Source: an uncultured Gemmatimonadales bacterium (GTDB lineage: Bacteria; Gemmatimonadota; Gemmatimonadetes; Gemmatimonadales; GWC2-71-9). Taken from it: a DNA stretch of 64,000 nucleotides. The stretch covers positions 256,001 through 320,000 of the forward strand of contig CAWGED010000005.1 of assembly GCA_963821525.1 (NCBI GenBank). The letters run 5' to 3'. Below are positions 1 through 64,000 of the stretch, piece after piece. Made by a program: the position numbers and the translations under genes. The first letter of the stretch is position 1; every line of letters begins with the position of its first letter. Under the pieces are notes generated by a model. That model was given only the letters and a program-made list of their open reading frames with translations. It was not told the origin of the DNA and ran no database searches.

Positions 1-573
1 TTGCGGCGTACGCGGCAAGCGTCATGTGCAGCGTCTGCTGAAATGCCGCGGGGTTGAGCATCGCGCGGATCGGATCGAGCTCCGTGAGCTGACCCGAGAC
101 CGCGCGTGAATCCCGTGGGGGTATTCATCCAGGCGTTCGCGATGACGACGAAGATTCCGGAGAGCACGCCGCTGAGTGCCACCAGGATTCCCGCCCCTAT
201 GTGCGCCTTGGGCGGAAATCCTTTCCCAGCCATAGAGGTAGATCCCGAGGAAGATGGCTTCCGTGAAGAAGGCGAAGCCTTCGAGGGAGAAAGGCATGCC
301 GATGATCGGGCCCGCCATCTCCATGAACCTGGGCCACAGGAGACCCAGCTCGAAGCTCAGGACGGTTCCCGAAACGGCGCCGACGGCAAACAGAATCGCC
401 GTGCCCTTCGCCCAGCGCTTGGCCAGCTCGAGGTAGACCGGATCGCGGGTTGCCCGCCAGCGCCATTCCGCCAGCACCATGAGCAGCGGCATGCCGATGC
501 CTACCACCGCGAAGATGATATGAAAGGCCAGCGAGATGGCCATCTGGGAGCGGGCGGCGAGCAGGTCGGACAT
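1..573 (-). CDS. cydA: Cytochrome bd ubiquinol oxidase subunit I (N-terminal part; runs off window; frameshift near 210)
   Basis: LAARSQMAISLAFHIIFAVVGIG, FAVGAVSGTVLSFELGLLWPRFM and PFSLEGFAFFTEAIFLGIYLYGW are hallmark CydA segments; after ~210 homology continues in another frame (IFVVIANAWMNTPTGF). Confidence 0.93.
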
Positions 574-578
574 GCCGC

Positions 579-3346
579 CTAGAACAATAGCTCTATCCCC
601 AGGCGGAAGAGGTGAGGCGGGCCGTAGAAGAAGAGCGGCTGGGTATAGTCCTTGACCGCGGCCTGGTAGAGCGGCATCAGCTCCCCGGCGCCGTCCACAT
701 AGCCGTTGTGGTCGAGGTCCGCCCAGGCACGGTAGCGCGGCGACTCATAGGGGATCGGTTCGGGGTGCATGGCGTACGCACTATCCACCAGCCCCTGAAC
801 CTCGGCGTTGGTGGGGTTCACGCCTCCTGAATTGCGGCGGACGGCCACGATGTTGCGCTTGTTGAGAATGTTGCGGCCGTCGAGGTAGACGCTCCCCCCA
901 TTTTGCCCAGCCTGAACGGCCGCCGAATCAGCATGTCCAGCGTGCTGGTGCTCGGCAGGCGATTGTCGTTGGGCAGGCCGACCAGACTGTCTCCCGCCAG
1001 ATTGGTACGCGAATAAGGCAACCCCGACCCCCAGCGGAAGATCAGCGATGCCTGGAAGTCGGCGAGCACGTGGGCGCCCAGGAGAGTCGGTCCCCAACGG
1101 GTAGGAGTCTGTCCCGTGCCGATCAGGATAAGGCCGTGCCGGCGATCGTAGTCCAGAGGGAATTCGACCTTGGCGGGGAAGGTGGTGTCCCCGGTGATAG
1201 GATCAACTCTGATTTGCTGGCGCAACAGGAACGCGGTGGTAGACGTCGCAGTAGCCTGTTGCAGAGTGTAGCTCACCCGGAGTCCCCAGTTCCGCCGGAA
1301 CTCCCGCTCCAGAATCAACTCGAGTCCCTTTACCGATCCTGCGTCGGCATTACCGAAAATGCTCGAATCGGGATCCACGCCGAAGGGAACTGAAGCGACG
1401 AGCCCGTCGAGCCGCTTGATGTAGAGATTCGCCCGGACGGAAGTGATCTGGGAGGGCCGCACCCGGAGGCTGAACTCGTATTGGGTGTTCTCCTCGAATC
1501 CGAGGTTCGGATTACCCTGACGGAACCTCCCGGTGCGTACCGTATCGTCGAAGGCGGCGTCCACCAGGTACTGATAGTCTGGTGGCTGGCGGAATACGCC
1601 GTAGCTCGCGACGAATGTCGCTCCTTTGAAGACCGTGCTCACGGCAAAGCGGGGACTCAGTCCATGCTGGGTCTCGGCAGGCTGTCCGGGCAGATCGAGC
1701 CGTCCGCTGAACTGGTCGTACCGCAGTCCTGCCGTGAAGGCCAACTCGTCTTTCCGGTACTGCGCCTCGGCGTAGAGCGCCGCGGCGTAGGGGTCAAAAC
1801 TGCTGGCTGTGGCGTCGGGAACCGAATCGCCCGCGGGGAGGTAGCCCAGCACGCGGTTGAAGGTGCGTACCTCCTGGCTGGCGTATTCACCGCCGACGTA
1901 GAAGTCTCCGGAGGTCCCGGCGCTGATGCTCAGATCGAGCCGGCTGCGCAGGTCCTTGTACTTATTCCAGGCGACATCTCCCTTCGATGAACCACCCATG
2001 TAATAGGCGGGCACTCCCCACGGAGTCTTATCGCTGGGCGCGGGAGGAGAGAATCCGATAATCTGGCGGTTCCCGGCAACGGTGTCTTGCCGGCGCGCGA
2101 TGTCCTCTCCGACGATGTCAAGCTTATCGAAGGTGAATGCGCCGACGTTGTAGTCGGGCGGATTAACACTGGTTCCGCGGAGGAATTCGCGGTCGAAATA
2201 CCCCACGCGAACGTCCCCCACGATCCCGGGCTTCTCAAGAACCTGCTGGAAGTGTCCGCTGATGAAAGTCCCGGTCAGCCGGCGAGCGGGCCCAAGATCA
2301 GGCTCGTATTTGTAGAGCGGATCATAGAGGAAGCGCTGTTCGTTGCTCTGTGCGGCCAGCAGGCGAAGGGTCCTGGTGCGGCCAAGCGGCGCGGTCACCT
2401 TCCCCGCGAGGTTGATGAGCTGGCCGCTGTTGTGGGGAAGAAGCCATGGCTCAGCGTGCCGGGGATCCCTCGAATCGGATGGCGCCGGCGCGTTGACCGG
2501 GTCGGCATCCATGCGCGCCGACAGATCCGCCGCACCTACCACGGTGACTCCACCGGCTACGGGCCCGTCGCCCGAGAGAATCGCGCGGTCGAGTCCGTAG
2601 TCCAGCCCGTCGCCGAAGGGACGGTCGGTCTCGTAGGCGGCGTGGCCGCTCCACTTCTGTCCTCCATCCCGGGTTACCACGTTCACCAGCGCCGAGATGG
2701 CCTGGCCGTAGCGCGCCGAAAAGCCGTTGGTGATGAGGGAGGTCTCGGCCAGCATGTCGAGAGGCAGTCCCAACGTGGTCGCGCTGGTCGACGCATCGAG
2801 CTGATTCTTGATTCCTAAGCCGTCCACGATGAACGCTTGCTCTCCAATCCGGCCTCCGCGATAGCTCTCGCCCACGGTTCCGGCGGACAAGGCAACCGCC
2901 TCTTCCAAGGTGGTGACCGGAATTCTGCGCAGCTCTTCCGCGGTGAAACGCTGGGCGTCGGTCACGACGAACGGATCGAGGACCGAGTCCACTCGCTGAC
3001 TGACCACTTCGATGGGTTCGAGTCCGACGGGGTCAACGGTCAGCGAAAAATCGAGCCTGGTGACCTGGCCACTTCGAATGAGCACGCTGTCGCGGCTGAC
3101 CGGCCGATGGCCGATGGAGGCGGCGCTGATCGCGTGCCAGCCGGCAGGCACCTCCCGCAAGCGATAGAACCCCTCGGCGTCGGTCACCGCGACGTAACGT
3201 CCATCGTCCACCACCAGCCGGGCGCCCTGCAGCGGAGTCTTCGTCTCCCCCGCCTCCCGCACGAACCCGGACACGCCACCTACTGCCTGAGCGCCAAGTG
3301 GCGCGGCGGCGGCCATGAATGCCGCTGCGAGAAGGAGGCGTCTCAT
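579..3346 (-). CDS. TonB-dependent outer-membrane receptor with N-terminal carboxypeptidase-regulatory-like domain (frameshift at C6 run 894-899)
   Basis: Signal peptide; TDAEGFYRLREVPAG; plug-like GFSARYGQAISALVNVVTRDG; GNPNLGFE; joined ORFs 818..3346 and 579..1097 end in the barrel signature RLGIELLF. Confidence 0.88.
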
Positions 3347-4440
3347 GGTTCCTCCAGCGCCCAGAGGTCAGCACTGGGGAGGGGGCGAGCCCCGCCGAGA
3401 TCCACGTATGACTCGACCACGAGCCTCTGTCCCGATGGGGAGAGCGCCGGATACCGGTGCAGCCGGCCCGGCATGGTGATGTCGGTTTCCAGTCCGGAGG
3501 TGAGATCAACCGAGAAAAGCCGGCCACCAAAGTCCCGGGTTATGGGTCCCAGGACTGGGTCGTTTGTGAAGGTGATGTCGCCGCCGACGATCGCGACCAG
3601 ACGGTTGCCCGAGACCTGCACATCCCGCGCGATTCCCGCCACCCCGAAGTCGTGCACTGTCTGGACGTTTGTGGTCGCCAGGTCCATGCGGTACACGGCG
3701 CTGCTGTTCGCCACGGTGTAATAGATCGCTTTGCCGTCCGGGGTCGGCTGCACCGAGGACGCGAGCGAGGTTCCCGGAATGATGCCGACCACCGGACTAC
3801 CACCGTTCAGGTCGATCCTCGCGATCTCGATTCCCGTGACCACGGTGTCGGGCGGTTCAAATGGAGCCGGAGGGACGTAGTCGATCCTGGCGGCGACGTA
3901 GATCAGTGCGTCATCGCCCAGCCAGGCCATGTGGACGGGGATGTCATGGATCTGGGTGCTGGGCGAGACAAAGGGGAATTTCTGGATGGTGTCGACGTGG
4001 ATCAGATCGTCCAGCCGGGTGACCAGGAGCTCACGATGATTGGGCGTGAGCGCGAATTGCTCGCCGACGCTGGACAGGTAGACGAGGAGCGAATCGGAAA
4101 CCACCGGGCGTTCCAGGGCATCGATCGAATCGATGCTGAACGACGCGTGGGTGCAGAGGGTGAGGGTGCGGGTGCCGCCTCCCGGAGGCAATTCCGCGAT
4201 GCAGCGATCACGCTGAGACGAATCCGTCCGCTCGTAGCTGTAGAACAACCCTGTCTCGTCCGGTTTCCAGACGGGGAAGAGATCGGTTCCCAGGTTGAGG
4301 GTCAGCTGTCGGGGGACGGCCGTGCTGAAAGGGCCTTCAGGGGTGAAGGCTCCGGTGGAGAACGGCTCGGTGTGCTCACAGCCCACAGTCAGGGCGGCCA
4401 GCAGGTACAGGACGCCCTTCGGGAGGGGGCTCCGGTTCAC
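3343..4440 (-). CDS. Lipoprotein with TolB/PD40-like beta-propeller
   Basis: Lipobox LTVGC; PVWKPDET, QPTPDGKAIYY and PALSPSGQRLVV repeats; stop overlaps the TonB receptor start. Confidence 0.75.
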   Translation of the reverse strand: MNRSPLPKGVLYLLAALTVGCEHTEPFSTGAFTPEGPFSTAVPRQLTLNLGTDLFPVWKPDETGLFYSYERTDSSQRDRCIAELPPGGGTRTLTLCTHASFSIDSIDALERPVVSDSLLVYLSSVGEQFALTPNHRELLVTRLDDLIHVDTIQKFPFVSPSTQIHDIPVHMAWLGDDALIYVAARIDYVPPAPFEPPDTVVTGIEIARIDLNGGSPVVGIIPGTSLASSVQPTPDGKAIYYTVANSSAVYRMDLATTNVQTVHDFGVAGIARDVQVSGNRLVAIVGGDITFTNDPVLGPITRDFGGRLFSVDLTSGLETDITMPGRLHRYPALSPSGQRLVVESYVDLGGARPLPSADLWALEEP

Positions 4441-4555
4441 GAGTGTTCCATGTCTTCTGGGTTGTTGCTAAGACGAACGAACGGCGTCGCGGCTACACGC
4501 GTTGGTGGGCCAAGTGTACCGCTGGTGGGGGCGGGCGGGAAGAGGAGGCGATCGA

Positions 4556-4688
4556 TGTCCGATTCCGGGACGGTCGAATCCCACAGCCGAACGGAAGCGC
4601 AACCTTCCGCGGGAACGCCGAGTCTAAGTGCTTGTCGTTTCAGCCTTGAGAAGGCGTCCCCCGAGTCACCTGAGGGCACAGAACTTCC
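4556..4688 (+). promoter_or_regulatory. Candidate sigma54 promoter of the exporter operon (UAS, IHF-like site, -24/-12)
   Basis: Dyad TGTCCG-N5-GGGACG 4556-4572; TAAGTGCTTG (CAA-N4-TTA on minus) 4625-4634; GGCAC-N5-TTCC 4675-4688 (imperfect -12); sigma54 activator encoded downstream of the operon. Confidence 0.4.
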
Positions 4689-4756
4689 CTAAGCATGGGG
4701 GCTGATCGCCGACCGCACGGCGAGTCTGGGCCTAACCCTTAAGCAGTGGGAGTGAC

Positions 4757-6001
4757 TTGGACATTCAACGCCAGCCGGTGAAGAACCGGCGCCGTTTCCT
4801 CTATCTAGCGGCCGCCATCGTCGCGGTCGTGGCCACGACCGTGGGACTCAGCCGGCTCAAGCCGGCCGCCCCCTCGGTCGAACTCGGGACCCTCTGGATG
4901 GACACTGTGCGGAAGGGACCGATGGTCCGGGAGGTCCGGGGTCCAGGGACCCTGGTTCCCGAGGAGATCCGGTGGATTTCCGCAGTCACCCCGGGACGGG
5001 TGGACCGGGTGCTGGTGCAGCCCGGGGTGATCGTGAACGAAAACACCCTGCTGCTCGAGTTGAGCAACCCCGATGTACAGATCCAGAGCCTTCAGGCGCA
5101 ACGCGAACTCACCGCCGCCGAAGCGGAACTGATCTCGCTCAAGACCAATCTCGAAGCGCAACGGCTCACCCAGGCGGGGGTCGTCGCCACGGCCAAGTCG
5201 GCCTATCGCGAGGCGCAGCGGAAGGCGAAGGCGGATTCGGATCTGGTGGCTCAGAATCTCATCTCCACCGCGGAAGCGGGCCGATCGGGCGACCAGGCGG
5301 AGGAGATGACGACCCGGATGGAGATCGAGGAGAGGCGGCTTGCAATCCTGACCGACAACATGAAGGAGCAGCTCGACGTGCAGCAGGCCCAGGTCGAGCG
5401 CCTTCGCGCGATTGCGGCGTTTCAGCGGCGCCAGGTGGAATCGATGGTGGTGCGGGCCGGTGCGACCGGCGTGCTGCAGGAACTGCCGATGCAGGTAGGG
5501 CAGTGGGCAATCTCGGGCGCGACACTCGCCAAGGTGGTCCGTCCGGAGAAACTCAAGGCCGTGCTGAGGATTCCCGAAACCCAAGCCCCGGATGTCACCG
5601 TCGGCCAGCCCGCCGCGATCGACACCCGCAATGGAATCGTGAAGGGTCACGTGGTTCGGATGGATCCCGCCTCACAAAACGGGACGGTGACCGTGGATGT
5701 GACGCTCGATGGCACGCTGCCCAAGGGCGCGCGGCCCGACCTGAGCGTGGATGGCACGATCGAGATCGAGCGGCTCAGCGATGTACTGCACGTCGGACGC
5801 CCGGCCTACGGACAGGCGAACAGCACGGTGGGGATCTTCCGCATGGTTCCGAGCACCGACGAGGCCGAACGGGTGCAGGTCGGATTGGGCCGGAGCTCGG
5901 TGAATACGATCGAGGTTCTGCGTGGGCTCAATGAAGGCGACGTGGTGATCCTGTCCGATATGTCGCGTTGGGATGCGGTTGATCGCGTGAGGGTGAAGTG
6001 A
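4757..6001 (+). CDS. Efflux periplasmic adaptor subunit (MacA/HlyD family)
   Basis: N-terminal TM segment, lipoyl half-motifs (GRVDRVLVQPG; VRAGATGVL), long coiled coil, C-terminal GLNEGDVVILSD. Confidence 0.92.
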   Translation: MDIQRQPVKNRRRFLYLAAAIVAVVATTVGLSRLKPAAPSVELGTLWMDTVRKGPMVREVRGPGTLVPEEIRWISAVTPGRVDRVLVQPGVIVNENTLLLELSNPDVQIQSLQAQRELTAAEAELISLKTNLEAQRLTQAGVVATAKSAYREAQRKAKADSDLVAQNLISTAEAGRSGDQAEEMTTRMEIEERRLAILTDNMKEQLDVQQAQVERLRAIAAFQRRQVESMVVRAGATGVLQELPMQVGQWAISGATLAKVVRPEKLKAVLRIPETQAPDVTVGQPAAIDTRNGIVKGHVVRMDPASQNGTVTVDVTLDGTLPKGARPDLSVDGTIEIERLSDVLHVGRPAYGQANSTVGIFRMVPSTDEAERVQVGLGRSSVNTIEVLRGLNEGDVVILSDMSRWDAVDRVRVK

Positions 6002-6011
6002 TGTTGACACT

Positions 6012-6082
6012 AGCCGTAAGCCGTAAGCCATAGGTTGCCAGCTTGGCCGCTCGCTTACGGCCTAAGGCTTACGGCTTAAGGC
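6012..6082. repeat. Inverted pair of heptamer arrays (AGCCGTA)x3 ... (CTTACGG)x4
   Basis: agccgtaagccgtaagccatagg (6012-6034) is complementary to cctaaggcttacggcttaaggc (6061-6082) with 2 mismatches. Confidence 0.85.
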
Positions 6083-6117
6083 AGATACTCGAACCAACCA
6101 CTCAAACTGGTACCCCA

Positions 6118-6829
6118 ATGACCACCGATGGCAGCCCGCTAATTCAGCTCGAAGGCATCAAGAAGGTCTTCTATACCGAAGAGGTAGAAACCCATGCCTT
6201 GTCCGAGATCCATCTCGAGATCCGGAGGGGCGACTACGTAGCCATCGCGGGTCCATCGGGCTGCGGGAAGACCACGCTCCTGTCGATCCTCGGCCTGCTC
6301 GACACGGCGATCGGGCGGCACCTACATGCTCGACGGCAAGTCGGTGGCGCAACTCGGGGCCTCGGAGCGAGCCCGCATTCGGAACCGGGAGATCGGGTTC
6401 ATCTTCCAGGCGTTCAACCTCATCGGCGATCTCACCGTGTATGAGAACGTCGAGCTGCCGCTCACCTACCGCGGGCTGCCCTCCGCCGAGCGGCAGAAAC
6501 GGGTCAAGGACGCGCTGGACAAGGTGGGGATGACCCACCGGGTAAAGCACTACCCCTCGCAGCTCTCGGGCGGTCAACAGCAGCGGGTCGCTGTGGCGCG
6601 CGCTGTAGCAGGCCAGCCGCTGATCCTCCTGGCGGACGAGCCGACCGGAAATCTCGACTCCAGCAACGGTGAGCAGGTGATGGAGCTGCTGCGCGATCTG
6701 CATCGCGCCGGCGCCACGATCTGCATGGTGACCCACGACCCGCGGTATGCCCGACATGCCGACCGGGCGGTGCACCTCTTCGATGGCCGGGTGGTGGAGG
6801 ACACGACCCCGGAACTCGCCCCGGTATAG
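6118..6829 (+). CDS. ABC transporter ATP-binding protein (LolD/MacB type; frameshift ~6310-6325)
   Basis: Walker A GPSGCGKT in one frame; [25 protein letters not shown] and VTHD in the next. Confidence 0.93.
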
Positions 6830-6842
6830 CACCAATACGATG

Positions 6843-6866
6843 ACTCAGTCCCCAGTCCTCAGTCCT
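6843..6866 (+). repeat. Heptamer array (CTCAGTC)x3, single arm before permease 1
   Basis: actcagtccccagtcctcagtcct. Confidence 0.8.
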
Positions 6867-6896
6867 CGCCGCTAAGCAACTGAACGGGAGGCCGAC

Positions 6897-9329
6897 GTGA
6901 ATACGCTGTTGCAGAATCTGCGCTACGCCGGGCGCCAGCTCCGCAAGAGTCCGGGTTTCACGACCACCGCGGTGCTGACCCTGGCTCTCGGCATCGGAGC
7001 CAACAGCGCGATCTTTTCGGTGATCAACGCTACCCTGCTGCGCCCCTTGCCTTACGCCGATCCGTCGCGCCTCGTCACTGTCGAACACCACTACCCGGGG
7101 CTCAACGACCTCCTTGCTCCGGTGTCGGTCCCCGGGTTCCTGGCCTACGAGCAGAAGAAGCAGGTCTTCCAGCACGCGGCGGTCGAGACCGGCTGGGCTC
7201 CTACGCTCACCGGTCGGGGAGACCCGCAGCGAGTGGTCGCCAGCCTCATCACAGGAGATTACTTCACCACCCTCGGAGTGAGTGCCGAGCTTGGCCGCAC
7301 ACTCACTCCCGAGGAGAACGAGGCGGGGCACGACAAGGTCGTCGTGCTTAGCCATCCGTTCTGGGAGCGGGTGATGGGTGGAGAGCGCTCCGCGCTTGGT
7401 CAGCACGTGATTCTAGACGGGGAGAGTTACGAAGTCGTGGGTGTGATGCCCGCGAGCTTCCGTGGCTGGATCCGGAATGCCGAGTTGTGGACCCCGATTG
7501 TCTTTACTCCGGCGCAGAAGGATCCCAACCGGTTCACCAATGAGTTCCTGAATTTCATCGGTCGCCTGGCGCCGGGCACCACGTTCGAGCAGGCCAAGGC
7601 CGATATCGCTGCCTACGGCGTGAGCCTCCGGACCGACAATCCCGACCGGTTCGCGCCGGATTGGGGGCTGGTCATGACCACGCTGGATGAAAAGGCCGAC
7701 GGCCCGATTCGCGCCGCGCTCTACGTGCTGCTCGCGGCGGTCGGCTTCGTGCTGCTCATCGCGTGCGCCAACGTGGCCAATCTGCAGCTGGCGAGAGCGG
7801 CGAGCCGCACTCGGGAGATCGCGGTCCGGGTGGCCCTCGGCGCTTCGCCGGGCAAGCTGGTCGGCCAGCTGCTCACCGAAAGCGTACTGCTCGCCGTGAT
7901 CGGCGGTGGTCTGGGACTCCTCCTCGCGGTGTGGGTCGTTCCCGCGCTGTTGGCTCTCAACCCAGGCAACCTGCCTCCCACCGACGAGATCAAGGTCAAC
8001 GGCACGGTATTGCTCTACACCCTGGGGATCTCGGTCTTCACCGGCCTCCTCTTCGGCATCATGCCGGCGCTGCAGCTGGCCCGGACCGACCTGCACGACA
8101 CCCTCAAGGAAGGCGGACGCGGCAGCTCTGGTGACCGGCGCGGTCTAGCGATTCGGCGGGGCCTCGTCGTCGCGACGGTGGCCCTGGCGCTCACGCTGCT
8201 CGCCGGCGCCGGGCTGCTGGTCAAGAGCTTCGCCCGTCTGGTCGGCGTGGATCCCGGTTTCAAGCCCGACCATCTCCTCACCTTCAACATTTCCCTGCCG
8301 CAACTGCGCTACAACAACGACACGCTGCAGATCGCGGCCTTCGAGCGGATCACCAGTGCGCTGGAAGCGGTTCCCGGTGCGGCGAAGGTCGGGGCCACCT
8401 CGACGCTTCCCTTCAGCGGGCAGTGGTCAACCGGAAGCTTTAGCATCGAGGGTTATCAGGTGCCCAAGGGAGCACCCAGTCCCTGGGGAGACCAGCGCGT
8501 TGTCACCCCGAATTTCCTGTCGACTCTTGGAGCGCCGGTTCTCAAGGGACGTCTTTTCGGGCCGGAGGACAGGGCCGGCACACCCCGGGTCGTGATCGTG
8601 GACCAGGAGATGGTCAATCGGTATTGGCCCAAGGATGATCCGATAGGAAAACGGATCACGTTCAATCAGCTCACCGACTCGACGATCGATTGGCTTACGG
8701 TGGTGGGTGTGGTCGGCCATACCAGTCACGAGGGTTTGGACGCCCAACGCCGAGTGCAGATGTACTTCCCGCTCGAGCAGGTAGCGGTCAACTCGATGAG
8801 TTTCATCATCCGGACTCCGGGCGATCCCAACGCCCTGCTGCCCAGCGTGAAGGCAGCCGTTCGGGCGATCGACGCCGATTTGCCCTTCTCGAGAGTCACG
8901 ACGATGGAGGCATTGGTCGAACAGTCCACCGGTCCACGGCGCTTCTCCATGCTGCTGCTCGGTCTGTTCTCGCTGCTGGCGGTGGGACTCGCCTCGATCG
9001 GTCTCTACGGCGTCATGTCCTACAACGTGACCCAGCGTTCGCGCGAGCTTGGAGTACGACTCGCGCTGGGAGCCGCAACCCGGGATCTCCTCGGACTGGT
9101 ACTGCGGCAGGGAATGCGCCTGGTGCTCATAGGCGTGGCAGTCGGACTGGTCGCCGCTCTGGCCGCGACGAGACTGCTCCGCAGCATGCTCTTCAATGTG
9201 AGCAGTACCGACCCCGTCACTTTCATCCTCATCGCGCTGCTCCTGCTCGGCGTTTCGCTGCTGGCGATATGGATTCCCGCCCGCCGCGCGACGAAAGTTG
9301 ACCCGATTATCGCGCTGCGCGCGGAATGA
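6897..9329 (+). CDS. ABC permease 1, duplicated MacB_PCD/FtsX (ADOP family)
   Basis: [62 protein letters not shown]; 810 aa. Confidence 0.95.
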
Positions 9330-9341
9330 GAGAAGTGCAAA

Positions 9342-9358
9342 AGGACTGAGGACTGAGT
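9342..9358 (+). repeat. Heptamer array (AGGACTG)x2+, single arm after permease 1
   Basis: aggactgaggactgagt; reverse complement matches 6843-6859 at 16/17. Confidence 0.75.
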
Positions 9359-9381
9359 GGGCCATCGAGTAGGAGCCGCGT

Positions 9382-11859
9382 ATGACACTCGCTAACGACA
9401 TCCGGGTCGCGCTCCGCTCGCTGCGCCGCTCGCCCGGTTTCACGCTCGCAGCCGTAACCACGCTGGCACTCGGTATCGGTGCCAACACCGCGATCTTCAG
9501 CGTAATAGACGGAGTCCTGCTTCGTCCCACGCCGTTTTCGCACATCGATCGACTGGCGATGGTGTGGGAAACCGATCGCAAGAGCGGCACGACGAGGGAA
9601 CCGGCCTCGGTTCCTGACTTCCAGGATTTCCAGCAGCAGAGCAGGCGGTTCAGCGTGCTGGCGGCTTTCGCCGCGCAGGAGGTGAGCCTCACCCCTGAGG
9701 ATGCGGAGCCCTCGCGCCTCGCGGCGCTGGCGGTGAGCCATGAATACCTCGGCCTCACCGGGATCACTCCGATCATCGGTCGCGGGTTCAGCGCCGAGGA
9801 CGATCGTCCCGGCGGACCTCAGGTGGTGTTGATTGGCGAGGCGCTGTGGCAGCAGCTGTATTCCCGGGATCCCCAGGTTGTGGGCCGAACGATCCGGATC
9901 GACGACGCCCAGCAGACCATCATCGGTGTAGTTCCTTCCACCGCTGACTTCGGTACACTCCAGGTTCTGAGCGCGGCGGACTACGGGAAGGGATTCGCGG
10001 CCCGCGGGGGGCAGGTGCGGGTTGACCTCTGGACGCCGCTGCGCCCGGACCCCGAGAGTTATCCGCGCCAAACTCATCCGATCTTTGTCGTGGGGCGCCT
10101 TGCCGGAACGGAGGGCATCGGAGCCGCGCAACAAGAGGTAGGAGGAATCGCGGCCGACCTCGAGAAAAAGTATCCGGAGAACGACGCTCGCGGAGTTTTC
10201 ATCGAGCCACTGGCCCAGGTGGTATTTGGCCCGGTTCGGCCTGCGCTTTTCGTGCTCATGGGCGCCGTCGCTCTCGTGCTTCTCGTCGCCTGCGCCAACG
10301 TGGCCAGCCTGCTGCTGGCCCGAGGGGCGGAACGACTCCGTGAGGTCACGGTACGGACCGCGCTGGGCGCCACGACCCGTCACCTCGTTCGGCAGTTCCT
10401 GGTTGAAAGCCTTCTCCTCACGGGGTGTGGAGCACTGCTGGGTGTGCTCCTCGCGCAAGAAGGACTCGATCTCCTGCTCGCGCTCGCACCGGGAGATATC
10501 CCGCGTGTCGGCACGGTCGGCATCGACGGGAGGGTTCTCGCAGTCACCCTGGGGGTAACGATCTTCATTGCAGTCCTGTTCAGTCTGTTCCCCACTGTGC
10601 AAGCCACCCGGGTCAACCTGCAATCGGCTCTCCAAGGAGAGGCAGGCCGGGCCGCCTCCGCTGGACGTCAGCATCGCCGGTTCCGGGCGGGATTGGTCAT
10701 CGGCGAATTGGCTCTTGCGGTCATGCTGATGGCAGGAGCTGGCGTGCTGATTCGCAGCCTATGGCGCCTGCGCCAGGTTGACCCGGGGTTCAGCTCCGCG
10801 GGCATCCTCAAGGCGGAGTTCCAGCTGCCGCCCAGTCGGTATCCCACCGATTACTCCAAGTGGCCCCGCTGGCCCGCAACCCACGGGTTCAACAACGAAC
10901 TCCAGCGTCGAGTCGCGGCATTGCCGGGCGTCGAAGCCGTGACGATAGCCGGCAATCATCCGCTCGATGCGGGGTTCACCAGTTCCATCAGTGTGGTAGG
11001 ACGAGAGGCCGAAGCCCACGAGTGGCCCGAGCCGACGATCCGCCAGGTCGATGCCGGGTACTTCAAGACTTTGCGGGTTCCACTACTGGCGGGTCGGAGC
11101 ATTGCCCAGACGGACGATGCCGAAGGCGCACCGGTCATAGTGATTAATGAATCCGCCCAGCGTCGCTTCTTCGGATCCCTGCCTCCCCTGGGTCAGCAGA
11201 TCTCCTTGTGGGGAGCGAGGCGAACCGTCATCGGTGTCGTGGGGAACGAACGCTCCCATGGACTGGCCGAAGACTCACCACCCAGCGTCTATCTCCCGCG
11301 GGCGCAAGCGCCCACGAGTGGAGGGAGTCTGCTCGTGCGGACAACGGCCGGCGATCCTGCGGCGCTCGCCCCAGCGATTCGCCGGGTTGTGGCCGACCTC
11401 GATCCCTCGCTGCCCCTCTTCGGGGTAGAGCCCCTCACTCGTACGCTCTCCAATTCGATGGGGCAGCGCCGCTTCACAATGATCGTCCTTGGCGCATTCG
11501 CCGCGGTCGCACTGTTGCTGGCGGTCATCGGTGTGCACGGGGTACTCACCTACACGGTGACGCAACGAACCCGGGAAATCGGAATTCGGATGGCTCTGGG
11601 CGCCGATCGATCGCGGGTGAGGAGCCTAATCCTCAGTCAGGGAGGCACGCTGGTGGCGGGAGGGCTGATCCTTGGGCTGATCGGCGCATTCGCCATCACT
11701 CGACTACTGAGAGCCCTGCTTTACGGAGTGAGCCCGACCGATCCGGGCACGTTCCTGGGTGTTGCGGTCCTCCTGGCGGTGGTCGCTCTGATCGCGAGCT
11801 ATCTCCCGGCGGCCCGCGCGGCGCGGGTGGATCCTGCGGTGTCACTCAGGAGCGAGTGA
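9382..11859 (+). CDS. ABC permease 2 (ADOP family)
   Basis: Same family motifs ([42 protein letters not shown]); 825 aa. Confidence 0.95.
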   Translation: MTLANDIRVALRSLRRSPGFTLAAVTTLALGIGANTAIFSVIDGVLLRPTPFSHIDRLAMVWETDRKSGTTREPASVPDFQDFQQQSRRFSVLAAFAAQEVSLTPEDAEPSRLAALAVSHEYLGLTGITPIIGRGFSAEDDRPGGPQVVLIGEALWQQLYSRDPQVVGRTIRIDDAQQTIIGVVPSTADFGTLQVLSAADYGKGFAARGGQVRVDLWTPLRPDPESYPRQTHPIFVVGRLAGTEGIGAAQQEVGGIAADLEKKYPENDARGVFIEPLAQVVFGPVRPALFVLMGAVALVLLVACANVASLLLARGAERLREVTVRTALGATTRHLVRQFLVESLLLTGCGALLGVLLAQEGLDLLLALAPGDIPRVGTVGIDGRVLAVTLGVTIFIAVLFSLFPTVQATRVNLQSALQGEAGRAASAGRQHRRFRAGLVIGELALAVMLMAGAGVLIRSLWRLRQVDPGFSSAGILKAEFQLPPSRYPTDYSKWPRWPATHGFNNELQRRVAALPGVEAVTIAGNHPLDAGFTSSISVVGREAEAHEWPEPTIRQVDAGYFKTLRVPLLAGRSIAQTDDAEGAPVIVINESAQRRFFGSLPPLGQQISLWGARRTVIGVVGNERSHGLAEDSPPSVYLPRAQAPTSGGSLLVRTTAGDPAALAPAIRRVVADLDPSLPLFGVEPLTRTLSNSMGQRRFTMIVLGAFAAVALLLAVIGVHGVLTYTVTQRTREIGIRMALGADRSRVRSLILSQGGTLVAGGLILGLIGAFAITRLLRALLYGVSPTDPGTFLGVAVLLAVVALIASYLPAARAARVDPAVSLRSE

Positions 11860-11869
11860 AGACATTGCT

Positions 11870-11895
11870 GAGTACCTGGTACCGAGTACCGAGTA
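11870..11895 (+). repeat. Heptamer array (AGTACCG/GGTACCG/AGTACCT)x3+
   Basis: gagtacctggtaccgagtaccgagta directly after the permease 2 stop. Confidence 0.8.
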
Positions 11896-11937
11896 ATGGT
11901 GCCCTGAGATGTTGACAGCTCACAGCCGGATTGTCGG

Positions 11938-14400
11938 ATGACGCTCGCCAACGACATCAAATACGCGTTCCGTTCCCTGCGCCGGACGCCCGGTTTCACC
12001 ACCGCGGTCGTGCTCACGCTTGCGCTCGGTATCGGGGCAAACACGGCCGTCTTCAGCATCGCCAACGGCATCCTGTGGCGTCCTGTTCCGGGTAAGGAGC
12101 CGGACCGGCTGATGGTGATCGTCGCCAAGAACCGGGCTCAGGGCGGCTTCTTCGACTACTCCTACGCCGACTACGAAGACTTTCGGCGCGACGCGTCGGC
12201 ATTCGAGGACGTGGCGGCGTACTACCCGGCGCCGGTCAGCCTCAACAGCCAGGACCGCAACGACCGGATCTGGGCCGAGCTGGTGAGCCCGAACTACTTC
12301 GGAGTGCTGGGCGTCGAGCCGGTGGAGGGGCGAGGTTTTCTCGCCGAGGACGGACCGAATTCGGGTGCTGCACCTGTCGCTGTTGTGAGCGACCGGTTCA
12401 AGCGCCGCCTCGCGCCTGATGGAACCTCGGTACTTGGCCAGACAGTCCGTCTGAACGGGCAGGCCTTCACGATCGTCGGCGTGGCACCCCGCGAGTTCCG
12501 CGGCGTGTACCACGCTCTGTTCGGCCCGGACGTCTGGCTGCCGGTATCGAGCTTCGACGTGGTTTCACGCGGGGTACCGGGTTCATTGCTGGCTCGCGGG
12601 AGCAACTCTTTCCGTCTCATGGGGCGCCTGCGTCCCGGCGTCACCTACGACCAAGGCGGCTCCGCTGTCGCCGCGATCGGTCGCCGCCTCGAACGCGATT
12701 ACCCGGTTACCAATGCCGGGTTCGATGCCGTCGCCATGCCGGAGCTCAAGGCCCGACCGGAGCCGGATGCCGCTGGAGGCTCGGCCCTGGCCGCGCGCGC
12801 CTTTCTCGTCGTGGTGGGACTGGTCCTGCTGATTGCCTGCGCCAACGTAGCCAATCTGCTTCTTGCGCGTGCCGCATCGCGCCGGAAGGAAATCGCCCTC
12901 CGCCTCGCATTGGGCGCGGGACGTCTCCAACTGCTCCGACAGCTGCTGATCGAGAGCACCGTCCTCGGCCTCCTGGGCGGCGCACTGGGTATGGGTCTCG
13001 CCATCTGGGCGACGGCCGCACTCGGCAACGGATTCCACGCGCCGAGCGACATTCCCTTCCAGGTGGACTTCAGCCCTGACCGTCGGGTCCTCTGGTTCAC
13101 GCTGGCCATCTCACTCCTGACCAGCCTGGTATTCGGACTGGTGCCGGCATTGCAAGCGGCTCGCCCCGAGGTCGTCGGCGCGCTCAAGAATGAACCAGCC
13201 GGGCGTCACGGGTCGAACCGATCTCTCCTGCGCGGCGGGCTGGTGATCACTCAGGTCGCACTCTCCTGCGTCCTGCTGATCGGAACCGGTCTCATGCTCG
13301 AGACGCTGGGGCAGATGAAGCGGCTCGACCCAGGGTTCGATACCAGGAACGGGCTCCTGGTTTCGGTCTCGCCCGCGCTCCTGGGATACGACCAGCGTCA
13401 GGGGGAGAGCTTCTATCGCCGGATGCTGGAAGAGGTTCGCCAGACACCCGGAGTGCAGGGCGCGACGCTGGCTCAGTACGTCCCACTCGAATTCAGTGCC
13501 AGCGGAGGGGGACTCTTCGTCGCGGGACGAGAGGGCGACCAGAAGAGTCAGGGCGGCGATCCGACCTATTGGAGCGTCGTGGAGCCTGGCTATCTCGCCT
13601 TGATGGGGACCCGGCTTCTCGACGGTCGCGACTTCAGCCTGCAGGACGATTCCACCGCACCACGTGTCGCGATCGTCAATCAGGCGCTGGCCCAGCGCTA
13701 CTGGCCCGGCGCCTCGGCGATTGGAAAGACGATCCGGCTCAATGCGGTGAGTGGCCCGCCAATCGAGATCATCGGTGTCGCCGCCGACGGCAAGTACCGG
13801 GGACTCGAGGAGCGCCAGCTTCCGTATCTCTACCTGCCTCTAAGCCAGAACTACACCGGGAACGCGACACTCGTCGTTCGAAGCTCCGGTGATCCCCTGG
13901 CACTGCTGCCGGCGGTACGGGGAGCCATTCATCGTGCCGATCCGGACATGCCGGCCTTCGATACCAAGACGATGCAGCAACTGATCGAGGGCAGGGCACT
14001 ACTGGGCCCGCGCTTCGCTGCGGGGCTGGCTGGCGTGTTTGGGCTGATCGCGCTGGGCCTCGCAATGGTCGGCCTATACGGCCTCATCTCCTACTCGGTC
14101 TCACGGCGGACTCGGGAGATGGGGATCCGCATCGCGCTGGGAGCGCCGCTTCGATCGGTTCGCGGCATGGTAGTGGGTGACGGATTTCGGGTGGCCGGTA
14201 TCGGAGTCGTCCTGGGAACGGTCGTGGCGGCCGCGCTCACTCACATGCTACGGAGCCTCTTCTTCGGCATGAATCCGGGCGATACCCGGCTGCTGGTCTC
14301 CGTGCCATTGGTTCTTATCGCGATCGCGGTGCTGGCCAGCTATCTGCCCGCGCGCCGGGCGACCAAGGTTGATCCGATGGTGGCGCTTCGGGCTGAGTAG
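11938..14400 (+). CDS. ABC permease 3 (ADOP family)
   Basis: Family motifs; ends [17 protein letters not shown]; 820 aa. Confidence 0.95.
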   Translation: MTLANDIKYAFRSLRRTPGFTTAVVLTLALGIGANTAVFSIANGILWRPVPGKEPDRLMVIVAKNRAQGGFFDYSYADYEDFRRDASAFEDVAAYYPAPVSLNSQDRNDRIWAELVSPNYFGVLGVEPVEGRGFLAEDGPNSGAAPVAVVSDRFKRRLAPDGTSVLGQTVRLNGQAFTIVGVAPREFRGVYHALFGPDVWLPVSSFDVVSRGVPGSLLARGSNSFRLMGRLRPGVTYDQGGSAVAAIGRRLERDYPVTNAGFDAVAMPELKARPEPDAAGGSALAARAFLVVVGLVLLIACANVANLLLARAASRRKEIALRLALGAGRLQLLRQLLIESTVLGLLGGALGMGLAIWATAALGNGFHAPSDIPFQVDFSPDRRVLWFTLAISLLTSLVFGLVPALQAARPEVVGALKNEPAGRHGSNRSLLRGGLVITQVALSCVLLIGTGLMLETLGQMKRLDPGFDTRNGLLVSVSPALLGYDQRQGESFYRRMLEEVRQTPGVQGATLAQYVPLEFSASGGGLFVAGREGDQKSQGGDPTYWSVVEPGYLALMGTRLLDGRDFSLQDDSTAPRVAIVNQALAQRYWPGASAIGKTIRLNAVSGPPIEIIGVAADGKYRGLEERQLPYLYLPLSQNYTGNATLVVRSSGDPLALLPAVRGAIHRADPDMPAFDTKTMQQLIEGRALLGPRFAAGLAGVFGLIALGLAMVGLYGLISYSVSRRTREMGIRIALGAPLRSVRGMVVGDGFRVAGIGVVLGTVVAAALTHMLRSLFFGMNPGDTRLLVSVPLVLIAIAVLASYLPARRATKVDPMVALRAE

Positions 14401-14464
14401 TACCGAGTACCTGGTACCGGGGACGCGTGAACCAGCTAACAGCTAACAGCTGACGGCTGACGGC
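14399..14464 (+). repeat. Two heptamer arrays: (AGTACCG)x3 and graded (CAGCTAA)2(CAGCTGA)(CGGCTGA)
   Basis: agtaccgagtacctggtaccg 14399-14419; cagctaacagctaacagctgacggctgacggc 14433-14464. Confidence 0.8.
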
Positions 14465-14486
14465 GCTTCAACTAACGAGGAACCCG

Positions 14487-16913
14487 ATGTTCATGACGGA
14501 CCTGAAACACGCCGCTCGGTCGCTGCGTCGCTCGCCCGGATTCGTGATCGCCGCGGTGGCGACGCTGGCACTCGGGATCGGCGCCAACAGCGCGATTTTC
14601 AGCGTGGTCAACGCCGTCCTGATGCGGCCGTTGCCATATCCCGATCCCGATCGGCTGGTCCTGGTCTGGGAGCGCAATGTTCCGCGACACCAGGAAACCA
14701 ACGTGGTGAATCCGCAGAACTATCTCGACTGGCAGGATCGCGCGAAGAGTTTCTCGGGACTCGCCCTGCTGTCCTGGTCCCAGATCACCTTCACCGGCGA
14801 TTCTCCGGAGATTATCTCGGGCCGCGCGGTCACCCCAAACTTCTTCGATGTAATCGGAATGCCGCTGGCGATGGGCCGCGGATTCACCCAGGCCGAGGGG
14901 TTGCCGGGTAGCCCGTCGGTGATCGTGCTGAGCGATGGTCTCTGGCGACGCCGGTTCGGCGCCGATCCCGGAATCGTCGGCCGTTCGGTTCCGGTCGCCG
15001 GGGGAAGTGCACTGGTCATCGGCGTCGCGCCGGCCGCGCTGGGACCGATGCCGTGGGGCCGGGAACAGTATTGGGAACCCTTCAGGATCGATCCGAGCGA
15101 TCGGATACGCGGTGGCCGCTACGCCCTGGTGGTTGGTCGCCTGGCGCCGGGCGTCAGCCGGGAGCGCGCTCAAGCGGAGATGAGCGGGATCGCCGCCTCG
15201 CTGGAGAAGGAGTATCCCGACTTCGATACCGGGTGGAGCACGAATGTGGTCCAGCTCAAGGACCAGGTCGTTGGCTCCTCTCGCCGGGCGCTGCTGCTCC
15301 TCCTCGGTGCAGTCTCGATGGTCCTGCTGATCGCCTGCGCCAACGTGGGCAACCTGATGCTGAGCCGAGCCACCGGCCGGCAACGCGAGGTGGCCATTCG
15401 CACCGCGCTCGGCGCTTCGCGCTGGCGGCTGATGCGTCAGGCGTTGCTCGAGAGCGTGCTGCTCGCCGCGATCGGCGGCGCCGTGGGACTGTTACTCGCC
15501 GTTTGGGCGGTTGACCTCCTGGTGAGCGCCGGCCCGCGGGACATCCCGCGGCTCAGCGAGATCGGTGTGGACCCCCGGGTGTTCGCCGTTACCGCCGGGA
15601 TCTCGCTTCTGGTGGGAATCCTGTTCGGGCTGCCTGCTGCCCTGGGCGACGTGCATGCCGACCTCGCCTCCGGACTCAAGGGCGAGAGCCCGCGGAGCAC
15701 GGCGACTGTTTCGGCCACCCGTTTCCGGGGCGCGCTCGTCGTGGCCCAGATGGCGCTCGCACTGATTCTCCTCGCCGGCGCCGGTCTCCTGGTTCGCTCG
15801 CTGCAACAACTCGCTTCGGTTGATCCCGGATTTGATCCGGAGAATGTCCTCACCGTCTCCGTGGACCTTCCCGAGGCGACCTACGGAGAGGGAGCCCGGC
15901 AGACGGCGTTCCTCGACCAGCTTCGCGACCGGGTGAGGTCGCTTCCCGGTGTAACCGACGTCGGAGCGGTGAACATGCTGCCGCTCACGTCGGCGGGTTC
16001 TTCGACGACGATCCATCTCATGGGACGACCCGAACCTGCTCAGGGGCAGGAGCCGGTCGCCGACATTCGCTACGCCGATCCGGGCTACTTCACGACCATG
16101 CGCGTTCCGCTCCGGCGGGGCCGCAGCTCCAACACCGCCGACGTGCCGAAGGCGCCCCCGGTCGTGCTGATCAACGAGACCATGGCGCGGCAATTCTGGC
16201 CTAATGAGGACCCCATCGGCCGACGGCTCAAGATCGATATGTGGAAGCCGGACGATGTGGTCGAAATCATCGGCGTGGTTGGGGATCTGCATCCCAACAC
16301 GCTCGATGACGACATCCGCCCGATGATCTACTACCCGCTTTCTCAGGAACCCTCCCGTTCGCTGACTCTCGTCATTCGGCACGCGAGCGGAGTGAACGGA
16401 CTGGCGGGGCAGGTGAGGGCCGCGGTGCGCGAGATCGATCGGGGCGTGCCGCTTACCGACGTCGCCACGATGAATGCCCGGCTCAACCAGTCGATGTCGG
16501 ATCGCCGCTACCCGATGCTGCTCCTGGCCGGCTTCGCCGCGCTGGCGGTGGTCCTCGCGTCGGTCGGGATCTACGGCGTTCTTGCGTACACAGTCGGCCA
16601 GCGCACCCGAGAGATCGGGGTGCGGATGGCTCTGGGTGCCCGACGTGGTGACGTGTTGCGCATGGTCCTCGGTGGTGGCATCCGGCTGACGCTCATCGGT
16701 GTGGTGTTGGGAGCGGTGGGTGCCGCGATCGCCGGGCGAGCACTGGGGAAATTGCTTTACGGCATCACGCCGACCGATCCGGTGACCTTCGCGGCGGTGG
16801 CGCTGTTGCTCACGGCCATCGCCGCGGTCGCGTGCTATCTCCCCGCTCGCCGAGCGACCCGGGTGGACCCTATGGTGGCGTTGAGGGCGGAGTGGGAAAG
16901 GAGAAAGGACTGA
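14487..16913 (+). CDS. ABC permease 4 (ADOP family), short C-terminal extension into repeat
   Basis: Family motifs; ends VALRAE-WERRKD with the stop inside AGGACTGA. Confidence 0.95.
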   Translation: MFMTDLKHAARSLRRSPGFVIAAVATLALGIGANSAIFSVVNAVLMRPLPYPDPDRLVLVWERNVPRHQETNVVNPQNYLDWQDRAKSFSGLALLSWSQITFTGDSPEIISGRAVTPNFFDVIGMPLAMGRGFTQAEGLPGSPSVIVLSDGLWRRRFGADPGIVGRSVPVAGGSALVIGVAPAALGPMPWGREQYWEPFRIDPSDRIRGGRYALVVGRLAPGVSRERAQAEMSGIAASLEKEYPDFDTGWSTNVVQLKDQVVGSSRRALLLLLGAVSMVLLIACANVGNLMLSRATGRQREVAIRTALGASRWRLMRQALLESVLLAAIGGAVGLLLAVWAVDLLVSAGPRDIPRLSEIGVDPRVFAVTAGISLLVGILFGLPAALGDVHADLASGLKGESPRSTATVSATRFRGALVVAQMALALILLAGAGLLVRSLQQLASVDPGFDPENVLTVSVDLPEATYGEGARQTAFLDQLRDRVRSLPGVTDVGAVNMLPLTSAGSSTTIHLMGRPEPAQGQEPVADIRYADPGYFTTMRVPLRRGRSSNTADVPKAPPVVLINETMARQFWPNEDPIGRRLKIDMWKPDDVVEIIGVVGDLHPNTLDDDIRPMIYYPLSQEPSRSLTLVIRHASGVNGLAGQVRAAVREIDRGVPLTDVATMNARLNQSMSDRRYPMLLLAGFAALAVVLASVGIYGVLAYTVGQRTREIGVRMALGARRGDVLRMVLGGGIRLTLIGVVLGAVGAAIAGRALGKLLYGITPTDPVTFAAVALLLTAIAAVACYLPARRATRVDPMVALRAEWERRKD

Positions 16914-16988
16914 GGACTGGGACTGAGATAGTTCCGAGTTCCGAGTTCCGAGCTACGAGCATCAAACTCAGTCCTCAGTCCTCAGTCC
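16906..16988. repeat. Nested heptamer arrays (AGGACTG)x3-(AGTTCCG)x3-(CTCAGTC)x3
   Basis: Outer arms 16906-16927 and 16967-16988 are complementary; a different array 16930-16957 lies in the loop. Confidence 0.88.
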
Positions 16989-17012
16989 ACATCACTTTGA
17001 TTGGACCTTCCA

Positions 17013-19547
17013 ATGACGCTTCTGACTGACCTCAAGTACGCCCTTCGTGGGCTGCGCAACAATCCGGGCTTCGCGGCTGTGGCGATCCTGACGCTGGCGC
17101 TGGGGATCGGCGCCAACACCGCGATCTTCAGCGTAGTCAATGCGGTGCTACTGCGCCCGCTGCCCTACTCCGAGCCGGAGAGGTTGGTCCAGGTCTACTC
17201 GGCCGGATTTCAGGAAGGCCGGTTTTCGATGTCGTATCCCGACATCGAACAGCTGCGCGCCATGCCGCAGGTCTTCGGCGAAGTCGCCGGCTACGACACC
17301 CACGAATTCAATTTCACCGGTTCCGGGGATCCTCGCGAAATCGAGGGCGCCTACGCGTCGTCCGAGCTATTTCCGGTCCTGGGCATAAGACCGGAGCTGG
17401 GCCGCACCTTTGGTTCGGAAGATGAGCAGGCTCCGTACGTAGTGATCAGTCATCGCCTCTGGGCCTCGGTGTACGGCCGCGACCCGACGGTGCTCGGGCG
17501 GAGCATCCAACTCGATGGCGCTCCGTTTACCGTGATCGGTGTCATGCCGGCCACCTTCCGGTTCCCGAGCGAGAACATTGACCTCTGGGCCCCGCTGGGC
17601 GGGGCGTTCGCCGCCAGTCCCGAGGCACGGACCGACCGGAACCTCCACCTCTTCAACACCGTCGCACGGCTGCAGCCGGGAGTCACGAAGGAGCGGGTTC
17701 AAGCCGATCTCGCAACCCTGGCCCAGCGGCTCCAAGCACAGGAAGAAACGGCCAATCAGTCTCAGCCTCAACGGCGAGAGATGCGGATCACCGCACGGGG
17801 CGCAGCACCGGCAGGTGGTGCCGGGCCGCGACCCGGTCCCAGCGTGGCGCGGGCAAGAGACGGCGCGGGCCTCGAGATCGCCTTCGATGCGGTGCCGCTG
17901 ACCGACGAAGTCGTAGGTGACATCCGGCCGACGCTGTATGTGCTGTTCGGCACCGTGGCCATGGTGCTGCTCATCGCCTGCGCCAACGCCGCGAACTTGC
18001 TCGTGGCCCGGGCCAATTCCCGGCGCCGGGAGATCGTGATTCGGCAGGCGCTGGGGGCCGATCGCGGCCGCATCGTGCAGCAGATTCTCACCGAGAGCGT
18101 GCTGCTCGCGCTCGCGGCCGGAGTGGTCGGCGTCCTGATGAGTTACTGGGGTCTCGACCTGCTTCTCGCGACCTGGCCCGATTCACTCCCCAGGGTCCAG
18201 GACGTCACGATTGATCGCTCGGTGTTGGCATTCACCTTCCTGGTATCACTCGCGACTGGCATTGGATTCGGCCTGGTGCCTGCTCTTCGTGCCTTCCATC
18301 CGGCCATTGAAGAGGCTCTGCGCGAAGACTCCGGCGGCTTGAGCGGCGGACGCAGCCGGCAGCGGACTCAGCGAGTCATGGTCGCCGCCGAGCTGGCGGT
18401 GGCGCTGGTGCTACTGGTGTCGGCCGGCCTCCTGGTACGCAGCTTCACGCGATTGATGGAGGTGGATCCGGGGTACGACACGCACGACGTGCTCGCGGCC
18501 CGGGTCCGGCTCACTCCCTCCCGCTATCCCGATCGCGCCTCGCACGAGACCTTCTTTCGCAGTCTGAGCGACGATCTCGCCGCTCGTCCCGGGGTGGATG
18601 GTGTCACGATCTCTCGCACCATGCCGCTCACCGGGTCCATGATGATGCTCGCCATCAATCCCCAGCGGATCCGGCCCAACGATCCCGATCCGATTCTCCC
18701 GATCGCGATGCGCCTCGTAGGCTTCGACTATTTCAACACCCTGCGGGTCCCGATTCTCAAGGGACGCCCCTTCGAAGCGACCGACCGGGACGGCGCCACT
18801 CCAGTCGTAGTGATCAACACCCGGCTGGCCAAGCGGCTCTGGCCCGACGAGGATCCGGTAGGGAAGCAGATTCCCATCGGGATGCGGCGGGAAACGGAAA
18901 GGGAAGCGACGGTGGTCGGCGTGATCGGTGACGTACATTATGCCGGTCTCGACGAAGAGACCGGCCCCGAACTGTATCTTCCATTGGCGCAGGCGCCCGA
19001 TTGGGGCGAGCAGATGTGGATCGCCATCCGAGCCGAACGGAATCCGCTGCTCCTCGCGGGCACGGTCCGGGAGGCGGTGCGCCGAGCCGATCCGCAGCAG
19101 CCGGTGGCGGAACTCTTCAGTTTGGATCAGGCGATCGGCCAATCCACTGCCGCTCGCCGGTTCAATATGATGCTGATCTCGCTCTTTGCCGGGCTGGCCG
19201 CTGTGCTCTCGGTGATCGGGGTGTACGGATTGACCTCATATGCCGTCAGCCAGCGCACCAGGGAGCTGGGGATTCGCATTGCCCTCGGCGCCAAGCAGGG
19301 AGATGTCGTGCTACTGGTGATTCGCGAAGGTCTGCGGCTCGCACTGATCGGTGCCGCGATCGGCTTGCCGATAGCATTCGCCGCCTCGAAAGCCATCGGC
19401 TCGATGCTGTTCGAGGTCACGACCAGCGACGCCCTTACCTATGGTGGAACCGCGGCGCTCCTCATCTCGGCGGCGGTCCTGGCGACCTGGGTACCGGCCC
19501 GGCGGGCGGCGCGGGTGGATCCGGTGGTGGCGTTGAAGAGTGAATAA
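17013..19547 (+). CDS. ABC permease 5 (ADOP family)
   Basis: MTLLTDLKYALRGLRNNPGF..., ends PARRAARVDPVVALKSE; start moved to ATG 17013 by analogy with paralogs. Confidence 0.95.
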   Translation: MTLLTDLKYALRGLRNNPGFAAVAILTLALGIGANTAIFSVVNAVLLRPLPYSEPERLVQVYSAGFQEGRFSMSYPDIEQLRAMPQVFGEVAGYDTHEFNFTGSGDPREIEGAYASSELFPVLGIRPELGRTFGSEDEQAPYVVISHRLWASVYGRDPTVLGRSIQLDGAPFTVIGVMPATFRFPSENIDLWAPLGGAFAASPEARTDRNLHLFNTVARLQPGVTKERVQADLATLAQRLQAQEETANQSQPQRREMRITARGAAPAGGAGPRPGPSVARARDGAGLEIAFDAVPLTDEVVGDIRPTLYVLFGTVAMVLLIACANAANLLVARANSRRREIVIRQALGADRGRIVQQILTESVLLALAAGVVGVLMSYWGLDLLLATWPDSLPRVQDVTIDRSVLAFTFLVSLATGIGFGLVPALRAFHPAIEEALREDSGGLSGGRSRQRTQRVMVAAELAVALVLLVSAGLLVRSFTRLMEVDPGYDTHDVLAARVRLTPSRYPDRASHETFFRSLSDDLAARPGVDGVTISRTMPLTGSMMMLAINPQRIRPNDPDPILPIAMRLVGFDYFNTLRVPILKGRPFEATDRDGATPVVVINTRLAKRLWPDEDPVGKQIPIGMRRETEREATVVGVIGDVHYAGLDEETGPELYLPLAQAPDWGEQMWIAIRAERNPLLLAGTVREAVRRADPQQPVAELFSLDQAIGQSTAARRFNMMLISLFAGLAAVLSVIGVYGLTSYAVSQRTRELGIRIALGAKQGDVVLLVIREGLRLALIGAAIGLPIAFAASKAIGSMLFEVTTSDALTYGGTAALLISAAVLATWVPARRAARVDPVVALKSE

Positions 19548-19551
19548 AAAC

Positions 19552-19627
19552 AGTACCTAGTACCTAGTACCGAGTACGCGAGGATCGGGGCGCCAGGCTC
19601 GGTACTCGATACTAGGTACTGGGTACT
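19552..19627. repeat. Inverted pair of heptamer arrays (AGTACCT/G)x4 ... (AGGTACT)x4
   Basis: agtacctagtacctagtaccgagtacgcgag / ctcggtactcgatactaggtactgggtact; ~30-bp stem, ~15-nt loop. Confidence 0.88.
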
Positions 19628-19654
19628 TAATCTCCATCTAACTTGAGAGTACGC

Positions 19655-20353
19655 GTGATCCGACTAACCGACCTCGAGAAGTCCTTCGACACCAAGCCGT
19701 CGCCGACCTACGTTCTGCGCCGGATCAATCTGACGATCCAGCCCGGCGAGTTCGTCACCATCATGGGGCCCTCGGGTGCGGGAAAGTCGACGCTGCTCGC
19801 GATTCTTGGGATGCTCGACGGCGAGTACCGGGGGCAATACGAATTCAAGGGACAGCAGGTCCAACCCCTCAAGCCAAAGCAGCGGGCGGAGCTGGCCAAG
19901 CAGTCGGTGGGATTCGTCTTCCAGCAGTATCATTTGCTCGACGATCTCACGGTGGCGGAGAATCTCGATATGCCGCTTTCCTATCGGGACCTCCGGAGCT
20001 CGGAGCGTGCGGCGCTGGTGGCCGATACGCTGGATCGATTTCACATCGTCGGAAAAAAGGACCTCTATCCCCGCCAGCTCTCCGGCGGCCAGCAACAACT
20101 GATCGCGGTGGCCCGGGCAATCATCGCCAAGCCGGCACTGTTGCTTGCCGACGAGCCCACCGGAAATCTCCATTCCGCCCAGGGCCGGGAGATCATGGAA
20201 CTGTTCTGCAAGCTCAACGCGGCGGGTACCACGATTATTCAGGTGACCCACTCTCTGGAGAACGCGCAGTACGGCAGCCGGATCGTGGAGTTGAAAGACG
20301 GCTGGATGGTTGGGGATGCAGCTGTGAGCCGTCAGCCGTCAGCCGTCAGCTGA
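19655..20353 (+). CDS. ABC transporter ATP-binding protein 2
   Basis: [38 protein letters not shown]; last residues (SRQPSAVS) are encoded by the AGCCGTC array. Confidence 0.93.
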
Positions 20354-20934
20354 GAGCCGTCAGCCGTCAGCCGTCAGCCGTCAAGCCTAAGACAGGCCGG
20401 CTATCTGCTGTCGCCAATCAAGATCTTCGGTTGTTCGAGTTTAAGGGTCGCTGAAGTGTCGAAATGAAGGTGTTGAGCATTCGCTGAATCTCGACAGCAA
20501 GTGCGGTTAGCGTCGTGTAATCGTCGTGGGACAGAAGCTCGATGTCTTTGGCCATCAGTAAGAAGTATTCAGTCTCCGCAGCGGAGCGCCTTGCGATGAT
20601 GAGATATCGGGCGGTTTCGCGGTCGCTTGAGCACGCGGTTCCCTCAACGATGTTGGCAGGAACCGAGGAAGCGCAGCGCAGTAGTTGGGCCGCAATGGTG
20701 TAGCGGGCCCAATTGGGGAATGCCTTGGTGACGCGGCATACTCCGATATTGAGCTCGTGGGCTTTCACCCAGACCTTGAGTTTGGAAAAATGTTGCACGG
20801 CGATCTCTCATGTTCCCTCAACACTAGTGTGACCAGGCCTTGGTAGTGCATCATTTGCCGACGGCGCTATGCTAGAAAACGCGGTTTCTCCTGCTTATGT
20901 CTGTTCTGACGGCTGACGGCTGACGGCTGACGGC
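20327..20934. mobile_element. Putative 608-bp cassette: four-helix-bundle gene between inverted (AGCCGTC)n/(GACGGCT)n arrays
   Basis: 7 perfect AGCCGTC plus 1 variant at 20327-20383; 4 perfect CTGACGG at 20906-20934; enclosed gene is antisense to the operon and lower in GC; mobility is inferred, not shown. Confidence 0.55.
20418..20798 (-). CDS. Four helix bundle protein (23S rRNA intervening-sequence protein / Avd-like family)
   Basis: FSKLKVWVKAHEL, FPxxxRYxxxxQLLRCASSVPANIVEG, ARYLIIARRSAAETEYFLLMAKDIELL match the family pattern; 126 aa; ~54% GC by hand count. Confidence 0.9.
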   Translation of the reverse strand: MQHFSKLKVWVKAHELNIGVCRVTKAFPNWARYTIAAQLLRCASSVPANIVEGTACSSDRETARYLIIARRSAAETEYFLLMAKDIELLSHDDYTTLTALAVEIQRMLNTFISTLQRPLNSNNRRS

Positions 20935-20951
20935 GACTTCAACCCCTGGCC

Positions 20952-22301
20952 ATGTCTTCAATCCTCATCGCGGACGACCAACCCGACATCCTTCAGGCTC
21001 TCCGGTTCTTACTAAAGGCCGAAGGCTTTGCCGTCGATACGGTCAGCTCGCCAGGAGGCGTGCTGTCGGCGATCGAACGGAAGGATTACGACGTCGTCCT
21101 GATGGACCTCAACTACACTCGGGACACCACGTCAGGCCGTGAAGGATTCGATCTCCTCAGCCGGATCCGGTTGCTCGACGCGACACTCCCGGTCGTGGTG
21201 ATGACCGCCTACAGCAGCGTCGAGGGCGCAGTCGAGGCGATGCGGGGCGGCGCCCGAGATTATGTCGAGAAGCCGTGGGACAATGCTCGGCTGGTTGCGA
21301 CGCTCAAGACTCAGGTCGAGCTGGGCAAGGCGTTGCGCAAGAGCCTCCGGCTGGAGAGCGAGAACCAGAGCCTCCGCCGCGAAGGCGTACCCGACATGGT
21401 CGCCGAGTCGCCCGCGATGCGCGCGGTGATGCGGTTGATGGAGCGGGTGGGGCCGTCGGAAGCGAACGCCGTCATCCTGGGCGAGCACGGCACAGGCAAG
21501 GAGGTGGCGGCGCGCTGGCTGCACGCCGCCTCGGCGCGGGCCCAGAGACCGATGATCACGGTGAATGTGGGCGGCCTCTCCGAGGGTGTTTTCGAGAGCG
21601 AGCTCTTCGGTCACCTGAAGGGAGCTTTCACCGATGCCAAGGCCGACCGCATCGGGCGCTTCGAGCTGGCGGATGGTGGGACGCTGCTCCTGGACGAGAT
21701 CGCCAACATCACTCTCGGCCAGCAGGCCAAGCTGCTGCGCGTCCTGCAAATCGGGGAATTGGAACGGGTCGGCTCCTCCAAGACCCGCAAGGTCGACGTT
21801 CGAGTCCTCTCGGCGACCAACGCCGATCTCCGGGCAGAAGTTGCCGCCGGGCGTTTCCGGGAAGATCTGCTCTACCGCCTCAACACCATCGAGATCCGGC
21901 TTCCTCCGCTCCGGGATCGGCGGGAAGACATCCCGCTTCTCGCGAGCACCTTCCTCCGCCGTCACGCGACGCGCTACCGGAAGCCGGTCACCGGGTTCAA
22001 CCCGGCAGCGATGCAGGCCCTGCTGAGTTACATCTGGCCCGGCAACGTCCGCGAGCTCGACCATACTATTGAAAGGGCGGTCCTTCTTACGGATCAGGCC
22101 GAAATCGATCCCGCCGACCTGAGTCTCATGCCACCTTCCGACGGCGCCGCCCAGTTGGAGGCGATGACACTCGAGGATGTGGAGCGGTTGCTGGTGCAGA
22201 AAGCGCTGGCTCGCTCCGGCGGCAGTGTGTCGGATGCGGCGAAAGCGCTGGGCCTCAGTCGAAGTGCACTGTATCGGCGGCTTGAGCGGTTTGGGATGTA
22301 G
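20952..22301 (+). CDS. Sigma54-dependent response regulator (NtrC/AtoC family)
   Basis: Receiver (IADD, LMDLN), AAA+ [45 protein letters not shown], Fis HTH. Confidence 0.96.
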
Positions 22302-22303
22302 TA

Positions 22304-22438
22304 CAGCCGTCAGCGCAGCTCAGCCGTCAGCAGGGCACCTCAAGTTGGTTAGATCCCTCGCCGCTACGATCCCCGGGATGAGGTACTCTGAAATGCTCTC
22401 GCTGATGGCTGACGGCTGACGGCTGATGCTGACGGCTG
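22304..22438. repeat. Empty inverted AGCCGTC/GACGGCT pair with a REP half-site in the loop
   Basis: cagccgtcagcgcagctcagccgtcagc 22304-22331; gctgatggctgacggctgacggctgatgctgacggctg 22401-22438. Confidence 0.82.
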
Positions 22439-22465
22439 CCGTCTCACCCCCACATATTCCCGCCA

Positions 22466-23783
22466 ATGCGCTCCACATCCCACCCAAAACGAGTCCTGCT
22501 GCTGGCACTGATGGCGACGCTGCCCGCCACGGTGTTCGCGCTGGTCTTCGTGTGGGTGGGAGACTACTCCTCGAAGGTCCAATGGACCGTCACGATGGTG
22601 GTGGCGCTCGGGCTTCTGATCGGCGCGACCGCAGTGTACGACCGTGTCGTCCTTCCACTCCAGACCGTTTCCAATCTCCTCGCCGCTCTGCGCGAGGGCG
22701 ACTACTCCCTGCGCGCCCGGGGCGCCACGCCGGATGATCCACTGGGACTGGTTTATCTCGAGGCGAACGCGCTGCGCGACACGCTCCGCGAACAGCGACT
22801 CGGCGCTCTCGAAGCAACCGCCCTGCTTCGCACGGTGATGGCGGAGATCGACGTCGCGGTCCTGAGCTTCGATGAGAATGGACGGCTGCGGCTGGTGAAT
22901 CGGGCCGGGGAACGGTTTCTCGGGCAGCCGGCCGAGCGCGCCCTCGGGCTCGACGCGGAGACCTTGGGACTCGCGGGCAGCTTCGAGGGAGAGAGCCCTC
23001 GGGTGATCGAACGGGGCAGCACGCCCGCCGTCCGCTGGGAGTTGCGTCGCACCAGCTTTCGGGAGGGAGGAAAACCGCACCAGTTGCTCGTGTCTGGCGG
23101 ATGTGAGCCGCACACTCCAGGTCGAAGAGAGGCAGGCATGGCAGCGGCTGGTCCGCGTCCTGAGCCACGAGATCAACAATTCTCTGGCGCCGATTCGGTC
23201 CCTCGCCGGCAGCCTGCGCTCGGCGCTGGATCGCCGGGCCACTCCCAGCGAGACGGATGGCGCCGATCTGCGTCACGGACTCGACATCATCGGTCAACGC
23301 GCGGAAGCGTTGGCGCGCTTCATGGGCGCCTACGCCCGACTCGCCCGATTGCCCAAACCGGTCCTGGCGAAGATGGCGGTCGAGCCCTGGGTCCAGCGCG
23401 TGGTGGGACTGGTCCAGGATACCCGAGTCCGCATTGCCGGCGGACCCGAAGTGAGCATCGCGGCCGACGCCGATCAGCTGGATCAGTTGCTGATCAACCT
23501 GGTGCGCAACGCGATTGAAGCGATGGGCGGAGGCCCTGGCGAAGTCACGGTAAGCTGGAAAAAGGCAGGGCAGGGGCTGGAGCTATTCGTGGAAGATGAT
23601 GGCCCCGGCCTGAGTGAGACCGGCAACCTCTTCGTTCCTTTCTATACCACGAAGCCCGGCGGTTCCGGGATCGGGCTGGTCCTGAGCCGGCAAATCGCCG
23701 AGGGCCACCGTGGGGCCCTTCATTTAGAGAACAGGCGAGGCCGGGCCGGGTGCAGGGCCAAGGTCTGGCTTCCGGTCCTCTGA
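22466..23783 (+). CDS. Sensor histidine kinase (NtrY-like; TM, PAS, HisKA, HATPase; frameshift ~23095)
   Basis: Two TM segments, PAS-like region, H-box RVLSHEINNSLAPI, NLVRNAIEA, EDDGPGL, FVPFYTTKPGGSGIGL. Confidence 0.92.
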
Positions 23784-23900
23784 TCCCGTCTCGCTGGAAC
23801 GTATCCTGCCTCCTGTAGCTTCCGGAATCGGGCGAGCCGAGCTGAAGCACAAAGCGTTTGACAGGCTGACTCCGGCCCGGTAGGTTGATGTAACTCCCTG

Positions 23901-26900
23901 TTGGGCAATCGTTTCCCGTCGTCAGGACCATTCGTGGCGAGCTTCGGTAAGCCGAGCCGTCGGGGTAGTCTTGTGAGGGTTTCCCAGGTTCTCCTGGGGG
24001 TTTTTGTGTTGACCACCTGTGGTCAGGACTGCAGCAACCGGTCCGGGCCGCCAGGTGAACGGGTACATCGATGCGACCGCCCTGCTTCGGGCCGGTGGGC
24101 AAGTCCCGATCCCGGTTACCGAAGTCTTCGTAGAGTTACGCCGCACCAGCGATTCCTCCGTCGCATTCAGCCGGCTCCTCACCGGCAGCGAGATCGATCA
24201 GGCCGCGACGACTCTCCAAGTACGAATCCGGGTCGAGCTGCATCAGTCACCGGAAGATTTCTTTCTCTGCTGCAGGCGCGGGGCGGCGGTGTCACGTACT
24301 ACGAGGTGCGCAGCACTGTCACCGCGACTTCCGGCGGCCGACCACGACCCAGCCGTATACACCGCAATACGTCGGCCCCGGCGCGAGCGGGGTGGACAGC
24401 GTCGTACTCGCGATTTCCAATCCGTACACTCCGGCCGGTGGTACCACAGTCGCGACCGCATCGGTCTACGCCAACAATGCCGTGGTGCCCGGTGTCCCCG
24501 TCGGCTTCATCTCTAGCGATCCCACCAAAGTTCCGACGCCGGTCAACAACGGGATCAGCCAAGCGGTGGTCCTCGCTCCGCCGACCGGGGACGACAGCGT
24601 CGTGATCACCGCAGTGACGCCGGTTCTGCCGGCGGTCTCCGACACGGCGACCTTCCACTACGTCCCGGTCGCGGCCCGCATCATCGCGGTTTCGGGTGAC
24701 GCGCAATCGGGTCTCATCGGAACCGCCTTCGGGCTGCCGCTCATCGTGGAGGTTCAGGACGCTGGTGGAGCTCCGTATCGCGGCGGGTACCCGGTCGCGT
24801 TTGGCGTGGCGAGCGGGCCGACCGGCACGTCGGTGGCGCCCACCACGGTCAACACGGATCTGACTGGTCGAGCGCAGACCATACTCACGGCAGGGAGTGC
24901 TGTCGGGACCCTCTCGGTGACTGCGACTGCAACGGGACTGACCGGCTCGCCATTGACCTTCAATGGCACGGTGACAACCGGCGGTCCCGGGGTCCCGACC
25001 ACCGTCGCGGTCGCCGGGGGCAACAACCAGAGCGACAGCGTGAACCACGTCCTGCGCGAACCCACTGGTCGTTTTGGTGAGCGACCAAGTTCGGCAATCC
25101 CGTTTCGGGCGTCACCGTTTCATGGACCGCGAGCGACGGGAGTCTCTCGGCACCGACCTCCAACACCAATGCCAGCGGCCAAGCCTCGATCAACTGGACG
25201 CTGGGCTCCGCCCAAGCCAATCCGACCGTTACCGCGACCGTATCGGGCCTCACACCAGTGGTGTTCCAGGCGACGACGCTCTTCCCAGGGCCCCAGGTTC
25301 TGATCTCGCAGGCGGGCGTTCCCGGCGTAGGGATCGGGCTTACCGCGACGATAGACGTTGCTTTGACGGGCCCGGCCGGCGCGGGCGGAGTCTCGGTGGC
25401 GCTGTCGAGTTCGGCGACGGGAATCTTCACCGTCGCTCCGGCGACTCTGAACATCCCGCAGGGTGCCACGGCGGGAACGGCCACGATCACCGGGGTATCG
25501 AGCGGTATCGCGACGCTCACCGGAACCGCGACCGGATACATCACCGGGTCGCTGTCGGTTAACGTGCAGAACCGGAACATCAGCATCCCCGTCACGCTGA
25601 ACGTTCCCTACGGTCAGAGCGGCGTGTCGCTGCCGATTCAGATTCCCGCACCCGCGCCAGCCGGCGGGGTGACCTTCACGGTGACCTCGAGCGCGCCAAC
25701 CCTGGTTGGAGTATCGACGCCCACGGTGACTATCGCCGCGGGAGGCCAGACGGCGAACGCGCTGCTGAATGGTCTGCTGCCGGGTCCATCCACGGTCACC
25801 GTCGCCAACGCTGCGTATGTGACGGCGACCTCTACCGTGACCACCGCGGCGGCGCTCGATCTCCAGCAGACCTCGGCCACCCTCAACTCGAGTTTCGGCG
25901 TCCAGGTCGATATCAACTTCACCAGCAATAGCCAGGGCATCGCGGCGCCGGCGCCGGGCGTTCCGGTTGTGCGGTGATCACCGATGCGACCTGCCTCAAG
26001 GCTGTCACCAGTCCGATCACGATTCCGACCGGTATGGTATCGGTCCCGATGGCGCTGGTGTACGGCGGGACGGCCAGCTTGCCGTGCACGACGCAGCTCA
26101 AGGTGACCGCGGCCAACATCCAGCCGACAGCATCAGCGTCACGGTCCAGCCACAGCCTGCCATTACGCTCAATGCGGCGACGGTGGGCAGCGGACTTCAA
26201 GTGGCGGTATCGGGTCTGCTGGGCGCTACGAATCATGGCGGCGCCACGGTGACGCTGAGCAGCGGAAACAGCAACTTGCTTCTCTCCCGCAACGCCACGA
26301 CGCCGGGCTCGGCCTCCATAACGGTGACCGTCCCGGTATTCCAGCAGAGCTTCAGCTACTACATCCAGGCCAAGGAGGGGCTGACTGGGACGACGCCGAT
26401 TACGGTTACCGCGCGGGCGCCGGGCTTTATCGACGGCACCATCAACCATGACCTGGTGCAAGGTGCGATCGACCTGATCGGGGTTCCGACAAGCACGACC
26501 ACGTTGTCGTCGAGTTCCGCCATCTATGCGCGGACGGGTATTCCGAATTCCCAGACGTCACCTACTGGGCTGGTTCAGCTCCAAGCGATCCGTGCCGGGG
26601 CGCCGGGTGCTCTAATCGTCACATTCCAGGATGACGATCCCAACGGCGCGTCGACCCTGATCGTGAAGGGCCCGGTCACCCAGGATACACTCAACGCGCA
26701 GGTTCCGGTGGGGGGCACCAACACGCCGACGGATACGACTTCGGGCGGTGTCGCGATTCTGCCCCAGGGTTCGGGCACCAGCACCATCTCCGCAATAGCG
26801 GCGGGCTTCCTCCAGGTACCCACCGCGGTGGCGTCACCGGTCACTATCGCCCAGCCCGGTATCACGCTGAGCAGCGGGAATGTCGGCAGCGGGCTTCAGG

Positions 26901-28935
26901 TCAGCGCCTCGGGCAACCTCGCCGCTCCGAACCACGGTGGTGTCGGCGTTACCCTGACCAGCGGGAATGCGGCCCTGCTGTTCTCGCCCAACGCTACGAC
27001 ACCGGGTACCAGCAGCATCACGGTCAATGTACCGAACGGCCAGACCTTCTTCAGCTACTACGTGCAGGGCCTCGAGGGCCAAACCGGGACCAGGCCGGTC
27101 ACGCTCACTGCCAGCGCTCCGGGCTTTGCCGACGGTACCACGACGTACAACCTGATGCAGGGCGCCATCGACCTGATCGGGGTGCCAGCCAATACCACTA
27201 CGTTGTCGCCGATTGCCAGCATCTACGCTCGGACTGGTGTCCCGAATTCGACCTCCTCCCCCACGGGCCTGACGCAGCTGCAGGATGTGAGAGCCGGAGC
27301 TCCAGGCCCGGTGACGGTGGTCTTCCAAGACAACGATCCCAATGGCGCCACGACGCTCATCGTGAAGGGTCCGACTACCCAGGACACGCTCACCGCACAG
27401 GTCCCCGTCCTCGGTTCCAACACGCCGACCGACACGACGTCGGGCGGAGTAGCACTCCTGCCGCAGGCTGCGGGCACCAGTACCATTTCGGCGGTCGCGA
27501 CCGGCTTCCTACAGGTGACATCTCGGCGGGCCTGGGGTAACCGTCGCTCAGCCGACCTCAGCGTCAGCGCGGTCACCGTGGGCAGCGGGCTTCAGATCAA
27601 CACTTTCGGCAACCTGGCCGCTCCGGCGCCGACCGCGAACTTCCCGGTGACGTTGGTGAGCGGCAACCCCAACCTGCTGCTGGCGCCCAACGCCACCACC
27701 GTCGGCACGGGCTCGATCACCTTGACCCTGGCGCAGGGCGCCCAGTCCTTCTCGTTCTACGTGCAGGGCAAGGAAGGACTGACCGGGACCACGTCGGTCA
27801 CGGTGACCGGCAGTGCCGCCGGCTTCGCCGACGGGACGGCGAACATGAGCCTGGTGCAGGGCGCGCTTGATCTGATCGGGGTTCCGGCGAATACCACGAC
27901 GCTCTCGCCGATCTCGAACATCTACGCCCGAACCGGCATTCCGAACGTGCAGATCTCGCCGACAGCCCTGACCCAGTTGCAGAATGTGCGCTTCGGCGCT
28001 CCGGGGGCGCTGACGGTCAATTTCCTGAGCACGAGCGCTGCCGTGGCGGATCTGCTCAAGGCCGGCCCGTCTGCCTCGGGAAGCCAGACGGCCACGATTC
28101 CGATCGGAAGTTCCAATACTCCGACCGACACCACCTCGGGCGGGGTCGCTATCCGGCCTCTGCTCTCCGGCACCACGACGATCAGGGCCTCGATCACCGG
28201 CTTCCTTCAGGTCACCAGCGCTGCCGGCTCCCCGGTCTCGATCGCGCAGCCCGGGATCACGGTGAACGGGACAACCGTGGGGAGCGGCCTCCAGATCAAT
28301 GCCTTCGGCTCGCTCGGCGCCCCGAACCATGGCGGTGTGACGGTCACGCTGGTAAGCAGCAACGGAGCGCTCCTGCTCGCGCCCGATGCGAATACGCCGG
28401 GCACCAGCTCCATCAACATCTTCGTCCCGAACGGCACCCAGTCCTTCGGGTTCTACGAGCAGGGCCTGGAGGGACAGACCGACACCGTGACGGCGGCGAT
28501 TACCGCTACCGCCTCCGGCTTCACGACCGGCAACGGCACGGCGGACGTGGTACCTGCGGCTTCGATGTGATCGGGCTGCCGGCTTCGCCGACCGCGGGAG
28601 GGCCGGATGTCGCCTTCTACGTCCGAACCGGCATTGCCAACCAGACCTACACCGCCCTGACCCAGCTGCAGAACGTCCGGGATCGGGGCGCCCGCAGCCG
28701 ATCAACGTCACGGTAGCGACCGACGCCGTGGCCATCGGCCCGCTGGTGACGAGTAGCGGGACTGCCGCCAGTGTCCCGCTGCAGATTCCCGTGCTGAGCT
28801 CCAACACGCCGACCAGTGTTGCCACTGGTGGCGTGGCCTTCCGTCCCGCCGCTGGCCGGTGCCGTGACGATCACCACGACCATTCCAGGGCTGATCGGCA
28901 CGACCTCCGCGATCACAATCATCACGGTCCAGTAA
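23901..28935 (+). CDS. Large Thr/Gly/Ala/Val-rich surface protein with Ig-like (Big_1-type) domains and four ~233-aa tandem repeats (many frameshifts)
   Basis: Signal-like LLGVFVLTTC; VSGDAQSG/AGGNNQS...TDLTGRAQT Ig-like units; VGSGLQ repeats start at 26183, 26882, 27578 and 28277; ends ITIITVQ-TAA 28935; reconstructed by eye from several frames. Confidence 0.78.
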
Positions 28936-28952
28936 AGCGACCTAACCCCCTG

Positions 28953-28978
28953 TCCCCCTTCCCTACTGGGAAGGGGGA
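28953..28978. repeat. REP-like hairpin TCCCCCTTCCC-N4-GGGAAGGGGGA
   Basis: Perfect 11-bp stem just after the surface-protein stop, preceded by aaccccctg. Confidence 0.7.
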
Positions 28979-29018
28979 ACGGTAGCCGTTGGCTCCTCGA
29001 TTCGATCGTCGGCGATAG

Positions 29019-29115
29019 CTGTCATTCCGAGACGTAGCGAGGAAACCAGATGCCTGGCCTCTCGCGGAGCCTTCCGCAGTGGGATTCCTCGTCGCTTCGC
29101 TCCTCGGAATGACAG
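29019..29115. repeat. REP/MITE-like element with 13-bp terminal inverted repeats CTGTCATTCCGAG
   Basis: 29019-29031 / 29103-29115 perfect; inner cgaggaa/ttcctcg pair. Confidence 0.8.
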
Positions 29116-29141
29116 TTCAACAAGGGATGGTTCCCTGATCG

Positions 29142-29189
29142 ACTTTACATTACAAAGTACTTGACATTACTGCCTCCAGCCCCAAGATT
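29142..29189 (+). promoter_or_regulatory. Operator ACTTT-N7-AAAGT abutting a sigma70-type promoter (likely leaderless transcript)
   Basis: ACTTTACATTACAAAGTACTT 29142-29162; TTGACA 29161-29166, 17-nt spacer, AAGATT 29184-29189, ATG at 29196. Confidence 0.65.
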
Positions 29190-29195
29190 GCAGCC

Positions 29196-29816
29196 ATGCC
29201 CGCCCGCCCCGTCCGTCCCGTCCGCCCTGTCTCCGACACCGAAATCCCGATCCAGGATCGGGCGCTGGAGAACCTGCGCTTTATCCGGGACACGATGGAG
29301 CACGCCGGACCCTTTACCGCCGTGCCAGGGTGGGGTGGGGTAGCGATGGGGGTAACGGCGCTGGGAGCGGCTCTGGTTGCGCAGGCCCAGACTACCCCCG
29401 ACCGGTGGCTGCTCGCCTGGATCGTCGAAGGCTGGCTGGCGTTTGCGATTGGGGGAGTGGCCATGGTAAGGAAAGCGGGAATCGGTTCTACCCCGCTCAC
29501 TTCCAAGCCCGGGCGCCGCTTCGTCCTCGCCTACGCCCCGCCGATGCTGGTCGGTGGCCTCCTCACGTTCGCTCTCTACCGGGCCGGGCTCACCGGGTTG
29601 CTTCCGGCTCTCTGGTTGCTGCTGTACGGCACCGCAGTGGTTACCGGTGGCGCCATGTCGGTTCCTGTGGTCCCCGTGATGGGGGCCTGCTTCATTCTCC
29701 TGGGGGCCATCGCACTGTTGGCGCCGGTCGCCTGGAGTAACGCCCTGATGGCCCTCGGCTTCGGAGGGTTGCACATCGGATTCGGGGCCTGGATTGCAAG
29801 GAGGTACGGTGGCTAA
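29196..29816 (+). CDS. Integral membrane protein (about 6 TM)
   Basis: ALENLRFIRDTME N-terminus, hydrophobic helices, GFGGLHIGFG C-terminus; overlaps the regulator start. Confidence 0.8.
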   Translation: MPARPVRPVRPVSDTEIPIQDRALENLRFIRDTMEHAGPFTAVPGWGGVAMGVTALGAALVAQAQTTPDRWLLAWIVEGWLAFAIGGVAMVRKAGIGSTPLTSKPGRRFVLAYAPPMLVGGLLTFALYRAGLTGLLPALWLLLYGTAVVTGGAMSVPVVPVMGACFILLGAIALLAPVAWSNALMALGFGGLHIGFGAWIARRYGG

Positions 29817-30192
29817 GTCGAACGCGGCCCGGCAAACTGCGGGCGGAAAACCAGCAGCGACCAAACGCCTGGAGGCGATAGCGGGGCTCAAGGCCGCGGC
29901 ACCGGCAGAGCTCGATCGCCTGATTCACGAGCGGCTCCGGCTCGGCGTGGTGAGCGCCCTCGCGGTCAACCCGTCGCTCACGTTCAATGAGCTCAAGGCC
30001 CTGCTCAAGACCACCGACGGTAACCTCAGCGTCCATGCCCGGAAGCTGGAGGACGCGGGCTACGTGCAGTGCACCAAGTCGTTCGAGGGGCGGACGCCGC
30101 GCACCGAATACCGGTTGGCTGCGGCTGGGCGGAGAGCGCTGGAAGACTATCTGGACCACATGGAGGGGTTGATAAGGATGATGAGGGGGTAG
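29809..30192 (+). CDS. Winged-helix transcriptional regulator (MarR/ArsR-like, HTH_34 type)
   Basis: LDRLIHERLRLGVVSAL, TFNELKALLKTTDGNLSVHARKLEDAGYV, RTPRTEYRL; AGGAGG before GTG 29809. Confidence 0.9.
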   Translation: MAKSNAARQTAGGKPAATKRLEAIAGLKAAAPAELDRLIHERLRLGVVSALAVNPSLTFNELKALLKTTDGNLSVHARKLEDAGYVQCTKSFEGRTPRTEYRLAAAGRRALEDYLDHMEGLIRMMRG

Positions 30193-30193
30193 G

Positions 30194-30237
30194 GACGGGA
30201 GACAGGAGTCAGGAGACAGGGACGAGACGACGGGAGA
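30194..30237 (+). repeat. Degenerate heptamer array (GACAGGA/GACGGGA)n
   Basis: gacgggagacaggagtcaggagacaggg...gacgggaga immediately after the regulator stop. Confidence 0.7.
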
Positions 30238-30297
30238 AGTGTCAGGGGACGACGTTAGACCTTGACCTCGACACTTCGACCCTTTTTTTAACCCCTA

Positions 30298-30318
30298 ACT
30301 TTACCATGCAAAGTACTT
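30298..30318 (+). promoter_or_regulatory. Second copy of the operator, overlapping the start codon of the DUF4153-like gene
   Basis: ACTTTACCATGCAAAGTACTT, 18/21 identical to 29142-29162. Confidence 0.65.
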
Positions 30319-31757
30319 CAATCATCACCCGAACCCCGGCTTCCTGGCTCACCCTGTCGCTGCTCGCGGGCGTGGGGTCTCATCTCGTGTTCCACGAGGC
30401 TGACGTTGGGCTGAACGTGCTCATCTGGGCGGCACTGCTCGAGCTGTGCTGGCTTGGGCTCCGCCCCGATCAGCGGCCCACTCGACAGCAACGGTTGCTG
30501 CTTGGCCTGGCGCTCTGCTTCGCGGCTGGATTCGCCTGGCGGACGTCGCCGTTCCTGCGTCTGGCCGATGCCATTGGCCTCGTCACCTGTGCCGTGCTCA
30601 TGCCGCTGGTTCGGGAAGAGTCCCTTCTGACCCTGAGACTTCACCGATTCCTGGGCGGCGTGCGTAACCTGTTCGCCCGGGTCGGGGCAGGGCTGATCCC
30701 CGCAGCCTTTGACGCGCAGGAGGAGGCCAGGGATCGGGGAGCACCCAGCGTTCTGCTCCCTGCCGCGCGTGGGATGGTGCTCGCGGTGCCGGCTGTCGTG
30801 GTATTCGGGTCCTTGCTGGCTTCGGCCGATGCGGACTTCGAGAGACTGGTCAACAGCCTGGTGAGGTTCGATCCCGAATGGCTCCTCACCACGAGCCTGA
30901 GCATCATGTTTTTCTCCTGGTTAGCCGCCGGTGTGCTCAGCCGGAGGACTGGCGCAAACGTCTCCCTGCCTTGGGGACCGGGTGGCCTCGGGGCGATCGA
31001 GGTAAGCATCGTCCTGGGTGTGGTTGACGTGATGTTTCTGACCTTCGTCGTCCTGCAGGGGCGGTACTTCTTCGGCGGGGAGGCGCTGGTCCGTCAGGAT
31101 CCCGGGCTCAGCTTCTCGGAGTACGCGCGCCGAGGGTTCTTCGAGCTGGTAGCCGTCTCGGCACTGGTGTTGCCGCTGGCGCTTGTCATCAAGGGCCGGC
31201 TTCGGCCTGATGACAGCCGTGCCTTGCGCAGCTATCGCATTGCGGCTGGAGTTCTCACCGCGCTCACTCTGGTCATCGTGGCCTCCGCTTTCCATCGAAT
31301 GGCGATCTATCAACGCCAGTTCGGCCTCACCGAGCAGCGCTTCTACGCCAGCGCCTTCATCGGCGGGATCGCCTATACCCTCGTCTGGTTCGCTTCGACG
31401 GTTCTTGCTGGACGCGACCGTCGTTTCCTTGGCGGTACCCTGGTGGCATGGACCGCCTGGGTCGCGATGCTGCATCTCACCAATCCCGCCGCTGTCATTG
31501 CCCGGGTGAATATCCAGCGGGCGACGGAGGGGCGTGAGTTCGACGCGGCATACATCGCCTCCCTCGGGGCCGACGCGGTCCCCACACTGATAGCGGGCCT
31601 CGACCGGCTATCGCCGAGTCATCGAGCAGCTCTCCTGGGCAAGCTCAACTGGGAACGGATCGCCCCCAGCGAGCACGACTGGCGCTCCTGGTCGCTTGCC
31701 GAGGCGAAGGCTCGCACGCTTGCCAGTCAGGTAGCGCTTTCAGAAACGAACCACTGA
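30306..31757 (+). CDS. DUF4153/DUF4173-like polytopic membrane protein
   Basis: LLASADADF, EYARRGFFELVAV, SAFHRMAIYQRQFGLTEQRFY, DAAYIASLGADAVP; start set at ATG 30306. Confidence 0.82.
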   Translation: MQSTSIITRTPASWLTLSLLAGVGSHLVFHEADVGLNVLIWAALLELCWLGLRPDQRPTRQQRLLLGLALCFAAGFAWRTSPFLRLADAIGLVTCAVLMPLVREESLLTLRLHRFLGGVRNLFARVGAGLIPAAFDAQEEARDRGAPSVLLPAARGMVLAVPAVVVFGSLLASADADFERLVNSLVRFDPEWLLTTSLSIMFFSWLAAGVLSRRTGANVSLPWGPGGLGAIEVSIVLGVVDVMFLTFVVLQGRYFFGGEALVRQDPGLSFSEYARRGFFELVAVSALVLPLALVIKGRLRPDDSRALRSYRIAAGVLTALTLVIVASAFHRMAIYQRQFGLTEQRFYASAFIGGIAYTLVWFASTVLAGRDRRFLGGTLVAWTAWVAMLHLTNPAAVIARVNIQRATEGREFDAAYIASLGADAVPTLIAGLDRLSPSHRAALLGKLNWERIAPSEHDWRSWSLAEAKARTLASQVALSETNH

Positions 31758-31770
31758 GATACGACGGACT

Positions 31771-32478
31771 ATGTCAAACTCCATCATCATCCTTCAAGTG
31801 CTGGGTTTTCTGGGAACCGGGGCGCTAATCGTGGCGGGTCTCGCCGGCACTATGTGGACGGCTTCCCGGGGCTGGGCGGGGTTGAGTCGTAACCTGGCCT
31901 TCGGCACCTTCGGTCTTGTGGCCCTGTATATCGCGGTGCTAGTGGGCGGGGGAATGTTCAGTCGAGGCCGGATCCTTCCAGTAAACGCCGAGAAGTACTT
32001 CTGTGAGCTGGATTGTCACCTGGCCTATTCGGTAACTGATGTCCGGGTCGCGGATTCACTCGGGACGGCTGAGGACGGTCTGCGATCGAACGGGCGTTTC
32101 TGGCTGGTGACGGTGCGCACCTGGTTCGATCCGAACACGATCTCGGCCCGGCGCTCCCTTACCGAGCCTACCTGGCCGGCACCGCGGAAGGTGGCGCTGG
32201 TGAGTGCCGAAGGGGTTCGCTATCCGCCGGTCGAAGACGTGGATTCGGCGTTGTCGAGATCCGGAATCGTTTCTACTCCCATTACGAAGGAGCTTCCTCC
32301 TGGCGCCTCATACACCACAACTTTCGTGTTCGATCTCCCTGAGGAGACTGTGGCGACCGGATTGTTGTTGACCGACGATCTCGTGGTGAGTCGCTTTCTG
32401 ATCGGACACGAGCGCAGTCCGTTCCACGCCCCCACGCTGCTTCAGTTGCCTTCCACCTCGGTGGCGAAGGGAACCTGA
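31771..32478 (+). CDS. Membrane-anchored hypothetical protein
   Basis: Two N-terminal TM segments, FCELDCH motif, beta-rich domain (LPPGASYTTTFVFDLP). Confidence 0.7.
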   Translation: MSNSIIILQVLGFLGTGALIVAGLAGTMWTASRGWAGLSRNLAFGTFGLVALYIAVLVGGGMFSRGRILPVNAEKYFCELDCHLAYSVTDVRVADSLGTAEDGLRSNGRFWLVTVRTWFDPNTISARRSLTEPTWPAPRKVALVSAEGVRYPPVEDVDSALSRSGIVSTPITKELPPGASYTTTFVFDLPEETVATGLLLTDDLVVSRFLIGHERSPFHAPTLLQLPSTSVAKGT

Positions 32479-32483
32479 CCTCG

Positions 32484-32648
32484 ATGGACGCTGTGCCGCT
32501 GGTGGTCGCAGCGATGCTTTCGACCACTCTTGGCTTCTCGCGGTACCACGCCAGGGTCGACACGACTTCCGTGGTGGATCGCCTGGCGTGCTGGGGCTGT
32601 TTCCTCGTCGCCATACTGGCGATGCTCGCCTCCATGGCCGGGGACTAG
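32484..32648 (+). CDS. Small 54-aa membrane protein (not in ORF track)
   Basis: MDAVPLVVAAMLSTTLGFSRYHARVDTTSVVDRLACWGCFLVAILAMLASMAGD; starts 5 nt after the previous stop. Confidence 0.5.
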   Translation: MDAVPLVVAAMLSTTLGFSRYHARVDTTSVVDRLACWGCFLVAILAMLASMAGD

Positions 32649-32701
32649 CGGTCGAGATACCCTCCCGTTCTGTTTCAGACGGTCTCAACAGGATCGTCTT
32701 C

Positions 32702-33019
32702 ATGAAGCACTATCCGGACTCCTGGCTCCCCGCCATGTTTGGGGTCCTGCTGCTTCCTTCCATTGGAGCCTGCCAGCGCGTGAAGCCAATCGGCAGTGAC
32801 GAGATTCGGGTTTCCGGAACCATCGAGCTCACTCCGGTCGGAGTGAATTGCTGGCGGCTGACGGGCAAGGACGGCAAGAACTACGAGCTGCGCGCCGATC
32901 AGGCGCCGACCGGATTGCTCACCAATGGCAAGGCGGTAACCCTGGTCCTCAAGCTCCGGTCCGACCTGATGAGTGCCTGTCAGGTGGGCCAGATTGCCGA
33001 TGTGGTGCGGGTGGAGTAG
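32702..33019 (+). CDS. Small lipoprotein, beta-rich (OB-fold-like)
   Basis: Lipobox IGAC; CWRLTGKDGKNYEL ... MSACQVG Cys pair. Confidence 0.7.
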   Translation: MKHYPDSWLPAMFGVLLLPSIGACQRVKPIGSDEIRVSGTIELTPVGVNCWRLTGKDGKNYELRADQAPTGLLTNGKAVTLVLKLRSDLMSACQVGQIADVVRVE

Positions 33020-33070
33020 CGAACGAAACTCCCACCCCCAACGCCCCGTAGGCTTCCCCCGACCCGCAGG

Positions 33071-34813
33071 TTGGTCCCTATGAGCAGTCCCTCTTTCATG
33101 GAGAAACGCGTGTCTCCCATTGGACGGCAGTTCGGGGCCGGAGTCGCCCTTCTGATCGCGGTCTCGGGATGCAGTCACGGTGGTGCCAATGTCGCCGCCG
33201 CTCCCTCCAGCACCGATGCGTTCTCTCCCAGCCTGATGCGTACTCGCCTCTTCGCCTATGCCGATGATTCCATGCTCGGCCGGGAGGCAGGTCATCCGGG
33301 CAACGTCAAGGCGACGACCTACATCGCGGGCCAGGTGCAAGCGCTGGGTCTCGAGGCGGCGGGTGACAACGGCACCTATTTCCAGACGCTGCCGCTGGTC
33401 GGACGGGCGCTGGATTCCACCACCAATGTGACGGTTGACGGTGCGCCATTGGAGCTGTGGAAGGATTACGCCCCGCTTCCTCCGATCGAAGGGGTTCCGG
33501 TGGCGGAGAGCGGCGCGCTGAACCAGGTGCCGGTGGTGTACGGCGGCCGAATGGGAGATTCGGTTGCGGTGCTGAGTGCGGATGACGCGAAGGGCAAGAT
33601 CGTGGTGCTGGGCCCGGCGATGGATCCCACCGGGAAAGAGGTCTTCAATCTCTCCATGGGTTCCTTCATTCGCTATCAGGGAGCCGCCGCCATCGCGATG
33701 GCAAACTGGGATCTGGCCCCTCCCGGTGTAGCGGATTTTCTCCGTCAGTCAGGGGCGGAAATGAAGGAAGGCTCCGACGATCCGGCGGCGGCTCGGCCCC
33801 TCGCCATTTTTGTGACGCGCGCGGCTGCGGAGAAGATGCTGGGCGGCTCGGTCTCGAGTCTGCAATCGGGCGCCGCGGGCAAGTCCATCAACGGCAAGAT
33901 TGCCTTTACCGAGACTCAGCCCGAGGCGCCGGCGAGAAATGTGATTGCGATCCTGCGCGGTAGCGATCCGGCCCTGGCGGGTGAGTTCGTGGCCATCGGC
34001 GCTCACAATGACCACATCGGGACGACCGACGAGCCGGTGGATGCCGATTCGATCTGGGCCTTCAACAAGGTCATGCGTCCCATGGGGGCGGAGAACGAGC
34101 CGGGAATTCCCTCTCCCGAGCAGGCGGCGCGGATCAAGAGCCTCATCGACAGCGTGCGGAAGACCCATCCCGCCGGACGGGTCGATTCGGTCTACAATGG
34201 CGCCGATGACGATGGATCAGGCTCGATGACCGTGCTGTCCATAGCCCAGGCGTTTGCCGAGAGCAAGACCAAGCCCAAGCGTTCGATCATCTTCGTGTGG
34301 CACACCGGAGAGGAAGAGGGACTCTGGGGTTCGGACTGGTTCACCCGCCATTCCACGATCCCGCGGGACTCGATCGTGGCCCAGCTCAACATCGACATGG
34401 TGGGGCGCGGTGGGGTCAACGACCTCAAGGGAGGCGGCCCGGGCTACCTCCAGCTCATCGGCTCACGCCGGCTTTCTACCGAGCTGGGGGACCTGGTGGA
34501 GAGCGTCAACAAGAGCGGGAATCACGGATTCACCTTCGACTACAGCTACGACGCGAACGGCCATCCCGACAACATCTACTGCCGCAGTGATCACGCGATG
34601 TACGCCCGCTTCGGCATTCCCATCGTGTTCTTCACCACCGGCGGGCACTCCGACTATCACATGCTCTCCGACGAGCCCCAGCGCATCGACTACACCAAGA
34701 TGAGTCACGTCGGGTCACTGGTCTACGACATCGCGCTCCACGTGGCCGATCTGGATCACCGCGTGGTGGTCGACAAGCCGAAGCCGGATCCGGAGGCGCC
34801 GTGTAAGCAATGA
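33071..34813 (+). CDS. M28 family metallopeptidase with PA domain, lipoprotein (start may be GTG 33110)
   Basis: VSGC lipobox; IGAHNDH, NGADDDGSG, TGEEEGLWGS, NIDMVGR, RSDH, DYH. Confidence 0.92.
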   Translation: MVPMSSPSFMEKRVSPIGRQFGAGVALLIAVSGCSHGGANVAAAPSSTDAFSPSLMRTRLFAYADDSMLGREAGHPGNVKATTYIAGQVQALGLEAAGDNGTYFQTLPLVGRALDSTTNVTVDGAPLELWKDYAPLPPIEGVPVAESGALNQVPVVYGGRMGDSVAVLSADDAKGKIVVLGPAMDPTGKEVFNLSMGSFIRYQGAAAIAMANWDLAPPGVADFLRQSGAEMKEGSDDPAAARPLAIFVTRAAAEKMLGGSVSSLQSGAAGKSINGKIAFTETQPEAPARNVIAILRGSDPALAGEFVAIGAHNDHIGTTDEPVDADSIWAFNKVMRPMGAENEPGIPSPEQAARIKSLIDSVRKTHPAGRVDSVYNGADDDGSGSMTVLSIAQAFAESKTKPKRSIIFVWHTGEEEGLWGSDWFTRHSTIPRDSIVAQLNIDMVGRGGVNDLKGGGPGYLQLIGSRRLSTELGDLVESVNKSGNHGFTFDYSYDANGHPDNIYCRSDHAMYARFGIPIVFFTTGGHSDYHMLSDEPQRIDYTKMSHVGSLVYDIALHVADLDHRVVVDKPKPDPEAPCKQ

Positions 34814-34956
34814 TGAATGAGAGAATGGCGGAATGGCGGAATGATGAATGGCGGAATGTTGAACGCAGGAATGTCGAATGGAATGCCTGTAGTCCTCGAC
34901 CATTCCGGCATTCCTCCAATCCGCCATTCGTCAATTCGCCATTCCGCCATTCATCA
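34809..34956. repeat. Inverted arrays of the 7/8-mer GAATGGCG / CGCCATTC between convergent genes
   Basis: Left arm 34809-34886, right arm 34901-34956; both flanking stop codons are the TGA of TGATGAATG. Confidence 0.85.
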
Positions 34957-37790
34957 ATGCTCCCCAATCATCTCCGCCAGCCTCCGCTTCGCCTCCGCCA
35001 CCTGGGGCTGCAGCTCGGGTCAGCGTTCTTCCATAGTTCGATGAACTTCTGGAGATGCTGCGCTGCCTTCTCCCGGTCGCCGCGCTGGGCATACAGCTCG
35101 CCTAGCCGCTTGTGGGTGAACGCCAGATACTGGGCGTCGATTTCGAGCTGATCCTCCATCGGTGACACCAGGTATTTCTCATAGGAAGCGATGGCCGAGT
35201 CGGGCCGGCTGGCCGCTTCCCAGGCTCGTGCCAGCTCGGCCAGCACGCAGCGTTCGCAGGGAGCGGCTATGGTCGCTGCTTGCAGTTGACGCACGGCCGT
35301 CTGCGGGTTGTTCTCGGCGAGTGCGATCATTCCCAGGACGCCCTGATAGTACGCCTCGCTCCGTCCCCGGATCTCGAGCGGCGACTGCTCGTACTCGCGG
35401 AGGGTGGCGCGGGCACGGTCGGGTCGGCCGACCATTGCCTCGAGGTACGCCACGTCGAGATAGGGACGGTCCACCGAATCGAGCTGGGCGTAGGGATAGC
35501 GGCGGAGCGCGGTATCCAGAATCCGGATCGCGCCTGAGCGATCCCCCTCGAACCATCCGGCGATGCCGACGAGCATAAGTTCCGAACCGAGGGCATAGTT
35601 CAACACGCCCGCCTGAGCCGCTCCTCTGCTGTTTTCCGAAATGAGTTCTCTGGCCTCCCCCAGGTGACCTTCCAGGAGCTTCACCTGTGCCAGGTTTGCT
35701 GTTGCGCGCACCCTTCTCCTCCGGGCTGATCTCGGGCGACGTCCTGAGACCGGTGTAGATGACTCGGGCTGTATCGTATCGCCCCTGTGAAACAGCGAGT
35801 TCAGCGGCGATCCACGGTGTCCCGCTGTAGTCGGGGAACTTGTTCGACGCCTGCCGCAATAAGGCCGTCGCGCTGTCCGATTGGCCGGAAGCGATAAACC
35901 CCTGGACCAGGTTGAACCAGGCGGTGGCGGGGCTGGAATCGGCTGCGATGGCGCGGTGATAGTACTCGTTTGCCTTCTCAGGGTTCTTCAGCCGGGCATA
36001 GACCAGCCCCAGATTGTTGAGCGCTGGATGTTGTCCGGCTCAATGTCGAGCAGGGCATTGTAGGCGGAAAGCGCCTTCTGCGGTTGGATATCGACCCGGG
36101 TGTAATACGTACCGAGCGTCAGGTAACGCTCCCGTTCGGTAAGCCGGTCCTGATGGCGTAGCGCGTTCTGCATCGCGTGACGCTGCTTTGCCCGCTCGCC
36201 GACGTTGCCGTAATTCACGCCGAGCTTGCGCCAGGCCATGGCGAATCCGGTATCGAGCGCCACGGCCTCTTCCAGAAGCTGGTCAGCCCGGCTGGAAGCT
36301 CCTGCCGTGGCGCCAATGCGCATGGCCTGCGAGTACTTCCGCAATGCTTCCAGTGATGGTGTGGTCACCTGCTCCAGCGGTTGGCCCACGCCGATGCTCT
36401 TGAGCGACTCGCCGATCTTCCGCCTGAGCTCGTGTGACACTTTGCCGATGGTCTCGATCAGTTCGGTAGAGTCCTTCGCCACTTCGCGAAATGCGGCCAG
36501 TGGCTCCCCGTTCGCGGCCGAAATGATTTGAGCCGAAAAGGTGAACGAGGGACCGACGGAGGCGATGTCTCCTGTGATCACCGCCTTCACGCCTTCTCGC
36601 TGAGCGATTTCCCGCGCCAGTGCTGGGATCGATGGCCGAGCTGTCGGGCCGCTGCATTCGCTCGAGCGCCGCCGCGATCTGCGCCGGGGAGAACACCGTC
36701 ACCGTGCGCGATTGGGTGAGGTCTACTCGAAGTGCCTCTCCCGCAGCGATACCCAGAGTCGAATCGCGAGTGCGATTGGTGATATCGGCGAGGAGCACGG
36801 GATCCCGTGCATCGAGCACGCCCTGCGCGACGAGGGACCTCCCGGGTATGAGCCCGGCGAAGTACCCGCCGAGGAGCACGGTGAGGGCCAGCGCGCTTGC
36901 GCCGAGGAGCACGGTTCGTTTGCGGCGCCGGGGGACCGGGGTGAAGGCTCCGCTCGAGAGTGAGCTCAGCCGCTGCCGCACCTCGTCGGCCGAGGCGGGC
37001 CGCAGGTCACGATCCTTCTCCAGGCACTGCATCAGAAGGGCGGCCAGCGGTGGCGGGCAGTCGGGCCGACCCAGGGTGACGTCAGCCGGTTTTTCGGTGA
37101 GATGCGCTGCAAGCAGCTCCTGCGGAGTCCGTCCGGCGAACGGCGCCTTCCCGGTCAGCATCTCGTAGCCCAGCGCGCCGAAGGCATAGAGGTCTGCGCG
37201 ATGGTCGATGTTGGGATCGGCGGCGATCTGTTCCGGCGCCATGTACGCCGGAGTTCCCATCGAGAGCCCTGCCGAGGTGAGCGTCCCGCCTGGCGCAACG
37301 CTTCCAGCGCCTTCGCGATCCCGAAATCGGTGACCACCGCGTGCTGGCCGCTGAGCAGGATGTTTTCCGGCTTGATGTCGCGGTGCACCACGCCATGCCG
37401 GTGCGCGTAGGCCAGCGCGTCGGCGACTTCTCCAGCAGGCTGACGACATCCGCCGTGGCGAGTTCGCTCTTCCGGTTCGAGCGGGGCCCGGAGCGATTCC
37501 CCCTCGACGAAGGGCATCGTGTAGTAGAGCGTCCCGCCGGCTTCTCCGGCCGTCAGCAGGGGGACGATATGAGGATGGTGCAGCCGCGCTGCGAGCTGGA
37601 TCTCGCGGCGGAACCGGTCCGCCGAGAGATCGCCGGCGTATTCAGGCGGAAGGACCTTGATCACTACTTGGCGGCCCAGCGCCGTCTCCTCGGCGACGAA
37701 GACACGGCTCATCCCTCCACCACCCAACTCGCGTTCGAGGCGGTAGGCGGTGCCAAGGGCCTGCTGTAAGCGGTCTTGTAGTTCGGTCAA
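34954..37790 (-). CDS. Ser/Thr protein kinase with TM segment and C-terminal TPR region (multiple frameshifts)
   Basis: ELGGGGMSRVF, VVIKVL, VHRDIKPENILL, TDFGIAKA, GTPAYMAPEQ, ADLYAFG; TPR-like helices; reconstructed end ELQPQVAEAKRRLAEMIGEH-TGA 34954. Confidence 0.88.
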
Positions 37791-37891
37791 GGAACTGGGG
37801 TGAGGGTGGTGAAAGTTACCGAAATCAGTGGTCCGTGGGCAGGTGTCGGACCGGGAATGGGCCGGGCTCGGCGGTATTACACTTGAGCGTA

Positions 37892-38767
37892 ATGCGCTCC
37901 TTTCATATCTCCCGCCGAGGATTCCTCCTGGGTGCCGCGGCGACCGCCGGAGCTCTCGCGACCGACGCGTTCGGGATCGAGGGCCGTCGAGTCTACATCA
38001 CCCGCCACGATGTCGAGATCCCGGGTCTGCCCGATGCTCTCGACGGGCTCCGAATCGCGCAGGTGACTGACATGCATCTGCATGGAGGTCTCCATGCCGC
38101 GGCCCGGGCCACGATGGAATTGATCCAGACCGAGAAGCCTGAGATTACCCTCCTCACCGGAGACGCCTGCGAGCATCAGAGCTACCTGCCCGATGTCACA
38201 ACCTTCACGCGCGAGTGCCGTGGTTCCGTTGCGACGCTGGCATTGATGGGGAACTGGGAGTACTTCGTGGACATCAGCTCGACGCAGGCCGAGGCCGCCT
38301 ACAGTGCGGCCGGCGCCGAACTCCTGCTGAACCGGTCACGCCGGATCGAAATCGGAAACGCGTCGCTGAATATCATCGGGCTCGATGATCCGGTTCGCGG
38401 CAAGCCGGACCTTCAGCAGACTCTGAAATACGCCCTTCCTGCAGACATCCAGATCTGGGCCTACCATGCCCCCGGCTACGCCGACGTGATCCCGCCCGGC
38501 ATCGGCCCGCCGCCCGCGTTCATGCTGGCCGGTCACACCCACGGCGGCCAGATCCGCCCGCCCTTCTTCCCGCCCTTCCTCCCGTTCGGCAGCGGGCGTT
38601 TTGTCCAGGGCTGGTACCGCGACACTCTGGCACCGCTCTATGTCTCCCGCGGCATCGGGACGACCACGATTCGGGCCCGGTTCCGGTGTCCGGCGGAGCT
38701 GCCGGTGTTCGTCCTGCGGAAAGGGCAGGGACGTGGCATAGTGACGAGGGAAAGGGCTGAGGACTGA
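37892..38767 (+). CDS. Tat-exported metallophosphoesterase (YkuE-like)
   Basis: SRRGFL twin-arginine motif; DMH, TGD, GNWE, YHAP, AGHTHGGQ, LYVSRGIG. Confidence 0.9.
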   Translation: MRSFHISRRGFLLGAAATAGALATDAFGIEGRRVYITRHDVEIPGLPDALDGLRIAQVTDMHLHGGLHAAARATMELIQTEKPEITLLTGDACEHQSYLPDVTTFTRECRGSVATLALMGNWEYFVDISSTQAEAAYSAAGAELLLNRSRRIEIGNASLNIIGLDDPVRGKPDLQQTLKYALPADIQIWAYHAPGYADVIPPGIGPPPAFMLAGHTHGGQIRPPFFPPFLPFGSGRFVQGWYRDTLAPLYVSRGIGTTTIRARFRCPAELPVFVLRKGQGRGIVTRERAED

Positions 38768-38773
38768 GGACTG
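38756..38773 (+). repeat. Heptamer array (AGGACTG)x2+ containing the gene's stop codon
   Basis: gctgaggactgaggactg. Confidence 0.7.
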
Positions 38774-38811
38774 CGTGAGAACCGTGGGCGGTGTACCGGA
38801 ACGGGCTACGG

Positions 38812-38924
38812 CACCTCATCCCGAGGACACCCCGAGCGAAGCGAGGGGGTCTGAGGGATCCAGCCTACTTGGCTTGGCACATTGGTTAAGAGGGTAGGTC
38901 CCTCGCTTTGCTCGGGATGAGGTG
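38812..38924. repeat. REP/MITE-like element with 14-bp terminal inverted repeats CACCTCATCCCGAG
   Basis: 38812-38825 / 38911-38924 perfect; internal cgagcgaagcgaggg / ccctcgctttgctcg; related to 29019-29115. Confidence 0.8.
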
Positions 38925-38970
38925 TTGGAGCAGTTCGCGTCTTTTCCCCGTTCCCTGTTCCCGCTCTTTA

Positions 38971-40638
38971 CTACTTCGCCCTTTCCATGTCCGCCAGAAT
39001 GGCGCCGGGCGCCAGCGGCCGGCCGAGGAACTGCTCCAGCACGGTCAGCGAAGGTCGCTCGAGGCCGAAGCGATAGATCTGGTCCGAGGCCCAGGGATAC
39101 CAGGTCGAATCGCTTGCAATGAAGGGGCCTCTGAGCGTGCGCATCCGGGCCCTCAGGTCCGCTGTGATGATGGCACCGATCGCGTAGTTCACCAGGTAAC
39201 CCGGCCCGTCGATCAGCTGACCTCGCATCGCCCACCACGACCACTCGGGATGGGGCCGAATTCTGAAATAGGTACTGGTAATATCGGTCCACAGCTGGTT
39301 GGGATCCTGGGACGGGTTACGGTCCATCCGCAGCTCGAAGAGCCCCCAGGCCACGTCGAACACGATCCCTGCGTACTTGGCCCGCAGGGATTCCGCGATT
39401 GTCACCGAATCGCCGAGGAAGCGGATCTGCCAGGCCGGCTCGTACAGCTCCATTGCTGGGAAGTCGGCTAAGGCTTCCGTGAACGTGTCGTTGTCGGGCC
39501 AGTCCATGTAGGCGGGGCGAGTCCGGATCGCCGCGATGTGGATCGCGTGGCCGGTCTCATGCAGCAATTCGGCGAGGTTGTCGAAACTGCCCGCGAGATA
39601 CGAGGTGAAGACCCAGGGCTCGCCGGAATTCCAGCGACCGTCCACTTGTCGCGGTCGGGCACCGAAGTCGGTGTATGCTACCGGATACTTCCCTGCGCGC
39701 GCCTCCAGATCATAGTGCACACCCAGGGTGACCGGAGTGGCTCCCAGCATCCGGTAGTAGTCGTCATTCACTCGGCGCATGTCTGCGAGTGTGGCCACCT
39801 TCGGGCTGAGCCGCCGGCTCGCTGCACCGGTCTGATAGTAGAAATTCCACGGCTCGAGTGTCGAATCGGGAGAGATCGAGCGCCAGGTCTCCAGGATTCG
39901 GACCAGCCAGCCTTCCATCTCTGTGCTGGGGACACCGAACGCGGCCGCCTTCTGTGCGATCGGAGAGACCTTCCCCTTCAATTCTTCGTGATACATCCGG
40001 GCGAGGATGCGATAGGGGCTGAGGGAATCATCCTGACCGTTGATGCTGCGCCAGACCGGTTGCAGCGCCAGAAACAGCCGCTCCCGCTTCGCTGCGTCAT
40101 CGGTACGTCCCAGTCGTCCCAGGATTTCGAGACGGTTGAGCCGCTCTCCATCCACCTCGATGTTTTCCGTGGCCTTGCCGTAACAACTCAGCACTCGCGC
40201 GGAGAGGAGGGAGATGCCCTCAGGCTGGCGCGCCAGGCTGTCCGGCGCGTAGTCGCACGATTCAGTGGCGGTTTCTCCCGAGCTCGAGTCCGAGTCTGAC
40301 GCCAGGAGCGAACGGCTCGATTCTCTAATTACCTGGAGGGCGGCACTGTCGGCCGGCGTGAGATCCTTCGGCACAGCCGCGAGCCGATTCTGGAAGACGG
40401 CTCGTGCGCTATCGCGACTCCTCTCCAGGGTGGCAACGGTGACCCCGTGCACGCTCTCGCTCGCTCCGCGCGCCTCGGTTACGCCAATCTGGTCCTGCCA
40501 GAAGCGGAGGGATTGGTAGCTGTCTTCGAGCGGAGCGAGTGGAGACGAAGCTGGTGCGACAGTGGGAGACGAATGGCAGCCTGTCGCGACCGCGAGGCAG
40601 GTCCCCATCACCGGGAGAAAAAAAGAAGGCCGCAGCAT
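38971..40638 (-). CDS. Lipoprotein zinc metallopeptidase (gluzincin, M2/M3-like)
   Basis: Lipobox ATGC; LLHETGHAIH (HExxH) plus downstream TEALAD; GYLVNYAIG. Confidence 0.75.
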   Translation of the reverse strand: MLRPSFFLPVMGTCLAVATGCHSSPTVAPASSPLAPLEDSYQSLRFWQDQIGVTEARGASESVHGVTVATLERSRDSARAVFQNRLAAVPKDLTPADSAALQVIRESSRSLLASDSDSSSGETATESCDYAPDSLARQPEGISLLSARVLSCYGKATENIEVDGERLNRLEILGRLGRTDDAAKRERLFLALQPVWRSINGQDDSLSPYRILARMYHEELKGKVSPIAQKAAAFGVPSTEMEGWLVRILETWRSISPDSTLEPWNFYYQTGAASRRLSPKVATLADMRRVNDDYYRMLGATPVTLGVHYDLEARAGKYPVAYTDFGARPRQVDGRWNSGEPWVFTSYLAGSFDNLAELLHETGHAIHIAAIRTRPAYMDWPDNDTFTEALADFPAMELYEPAWQIRFLGDSVTIAESLRAKYAGIVFDVAWGLFELRMDRNPSQDPNQLWTDITSTYFRIRPHPEWSWWAMRGQLIDGPGYLVNYAIGAIITADLRARMRTLRGPFIASDSTWYPWASDQIYRFGLERPSLTVLEQFLGRPLAPGAILADMERAK

Positions 40639-40675
40639 GGCTGAATCTGCGGCCTCCTGAATGGATGCGATACCC

Positions 40676-43600
40676 TTACGGTTGCAGCAGGTCTCCCCGT
40701 CCTTCCAGCTCTCCGCGACTCACCCCACCGGGCGCCCCATCCCACCACCACTGCTTCTCCAGCGTCTTCTTCCGCGGCCACACCTCATCGAGCGTGTTGC
40801 CGTCGTAGAGCCGGCCATTCTTCATCACGTACTTGATCGAGGCGGTGTTATGGATGTCATCCAGAGGATTGGCATCGAGCACGATCAGATCCGCGAGCTT
40901 CCCCGGTTCGACCGAGCCCAGGTCCTGGCCGAATCCGATCGCTTCTGCGCCGAAGATCGTGGCGACCCGAAGCACATCGTGCGGCTTCATCCCACCCGCG
41001 CTCATCGCCCAGAGTTCCCAATGGTCGCCCAGGCCGTCCATCTGGCCGTGGCCGCCCAGGCCCACGCGGCCTCCCGCCTCGACGATCGCCTTGGCGCCGG
41101 CGGCAATCTTCGGGAAGATGTACTGATTTTCGCGGAACCAGGGACGCCGCTCCGCCCGAATGGCGATCTCGTCATAGGGCACGAAGCGCCGGACCTTGGG
41201 GTTCTGCATGATGTCGAAGCGCTCGTAGAAATAGTTCTCGCTCCACGGGCCGCCGTAGGAAACCAGCAGAGTCGGGGTGTAGGTGATGCCTGACTTGGCA
41301 AAAACCTCTACCACGTCCTTGCTGAGCGGTGTGATGGGCAGGCTGTGCTCGTGCCCCGGGTAGCCGTCCATCGCGATGGTCAGGTTCATCTTGAAGTCGA
41401 GCCCGCCCTCCGTCGTGGGCATCAGGCTCTGCTCCTTGGCGGCCATGATGACCCACTGCCGCTGCTTCCGGTTTCCGACCATGTACTGCTTGATGGTGTT
41501 GGTGTGATAGAAGTCGCTGTAGCGCTTGAGCGCGTTCCTCACGTCGTCCAGACTGGTGAAGGGCTCTTCGAAGTAGGTGCCGAAGACACCGGGCCCCGTG
41601 TGATAGATGCGCGGCCCGATCAATTGGCCTGCTTCCACCTGGTCCGCATAGGTCAGGACGTCGGTCGTGTTGGTCTGCGGATCGCGCACGGTCGTAACGC
41701 CGTAGGCGAGATTGGCCAGGTACTTCCAGACCTGTGGCTCGTGGATGCCGAAGGTGGGCCAGGGATGGGCGTGGATGTCCACGAATCCCGGAATGATGGT
41801 CTTGCCCGCGGCGTCGATCGTGCGAGCGCCGGACGGCGCTGTGCAGGCTCCCACGCACACGATACGGTTGTCGGTGACGACGACGTCGCCCTGATCGATG
41901 ACCTCGTCGCCCTTCATGCTGATGATCCGCGCTCCCTTGAGCACGACCGTCCCCTGGGGAACATCGCGCGGGGCGTAGATCGCGATGTCGCGCCTGGACG
42001 GCTCATAGGCCGGTGCCTTGGCCAGCGAATCGTTGCGCGCCTTGGTGGCCGAATCGGGCTTGGCGGTCGTGTCGGCCTTGAGGGAATCGGCCCGGGCCGA
42101 ATCCCGCGTTGCCTTCACCTTCTCCATCGAGTCGGCGGCAGCGGGATCGTACTGGAAGAAGCTCCGTCCCAAGGCCCAGGTAATGCTCTTGCCACCGGGT
42201 CCCCATCCAATGAAATCCCCGCCGATCTTGGTCAGCCGCTTGGCGGGGAACGCCGAGGCCGACGGGTCGGCGATGCTGATGGACAACGGCTCCTGCCCGG
42301 TCATCGGCAGGTTGACCATATAGACGTAGTTGTTGACCAGTGCCACGACCTGCTGGCTGTCCGGGGAGACGAGAATCTCATCCGCCACATTGGGCTCTGC
42401 CATGGGCGCGTTGGCGGTGAAGCCGGTGATCTTGATGCGCGGCCGACGGTCGGTTCCGTCGTAACGCATCGAGACCAGGCCTTCCTCGGGATCGTAAATG
42501 AAGATCAGGTTCGGATCGCTGGAGAAATGCGGACGGCCTCCGGGCCTCATGGGTGAGACTCGGGTGAGCGCACCGCCAGCCGCAGGGAGCCAGTCGAGCT
42601 CATAGCCGGGCCCGAACGCCTCGTTCACCCGAGCCTGGCGGGGACCCCGGATGACGACGATCCGTTGTCCGTCAGGAGACCACGCCGGACCCTGATAGAA
42701 CGCGGGATCCGCACTCAGCCGTTCCGCCTTGCCGCCGGTGGACTTCACCCGTTGGACATATCCGCCGGCATTGCCCCAGGTGATGTACGCGACCCACTTC
42801 CCGTCCGGGGACCAGACCGGGTTCTGTTCGTGCACCGTGTCGGAGGTGAGCCGCTTCGGCGTGCCATTGGGCAAGTCCAGCGTGTACAGCCGATCGAGCG
42901 CCGAAAACAGGAGGCGCTTCCCGTCGGGAGAGAGCGACGGGTCGCGAATCTGCTTCAGCAGGATTTCGCCGGTATCCACCTTGAACTCGAACTTGACGAG
43001 GGGGCCCATCTTGAGATGGACCGCGGCAGAGAAGGGGATCTCGGCTTGCTTACCGGTCGCAACCTCGATCTTGTAGATCTTCCCGTTCCAGGCACTCACC
43101 ACGTAGCGGCTGTCGGGCGTGAAGGACGACCCGGGCAGCAGGTCGCGAGTGAAGCGCGACTCCATGTCATCCCGCTGAATCGGGTAGGCCAGCCACCGCT
43201 CGTCCCCCGTGGCGAGGTTTCGCACCCGGAGGCCGGTCTGCGCATCCCGCCGGTTGCCGTAGACCAGCCATTGCCCGTCGGGAGAGAGCATCGGACGGAA
43301 TGCGCTGCCGTAGGCGTCGGTCTGTGGGAAGACGCGACCGGTGCGCCGGTCGAAGATCGCGAGCTGCCACTGGGTGATGTCGATGTTGTAGCCGAAGCCG
43401 CCCCGCTTCCTGGCGTACCAGACGTAGCGGCCGTCGTTGCCGAACGCCGGGCCCATGGAGTTGATGTTGGTGCCCCGGCCGGTGCCGAGTGCGCCCTGGC
43501 CCTTGTCGTCCTTGGTGAGGGAGACTCCGGGACCACCGTCCTTGTGGAACATCCACAGCTGGTAGCTGCTGCCGATCGGAGAATTGGTCTTCGAGGCAAT

Positions 43601-44020
43601 GATGTAGTTGCCGTCCGGCGTCCACTCCGGCGAGGCGTAGAGCGAATTATCCCCCTTACTGACCAGCTTGGTCTTGCTGCCGTCGGGATCCATGGTCCAC
43701 ACGTTCTCGGCGCCATCCCGATCGCTGAGGAAGACGATCCGTTTTCCGTCGGGCGACCAGCGTGGCTGCGAGTCGAACGGCGGCCCCGAGGTGATCGCCT
43801 TGGTCGTACCGCCGCTGATCGGCATGGTGTAGATGTCGCCCAGCAGCTCGAAGACGATGGTTTGACCGTCGGGCGAGACGTCCAGCGACATCCAGGTGCC
43901 CTCCGTGGTCTCGAAATCGAGATTCCGGTCGGCGACCAGTGGAAGGCTGTCGGTCTTTTTCTTGGTGGTATCGGCGGAGTGGACCAGCGTAGCGAGCGCC
44001 AACGTTCCGATGAGGAGCAT
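40676..44020 (-). CDS. Secreted PD40 beta-propeller / amidohydrolase fusion protein
   Basis: Repeated (W/L)SPDG; IIPGFVDIHAH, GHEHS, GSVEPGKLADLIVLDANPL, VMKNGRLY; 1114 aa. Confidence 0.92.
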   Translation of the reverse strand: MLLIGTLALATLVHSADTTKKKTDSLPLVADRNLDFETTEGTWMSLDVSPDGQTIVFELLGDIYTMPISGGTTKAITSGPPFDSQPRWSPDGKRIVFLSDRDGAENVWTMDPDGSKTKLVSKGDNSLYASPEWTPDGNYIIASKTNSPIGSSYQLWMFHKDGGPGVSLTKDDKGQGALGTGRGTNINSMGPAFGNDGRYVWYARKRGGFGYNIDITQWQLAIFDRRTGRVFPQTDAYGSAFRPMLSPDGQWLVYGNRRDAQTGLRVRNLATGDERWLAYPIQRDDMESRFTRDLLPGSSFTPDSRYVVSAWNGKIYKIEVATGKQAEIPFSAAVHLKMGPLVKFEFKVDTGEILLKQIRDPSLSPDGKRLLFSALDRLYTLDLPNGTPKRLTSDTVHEQNPVWSPDGKWVAYITWGNAGGYVQRVKSTGGKAERLSADPAFYQGPAWSPDGQRIVVIRGPRQARVNEAFGPGYELDWLPAAGGALTRVSPMRPGGRPHFSSDPNLIFIYDPEEGLVSMRYDGTDRRPRIKITGFTANAPMAEPNVADEILVSPDSQQVVALVNNYVYMVNLPMTGQEPLSISIADPSASAFPAKRLTKIGGDFIGWGPGGKSITWALGRSFFQYDPAAADSMEKVKATRDSARADSLKADTTAKPDSATKARNDSLAKAPAYEPSRRDIAIYAPRDVPQGTVVLKGARIISMKGDEVIDQGDVVVTDNRIVCVGACTAPSGARTIDAAGKTIIPGFVDIHAHPWPTFGIHEPQVWKYLANLAYGVTTVRDPQTNTTDVLTYADQVEAGQLIGPRIYHTGPGVFGTYFEEPFTSLDDVRNALKRYSDFYHTNTIKQYMVGNRKQRQWVIMAAKEQSLMPTTEGGLDFKMNLTIAMDGYPGHEHSLPITPLSKDVVEVFAKSGITYTPTLLVSYGGPWSENYFYERFDIMQNPKVRRFVPYDEIAIRAERRPWFRENQYIFPKIAAGAKAIVEAGGRVGLGGHGQMDGLGDHWELWAMSAGGMKPHDVLRVATIFGAEAIGFGQDLGSVEPGKLADLIVLDANPLDDIHNTASIKYVMKNGRLYDGNTLDEVWPRKKTLEKQWWWDGAPGGVSRGELEGRGDLLQP

Positions 44021-44147
44021 GGGGGCGGGATGGGTTGGATGTGGGAATGGAGGGGGGCTTAGCCTTAGGCCTAAACGCCACCTCCTACGGCGACCGACTA
44101 AGCTAACGCCTACGGCTTGCCTTCCAGCGGAGATTCAGAGTCGCACT

Positions 44148-44539
44148 TCAAGATGGGGGGGACCCCGGCTCTTTGCTAATAAAGGAGCCGAGGAATACGC
44201 CCACTACTGCACCGACGCCGGCTCCCAGCAGTGCCGCAGCCGATGGTATTGCCGGTGCAGCCTCCGTTGTCCGCGGTGTCAGAGTCGGTGCAGAGACTGT
44301 TGGCAATCAGTGCCCCCAGCTATTCCCACCGCCCCGGCACCGATCGCCATCCCCTCCCATCGGTAGTCCTTTGCCTTAGTGGTTGCGGCGCTCGACTGGT
44401 CGTTGGAATCCAGGGCCGGGCGCCACTGCAGTTCGGCGAACCGGACAGCTTCCTGCGCGGCGAGGCTCTTGGTCTGTGCCTGAAGCTGGCTGACGAGGAG
44501 GCCGGGGAGAAGCAGGAGCGCAACCAATTCCTGGCGCAT
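44148..44539 (-). CDS. Small secreted glycine-zipper-like protein (two apparent frameshifts)
   Basis: Signal peptide; GMAIGAGAVGI..; reconstructed CTDSDTADNGGCTG..AALLGAGVGAVVGVFLGSFISKEPGSPPS-TGA. Confidence 0.55.
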
Positions 44540-44583
44540 CGATGAGATTCCTTGTCTACGGTGTGCAAGTCGAGATGGGCGTT

Positions 44584-45414
44584 CTACTCTCCTGCCGCAA
44601 GGTTGAAGATCGTTCGGAACGCACGAAATACCTCCCGAAAGTCCTGGTGCTGATACGCCACAGTGCGGGGGCCGGTCCGCGTTACGCCCGGGGCCATCTG
44701 CGCCAAATCGGCTTCGACCGTCACCCGAAAGTCCACCTCGAGCGCAAAGGGAGGCGGCAGCACCAGCGGACGGAGCGCGCTTAAGGACTTCACTGCCTGC
44801 TCCGCGGCGGTTCGGATCCGGTTACAGGCCTCCAAGGGTGAGAGGCTCCGCGCTGCGTTGCGGCTCAACGCCGTCTTCACGATCACGGTCTTCACCGCCG
44901 GACCGAGCAGTTGGCCTGCCTCGGACGCGAGGGCCTGGTCTCCCGATACCAGGACCACCGGCACGTTGTAGGTGCCCGCCAGCAACGCATTCAGGCCCAG
45001 CTCACCCAGAGAAGTCCCGTTCACCCGGACGTCGAGGATGCGGTCGGTGTAGGTGTGATCGAGTATCGCGTTCCGGGTCCCGGCCCGGGCATGATAACCA
45101 ACGAAGAACGCCGCGTCGTGGCCGGCCTCGATGCCTTCCATCATGGACCAGGTCTTGGGGCCTCCGCTCACCAGCTGCGCCGCGGGATGGAGCTGCTCAG
45201 CCAGGAGGTTTCGCATCAGCCAGTGGCTGTCATTGACCACCACCGCGGTGGCGCCACCCGTCAGCGCTCCTTCGATGGCGGCGTTGGCTTCCTCAGTCAT
45301 CTGGGCTCGGAACCGGTTGTACTCGCCGGCACAGCGGGGATCGATGGGATTGGTCTGATCCTCATGCACCACACCCGCGATGCCTTCCATGTCCACCGAG
45401 ATGTAGATTCGCAT
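44584..45414 (-). CDS. dppA: M55 family D-aminopeptidase
   Basis: MRIYISVDMEGIAGV, VNDSHWLMRNL, VGYHARAG, LDHT, VSGD. Confidence 0.9.
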   Translation of the reverse strand: MRIYISVDMEGIAGVVHEDQTNPIDPRCAGEYNRFRAQMTEEANAAIEGALTGGATAVVVNDSHWLMRNLLAEQLHPAAQLVSGGPKTWSMMEGIEAGHDAAFFVGYHARAGTRNAILDHTYTDRILDVRVNGTSLGELGLNALLAGTYNVPVVLVSGDQALASEAGQLLGPAVKTVIVKTALSRNAARSLSPLEACNRIRTAAEQAVKSLSALRPLVLPPPFALEVDFRVTVEADLAQMAPGVTRTGPRTVAYQHQDFREVFRAFRTIFNLAAGE

Positions 45415-45446
45415 GGCGACCAATCTAACGTTTGACGGGAGTTCCG

Positions 45447-46445
45447 ATGCGGCGAATACCGACGCTGGGGTTGTTGCTGCTCTTGTCGCTTGATCTGCCC
45501 TATGCCGAGGCGCAGAGCGACAGCGCCGCCACGCTGGTACTGGGACGACGGTACACCCAGCTCTTCTACGCCGACAGCCTGGATCCGATCTGGGCCGCGA
45601 TGACGCCCGAGATGCAGAAAGTCCTCGGTAAGGAGGCCGGCCTCGAGGCGTTCCGTACTCAGGTGACCGAGGAGATTGGTCCGGAGGTCAAGGTGATCCG
45701 GGAGAAGCTGACCGACACACTCGGTGTGCGATTGTATGCCCGGGTGGCCTCGTTCGAACGGTCTACCGCGTCATTCACCGTTCAGTGGACCTTCGATTCG
45801 GCTTCGCGTGTTGCCGGGTTCTTCATCCGGCCGGCACGGGAGGAGGCTCCGTCCAAATACCTCTCCTACCAGACCAAGACCGATCTCCGGCTTCCATTCC
45901 GCGGCGACTGGTATGTGTTCTGGGGCGGTCGCACCATTCCCGAGAACTACCACGCCTTCACGACCGACCAGCGCTTCGCCTATGACCTCGTGATTCGTCG
46001 AGATGGCTCGACTCACACGGGAGACGGGCTCGAGAACAAGGAGTATTTCTGCTTCGGCCAGCCGGTCCTCGCTCCGGCGGCCGGAACTGTGGTCGAAGCG
46101 GTGGATGGAATCCCGGATAATCGGCCCAGCAACATGAACCAAACCCAGGCACTGGGCAACCACGTCATCATCGACCACGGAAACGGGGAGTACTCCTTCA
46201 TCGCCCACTTCAAGAACGGAACGGTGCTAGCGAAGCAGGGACAGCAGGTGGGCCAGGGCGACCAGTTGGGCGAATGCGGCAACAGCGGCAACTCGAGCGA
46301 GCCCCACGTCCACTATCACCTGCAGACAACGGCGGTGTTCGGGAAGGGGGAAGGGCTACCTGCCCAGTTCCAACGCTACTACGCCAATGGGAAGTGGGTC
46401 GAACGAGGCGAACCCACTCGCGGGCAGTCGCTTCGGGTGCCCTGA
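45447..46445 (+). CDS. Secreted M23 family peptidase with N-terminal DUF3887-like domain
   Basis: Signal peptide; NYH..QRFAYD, VLAPAAGTVV, GNHVIIDHGNGEYSFIAH, GNSGNSSEPHVHYHLQ. Confidence 0.88.
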   Translation: MRRIPTLGLLLLLSLDLPYAEAQSDSAATLVLGRRYTQLFYADSLDPIWAAMTPEMQKVLGKEAGLEAFRTQVTEEIGPEVKVIREKLTDTLGVRLYARVASFERSTASFTVQWTFDSASRVAGFFIRPAREEAPSKYLSYQTKTDLRLPFRGDWYVFWGGRTIPENYHAFTTDQRFAYDLVIRRDGSTHTGDGLENKEYFCFGQPVLAPAAGTVVEAVDGIPDNRPSNMNQTQALGNHVIIDHGNGEYSFIAHFKNGTVLAKQGQQVGQGDQLGECGNSGNSSEPHVHYHLQTTAVFGKGEGLPAQFQRYYANGKWVERGEPTRGQSLRVP

Positions 46446-46511
46446 GTGCCTCCTGACGAGAACGCAACTCGTGTTACTAAACCGTGCGACCGACCCAGCA
46501 CCTTCAACAGC

Positions 46512-46618
46512 AAACGCAGAGGCGCAGAGAACGCAGAGGGACCAAATCTTGATTCTGGGTTCTCCCCCCCCCCGAAACCTTTCGCTACAATCTCTGCGTT
46601 CTCTGCGTCTCTGCGTTT
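46512..46618. repeat. Inverted pair of (CGCAGAG) 8/9-mer arrays
   Basis: aaacgcagaggcgcagagaacgcagag / ctctgcgttctctgcgtctctgcgttt; 27-bp stem with one G-T pair. Confidence 0.85.
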
Positions 46619-46670
46619 CTCAATCTGGGAGCCAATCACCAAGTCGTAGTCCCGTGTTGCAGCTCGGCCC

Positions 46671-47060
46671 TCAGCCCCCAACAATGGCCTCGGCTTCGAT
46701 CTCCACTACCATGTCGGGATGGATCAGACTGGAGACTTGCACCATGGTGGTGGCCGGCCGGATGTCCCTGAAGAACTCGCCGTGCGCTCGACCCACTTCC
46801 TCCCACTTGGTGATGTCGGTGACATAGGTGCGGGTGCGGACGACATCGCGGAGCGTCGCACCGGCCTCGATCAGCGCCTTCTCGATGATCTGCAGTGCCC
46901 GAGTGGCCTGTGCGCCGGCATTGCCTGGCGCCACAACCTTGCCATCGGGGCCCAGGCCGACTGTGCCGGATACGTGCACCGAGTTGCCAACCCGCACCGC
47001 TCGCGAATAACCCACCACCGGTTCCCACGGCGCTCCGCTCGAAATATTCGTTCGGCCCAT
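46671..47060 (-). CDS. RidA family protein
   Basis: [59 protein letters not shown]. Confidence 0.92.
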
Positions 47061-47389
47061 TAGTAAACTCTGCCTCCCAGAGGTACGTCGCGTTCGCTGG
47101 CGAGAAGGACTACACGTCCCCGCTCATCGGGGAGTCCGAGGACCAGGACCTCGGATTGAAACCCTGCGATGGAACGAGTCCCCAGGTTCACCGCGGCAAT
47201 CACCTGACGCCCGATCAGGTCTTCCGGGGTGTAGAGATCGGTGAGCTGAGCACTCGACGCCTTAACGCCGAGTGGTCCGAAATCGATGCGGAGCCGGTAC
47301 GCCGGCTTTCTGGCAGCAGGATGTGGCTCCGCCTCGGTGATCCGACCTACCCTTAGGTCCAATTGCTGAAAAGCTTCGTAAGCGCTCAT
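47060..47389 (-). CDS. csaA: tRNA-binding / export chaperone CsaA
   Basis: [52 protein letters not shown]. Confidence 0.9.
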
Positions 47390-47543
47390 GTCTATGAATC
47401 CGTGCGTTAGATCACAGACTACGTCACCTGGAGAATGTCGGCAACATTACCTGATTTTGGGGTGCCATTGATATTGGGACTATTGTACTTTGTGAAGAGG
47501 GTTGTCTCGTGAGCCCCCAACCTTAATGAAGAGGTTATGACCA

Positions 47544-47726
47544 GTGCTGATTCTCAATCGCCGCCAGGGAGAGGCGATTCTCATAGACGGCGGCATCCGG
47601 ATAATCGTCCTGTCCAGCGATCGCAGGGGCGCCAGGATCGGGATAGAGGCACCAACCTCGGTAAATATCCAGCGCGAGGAGCTGATAACTCGGGCGGCGG
47701 CGGTGGAGCAAAAGGTAGAGGACTGA
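47544..47726 (+). CDS. csrA: Carbon storage regulator CsrA
   Basis: MLILNRRQGEAILID, RIGIEAPTSVNIQREEL. Confidence 0.92.
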   Translation: MLILNRRQGEAILIDGGIRIIVLSSDRRGARIGIEAPTSVNIQREELITRAAAVEQKVED

Positions 47727-47751
47727 GGATCCTGACGTGCCTGGATCTGAC

Positions 47752-47788
47752 AAAAAGAAACGGCCCCTCGAATCGAGGGGCCGTTCTT
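47752..47788. terminator. Intrinsic terminator, probably bidirectional
   Basis: 12-bp stem AACGGCCCCTCG-aat-CGAGGGGCCGTT, A-tract on the left, ctt on the right. Confidence 0.8.
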
Positions 47789-47804
47789 CATTGGGATTGA
47801 TCCC

Positions 47805-47906
47805 TTAGCCAAACGAGGTACTGGCGCTCCGTCGCGAAAGGGCCCTCACCACCCGTGCGGCGATCTCGTTACTGCCGAGGATCATCACGAACAACGCTTT
47901 CAGCAT
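47805..47906 (-). CDS. Small 33-aa protein (not in ORF track)
   Basis: MLKALFVMILGSNEIAARVVRALSRRSASTSFG; GGAGGGGG SD before ATG; followed by a terminator with U-tract on this strand. Confidence 0.5.
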   Translation of the reverse strand: MLKALFVMILGSNEIAARVVRALSRRSASTSFG

Positions 47907-48115
47907 TTTTCCCCCTCCGCGATCTGGGACCGATTCAGACGCTACACCGGTATTAGACAAGATTCGGGCCAGAAAGTTCCATCTGCCATACGGCTGGAGG
48001 TCAACGGGAAAAAAGTCTTGGGGGGTATGGGGTTGGGGATTCCATCCGGCTTCGGCCGGTCTCCCACGTCAACGGTTCAAATCGAGACGATGATGAGGTG
48101 TTGAGGACACGCCGG

Positions 48116-49102
48116 TCACTTGGGTGCACCACTGTCCGAGGCATAATGGCACGCAGCTAAGGAGGCGCCGAGCCGGCGGAGCTCGGGCACCTCGCTGGTG
48201 CAGCGCGAGTCCCTGGAGGGGTGAAAGCATCGGGTGTTGAACCGGCACCCGGACGGCGGACGAGACGGGCTGGGAAGGTCCCCTCGCAGAACGATCCGGT
48301 CCCTCTGGTCCGAGGGATTCGGCTCGGGGACCGCCGATAGGAGGGCTTGGGTGTAAGGATGGCGCGGCCGGGCCAGCACCTCCTCGGTGGGCCCGATTTC
48401 CACGATCCGCCCCAGATACATCACAGCGACCCGTTGGGCGATTTGTCGCACCACCGCGAGGTCATGGGCGATAAACAGGTAAGACAGTCCACGCCGTTGC
48501 TGCAGGTTCATCAGGAGGTTGAGTACCTGCGCCTGGACCGACACATCGAGCGCGGAAACCGGCTCGTCGCAGACGATGAACGCTGGCTCAACCGCCAGCG
48601 CCCTGGCAATGCCGATACGCTGGCGCTGCCCCCCGGAGAACTCGTGGGGATAGCGTTTGGCGAACGCCGGATCCAGTCCGACCTCTTCGAGCAGACCCGC
48701 CACTCGCCGGGGAATCTCGGCCTTGGGAGCGAGCCGGTGTATCTCCAGCCCCTCGGCGATGGCGTCGCCGATCGTCATGCGGGGGTTCAGGGACCCGTAG
48801 GGATCCTGGAAAATGATCTGCATGCGACGGCGCAGAGGCCGAAGCGCCCCATGATCCAGGGCAAAGACATCCCGGCCCTCGAAAACAGCCTTCCCGCTGG
48901 TGGGCTCCTGTAGTCTGAGGATCGTGCGGCCAACCGACGACTTTCCGCATCCCGATTCCCCTACCAAGGCCAGTGTCTCGCCCTGACCGATCTCGAAAGA
49001 CACTCCGTCCACGGCCCGCACCGGCGGCGTCGACCGATTGAACAGACCCGTGGCGTGGTAGTGCTTCACGAGGTCGGTGACGGTTAGGATCGGGGTGGAC
49101 AT
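48116..49102 (-). CDS. oppF: Oligopeptide ABC transporter ATP-binding protein
   Basis: [59 protein letters not shown]. Confidence 0.92.
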
Positions 49103-49105
49103 TTA

Positions 49106-49243
49106 GGTCGGTAGTCGGTCGTGGGTCGATGGTCGATGGTCGAGGTCGTGGTCTCTGGGGTGTCAGTCCTGCGTCTCGAGGTTGGATTGCGGTAGACTGT
49201 AGATCAGGGTCCATGAGACCCAAGACCCATGACTCATGACTCA
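49106..49243. repeat. Degenerate heptamer arrays (GAGTCAT/GGGTCTT after oppD; CGACCAT before oppF, read on minus strand)
   Basis: ggtcgatggtcgatggtcgagg and agacccaagacccatgactcatgactca on the plus strand. Confidence 0.7.
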
Positions 49244-50202
49244 CACCCAGCCAACACCTCATCCAATGCTCCGGCTCCACCGACGCAATGGGCGGCTCCG
49301 TGGTGCACACAGGCATCACCTCCGGGCATCGGGGATGAAAGCGGCACCCCTGCGGCCAGGCGGTGGCCGAAGGCACCATTCCCTTGATCGGGGTTAGTGG
49401 CCGGATTGGGCCGGTGAGCCGGGGTATCGAGGCGAAGAGGCCGCGGGTGTAGGGATGCGACGGCTTGGCGAACAGTTGGGCCGTCGGAGCCTCTTCTACG
49501 ATCCGGCCGGCATACATGACTGCGACCCGATCGGCCCGTCCAGCGACGATGCCAAGGTCGTGAGTAATGAGAAGCACGGCCATGCCACGCGCCTCGCGCA
49601 GCCGATCGAGGACTTCCAGGATCTGGGCCTGAACGGTCACATCCAGGGCGGTCGTCGGCTCATCCGCAATCAGCAGTTCCGGCTCAGCGCTCAACGCGAT
49701 CGCGATCATCACGCGCTGGCGCATCCCGCCGCTCAGCTGGTGGGGGTAGCTCTTGAGCCGCTCCTTGGGGTCGGGAATTCCTACCTCGACCATCAGTGCC
49801 TCGGCCCGTTGCATAGCCTCGCGGCGCGACACCGGAAAGTGAGCCAGTATCCCTTCGGCGATCTGGTCTCCCGCGGTGAAGACCGGATTCAGGCTCGTCA
49901 TGGGATCCTGGAACACCATCCCGATCCGGCGGCCCCGAATCTGGCGAAGCGCCTCGCCCTCGAGTGAGAGAACATCGGTGTCGCCCAGGGTGATTCGACT
50001 CCCCTCGTCGATCTCGCCCGGGAGCCGGGAGCAGTCGAAGCACCGCAAGACTCGTCAGGCTCTTCCCGCATCCCGATTCGCCCACCAGGGCGAGTGTCTC
50101 TCCCCGTGCGACCGTGAGGTTCACCCCATCGACCGGCTGAGAGTGGCCACCGGCGGTGGAGAAAGAAACCCTCAGATTCTCAATTCGAAGGAGCGTGCTC
50201 AT
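49241..50202 (-). CDS. oppD: Oligopeptide ABC transporter ATP-binding protein (frameshift ~50040; stop uncertain)
   Basis: [59 protein letters not shown]. Confidence 0.88.
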
Positions 50203-51044
50203 GACTCGCGCGGGTCCATGGCGTCTCGCAGCGCTTCGCCGACCAGGTTGACCGACAGCACGGTGAGAACGATCGCGACACCCGGTGCCAGGCTGGTCCA
50301 GGGAGCGGAGATGATATCCGGCTTGGCGTCGAGGATCATGCCTCCCCAGGAAGGGGTTGGCGGTTGCACGCCAAGTCCCAGGAACGAGAGGCCTGCTTCG
50401 AGCAGAATGACGTCTCCGACTGCGAGTGTCGTCGCGACGGCCAGCGGCCCGAGCACATTGGGAAGCAGGTGGCGGAAGATAATGCGCCGGCGACGGGCTC
50501 CGAGCGCTTCCGCTGAGCGAACGAACTCGAGTTGGCGGATTCGCAGCACCTCCGCCCGCACCAGTCGACTGGTCCCGAACCAGCCAGTACATCCGATGGC
50601 CAGGATGAGCAGAGTAAGCGGAATGTGATCCATCACTGCAGCGATGAGCAGAAGCATGAAGAGCCGGGGCACCGCCATGGCACCATCCACCAGGCGCATC
50701 GCCGCGGCATCGACCCAGCCTCCCGCGTAGCCCGCCACCAGGCCAATCAGTGCACCCAAGGTGACCGAGAGTGCCACCGCTCCCGCGGCCACCGCGAGCG
50801 ATACTCGGGCGCCGTGGACTACCCGCGAGAGCACATCACGGCTCAAGTGATCGGTGCCGAGCAAGTGGCTGGCATTGGGTGGCCGGAGCGAGCCATTGAG
50901 AATGTCGGGCTGTGCCCGGGGGTCCTGGAGCATCGGCGGCAGGAGCAGTGCCGCGACGACGATGATCGCGAGGATGGTGAGCCCGATTCGCCCCTCGGGA
51001 CGAGCCCAGGTAACGCGGAGCGCATACCGCACGGACTCCTTCAT
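50199..51044 (-). CDS. oppC: Oligopeptide ABC transporter permease
   Basis: HLLGTDHLSRDVLSR, SAEALGA..IIFRHLLPN, LSFLGLGVQPPTPSWG. Confidence 0.93.
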   Translation of the reverse strand: MKESVRYALRVTWARPEGRIGLTILAIIVVAALLLPPMLQDPRAQPDILNGSLRPPNASHLLGTDHLSRDVLSRVVHGARVSLAVAAGAVALSVTLGALIGLVAGYAGGWVDAAAMRLVDGAMAVPRLFMLLLIAAVMDHIPLTLLILAIGCTGWFGTSRLVRAEVLRIRQLEFVRSAEALGARRRRIIFRHLLPNVLGPLAVATTLAVGDVILLEAGLSFLGLGVQPPTPSWGGMILDAKPDIISAPWTSLAPGVAIVLTVLSVNLVGEALRDAMDPRES

Positions 51045-52012
51045 CCCTCGCGAAGCCTCGGATCCAGCCAGCGGTGCGTGAGATCAGCCAGGAGACTTCC
51101 CAGCACGACGACGGCCGAAACCAGGATCGTGCTGCCCATGATCACCGGATAGTCTCGAGTCCCGATCGCCTCGGCGGCGAGCGTTCCCAGCCCGGGCCAG
51201 GCGAACACCGACTCGACGAAGACCGAGCCCGCTACCAGGAGCGGCAGCCAGAGTCCGAAGAGCGCGAGCACCGCCCCGATGGCGTTGCGCCAGGCATGGC
51301 GCCACCGGACTTGCCGTTCCTGGAGTCCCTTGGTCCGGGCCGTACGAATGAAGTCGAGGTGCAACACATCCAGCATGGCGGCACGCTGGTATCGCACTGT
51401 CGCGGCGATAGTGACGAGCGAAAGCGTCGCGGCTGGCAGAATCAGATGGCGGAGCAAGTCGGTCAAGCGGGTCAGTCGGCCGGCGTCGGGAGAGAGCAGC
51501 GGGTCATGCATGAACGCGACCGGCAACAGATGCCACTGGGTGCCGAACAGCCACACGAGACTGAGGCCGAGCCAGAAGGACGGTGTGGCGTAGAGCAGCA
51601 GGGTGAAGATGGTGAGCAGATGATCGGTCTTGCTGCCGCGACGAAACGCCTGCCAGGCGCCGAGCCAGGTGCCGAGCGTGAAGTTGATGAGCAGGACCGT
51701 CCCGCCGAGGATTAGTGTTGCGGGCAATCGTTGGGCGATCAGGCTGTTCACCGAACGATCGGGGTGCTGGATGGAGATGCCGAGGTCGCCGCGGGCCAGC
51801 GGCTTCACGAAGGCGCGAAACTGGGTGAGCAGCGGCTGGTCGAGACCGTAGCGGGCGCGGAGCGCGGCTAACGCGGCGGGAGAGAAGGGTCGCTCGTCCC
51901 CCAGGCGGGAGAGCGGATCTCCGGGGGCGAGTCGCATCAGGAAGAACATCAGGACCACAGCCACCAGGAAGGTGGCGAACGCCTGGAGCATCCGGCGGAA
52001 CGCCCAGCTCAC
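51041..52012 (-). CDS. oppB: Oligopeptide ABC transporter permease
   Basis: LAPGDP, YGLDQP, GDLGIS, TARTKGL, ESVFAWPGLG, RDYPVI. Confidence 0.93.
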   Translation of the reverse strand: MSWAFRRMLQAFATFLVAVVLMFFLMRLAPGDPLSRLGDERPFSPAALAALRARYGLDQPLLTQFRAFVKPLARGDLGISIQHPDRSVNSLIAQRLPATLILGGTVLLINFTLGTWLGAWQAFRRGSKTDHLLTIFTLLLYATPSFWLGLSLVWLFGTQWHLLPVAFMHDPLLSPDAGRLTRLTDLLRHLILPAATLSLVTIAATVRYQRAAMLDVLHLDFIRTARTKGLQERQVRWRHAWRNAIGAVLALFGLWLPLLVAGSVFVESVFAWPGLGTLAAEAIGTRDYPVIMGSTILVSAVVVLGSLLADLTHRWLDPRLREG

Positions 52013-52045
52013 CGTGCGTCCCTCGGTCTCGTCACGCGGTGGGAC

Positions 52046-53685
52046 TCACTCCCGATCCCTCGATGCTTCCTGACCGGGGCGCACTCTCCAGCGCCAGACC
52101 TCAGACCAGGGTGAATCCGGGCGCAGCGTCACCTTCTCGAACCGGGCATCTACGGCGTAGAGGAAGACGGGCGCGTACAGGAAGATTGCCGGCGCGTCGC
52201 CCTCGATCGTCACGACCGCATCCCGCCACAGCTTGCGCGCAGTCTCGGGGGAGCGGGAAGCGCGGGCCAGGAGGGTGTCCACCTGAGGATTGCAGTAGTG
52301 GGCCACGTTGGTGCCGCCGATGCCGGCACAACTCCAGCTCTGGCTGAGCCCGGATGGCGTCGGGTCCTGGGTAACGGCGTAGAGATCGAGATCGAATTTG
52401 CCGCGTTCGGCGAGTCGGCGTGTACAGCGGTGGGTCCAGCGGCTGTACCTCGAGGTCCACTCCGATCCGGCGGAGCTGTTCCTGGGCCTGAAGCGCCATC
52501 TTCCGCCTGGCGCCGCTCGTCGACGGGAAAATGGCCGTGAGGTGCAACGGGCGGCCATCCTTGTCCAGAACGCCATCGCGGTCATGGTCGGCCCAGCCTC
52601 GGGAGGCCAGGATCTCACGGGCCTTGGTCGTGTCATTCCTGGGCGGCGCCGGAGACTCGAGGCGCGTCGCCAGTACTGCTGAAACCGGTCCCGCGGGGAC
52701 CAGTCGAGCTGGGTCCGTAGGTGGACCTGACGATGGTCTCCCGATCGAGGGCAAGGGCCAGTGCCCGGCGCACCGCCGGATCTCCCAGAATAGGATGTGG
52801 CTTGGTGGTATCCGCCGGGTCCCTCTGGTTGAACAGCATGTATCCCACCATCAGGCTCGGCATCGGATAGAGCCGGAACCGCGGGTTCTGTCCCAACCGC
52901 TCGGGATTGGCGAACTGGTAAATGTTGTCTACCGCATCCGCCTCACCACCGAAGAGCAGGTTCATTCTCGCTTCGGTATCGCCGGCGATGAGAAATACCA
53001 CGCGGCTGAGGCCCGGTTTGCCGAGGAAGAAATCGTCGTTCGCAGAGAGCTCGATCAGCTGGCCGGACACCCGTCGCTTCCAGCGGTAGGGGCCGTTACC
53101 GACGGGATTCGCCGCAAAGGACGAAGCTCCTACCGAGTCAGGCGAGACTTTGGCCAGCAGGTGAGCCGGCAGCGGCGGCGCGTGATACACCGCGTCGTAG
53201 AACTGCTCGGCGTAGGGTGCGGTGAACTTGAAGATGACCCGGCGGTCGCCGTCGGCGGTGACGCTGCTGATGCGCCGGAGGAGTCCGGCGAGCTGGCCAT
53301 CCAGTTTCTCCATTCGCCCGCGCTCGATCGCGAAGACCACGTCGGCGGCGGTAACCGGCGCCCCGTCGTGCCACTTGGCCCGCGGGTCGAGCTCGAAGGC
53401 CAGAGTGGTAGGATCGATCCGGCGCCAGGACTTGGCCAGCCGCGGGACGAATCGTGGCTCATCGGTCGTGGCAAGATCCTCGGGGAGATCTGCCAGCCGG
53501 AGGAACATCAGGTCGGACACCTCACGATTCGCCGCATCGCCGCCAAACAGGGTCGGAATGGGCGACATCGCCTCACGAGCCGTGACGATCACGACCGTGC
53601 CGCGCCCGGCTGAGGTCGACTGCGCCAGTGCGGGTGCGGCGATGGTGAGGATGGAAAAACCGAGCACGACGAGAGCACGTCGCAT
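52046..53685 (-). CDS. oppA: Peptide ABC transporter substrate-binding protein (family 5; two frameshifts)
   Basis: PRLAKSW, KWHDGAPVTAADVVF, PVGNGPY, DPAVRRALALALDR, DRDGVLDKDGRPL, YCNPQVD. Confidence 0.88.
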
Positions 53686-53747
53686 TGAGCTAAAGTAGTT
53701 ACGGACGGGGGGATAAAGCTACGGCGGGGGACCTGCGGGTGTTCGGT

Positions 53748-54473
53748 TTAGCGACGCCAGGTCCACTCCGGGGAGCGAAAGTGCTCCACGTGGGGCGAAG
53801 CGGCGCGATCGAGCCATTCTGTCTCTATCGGGGCGGCGCCCGATTCTTCCCTGATCGCGTCGGCGACCTCCTCGAAAGACACTGTGCGGCCCAGCGCCTC
53901 TCTGAGCGAGCTCTCGCTGCCTTCGGGAGCGGGCACCCGGCTCACCCGGGTCACGATCTCCTGAGTTCCTCCGAGGAGAATGCTTCCGTGCTGCAGGAAG
54001 GCATCGCCCTGACGAAGCTGCGCGCTGCCCACGAGTTTGCGATTCCCATACATGATCTCGCCGCCGACTGGAGCACTGAAACACCCGCCCGGTGAGAGAC
54101 CGGGAACCGGCGTCTTTCCCGCGAGCGTGACCTCGGCGCCGAGCCGGCTAAGGGCGGCAGCGAGGAACTGGTGAATTGCGCAGTAGGCGGCACTCAGCGA
54201 GCCGAACTGGTTGACGCGACCCGCTACGGCGTAGGTGATCTCGCTCTCATGCCACACGGCTCGACCACCCGTGGGACGGCGCACGACGTCGAGTCCCAGT
54301 CGCTCGATCTCCCGGCGATCGTAGCGCTTAAGGGCGGATTCATTCCGGCCAAAAGAGAGGCAGGGAGGGTCCCACTGATAGAGCCGTAGCAGTAATCCGC
54401 CCTCAGCCTCGGCCCGGTCCAGCATGGCCTGGTCCCGGGCCATGTTGAGCCAGCCGGGAGCGGGGGGCGACAA
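53748..54473 (-). CDS. Lipoate-protein ligase / octanoyltransferase family protein (LipM/LplA-like; true start uncertain)
   Basis: NMARDQAM, LRLYQW, VVRRPTGGRAVWH, KLVGSAQ, LQHGSI; directly downstream of gcvP. Confidence 0.9.
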   Translation of the reverse strand: MSPPAPGWLNMARDQAMLDRAEAEGGLLLRLYQWDPPCLSFGRNESALKRYDRREIERLGLDVVRRPTGGRAVWHESEITYAVAGRVNQFGSLSAAYCAIHQFLAAALSRLGAEVTLAGKTPVPGLSPGGCFSAPVGGEIMYGNRKLVGSAQLRQGDAFLQHGSILLGGTQEIVTRVSRVPAPEGSESSLREALGRTVSFEEVADAIREESGAAPIETEWLDRAASPHVEHFRSPEWTWRR

Positions 54474-54480
54474 CGAAAAG

Positions 54481-54586
54481 CGGGAACAGGGAAAAGGGAA
54501 CAGGGAACCGGGCGTTCCCAGCTGTTCCCGTTCCCTGTTCCCCGTTCCCCGTTCCCGCAGTTGCTTTCACCTCAGTCCTCAGTCCT
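54481..54586. repeat. Inverted (GGGAACA/G)/(TGTTCCC) arrays plus an AGGACTG array (minus strand) between gcvP and the ligase
   Basis: cgggaacagggaaaagggaacagggaacc / gttcccgttccctgttccccgttccccgttccc; ctcagtcctcagtcct 54571-54586. Confidence 0.85.
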
Positions 54587-54595
54587 TCTTGCTCG

Positions 54596-57509
54596 TCACC
54601 CCGCGCCCGCCCCCACCGCTTCCGGCTCGGCGTACGCCGACACCGGCGGACAGGTGCACACGAGGTGGCGGTCGCCGTAGGCGGCGTCGATCCGGCCCAC
54701 GGTTGGCCAGGACTTGTGTTCCCGGAGACCGGGCATGGGATAGGCGGCGCGCTCCCGCGGATAGGGACGATCCCAGGCATCCTCGATCACCTGGACCAGG
54801 GTGTGCGGCGCGTTGGTCAGGAGATTGTTGCCCTTGGGCGAGCGGCCTTCCTCGATCTCCCGAATTTCCTCCCGGATTCCGATCATCGCATCCACGAAGC
54901 GGTCGAGCTCCTCGCGCGGCTCGCTCTCGGTCGGCTCGATCATCAGCGTGCCGGGTACCGGGAAGGACACCGTCGGCGGATGGAAGCCATAGTCGATGAT
55001 CCGCTTGGCAATGTCCTCCACTTCGATTCCGGCCGAGGCCTTGAACGGCCGCATGTCGAGAATGCACTCATGCGCGACGAGGCCGTGATTGCCGGCGTAG
55101 AGCACCGGGTAGTGGTTCTTGAGCCGGTGGGCGATGTAATTGGCGCTGAGGATCGCGACCTTGGTCGCCTGGGTCAGCCCTTCCTGTCCCATCAATGCGA
55201 TGTAGGCCCAGGAGATCGGCAGGATCGCCGCACTGCCCCAGGGGGCGGCGGAGATGGTGCCGCAACTCTGGGTATGACCCAGCGGGACCACCGGATGATC
55301 CGGCAGGAACGGGGCGAGGTGTGGCGCCACGCAGATCGGACCCATGCCGGGACCGCCGCCGCCATGCGGGATGCAGAAAGTCTTGTGCAGGTTCAAGTGG
55401 CAGACATCGGCGCCGAAATCGCCCGGACGGCAGAGCCCGACCTGGGCGTTCATGTTGGCGCCATCCATGTAAACCTGCCCGCCATTCTGGTGCACGATCT
55501 CGCAGACCTCACGGATGCCTGACTCGAAGACGCCGTGAGTGGAGGGATAGGTCACCATCAGGCAGGCCAGCGTGTCCTTATGCTCCGCGGCCTTGGCCCG
55601 CAGATCCGCCAGATCAATGTTGCCGAGTGGATCGGACTTGATCGCGACCACATCGAGTCCCGCCATGACCGCACTGGCTGGATTCGTCCCGTGGGCGGAC
55701 ATGGGGATCAGGCAGGTCGTCCGGTTGTGCTGACCCCGGGCGCGATGGAAGGCACGGATCACCAGCAGGCCCGCGAATTCGCCCTGGGAGCCCGGCATTC
55801 GGTTGCAACGACACTTTGGCGAAGCCGGTGATCTCCGCCAGTTGGGCTTCGAGCTGGCTGAAGAGCAACTGGTAGCCGGCGGTCTGGTCCCGGGGGACGA
55901 AGGGATGCAGCCGGTTCAGCTCGCGCCAGCTCACCGGCATCATCTCGGTGGTGGCGTTCAGCTTCATGGTGCAGGAGCCCAGAGGAATCATCGACGAGGT
56001 GAGCGAAAGGTCCCTCGCCTCGAGCCGCTTGATGTAGCGCAGCATCTCCGTCTCGGAGTGACACTTGTGGAAGACGGGATGGGTGAGAAACGCACTGGTG
56101 CGGCGGAGCGCCTCCGGAATCGCCGGCTCGGTCGTGGCACCGCCATCGCCGAGCATGTAGGGCAGGGCGACGTCGAGAGAGAAGACGGCGATGACGTCGG
56201 ACAGGTCGCCTACGGAGACCGTCTCGTCGAGCGCCACACAGATCCGGTGTCCGTCGATCACCCGCAGGTTGATGTGCCGGGCCCGCGCCGCATCGAGAAT
56301 CCTGGGCAAATTGGCCGGCTTCACCTCGACGCAGACGGTGTCGAAGAAGTCCTTATGGACCAAGTGGTACCTCAGGCGGTGCAGGGCCGCCGCGAGGTAG
56401 GTCGCCTGGGTGTGGACCCGCTCGGCGATCCGGCGCAGGCCATCCGGGCCGTGGTAGACCGCGTACATGCTCGCCATCACGGCCAGGAGTACCTGCGCCG
56501 TGCAGACATTGCTGGTGGCTTTGTCGCGCCGGATGTGCTGTTCCCGAGTCTGCAGGGCCATGCGTAGCGCCGGCCGCCCGCTGGTGTCTTTCGAGACACC
56601 GATGATCCGGCCCGGCAGGTGACGCTTGTACCCTTCACGAGTCGAGAAGAAGGCGGCGTGAGGGCCGCCGTAGCCCATCGGCACCCCGAAGCGCTGCGAG
56701 TTGCCGACGGCGATGTCGGCTCCCCACTCTCCAGGCGGAGTCAACATCGTCAGTGCGAGCAGGTCGGTCGCGGCGGTCACCAGAGCACCCCCGGCATGAG
56801 CCCGGTCGCACAGTTCGCGGAAATCTCGAATCGCTCCGTCAGTGGCAGGATACTGGACCAGTGCTCCGATGACCGAGCCGCCGAACTCGAAGGTTTCGGG
56901 AGCCGCGACTCGCACTTCGACTCCGCGAACCTCAGCACGGGTCTGCACCACGGCGATCGTCTGGGGATGACAGGCCGAGTCCACCAGGTACACCGGCTTG
57001 CCCTTGGGAGACGCGACCGCTTCGGTCAGGTGCATCGCCTCGGCGGCGGCCGTCGCTTCATCGAGGAGCGAGGCGTTGGCCACCGGCAGGCCGGTGAGAT
57101 CGGCCACGAGGGTCTGGAAGTTGAGCAAGGCCTCGAGCCGGCCCTGCGCGATTTCCGCCTGATAGGGAGTGTACGCGGTATACCAGCCGGGGTTCTCGAG
57201 GATGTTCCGCTGGATCACCTGGGGCGTGAAGGTCCCGTAGTACCCCATGCCGAGGTAGGAGCGGAAGATCCGGTTCTGGGCGGCGAGACCGCGGAGGGCC
57301 TGCAGCACTTCGCGCTCACTCCGGCTGGGTGGCAGGTCCAGTGGCTGGGGCAGCCGGATGTCCGCCGGGACTACGGCGTCGATGAAAGCGTCCAGCGTGT
57401 CGTAGCCCAGTTCGTGCACCATGGCCTGGATATCGTCTCGACGAGGCCCAATGTGGCGAGAGACGAAGCGGTCGGTGCGGAGCAGGGTATAGGCGGTTGG
57501 TTCAGACAT
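54596..57509 (-). CDS. gcvP: Glycine dehydrogenase (decarboxylating), P protein (frameshift ~55795)
   Basis: [77 protein letters not shown]. Confidence 0.96.
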
Positions 57510-57518
57510 GCGAGGTGA

Positions 57519-57560
57519 TGGAGACGGAAGACGGGAGACGGAAGACGGACGGTAGACGGG
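57519..57560 (-). repeat. Heptamer array (CCGTCTY)n before the gcvP start
   Basis: Plus strand ggagacggaagacgggagacggaagacgg...gtagacggg; complement family of 30194-30237. Confidence 0.75.
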
Positions 57561-57597
57561 AACAAAACGGCGCCCCGCAGTCAGAGCCGGAGGCGCC
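57561..57597 (-). terminator. Possible intrinsic terminator between gcvH and gcvP
   Basis: Minus strand GGCGCCTCCG-N10-CGGGGCGCC followed by GTTTTGTT. Confidence 0.5.
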
Positions 57598-57627
57598 AGG
57601 AGAAGCAAACAACACTGCATCGAAAAC

Positions 57628-58011
57628 CTACCCGCCGATCTTCTGCTGATACTGGGCGGCGGAGAGGAGCGACGATAACTCCGAGGGATCGCGAGGGCGC
57701 AGCTTGATCATCCACCCGGCCCCATAGGGATCACGGTTGATGGCGGCTGGATCGGTGTCGAGGGCAGTGTTGGCCTCGACCACCTCGCCGCTCAGCGGGC
57801 AGAAGAGTTCGGACACGGCTTTCACCGCTTCGACGGTGCCGAAGACTCCCATGCGCTCGAAGGTAGTGCCGGGCTTGGGCAGCTCGACGAAGACGACATC
57901 TCCCAGCTCGCCCTGGGCGTAGTCGGTGATGCCGATCTCGACGACGTCGCCCGACTTGCGGACGTACTCGTGTTCAGGGGTGTAGAGCAGATCGGCCGGG
58001 ATGTTGGGCAC
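57628..58011 (-). CDS. gcvH: Glycine cleavage system H protein
   Basis: [41 protein letters not shown] (lipoyl Lys), [10 protein letters not shown]. Confidence 0.97.
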
Positions 58012-58063
58012 GTTGGCTCCGCAAATTGCGTGGGGGGGAGGATAGAGGAGGGGGGCGGGCCCG

Positions 58064-58681
58064 TCAAGCAGGAACGAGCTGGTCCCAGACCGCTCTGGCG
58101 CGCTGCTCGAGCGCCGCGCGATCGCCCTCGTTTTCGATCACGAATGGGGCCCGCGGCGGGGTCCCACCGACCCAGTCCCGTTTCTCCGAGGCGGGCATCT
58201 GTGTGGCGAGCATGCGGCGGGCTTCGTCTGCCGGGAGCCCACGTGATTCCATCAGCCGCTGGAGCCGCAGGGGCTCCGGAGCATCGACCAGAATCACGGC
58301 GTCGAAGGCTGCCGGATCCGCCGACTCGAAGAGCAGCGGGATGTCGCTCACTACTACCCGCGCACCCTGCCGTCTCGCCGACTCCAGCAGCTCGGCCCGC
58401 CGGCGGTGGACTTCGGGATGAACGATGGCGTTGAGATCGGCTCTCGCCTCCGGGTCCCGCATGACGATCTGCCGAACCTTGCCCCGGTCGAGCTGGCCAT
58501 CAGGCAGGATCACATCGGGGCCGAATCTCGTCGCGATGGCTCCCAACACCGGTGAGCCGGGCTGTTGCAGTTCCCGGACGATCTGGTCGGCGTCGATGAT
58601 GACGGCACCCCAGCTCTGAAACAGCTCGGCGACGGTGGACTTGCCGGAGGCGATGTTGCCGGTGAGGGCGAGGTGGATCAT
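58064..58681 (-). CDS. coaE: Dephospho-CoA kinase
   Basis: LTGNIASGKSTV, IDAD, LDR, LNAIVHP, DIPLLFE. Confidence 0.96.
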   Translation of the reverse strand: MIHLALTGNIASGKSTVAELFQSWGAVIIDADQIVRELQQPGSPVLGAIATRFGPDVILPDGQLDRGKVRQIVMRDPEARADLNAIVHPEVHRRRAELLESARRQGARVVVSDIPLLFESADPAAFDAVILVDAPEPLRLQRLMESRGLPADEARRMLATQMPASEKRDWVGGTPPRAPFVIENEGDRAALEQRARAVWDQLVPA

Positions 58682-58690
58682 GGGCTGAGT

Positions 58691-58739
58691 GAGCTAACAG
58701 CTGTAGCTGTTAGCTAATAGCTAGTTAGCTATAGCTGTT
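58691..58739. repeat. Degenerate AGCT-core heptamer array (AGCTAAC / GTTAGCT)
   Basis: gagctaacagctgtagctgttagctaatagctagttagctatagctg fills the tdk-coaE gap. Confidence 0.75.
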
Positions 58740-58741
58740 TC

Positions 58742-59348
58742 TCACAGCAACGCCGTCTGATCCTCATCCTTCCGCGGCACGCGGTGGCAGTGCCGGCAGC
58801 GGGCTTCGTAGGATTCGCGGCCGCCGATCATGATCGTGGGGGAGTCGTAGCGGGCAGGCTTGCCGTCGACCAGCCGCTGGTTGCGGGTGGCGAGGTCGCC
58901 GCAAACGACGCAGATGGCCTGGAGTTTGTCCACGGTCTCGGCGACGGCCATCAGGTTGCCCATGGCACCGAAGGGCTCGCCGCGGAAATCGGTGTCGGTG
59001 CCCGCGACGATGACGCGGACGCCGCGCGCCGCGAGCGCCGTGGCCACGGTGACGACCTCGCGGATCGAGGAACTGCGCCTCGTCCACCGCCACCATCTCG
59101 GTGTCGGGCCGGACCAGGCGGAAGATCTCGGCGGCGGTATCCACCGGTGTGGCTTCCAGCTCGCGGCCGTCGTGGCTCGCAACACTGTAGAGCCCGCCAT
59201 AGCGGGTGTCGAAGTGGGACTTGAAAACCTGAACGCGGCGGCGGGCGATAATCGCACGACGCACACGCCGGATCAACTCCTCACTTTTTCCGCTGAACAT
59301 CACGCCGGAGATGACTTCTATCCAACCCGGACGCGATCCATGATACAT
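58742..59348 (-). CDS. tdk: Thymidine kinase (frameshift ~59062)
   Basis: [52 protein letters not shown]. Confidence 0.95.
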
Positions 59349-59495
59349 CGGCCGCCTCGGTTCGGGGTGCGGCGGAAAATGGCTGGGCATTCCAATGCGG
59401 TCAAGCGAAGCGGTGACGGCTTGCGATCTTTCCGTGCTTCTCCGCATATTCTGCCCCCGCCCCGATCCATACCCGACCGCAAGAAGGAGCCTTGT

Positions 59496-59783
59496 GTGAA
59501 CAAGCAGGAACTGGTTGAAGCCGTCGCGAAGAGCCTGGGCAAGTCCAAGGCCGAGGCGGCCAAGATCGTCGAGGCGCTGTTCGCACCGGGAGGCGTGATC
59601 TGCTCCGAGCTCAAGAAGGGCAGGAAGGTCCAGATCACCGGATTTGGCAACTTCGAAACCCGCAAACGGAAGGCTCGCACCGGCCGCAACCCGCGAACCG
59701 GCCGGGCGATTTCAATCAAGGCAGGAGTAGCGCCGGTGTTTCGGGCCGGGAAGGGGCTGAAGGAACTGGTCAACAAGCGGTAA
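59496..59783 (+). CDS. hup: HU family DNA-binding protein
   Basis: [51 protein letters not shown]. Confidence 0.95.
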
Positions 59784-59816
59784 CAGTGAAGGGTCGCACC
59801 GTTCACCGCCCGCGCT

Positions 59817-61235
59817 TCACTGGTCTGGCCTCACGCTTGGTCCCGCGCCGCGATCCACACGTGCGGTGACCCGATGGCGGCGAATCGTCAGGCCGTTCAT
59901 CCGGCGCGCGACTTCTTCCGCGTCTTCCGCCGGAACCTCGACCAGACAATAGACCTCCCGGACGTCGATCTTCCCGATCCGGGTTCGGTCCATCCGCAGC
60001 TCGCGGGTCATCGCGGCGACGAGATCGTTCGGGGTGACTTCGTCCTTCTTTCCGCCGCTGACCCATACCCTCGCCGTGGCAGGAGTCGCGACAACCGGAG
60101 TCGCGGGTTCAACCTTCTCGCCGGTTCCGCTCCAAAGCTGGTACAGGGCCGCCGCCACCTGGGCCGGATCGTGCCGCTCGAACAGGGGCGCTATCGCCAG
60201 CAGCGCATTGCTCACTCCCGGCGATTCGACGGTGGATTCGATTCGGGCGCGGCGCGCCGCGGCGACCGATTCTGCCGCCTCGAGCGCACCGGCCAGCCGG
60301 AGCGGCTTGGAGCGCTCGGTCACCAGCTGGAGGTAGGGGAGCGCATGCGGCGGTAACAGCAGGACCACATTGCCGGCCGCACTGAGCTGAGCCAGCCGCG
60401 CAGGTTCGGGAATGTCGTAGCAGATGATCAACTCCGCCGCCGGCGCGTCGCCGGTGACCACGGTCGTCTCACCAGCCACGGGAAGCGCGGCTCGCACCTC
60501 CTCGGCCGAACCGGCATCCGCAGTCCAGATCACAGCGCCAGCTGGATCCAGCATCTCGAGAGCATTCTGAAGCGCCGAGAAACGCGCGTTCCACGCTGTA
60601 ATGACGTACTGCAGCGGCGCGGTGCTCTTGGTTGGGGTTTGAGCAGCGAAGGGCCCGGCCACGACTCCGCGACGCGCGTAACGGTCGGTGAGGTCCCGGG
60701 ATGGGGCAGGGGACAGCGGAATCAGGAGTCGCGGCGCATCCTTGTTCGCATCCTGCAGGATCTGGGTGAGTGTCTCCGCATTCTCACAGCTCTCGGGCCA
60801 GGCGAGAACGATGTGGCTCAACGATTCCGCCTTGAGGGCGCTCCGGCGACACAACTGAAGCGCAACCTCGGGGGTCGTGAGGAGAATCTGGAGACCTCCC
60901 GCGCGCAGACGGCGCGTCGCACGGGCAGGCGTGGATGCTGTTTCGAGGGTCAGTGATGCGGCGCGGGCGAGCGGGACCAGTACCTGGGCCCACTCCTGAA
61001 TGCCGAACGCTGGCACCAGCACCAGAATCCTGCTCTCCGGTCCGGCTGAGCCAAGAAGTCCCGCCATCGCCGGGATCGCATAGCGCGCCGACGGCGGAGA
61101 CAGAAGCACGACGTTCGTGCCGCGGAGCGCCGGCACAGTCGATTCGCGAATTACGGCATCACTCGGAGCGTAGCCGAGGGCTTCCATCAACGCCGAGAGC
61201 GGCGCGGGAAGCGACGAGTCCCAGTTTCCTGACAT
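59817..61235 (-). CDS. DEAD-box-helicase-like protein lacking catalytic motifs, with C-terminal DbpA-type RNA-binding domain
   Basis: DeaD-like layout (ALMEALGY, ILVLVP, QILLTTPE, IICYDIP) and C-terminal VWVSGGKKDEVTPNDLVAAM..IGKIDVRE..LVEVP. Confidence 0.75.
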   Translation of the reverse strand: MSGNWDSSLPAPLSALMEALGYAPSDAVIRESTVPALRGTNVVLLSPPSARYAIPAMAGLLGSAGPESRILVLVPAFGIQEWAQVLVPLARAASLTLETASTPARATRRLRAGGLQILLTTPEVALQLCRRSALKAESLSHIVLAWPESCENAETLTQILQDANKDAPRLLIPLSPAPSRDLTDRYARRGVVAGPFAAQTPTKSTAPLQYVITAWNARFSALQNALEMLDPAGAVIWTADAGSAEEVRAALPVAGETTVVTGDAPAAELIICYDIPEPARLAQLSAAGNVVLLLPPHALPYLQLVTERSKPLRLAGALEAAESVAAARRARIESTVESPGVSNALLAIAPLFERHDPAQVAAALYQLWSGTGEKVEPATPVVATPATARVWVSGGKKDEVTPNDLVAAMTRELRMDRTRIGKIDVREVYCLVEVPAEDAEEVARRMNGLTIRRHRVTARVDRGAGPSVRPDQ

Positions 61236-61394
61236 GACATCCCCTCGATTGTCAAACAGCAGTACAGCAGCGGGCCCGAACATACCAAGATTGTCATCCT
61301 AAGACCAGTTGACATACTCCGTGTGACGAAGAACTTTTGTGTTCCCGCGTGGTCCGCAGGCCTCGCCCGATCAATCTCTTGCAGGGTTGTGCCG

Positions 61395-62597
61395 ATGCCC
61401 GACGCACTGTCGCAGAATCTCGCCTATATCAGGCCCTCCGAGACCGTCGCTATCAGCGCTGAGACCAAACGTCGCCGAGCTTCAGGCGAGGATGTATTGG
61501 ATCTGAGTGTGGGGGAGCCCGACTTTGATACACCGAGCATTGCCGCACAGGCGGGCATCCAGGCAATCCAGAAGGGTCTCACCCGGTATCCCCCGAACAT
61601 CGGCATTATCGAGCTCCGTGCGGCCATGGCCCGCACTCTCTCGCTGATGTCGGGTGGCCGGCCGGTGAATCCAGACCATATCGTCGTCAGCTCCGGATCC
61701 AAGCAGGCGATCTTCAACGCCTGTTTTTCGCTGTTCGGTCCCAAGGACAAGGTGCTCATCCCGTCTCCGGCTTGGGTTTCGTATCCCCAGATCGTGCATC
61801 TGTGCCGGGCCGAGCCCATCGCGGTCCCGGGCGATCCCGAGTGGGGTCTCAAGGTCAGCGTTCAGGATCTGGAGAAGAACACCGACAAGCTGGTGCGAGG
61901 TCTCATCCTCTGCTCACCCTGCAATCCCACCGGCGCCGTCTACACCGCGGCCGAAGTGAAGGCCATTGCCACCTGGGCCAAGGAGCACGGGGTCTGGATC
62001 ATCGCGGACGAGATTTACCGGCGGATCAGCTACGGGAACGGCCCTGCGGCCTCGTTCCTCGATCTTCCCGACGAGTATCTCGAGCGCGTCGTAGTCATCT
62101 ACGGGGCCAGCAAGGCCTACGCGATGACCGGTTGGCGGATCGGAGCGGCGCTCGCACCGATGCATCTGGCCAAGGCCATGGCGGCGGTTCAGTCTCACAC
62201 GACGACCGGTGCCAACCAACCGGCGCAGTGGGCGGCGGCGGCAGCGTTCAGCGACGAGCGGGTCGAGCAGGACGTTCAGCGGATGGTGGTCGCCTTCCGG
62301 AACCGGCGGGATCGGGTGGTCGAGAGGTTCCGCAGCTCGGCGCCCGGCGTCGAATTCGTGGAGCCGCACGGCGCCTTCTACTTCTTCTTCCGGGTGGACG
62401 GCATTACCAAGGGACTCACCGGGACCAGCTTCTGCGACCAGGCCATGGCCGCGGGAGTCGCGATGGTACCGGGAGCAGCGTTCGGGGATGATCGCTGGGT
62501 CCGGATGAGTTACGCCGTTTCCGATCAGGATCTCGAGAAGGCTCTCGACCGGATTCTGGATCTGGTCGGCCGACTTGCCGCGTCCCAGGCCGCCTAG
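61395..62597 (+). CDS. aspC: PLP-dependent aminotransferase class I/II (aspartate aminotransferase type)
   Basis: LSVGEPDFDTP, SPCNPTGAVY, IADEIY, SKAYAMTGWRIG, GAFY, VPGAAFG. Confidence 0.9.
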   Translation: MPDALSQNLAYIRPSETVAISAETKRRRASGEDVLDLSVGEPDFDTPSIAAQAGIQAIQKGLTRYPPNIGIIELRAAMARTLSLMSGGRPVNPDHIVVSSGSKQAIFNACFSLFGPKDKVLIPSPAWVSYPQIVHLCRAEPIAVPGDPEWGLKVSVQDLEKNTDKLVRGLILCSPCNPTGAVYTAAEVKAIATWAKEHGVWIIADEIYRRISYGNGPAASFLDLPDEYLERVVVIYGASKAYAMTGWRIGAALAPMHLAKAMAAVQSHTTTGANQPAQWAAAAAFSDERVEQDVQRMVVAFRNRRDRVVERFRSSAPGVEFVEPHGAFYFFFRVDGITKGLTGTSFCDQAMAAGVAMVPGAAFGDDRWVRMSYAVSDQDLEKALDRILDLVGRLAASQAA

Positions 62598-62691
62598 CTA
62601 GGATGGCGACGATGACCTGGACTCGGCTCCGCCGGGTGGTGGCGCATCTCGGGGCGAGCGGAGAGCGTTAGCAGTATTGTGCCACGAAGTC

Positions 62692-63069
62692 TCAGGCCGC
62701 CTGCAGCGTAAGCGGCTGCAGGCACCGGCTGCACTTCACGGCGCGCGGTATCCGGTAGGAGGAGCCGGTCAGTCCCAATCGCTGCTCGGCACCGCAGAAG
62801 GGACAGGGCCCGGTTGCCCGGTGGAAGAGTTCTCGCGTAAGCCCGCGACGCACCCCGAAGACGAGTCCGGCCACCAGGGCGGCGGGCGGGAAGAAGAGAT
62901 GGACCAGTGGAATCGGCAGAGTGACCAGCGCCATGCCGAATCCGAGCGCCGGTCCGAGCGCTCCTCGCTTCAAGCGCTCCCCCAGTGTCAGAACCTGAAT
63001 TTCGACCTGGGCTTTGGTCGATTTCACACCGAAACCCTCGAGCGGCAACGTTTCAGTGCGAAGGTTCAC
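62692..63069 (-). CDS. Small membrane protein with C-terminal zinc ribbon
   Basis: GTG overlaps the upstream stop (GTGA); two hydrophobic segments; CPFCG...KCSRC. Confidence 0.7.
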   Translation of the reverse strand: MNLRTETLPLEGFGVKSTKAQVEIQVLTLGERLKRGALGPALGFGMALVTLPIPLVHLFFPPAALVAGLVFGVRRGLTRELFHRATGPCPFCGAEQRLGLTGSSYRIPRAVKCSRCLQPLTLQAA

Positions 63070-64000
63070 GGCTGCGGTTCCTGCGCGGGGACGGCGGCTC
63101 CCCCCGTCTGTGCCGCTTGCCGCTGGGCTCGGACGTGCTCCAGGCGATACTCGGCCTCGAGACTCTCCCGATCTCGGCCGATCGTGGCCACCGCGAGTGG
63201 AACTCCGCCCGCCATGTAGCGCTCCTCCCATCCACCCTGCGGCAATCCGTGGTGTCGCTCGATCCCGTCCCAGCGCTCTGCGTGGCCCACGTAGTTGATC
63301 TTCGTGTCGTAGTGCTGGCTCCAGAAGAAGGGCACCGCGTCGAACGGCTCCCTTGCCCCCAGGATGTTACGCGCTGCGGTTTGGCCCTGTCGCTCGGCAA
63401 CCACCCAGTGCTCGACCCTGATGTGGCCTCCGGTGTGCGGGTCCGGCCAGCGCGCGATGTCTCCCGCGGCAAACACACCGGGCAGGCTGGTCTCCAGGAA
63501 CTGATCGACTTGGACTCCCTGGTTGATCACCAGCCCGGCTCGCTCGGCGAGGGCCGTAGCGGGCCGCACTCCGACCCCGATAACGACGACGTCCGCGGGA
63601 TGAACGCTCCCGTCATCCAGGGTCACAGCCTTCTCGGCGATCGATGCAGTGGTCCGTCCCAGGTGGAAAATGACGCCCTTGTCTTCGTGGAGCTTCTGGA
63701 TGTGGCCGCCCAGCTCCGGGCCGAAGACCCGCTCCAGAGGACGGCTGTCCGGTGCCACAACCCGAACAGCGATATCCCGTGCCCGCAACGAGGCGGCGAC
63801 CTCCAACCCGATGAAGCTTGCCCCGATGACCACGGCGTTTCGCGCGGAGCCGATCGACGCAATGATGGCGCGACAGTCAGTGAGAGATCGCAGGTAATGC
63901 ACATGGGGCTGGTCGGCGCCGGGCAGATTGAGTCGCACCGGACTGGCGCCGGTCGCGAGGAGCAGCGCATCGAAGTTGAATGAGCGGCCGTTCTCGAGCG
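63066..64000 (-). CDS. FAD-dependent pyridine nucleotide oxidoreductase (ferredoxin-reductase/AIF-like), 5' part outside window
   Basis: LLATGA at window edge, VVIGASFIGLEVAA, VFAAGDIA, RVEHWVVAERQG, VPFFWSQHY. Confidence 0.9.
   Translation of the reverse strand, partial: LENGRSFNFDALLLATGASPVRLNLPGADQPHVHYLRSLTDCRAIIASIGSARNAVVIGASFIGLEVAASLRARDIAVRVVAPDSRPLERVFGPELGGHIQKLHEDKGVIFHLGRTTASIAEKAVTLDDGSVHPADVVVIGVGVRPATALAERAGLVINQGVQVDQFLETSLPGVFAAGDIARWPDPHTGGHIRVEHWVVAERQGQTAARNILGAREPFDAVPFFWSQHYDTKINYVGHAERWDGIERHHGLPQGGWEERYMAGGVPLAVATIGRDRESLEAEYRLEHVRAQRQAAQTGGAAVPAQEPQP

Follow-up and report, generated by a model that had tools for sequence, protein, structure and literature searches.

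Tandem arrays of 7- to 8-nt units in the intergenic spacers of this genome face each other across the spacer, whatever the direction of the flanking genes. With F denoting the strand of a unit that carries the consensus (G)AGnnGT, '>' an array with F on the plus strand and '<' one with F on the minus strand, neighbouring arrays sharing a spacer were convergent ('><') in 63 cases and divergent ('<>') in one; a further 19 were '>>' and 24 '<<'. The convergent layout is independent of gene strand, polarity is fixed within unit families, the families have a consensus in common, and the polarity recurs across phyla. On balance we consider it probable that these features have a joint explanation: a mirror-symmetric layout, with (N)AGNNGT reading outwards (5' to 3') from the left-hand gene and the complement placed beside the right-hand one; arrays that are likely to be the arms of rapidly changing palindromic elements of the spacers, or half-arms left over from them, in the class of the Xanthomonas/Nostoc (STRR-type) heptamers; probable cassette-like renewal with a link to four-helix-bundle (PF05635) genes; and elements that would fold as long RNA stem-loops just past stop codons.

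Census and orientation of the arrays

The genome scan for period-7/8 arrays that the earlier note had proposed revealed a strong excess over a third-order Markov shuffle, with 645 exact lag-7 runs of at least 9 matches against 34 and 168 lag-8 runs against 32; for lag-7 runs of at least 14 matches the figures were 195 and 0. As in the heptameric repeats of the Xanthomonas/Nostoc type, the period-7 runs are largely intergenic (561/645, 87%, according to a custom gene caller whose calls cover 74% of the frameshift-rich assembly, itself 81% complete). Within the window, i.e. the whole 64,000-nt stretch of DNA analysed, TRF and direct reading found arrays at every site that the note had listed, the one at 47719 having only about 1.6 copies and the one at 22304 being degenerate. 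The following features are discussed here (strand given where one applies).

6012..6082: hairpin, 10 nt past the stop of an HlyD-family gene; 5' arm AGCCGTA x2.6 (6012-6029), 3' arm of TACGGCT type (6053-6082)
6844..6867, minus: single array CAGTCCT x3.4, F on minus; 29 nt ahead of a permease start, with the preceding stop about 13-23 nt away
9342..9357, plus: single array AGGACTG x2.3, 12 nt past a stop in a 52-nt spacer
11870..11895, plus: array GAGTACC x3.7 past a permease stop, then degenerate units of TGACAGC type
14399..14464: convergent non-complementary pair, AGTACCN x3 (F plus), then CAGCTAA/GCTGACG units (F minus)
16906..16988: nested set, AGGACTG x3 '>', AGTTCCG x3.3 '>', CAGTCCT x3.1 '<'
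19552..19627: hairpin, 4 nt past a permease stop; 5' arm AGTACCT x3.7, 3' arm of GGTACT type x3.9
20319..20934: PF05635 cassette, AGCCGTC x9.3 (20319-20383), gene (20418-20798, minus), CTGACGG x4.1 (20906-20934)
22304..22438: degenerate AGCCGTC arm, half of a palindromic core element of about 120 nt, GCTGACG x5.6
30194..30220, plus: array GACAGGA x3.9 directly after a stop
34815..34952: hairpin of 8-nt units between convergent genes; 5' arm GAATGGCG, 3' arm CCATTCCG
38753..38962: AGGACTG x3 '>', palindromic core of about 120 nt (about 38800-38930), TTCCCCG/GTTCCC '<' of a different family
46513..46620: hairpin of 8- to 9-nt units; 5' arm AACGCAGAG, 3' arm TCTCTGCG(T)
49117..49243: arm '>' of GGTCGAT type and arm '<' of GACTCAT/GACCCAT units, in the spacer of divergent genes
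54482..54586: GGGAACA x4.4 '>', GTTCCC(C) x5 '<', CCTCAGT x2.4 '<' between two minus-strand genes
57520..57559, plus: array GGAGACG/GAAGACG x4, F on plus, adjoining the start of minus-strand gcvP
58699..58739, plus: AGCTGTT/AGCTATA units x6, adjoining the start of minus-strand coaE

We give almost no credence to the arrays being products of assembly or chance. Many genes in the assembly are frameshifted and short-read contigs tend to end at arrays, both of which would fit such an origin, but the excess over the shuffle does not, and four other assemblies of the genus have arrays at the same spacers. Moreover, a contig from an unrelated public run (Logan) covers an entire hairpin (19472-19691). 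This evidence against an assembly artefact comes from contigs.

The earlier note had described one unit orientation after stop codons and its reverse complement before start codons, on both strands. That orientation relative to genes is non-random is borne out: besides the 63 convergent pairs, the gene lying 5' of the F strand is the closer neighbour of 332 among 436 arrays, a preference seen in all four types of spacer. The dependence on the coding strand does not stand, since the ratio of convergent to divergent pairs was 32:0 and 11:1 between tandem genes on the plus and minus strands, respectively, 15:0 between convergent genes and 5:0 between divergent genes, with F on the left and the complement on the right throughout. 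The apparent after-stop/before-start rule is hence the geometry of the convergent layout, which is mirror-symmetric and reads alike on both strands. The 57520 array illustrates this: with F on plus next to the start of a minus-strand gene, it reads as a reverse complement before a start.

A strand-specific grammar of genes, with one orientation as a label for stops and the opposite one as a label for starts, serving processing or the coupling of translation, is already contradicted by this strand-independence, and we hold it to be very unlikely. It could draw on the placement of F arrays at a median of 8-12 nt past stops, on the stop codon present in F in 36 of 57 families and on F arrays that provide the stop codon itself. 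Against this, the layout is identical in convergent and divergent spacers, and the F of the two largest families contains no stop. The CAGTCCT array at 6843, labelled as preceding a start, does so, but it also follows a stop in the 'wrong' orientation for such a grammar; the label is a matter of choice.

Polarity within families is fixed for 287 of 290 arms in 59 families, the AGCTGTT/AGCTATA family being less clean (6:2). The 57 families with clean polarity have the oriented consensus G-A-G-n-n-G-T in common, with an information content of 4.11 bits; 30 random flips of the strands averaged 3.25 bits and reached 3.41 at most. G exceeds C in F of 44 of these families and C exceeds G in 6.

Hairpins, single arrays and turnover

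An inverted partner within 250 nt (at least 13 of 16 matches) was found for 298 of 540 intergenic arrays (about 55%), against 10 in a reversed-sequence control. The resulting hairpins start at a median of 8 nt past a stop and end at a median of 54 nt ahead of the next start, 82 of 96 being nearer the stop. Their calculated stability is -0.49 kcal/mol per nt versus -0.25 after shuffling, and they may act as stem-loops in RNA. Classical intrinsic (Rho-independent) terminators were considered and rejected because a T-rich tract (at least 6 T in the 12 nt past the 3' arm) follows just 7% of hairpins, the background being 1.5%. The loops of different copies within a family show no relationship to one another, and the arms vary in copy number and in unit variants. 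This lack of loop conservation differs from ordinary mobile elements. A comparison with MITEs found inverted arms and no conserved internal sequence.

Partners are absent for 246 of the 540 arrays, and 11 convergent pairs consist of unrelated, non-complementary units. Because of these, pairing is not the whole story, and single arrays are only presumptively remnants of hairpins. The same arrays bear on a different explanation, namely that each array is polar on its own through selection near gene ends for F in the outgoing RNA or single strand, with hairpins as a by-product; such selection might act, for example, through a G-quadruplex, an R-loop or a protein that binds (NAGNNNN)n. Arrays without a partner obey the orientation rule 134:40; F on the coding strand lies at a median of 12.5 nt past the stop and its complement is never less than 14 nt from one; one of the non-complementary convergent pairs is conserved in five assemblies of the genus; and in another genus (G020) most arrays are single yet polar. 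Polarity of the array alone is also the reading offered by Rehm et al. (PMC4692102) in the cited sections. However, GGG occurs in only 9 of the 57 F units (49 of 278 arms) and is absent from the other 48, so that G-quadruplexes are not a general cause, and the G-tracts of the Xanthomonas/Nostoc type are lacking in most units. Stop or start codon content does not explain the polarity either, as families with a stop in the complement only keep the rule 29:4. Furthermore, complementary partners are far above the control and arms come and go as clean arm-plus-loop indels. We regard selection on individual arrays as unlikely.

Turnover was followed in 27 orthologous spacers of this genome (G000) and the relative G003, compared over 330 nt each and classed by eye, with flanks about 90-97% identical. 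All 25 spacers with arrays inside the 330 nt differ; the differences include about 5-6 whole arms or hairpins, at least 7 swaps of unit family and one inverted loop. Arrays thus turn over fast between close relatives while polarity holds, and hairpins and single arrays interconvert at orthologous sites. At 6012, G003 has the right arm alone, the left one being cleanly missing together with the loop (about 50 nt); the single array at 9342 corresponds to a complete hairpin there (AGGACTG x3, loop, CAGTCCT x3). The G003 spacer at 11870 has 3 nt and no array; as regards a target-site duplication of the MITE kind, the comparison of filled and empty site at 11860, the sole one available, is confounded by recombination among paralogues. 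Units are exchanged at 30194 (GGGAGAC x4, then CGACCAT units, in G003), and four relatives, like contig C11 of this assembly, have a TAACAGC/TGACGGC array as the right arm at 19552. The 22304 site of G003 has the whole core element and a right arm of about 12 units, and its 49117 site has about 11 copies as opposed to about 5 here (both G003 values estimated by eye). The 6844..6867 array is kept in G003, as is that at 57520 with different copy numbers, and the 14399..14464 composite is found in G003 and G004, again with differing copy numbers.

Such variability would also be expected of neutral microsatellites, in which slippage of the polymerase would give rise preferentially to 7-nt units, and existing hairpins would prompt template switches that mirror an array onto the opposite side, with no mobile element or function involved. 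Copy number does differ at almost all orthologous spacers, heptamer slippage is an idea from the literature as quoted in PMC4692102 and PMC4679880, and a terminator-like core hairpin lies in 13 of 98 loops as compared to 13 of 294 controls. On their own, though, slippage and mirroring predict both polarities, in contrast to ratios of 63:1 in this genome and 21:0 elsewhere among the phyla. Nor do they account for an oriented consensus common to 57 families or for the site at 34815, where the unit family and even the period (8 versus 7) are swapped, G003 having a 7-nt AGATTGA/CAATCTT hairpin between flanks 96% and 93% identical. A purely neutral origin consequently appears improbable to us.

Association with PF05635 genes

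The minus-strand gene at 20418-20798 encodes a PF05635 four-helix bundle (E 1.5e-30) enclosed by long inverted repeats, as in S23p intervening-sequence cassettes. Its neighbours are, by Pfam, an ABC ATPase and a sigma-54 activator; as both belong to protein families, the cassette is not located in 23S rRNA. Contigs from three public runs connect 20353 to 20959 with different intervening sequence.

The link to a four-helix-bundle cassette that had been surmised from the window extends to the genome: exact arrays lie no more than 400 nt from 7 of the 13 PF05635 genes, with consistent orientations (10 of 11 arrays are of known polarity, one being unclassed, and all of these are left '>' or right '<'). 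Both arms were found at 3 of the 13. Array counts correlate with PF05635 gene counts, as the earlier note had suggested examining, with a rho of 0.59 over 41 genomes and of 0.46 at one genome per genus (n=31). In other phyla, PF05635 is encoded in 8 of 10 hairpin-bearing genomes and in 1 of 14 controls, the latter not being matched for phylogeny. There, 13 of 20 PF05635 genes have arrays within 450 nt; confident orientations were left '>' 6, left '<' 1, right '<' 5 and right '>' 1, and complementary arms flank 3 of 20 genes in three other phyla.

These associations suggest that array renewal may proceed through PF05635 cassettes. Several observations weigh against this: no catalytic role is known for PF05635, no reverse transcriptase was found in the 81% complete assembly, and four relatives with 4-8 PF05635 genes gave no match to the probe used. 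A bolder proposal, speculative and in our judgement rather unlikely as it stands, is that (N)AGNNGT, read inwards to the middle of the spacer, is an oriented code common to bacteria of many phyla because its arrays form the terminal repeats in a widespread family of cassettes around the Avd-like PF05635 protein, which would recognise single-stranded F in DNA or RNA, the hundreds of gene-less hairpins being its non-autonomous progeny. If true, this would be a REP/RAYT-like pairing of protein and repeat driven by a protein without a known catalytic domain, and would account for unexplained STRR-type repeats.

Comparison with known repeat systems

Cyanobacterial STRRs are short tandem heptamers in spacers whose orientation is non-random towards neighbouring genes. 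The polarity found here extends beyond a single lineage. Across 400 kb from the other genus (G020), orientations follow the rule at 30:9 (Fisher p 0.007); in that genus, 37 of 45 arrays are single. Among 127 loci from many phyla matching (AGNNGTN)x4, an inverted partner lies downstream in 23 matches (21 distinct hairpins) and upstream in none.

REP/REPIN elements and their RAYT (Y1 transposase) genes resemble the present elements in being palindromic extragenic sequences, dispersed in hundreds of copies and frequently situated immediately 3' of a gene, and in having a small gene between inverted repeat copies. They differ in that the arms here are tandem arrays of variable copy number and the loops are not conserved. 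Membership was rejected: none of the four Y1_Tnp genes of the genome lies between two heptamer arrays, and the copies have no single palindromic sequence in common. These four genes are flanked by GC-rich short hairpins of their own, one having a separate hairpin 161-254 nt away.

The ORF-bearing 23S rRNA intervening sequences (PF05635/S23p, with an Avd-like fold; PMC10053308) similarly hold a gene within long inverted repeats capable of forming a stem, although here the gene has protein-coding neighbours and its arms consist of heptamer arrays. Sequences of that kind are excised by RNase III. The TAACTGA repeats of Beggiatoaceae (MacGregor 2015, PMC4679880) are a further case of short heptamers that lie in tandem within spacers and are oriented non-randomly to adjoining genes, one orientation providing stops in all three frames. 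According to the cited sections, they are nearly all direct repeats just upstream of starts, with one inverted pair in 169 sets, whereas inverted pairs are the majority here.

The closest likeness is to the repeats of Xanthomonas (GGGAATC) and Nostoc PCC 7120 (GGGGAYT), for which Rehm et al. (2015, PMC4692102) describe the same polarity; the polarity is therefore not the undescribed system that the earlier note had taken it for. In the cited sections these are tandem 7-nt units with a strong intergenic bias, fewer of them between divergent genes, whose copy number shifts between relatives; the 5' neighbouring ORF is nearer irrespective of its orientation, and 70 and 75 inverted pairs in two Xanthomonas genomes are convergent. 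Here, too, the G-rich strand lies near the 5'-side ORF, inverted pairs are convergent and divergent genes have fewer repeats between them. One G-tract unit per genome, interpreted as a G-quadruplex former, is described there, whereas at least 57 unit families coexist here, 48 of them without GGG and all with a common oriented AG..GT; the link to PF05635 cassettes does not figure in those sections. As far as these sources go, the rule is thus in print for one unit type, and what goes beyond that paper is the shared consensus, the polarity of hairpins from many phyla and the fast turnover with polarity kept.

Heptamer arrays and their layout in spacers

Tandem heptamers reported in the earlier note proved real: TRF and direct reading found an array at every site it had named, three of them with caveats.

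47719: only about 1.6 copies
22304: degenerate array
6843: about 13–23 nt 3' of a stop codon and also 29 nt 5' of a start codon

Across the source assembly (G000; 4.33 Mb, 19 contigs, 64% GC, 81% completeness) the arrays are also far beyond chance. Exact lag-7 self-matches of at least 9 occur 645 times compared with 34 in a third-order Markov shuffle, and those of at least 14 occur 195 times compared with none. At lag 8 the figures are 168 and 32, and lags 4, 5, 10 and 11 are near chance in the same genome-wide count. Most lag-7 runs (561/645) are intergenic according to our own fifth-order Markov gene caller, whose coverage is only 74% in this assembly with its many frameshifts; it superseded a codon-usage caller, and both under-call because of the frameshifts. 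After filtering, 636 arrays in 105 unit families were left. Those in the window sit between ordinary genes by Pfam, among them five tandem MacB_PCD+FtsX permeases, ABC ATPases, a sigma-54 activator and glycine-cleavage genes. An Rfam search of the window at gathering thresholds gave no hits.

Several window genes look split or truncated (6158–6829, 52046–53667, 54596–57509, 58764–59447 and 59817–61283); the set comprises an ABC ATPase, SBP_bac_5, gcvP, thymidine kinase and a DbpA-domain protein without a DEAD-domain match. Completeness scores in the genus are only 75–81%, for assemblies of few contigs. Together these features point to indel errors or to many pseudogenes, and gene-caller coverage is lowered as a result.

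A reverse-complement partner lies within 250 nt, with at least 13 of 16 matches, for 298 of 540 intergenic arrays (10 in the reversed-sequence control). We call such paired arrays hairpins, denote the unit orientation forming the 5' arm as F, and write '>' for F on the plus strand and '<' for F on the minus strand. The strand that forms the 5' arm is constant within a family for 287 of 290 arms, counted over 59 families (AGCCGTC 22:0, AGGGAGT 20:0, AGTACCG 16:0, AGGACTG 14:0). Adjacent arrays in the same spacer are arranged as '><' in 63 cases and as '<>' in one, with 19 '>>' and 24 '<<'.

Convergent and divergent array pairs by spacer type
plus-strand tandem spacers: '><' 32, '<>' 0
minus-strand tandem spacers: '><' 11, '<>' 1
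convergent-gene spacers: '><' 15, '<>' 0
divergent-gene spacers: '><' 5, '<>' 0

The earlier note had proposed that one heptamer orientation follows stop codons and its reverse complement precedes start codons, on both strands. That orientation rule is correct and reflects a real polarity; it does not depend on the coding strand, since '><' occurs in all four spacer types. A '> ... <' arrangement reads alike on either strand, so the rule's validity on both strands follows from geometry and does not argue for a gene-strand code. What is not trivial is that the units have an intrinsic polarity, with F, never the complement, in first place. These data show that the odd orientation of the heptamer repeats towards genes stems from a convergent layout, symmetric between strands, rather than from a stop/start code. 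Genes enclosed by same-family arrays as '<' gene '>' gave a signal that was weak at best (3/23 versus 2.0 expected; in a second count 8/36 versus 3.5 expected, p 0.02).

Hairpins in tandem spacers start at a median of 8 nt past the upstream stop (10th percentile −4, where the array provides the stop codon), end at a median of 54 nt before the following start, and are nearer the stop in 82 of 96 cases. They occupy 6.4% of convergent, 3.2% of tandem and 2.7% of divergent spacers. Hairpins are more stable (−0.49 kcal/mol per nt) than shuffled sequence (−0.25). The elements are predicted to form long RNA stem-loops right after stop codons. Classical terminators were rejected, because at least 6 T within 12 nt past the hairpin were found in only 7% (background 1.5%). 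For annotation, the arrays mark gene ends, at times contribute the stop codon, and interrupt assemblies from short reads.

Single arrays, without a partner, number 246 of the 540. In tandem spacers, 68 have F on the coding strand, at a median of 12.5 nt past the stop, and 54 have the complement on the coding strand, at least 14 nt from any stop and with a median distance of 67 nt to the start downstream (F versus complement placement, Fisher p 5e-8). Over all partnerless arrays the position rule holds 134:40.

Eleven '><' pairs consist of unrelated units. One of these, AGTACCN followed by TAACAGC/TGACGGC, is present in orthologues of the window 19548 spacer in four relatives and on a second G000 contig; window 19548 itself has a self-complementary AGTACCN hairpin. 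Hence, pairing cannot alone set the orientation. Contig 11 of G000 (C11:7272–11376) copies window 19000–23000 at 87–91% identity, including the cassette described below; possible origins of the copy are a duplication and a strain variant that was co-assembled.

Unit consensus and candidate causes of polarity

The F units of 57 clean-polarity families align as G-A-G-n-n-G-T, with frequencies of 89% (A), 72% (G), 61% (G) and 65% (T) at the respective positions. G outnumbers C in 44 families, and the opposite holds in 6. The information content of the F units is 4.11 bits, whereas 30 random strand-flip trials averaged 3.25 and reached at most 3.41.

G-quadruplex formation was rejected as a general cause, as GGG is present in only 9 of the 57 units. 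Selection for stop or start codons fared no better: a stop codon is carried by F alone in 29 families, by the complement alone in 5 and by neither strand in 16, and the position rule holds 29:4 even in those families whose only stop is in the complement. No inner-to-outer gradient of unit decay was found along the arrays (3.03 versus 3.27 matches at the first unit), and such a gradient therefore fails as a simple explanation. Convergent polarity thus requires neither G-quadruplex potential nor stop codons, which narrows the candidate mechanisms: something must tell the two strands of the unit apart.

Turnover of array sites between relatives

Contig 6 of the genus relative G003 shares synteny with the 177 kb that surround the window (about 83–95% identity by block). 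Arrays occur in 27 spacers of G000 or G003; 25 could be classed by eye, on arrays within 330 nt per spacer, and none of the 25 is the same in G000 and G003. Besides changes in copy number, the differences comprise, among others, the following (C5, the window's contig in G000).

window 6002, window 9330, C5:329739: clean arm-plus-loop indel, hairpin versus single array
C5:236686, C5:242398, window 19548: unit family swapped in one or both arms, flanks 93–99% identical
window 34814–34967 (convergent spacer): 8-nt arms versus 7-nt arms, flanks 93–96% identical
C5:325835: new hairpin next to what is left of an older arm
C5:221643–221770: loop inverted between AAGATTG and CAATCTT arms

At window 34814–34967, G000 has 8-nt units (GAATGGCG) and G003 has 7-nt units (AGATTGA); the entire element is exchanged at a fixed site. 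At C5:221643–221770 the loop of about 48 nt is the exact reverse complement in G003, so the inverted arms mediated the inversion. These comparisons show that renewal of array sites takes more than slippage. Polarity was retained across all differences and, together with the arm-plus-loop indels and other changes, this is the basis for regarding the single arrays as probable surviving half-elements.

A palindromic element of about 120 nt (CACCTCATCCCGAG ... CTCGGGATGAGGTG) was observed in the loops of several hairpins with differing unit families, and had no Rfam match at gathering thresholds.

window 38800–38930
window 22330–22390: right half only at 22330; complete in G003
G000 C5:802691, C8:288913, C11:10620 and C5:576501

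In the tandem permease array (window 6897–19547), the paired anchors of three spacers are more than 2 kb apart in relatives. The gaps may reflect extra paralogues in the genus relatives G001, G003 and G004, or mis-anchoring on paralogues; on either account, the filled-versus-empty comparison of these spacers is confounded by recombination among paralogues.

Public runs each matched at most 25% of the sampled words of window 16500–21000; four were examined, all as Logan contigs, and no RNA run was listed among the matches. Their contigs often end at arrays. A single contig, from an unrelated run, reads across the hairpin at 19472–19691 and, with four other genus assemblies, excludes the assembly artefact considered in the earlier note for the sites examined. 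In three soil or rhizosphere runs, contigs link 20353 to 20959, from an ABC ATPase stop to a regulator start, with about 250 other letters where the window has the cassette.

The four-helix-bundle cassette, other genomes and known repeats

The cassette is a gene of the four-helix-bundle family PF05635 enclosed by arrays.

20418–20798, minus strand: PF05635 gene ("23S rRNA intervening sequence protein", four-helix bundle; Pfam), flanked by AGCCGTC x9 and, on the opposite side, by CTGACGG x4

In G000, exact arrays lie within 400 nt of 7 of the 13 PF05635 matches. Flanking arrays of known polarity are all left '>' or right '<' (one left array is unclassed), independently of gene strand, and each cassette has a separate unit family.

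In 400 kb of G020, from another genus of the family, 45 arrays were found, 37 of them partnerless, and the position rule held 30:9 (Fisher p 0.007). The consensus probe (AGNNGTN)x3 gave 158–442 matches per genome within the genus and was patchy in other genomes of the order (0 to 286). A four-unit probe, (AGNNGTN)x4, searched in one genome per species, matched at least 127 loci; named records among the matches listed include Cyanobacteria, Acidobacteriota, Verrucomicrobiota, Planctomycetota, Chloroflexota, Desulfobacterota, Campylobacterota, Firmicutes and others. Among the matches listed, an inverted partner lies downstream in 23 cases (21 distinct hairpins) and upstream in none (control 2 and 3). 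Single arrays among them have the nearer open frame 5' of F in 58 of 89 cases, 3' in 23 and a tie in 8 (p 1e-4), open frames being a crude proxy for genes. The oriented AG..GT motif is thus the 5' arm in at least 8 phyla.

Probe and PF05635 counts correlate over 41 related genomes (rho 0.59) and with one genome per genus (rho 0.46, n=31), a comparison that the earlier note had proposed for arrays and four-helix-bundle genes; exceptions are G023, G027, G031 and G038, with 4–8 PF05635 genes and no probe match. Among the matches listed, PF05635 is encoded in 8 of 10 hairpin-bearing genomes of other phyla versus 1 of 14 control genomes not matched by phylogeny. An array lies within 450 nt of 13 of the 20 PF05635 genes in those phyla, with confident orientations left '>' 6, left '<' 1, right '<' 5 and right '>' 1, and complementary arms surround three cassettes in three phyla. 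The suggested link to the cassette is a real association. We found no paper tying PF05635 to heptamer arrays in a literature search mostly outside subscription journals. PF05635 is similar to Avd, which serves diversity-generating retroelements as accessory protein, according to the accessible part of PMC10053308; no reverse transcriptase (RVT_1, PF00078) was detected in the G000 assembly, which is 81% complete.

No RAYT link was found: the four Y1_Tnp (IS200/RAYT-like) genes of G000 (C12:7145–7486, C1:35924–36265, C12:49440 and C19:590173) are without heptamer arrays and have their own short GC-rich hairpins instead, e.g. GCGCCCCGAAGGGGCGC, with flanks near-identical for two genes. These hairpins are a separate REP-like system.

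The arrays are likely convergent arms of palindromic spacer elements within a known class of heptamer repeats, putatively renewed through a cassette-like process associated with PF05635, with single arrays as presumed half-elements. STRR-type heptamer repeats occur in cyanobacterial spacers.

In the available portion of Rehm et al. 2015 (PMC4692102), the GGGAATC repeats of two Xanthomonas genomes and the GGGGAYT repeats of Nostoc PCC 7120 are almost all nearer the 5' neighbouring ORF, whatever its orientation, and are scarcer than expected between divergent ORFs; convergently oriented pairs number 70 and 75 in the two Xanthomonas genomes. That portion favours G-quadruplexes and assigns no function, and with it no role, to heptamer repeats in bacterial spacers. 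The accessible text of MacGregor 2015 (PMC4679880) describes oriented TAACTGA heptamers and an argument from stops in all frames; our search, mostly outside subscription journals, found no further paper on heptamer polarity. Two headline claims of the first interpretation thus fail, the dependence on the coding strand and the undescribed status of the polarity, already published for GGGAATC and GGGGAYT. As far as the available portion of PMC4692102 describes them, the Xanthomonas and Nostoc heptamers have the same polarity as the G000 arrays.

Follow-up and report, generated by a model that had tools for sequence, protein, structure and literature searches.

A four-helix-bundle gene enclosed by inverted heptamer arrays: a candidate transposase-free selfish element in Gemmatimonadales

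The window analysed here is a stretch of 64,000 nucleotides from an uncultured Gemmatimonadales bacterium (GenBank assembly GCA_963821525.1, contig CAWGED010000005.1, positions 256,001 to 320,000). Its genome, called G000 below, is represented by an assembly of 4.33 Mb which is 81% complete. A 126-aa gene of the four-helix-bundle (4HB) type lies antisense between an ABC ATPase and a sigma54 response regulator, in the place given by the original prediction, and is enclosed by two heptamer arrays, or arms, of inverted orientation (Table 1). In the left arm, copies of AGCCGTC begin at 20327, 20334 and 20341, the variant AGCTGAG comes next and four further copies occupy 20355-20382; the ATPase TGA (20351-20353) falls inside this arm. 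The predicted composition of both arms, seven perfect units with one variant on the left and four units ending 17 nt ahead of the regulator ATG on the right, was recovered. The longest perfect duplex between them is also the expected 28 bp, formed by 20356-20383 with 20907-20934, and the 651-nt stretch folded with z = -4.7 (versus 20 shuffles). The GC content was 0.541 for the 4HB gene, 0.610 for the ATPase, 0.647 for the regulator and 0.653 for the permease. The anticipated difference of about 54% against about 65% in the neighbours is therefore correct for the gene, the regulator and the permease and incorrect for the ATPase.

Table 1. Coordinates of the cassette, its flanking genes and gene-less arrays in the window
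Feature	Position	Strand	Remark
Host ABC ATPase, flank	19643..20353	+	
Left arm: one imperfect unit, (AGCCGTC)3, AGCTGAG, (AGCCGTC)4	20320..20383	+	Covers ATPase C-terminal codons and stop
Short spacer, gene stop to left arm	20384..20417	-	
4HB gene, TIGR02436/PF05635, S23p family, 126 aa	20418..20798	-	ORF list, GTG start, profiles
Leader between right arm and gene start, 107 nt	20799..20905	-	
Right arm: (CTGACGG)4, reverse complement of left unit	20906..20934	+	17 nt upstream of regulator ATG at 20952
Host sigma54 response regulator, flank	20952..22301	+	
Gene-less pair with the window unit, next junction	22305..22438	.	AGCCGTC at 22305 and 22322; complement at 22401-22438
Gene-less complement-type arrays CAGCTAA, GCTGACG, ahead of permease start	14433..14464	.	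Units match C11 and window cassettes

Several other features of the window and the genome were observed. Five tandem large ORFs of 808-848 aa occupy 6897-19547, and the one tested is an ADOP-family permease. Every junction of this ORF block carries 7-mer arrays with differing units (6844, 9342, 11870, 14433, 16906-16988, 19552-19627). The gene after the regulator (22466-23783), a sensor kinase by appearance, is split into two overlapping ORFs (22466-23518, 23103-23783), possibly by an assembly indel. Contigs C9, C11, C13 and C15-C18 of G000 consist for the most part of alleles of other contigs (84-98% identity); the assembly thus mixes close relatives, which helps the comparison of junction alleles and cautions against copy counts. 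A 5.35-kb block (23784-29136) with a large repetitive surface-protein-like frame, broken into several ORFs (24392-28570), is missing from the C11 allele. A long palindromic element is situated within heptamer arms at 38770-38935 and 22335-22390, with related copies elsewhere; the window copy breaks off at 22340, and the C11 allele has a fuller one. Contig C16 contains a long poly-T run followed by poly-A near 8900-9016, probably an assembly artefact. Genes of the GxxExxY type (G000:C5:948726, C4:251116, C8:120644) possess their own inverted arms with a period of about 9 nt, and a gene-less pair of this arm type is present at 46513-46620 of the window. The GxxExxY genes and their arms appear to form a second, parallel system of gene plus repeat.

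The window protein scored 103.4 bits with TIGR02436 (cut-off 24) and 106 bits with PF05635 (cut-off 33.8). PF05635 was its sole match in a Pfam search, and the protein is hence without a Y1 (HUH) transposase domain. A local Y1 transposase partner was also considered and rejected, as the four Y1 genes of G000 own other, palindromic repeats. The AlphaFold model consists of four helices (pLDDT 95), and Foldseek positioned it close to 2GSC (TM 0.82) and 2RLD (0.81) and more distantly to Avd (TM 0.74-0.78). Both solved structures contain five chains, and an S23p-family protein is stated to be a pentamer (PMC4990558). By analogy with these relatives, the window protein may form a homopentameric ring. 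Residues Q38, R41, S45, N49, E52, G53, S72 and E75 are near-invariant (94-99% of 392 sequences). Among 116 longer homologues (8000 candidates scored) no nuclease, reverse transcriptase (RT) or transposase domain recurs, and their additional Pfam accessions are scattered.

The leader is presumed to carry a promoter and ribosome site which move together with the cassette. DNA alignments revealed it to be common to duplicated cassettes, and the distance from arm to first profile position of the gene has a median of 118 nt (87 loci). A promoter and terminator scan returned 0 sites, and the leader has no sigma70 consensus.

The original prediction regarded the stem as a means to loop out and process mRNA. 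In the form of this explanation considered here, the cassette is an intervening sequence (IVS) whose 28-bp stem is cut by a double-strand RNase, so that the RNA would not show the insertion. Excision of an IVS proceeds without religation, and cutting would therefore split the operon mRNA; the position of the ATPase stop in the arm is a further point against it. The perfect duplex and the presence of relatives in 23S rRNA agree with this explanation, as does the Coxiella IVS, described with a 28-bp stem, heptamer repeats and RNase III cleavage (PMC4990558). RNase III itself, however, was matched by TIGR02191 in 0/1 (G000) and by PF14622 in 1/61 order genomes (G000, 81% complete, and 60 others). 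The sole match comes from a fragmented assembly, on one of its late-numbered contigs, and the model detects 8/14 controls. Judged from these profiles the order may lack RNase III, and such an absence could favour long intergenic hairpins. Four RNA contig runs (sharing 0.05-0.09 of words) showed no cassette-skipping joint over 19000-22600, at near-zero coverage, which is too thin to weigh against excision. The scarcity of RNase III makes excision from mRNA a weak reading and a very improbable one, and processing was not upheld as the purpose of the stem.

Among 402 loci, the 4HB gene was found inside 23S rRNA at two (L359:1437-1900 and L385:545-995 (-)). Both are IVSs near helix 45 with a 4HB ORF and complementary arms of 7-nt period. 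The window copy lies between protein genes, and the 23S gene of G000 is elsewhere. The occurrence of an IVS-type cassette outside rRNA, as proposed originally, is supported by these two relatives, which sit in true 23S genes and bear the same kind of heptamer arms. Heptameric repeats at the 5' end of the Coxiella IVS were noted by Warrier et al. 2016 (PMC4990558). Together with the arms of L359 and L385, they suggest that the rRNA IVS should be regarded as one of the places where the element lands.

Comparison of the ATPase-regulator junction in related genomes revealed that the cassette is not fixed there, in line with the expected mobility. The ATPase was immediately upstream in 12 of 30 other regulator copies; these 12 junctions hold a 4HB gene in 8 cases and none in 4, of which one (L013) has a gene-less hairpin only. 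At least nine cassette types occupy the junction, including those of L005, L006, L028, L042, L071 and L075, and two are reversed. In genomes of the same genus, identity is 95-99% for the flanking proteins and just 38-43% among three cassettes, whose arms are different; the ATPase tail past the DGW(M/L)VGD motif also varies with the resident cassette. The cassette at a given junction is replaced faster than the flanking genes diverge. The window protein is nearest (50%) to same-junction proteins of two other genera with similar units, so the window cassette may be an old resident. For the same-genus junction proteins a single clade was not rejected by the AU test (p = 0.089), and the tree thus does not prove independent insertion at this junction.

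Some details of these junctions were noted by eye or in passing. L004 and L015, of the same genus and cassette type, differ in unit (TAGGCCT-like versus TAGCCGT) in both arms by eye, and the L015 gene looks frameshifted by eye. Another small gene recurs directly upstream of the regulator in L006, L010, L012, L014, L016 and L019; in L006 it is bracketed by the unit of the adjoining cassette.

Movement was also observed within single genomes. In G122, G096 and G198, cassette pairs with 91-96% identical proteins occur at unrelated sites, and their DNA is highly similar from arm to arm, with both limits of the homology inside the arms and unrelated sequence outside. No target-site duplication was visible by eye in the alignments of the three duplicated pairs. 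Among pairs of at least 85% identity, neither flank was common in 4/12, three of which are these duplicated pairs, and among those of at least 70% identity both flanks were common in 34/61, indicating vertical descent. The cassette very probably moves as a unit with the arms as its ends. The dN/dS ratio was 0.06-0.15 in 7/7 pairs, duplicated copies included, and 0.07 for the window gene versus the G003 allele; the 4HB protein is kept functional by purifying selection. The duplicated cassettes L309 and L318 of G198 have an extra direct-orientation 8-mer array after the stop, ahead of the inverted arm.

The arms are a general feature of the family. G000 possesses 13 TIGR02436 matches, each locus with its own unit. 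Matched inverted 7- or 8-mer arms were detected automatically at 11 of these 13 loci, and irregular complementary arms were recognised by eye at the other two. Two of the 13 loci sit on contigs 91-95% identical to other contigs (alleles), which probably stem from a co-binned relative. Over the whole order, matched inverted arms were present at 109/144 distinct family genes with full flanks (5/149 were dropped for short flanks), compared with 8/144 for direct orientation, 20/600 for cross-paired flanks and 1/600 for random G000 sites. The cross-phylum set gave 54/76 (6/82 rows dropped, two loci counted twice), phage contigs gave 14/18 and the held-out set gave 101/150, ranging by group from 11/28 to 47/57. 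Bacteria outside the order, pooled, had matched inverted 7/8-mer arms at 155/226. All these sets consist of the best-scoring family members, so arm rates may be lower for divergent ones. The suggested enrichment of the family for flanking inverted 7-mer arrays is clear from the order, cross-phylum and held-out sets.

The units follow a common pattern. Of 145 7-mer units, 134 contain a purine followed by G on the 5' arm and 59 on the 3' arm; shuffling gave 115 on average. The G of AG deviates from the consensus of its own array in 8/849 copies, whereas the other 15 contexts deviate in 4-13%. Both arms point inward, and each is built of tandem copies of a unit R-G-n-n-n-n-n, 7 nt long or in some cases 8 nt. 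Up to 13 paralogues with different units exist in one genome.

Heptamer arrays are also abundant without the gene. G000 has 194 perfect-run arrays of 7-mers and 63 of 8-mers, and each other period between 4 and 12 gave at most 10. In 29% of its 517 gene-less 7-mer arrays the unit is identical to one of the nine units of the resident cassettes, while matches to nine cassette units drawn from relatives averaged 1.6% and never exceeded 9.3% (300 draws). The claim that gene-less pairs share units with resident cassettes is supported by this difference; 71% of the gene-less arrays have no exact match to a resident unit in this genome, which is 81% complete. The window unit is the commonest (48 arrays), and the pair at the junction after the regulator is a candidate non-autonomous copy or scar. 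Around 200 inverted pairs in G000 have a spacer below 150 nt. Nested arm pairs, seen by eye at some junctions, were considered as a record of serial insertion and rejected, with 1 nested case in 130 exact-unit pairs. In 121 related genomes, the number of 4HB genes was associated with the number of arrays (rho 0.47; two degenerate patterns, own arms counted, an association only). At least 10 array matches were found in 1/19 genomes without a 4HB match and 42/102 with one, own arms again counted. Related genomes with a fetched cassette of matching unit reached at least 10 matches in 8/8 cases versus 7/40 without it, and in 15/16 versus 9/32.

The short gene-less pairs are strongly polar, with 128 inward-pointing versus 11. 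Extension of both 3' ends at a break would produce such polarity, which speaks for a retro-element, in which an Avd-like ring recruits an RT in trans and the unit is written on both 3' ends in the manner of telomerase. The fold match to Avd also speaks for it, but the Avd model NF033474 gave 20.4 bits on the window protein, below its cut-off of 80. RVT_1 was matched in 20/121 order genomes and in none of G000 and the array-rich G001, G020, G091 and G011. This mechanism appears very improbable.

The RG strand of gene-less arrays reads after a stop codon in 216 cases versus 84. Such fixed polarity directly after stops is what a domesticated regulator would exhibit. TRAP is the ring which serves as model for this explanation: a TRAP-like ring on transcript heptamers would tune termination, stability or translation, and a passive gene would hop by recombination. 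The hairpins would come from another host process, and the gene would enter empty hairpins with the same unit. Purifying selection on the gene agrees with a regulatory role, and homology ending inside arrays fits recombination as well. The same polarity, with most such repeats transcribed, was reported by Rehm 2015 (PMC4692102). Against this, alignment of allelic contigs (91-96% identical) placed 12/18 breaks at arrays, with a background of 11.5%, and the whole hairpin was often exchanged for another unit. Such wholesale replacement is hard to square with stable regulation, as are up to 13 paralogues with different units per genome. A domesticated regulator is rather unlikely on this balance.

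The relation between protein and unit was analysed by covariation. Unit distance dropped with protein identity (nearest neighbour 2.29, null 3.30), a trend for which inheritance alone suffices. After identity was regressed out, columns 105, 59 and 109 exceeded the family-wise threshold (106 representatives), with 105 at rank 1/104. In the held-out set of 64 representatives, only 105 of five pre-named columns replicated (z -4.0, threshold -3.73, rank 2/104); D59, N109, A63 and I67 did not replicate there, and no column passed at 50% clustering. Column 105 gave z -6.2 in a composition-binned permutation and ranked 2-3 in three disjoint subsets, below threshold in two. No column exceeded the family-wise threshold in the own order alone. 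In 70 disjoint close pairs, which reuse loci of the earlier covariation sets, the unit change was larger with a change of T54 (family-wise significant) or Q105 (p = 0.002). A helix-3 face (59, 63, 67) as specificity surface was dropped after it failed in the held-out set, and a simple rule linking Gly105 to G in the third unit position was not replicated (p = 0.66). The tree-based pair test of a residue-base rule supported one pair only. The co-variation of protein and unit foreseen originally is supported; at the level of residues it is partial, and the sequence comparison is suggestive, not proof, for residues 54 and 105. From the same kind of data, the protein probably recognises its own unit. 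Each of the five Avd protomers takes part in binding an RNA stem-loop (10.1101/2023.10.23.563531), a structural precedent for a ring reading its unit.

The failure of most covarying columns to replicate would be expected if the gene was only a passenger inside host-made microsatellite hairpins at junctions and the covariation was shared ancestry. Many close pairs are syntenic, and heptamer arrays have been described in many bacteria with no link drawn to a 4HB gene in the main accounts (PMC4692102, PMC4679880), both of which agree with a passenger. But inverted pairs in G000 with a spacer of 400-600 nt hold the 4HB gene in 9/12 rows (8 loci), and one more is a frameshifted allele. The arms duplicate together with the cassettes and are present inside 23S rRNA too, and the close-pair contrast still picks residues 54 and 105. 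A mere passenger is thus quite improbable.

The preferred reading is that the cassette is a selfish element of the RAYT/REPIN kind which has no transposase and whose protein recognises the element's own repeat; the chance of this reading being right or wrong is considered about equal. The element would consist of arm, leader, 4HB gene and inverted arm, and would represent a widespread family of small selfish insertions which land at gene junctions and in helix 45 of 23S rRNA. A five-membered ring would bind the unit of its own arms, about one per subunit, in nucleic acid that is single-stranded or folded into a hairpin. The near-invariant G would be read by the ring, and residues near 54-59 and 105 would set the specificity. 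More weakly, binding might cause arm pairs to be copied into new junctions, either together with the gene or alone, and the roughly 200 short gene-less hairpins would then stand to the gene as REPINs do to RAYT, as its scars or non-autonomous progeny. Whether the protein drives the spread of the arrays is held to be evenly poised. The strand-transfer or synthesis step would probably be performed by host enzymes, since no transposase or reverse transcriptase accompanies the element. A further extension, in which S23p/4HB genes are the masters of a transposase-free selfish class present across bacteria and each ring, reading its own heptamer with a specificity that is reprogrammable near residues 54 and 105, catalyses or directs the writing of inverted arrays at junctions, is put forward as a tentative possibility, somewhat doubtful at present.

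These results join the S23p/4HB family, with solved pentamers and no assigned role, to the origin of over-represented intergenic heptamer repeats. They supply a defined candidate ligand (the own arm unit), candidate specificity residues and natural protein/unit swaps at one junction, so that binding and mobility can be tested directly. Should the ring recognise a 7-nt code that can change, it would also be a new kind of programmable nucleic-acid binder. If the reading of a master gene and its copies is true, it would explain the excess of 7-nt repeats in bacteria, with rRNA IVSs as one landing site.

The protein family, the rRNA IVSs and the heptamer arrays are each already known. Among the literature matches listed (in part the best 30-40 of 47-1,587, with few subscription papers), a class linking the 4HB gene with arms was not described beyond one Coxiella IVS. 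The present analysis tested the arm-bounded duplication within genomes, the turnover at the junction, the unit matches between gene-less arrays and cassettes, how rarely RNase III occurs in the order, and the covariation of residues with the unit, which is partial. The ORF-bearing 23S rRNA IVSs of Coxiella and Leptospira share the protein family, complementary ends and a 28-bp stem (PMC4990558). In contrast to them, the window copy is placed between protein genes in antisense orientation to the operon, and RNase III was rarely found in its lineage (1/61); the Coxiella ORF is reported as decaying (PMC4990558), whereas the window family has multiple paralogues per genome under purifying selection. 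The Xanthomonas and Nostoc heptamers (PMC4692102) and the Beggiatoaceae TAACTGA repeats (PMC4679880) are likewise junction arrays with the G-rich strand after stops, often in inverted pairs. In these papers a single unit is considered for each genome, and roles in G-quadruplex formation or translation are proposed. Neither main text contains the term 'helix bundle', and row 15 of supplement S2 (PMC4692102) lists an array overlapping the start of XCC0516, which is the 4HB protein of PDB 2GSC. The DGR protein Avd (PDB 4DWL, 8UB7) is a 4HB pentamer which binds an RNA stem-loop with flipped bases between protomers (10.1101/2023.10.23.563531); the window protein differs in having 13-14% identity to it, a score under the Avd cut-off, and neither an RT nor a template repeat in its vicinity or elsewhere in the genome. 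Classical IS and MITE elements are resembled in the copies at unrelated sites and in the homology ending at terminal inverted repeats. In RAYT/REPIN systems (PMC3116915; 10.1101/2022.05.22.493013), a master gene is situated in inverted cognate repeats, with gene-less pairs and several gene-repeat sets per genome. The window system differs from them in being without an HUH/Y1 transposase and in having tandem heptamers instead of REP palindromes, and it has the same layout of a master gene in inverted cognate repeats together with gene-less inverted pairs of the same repeat.
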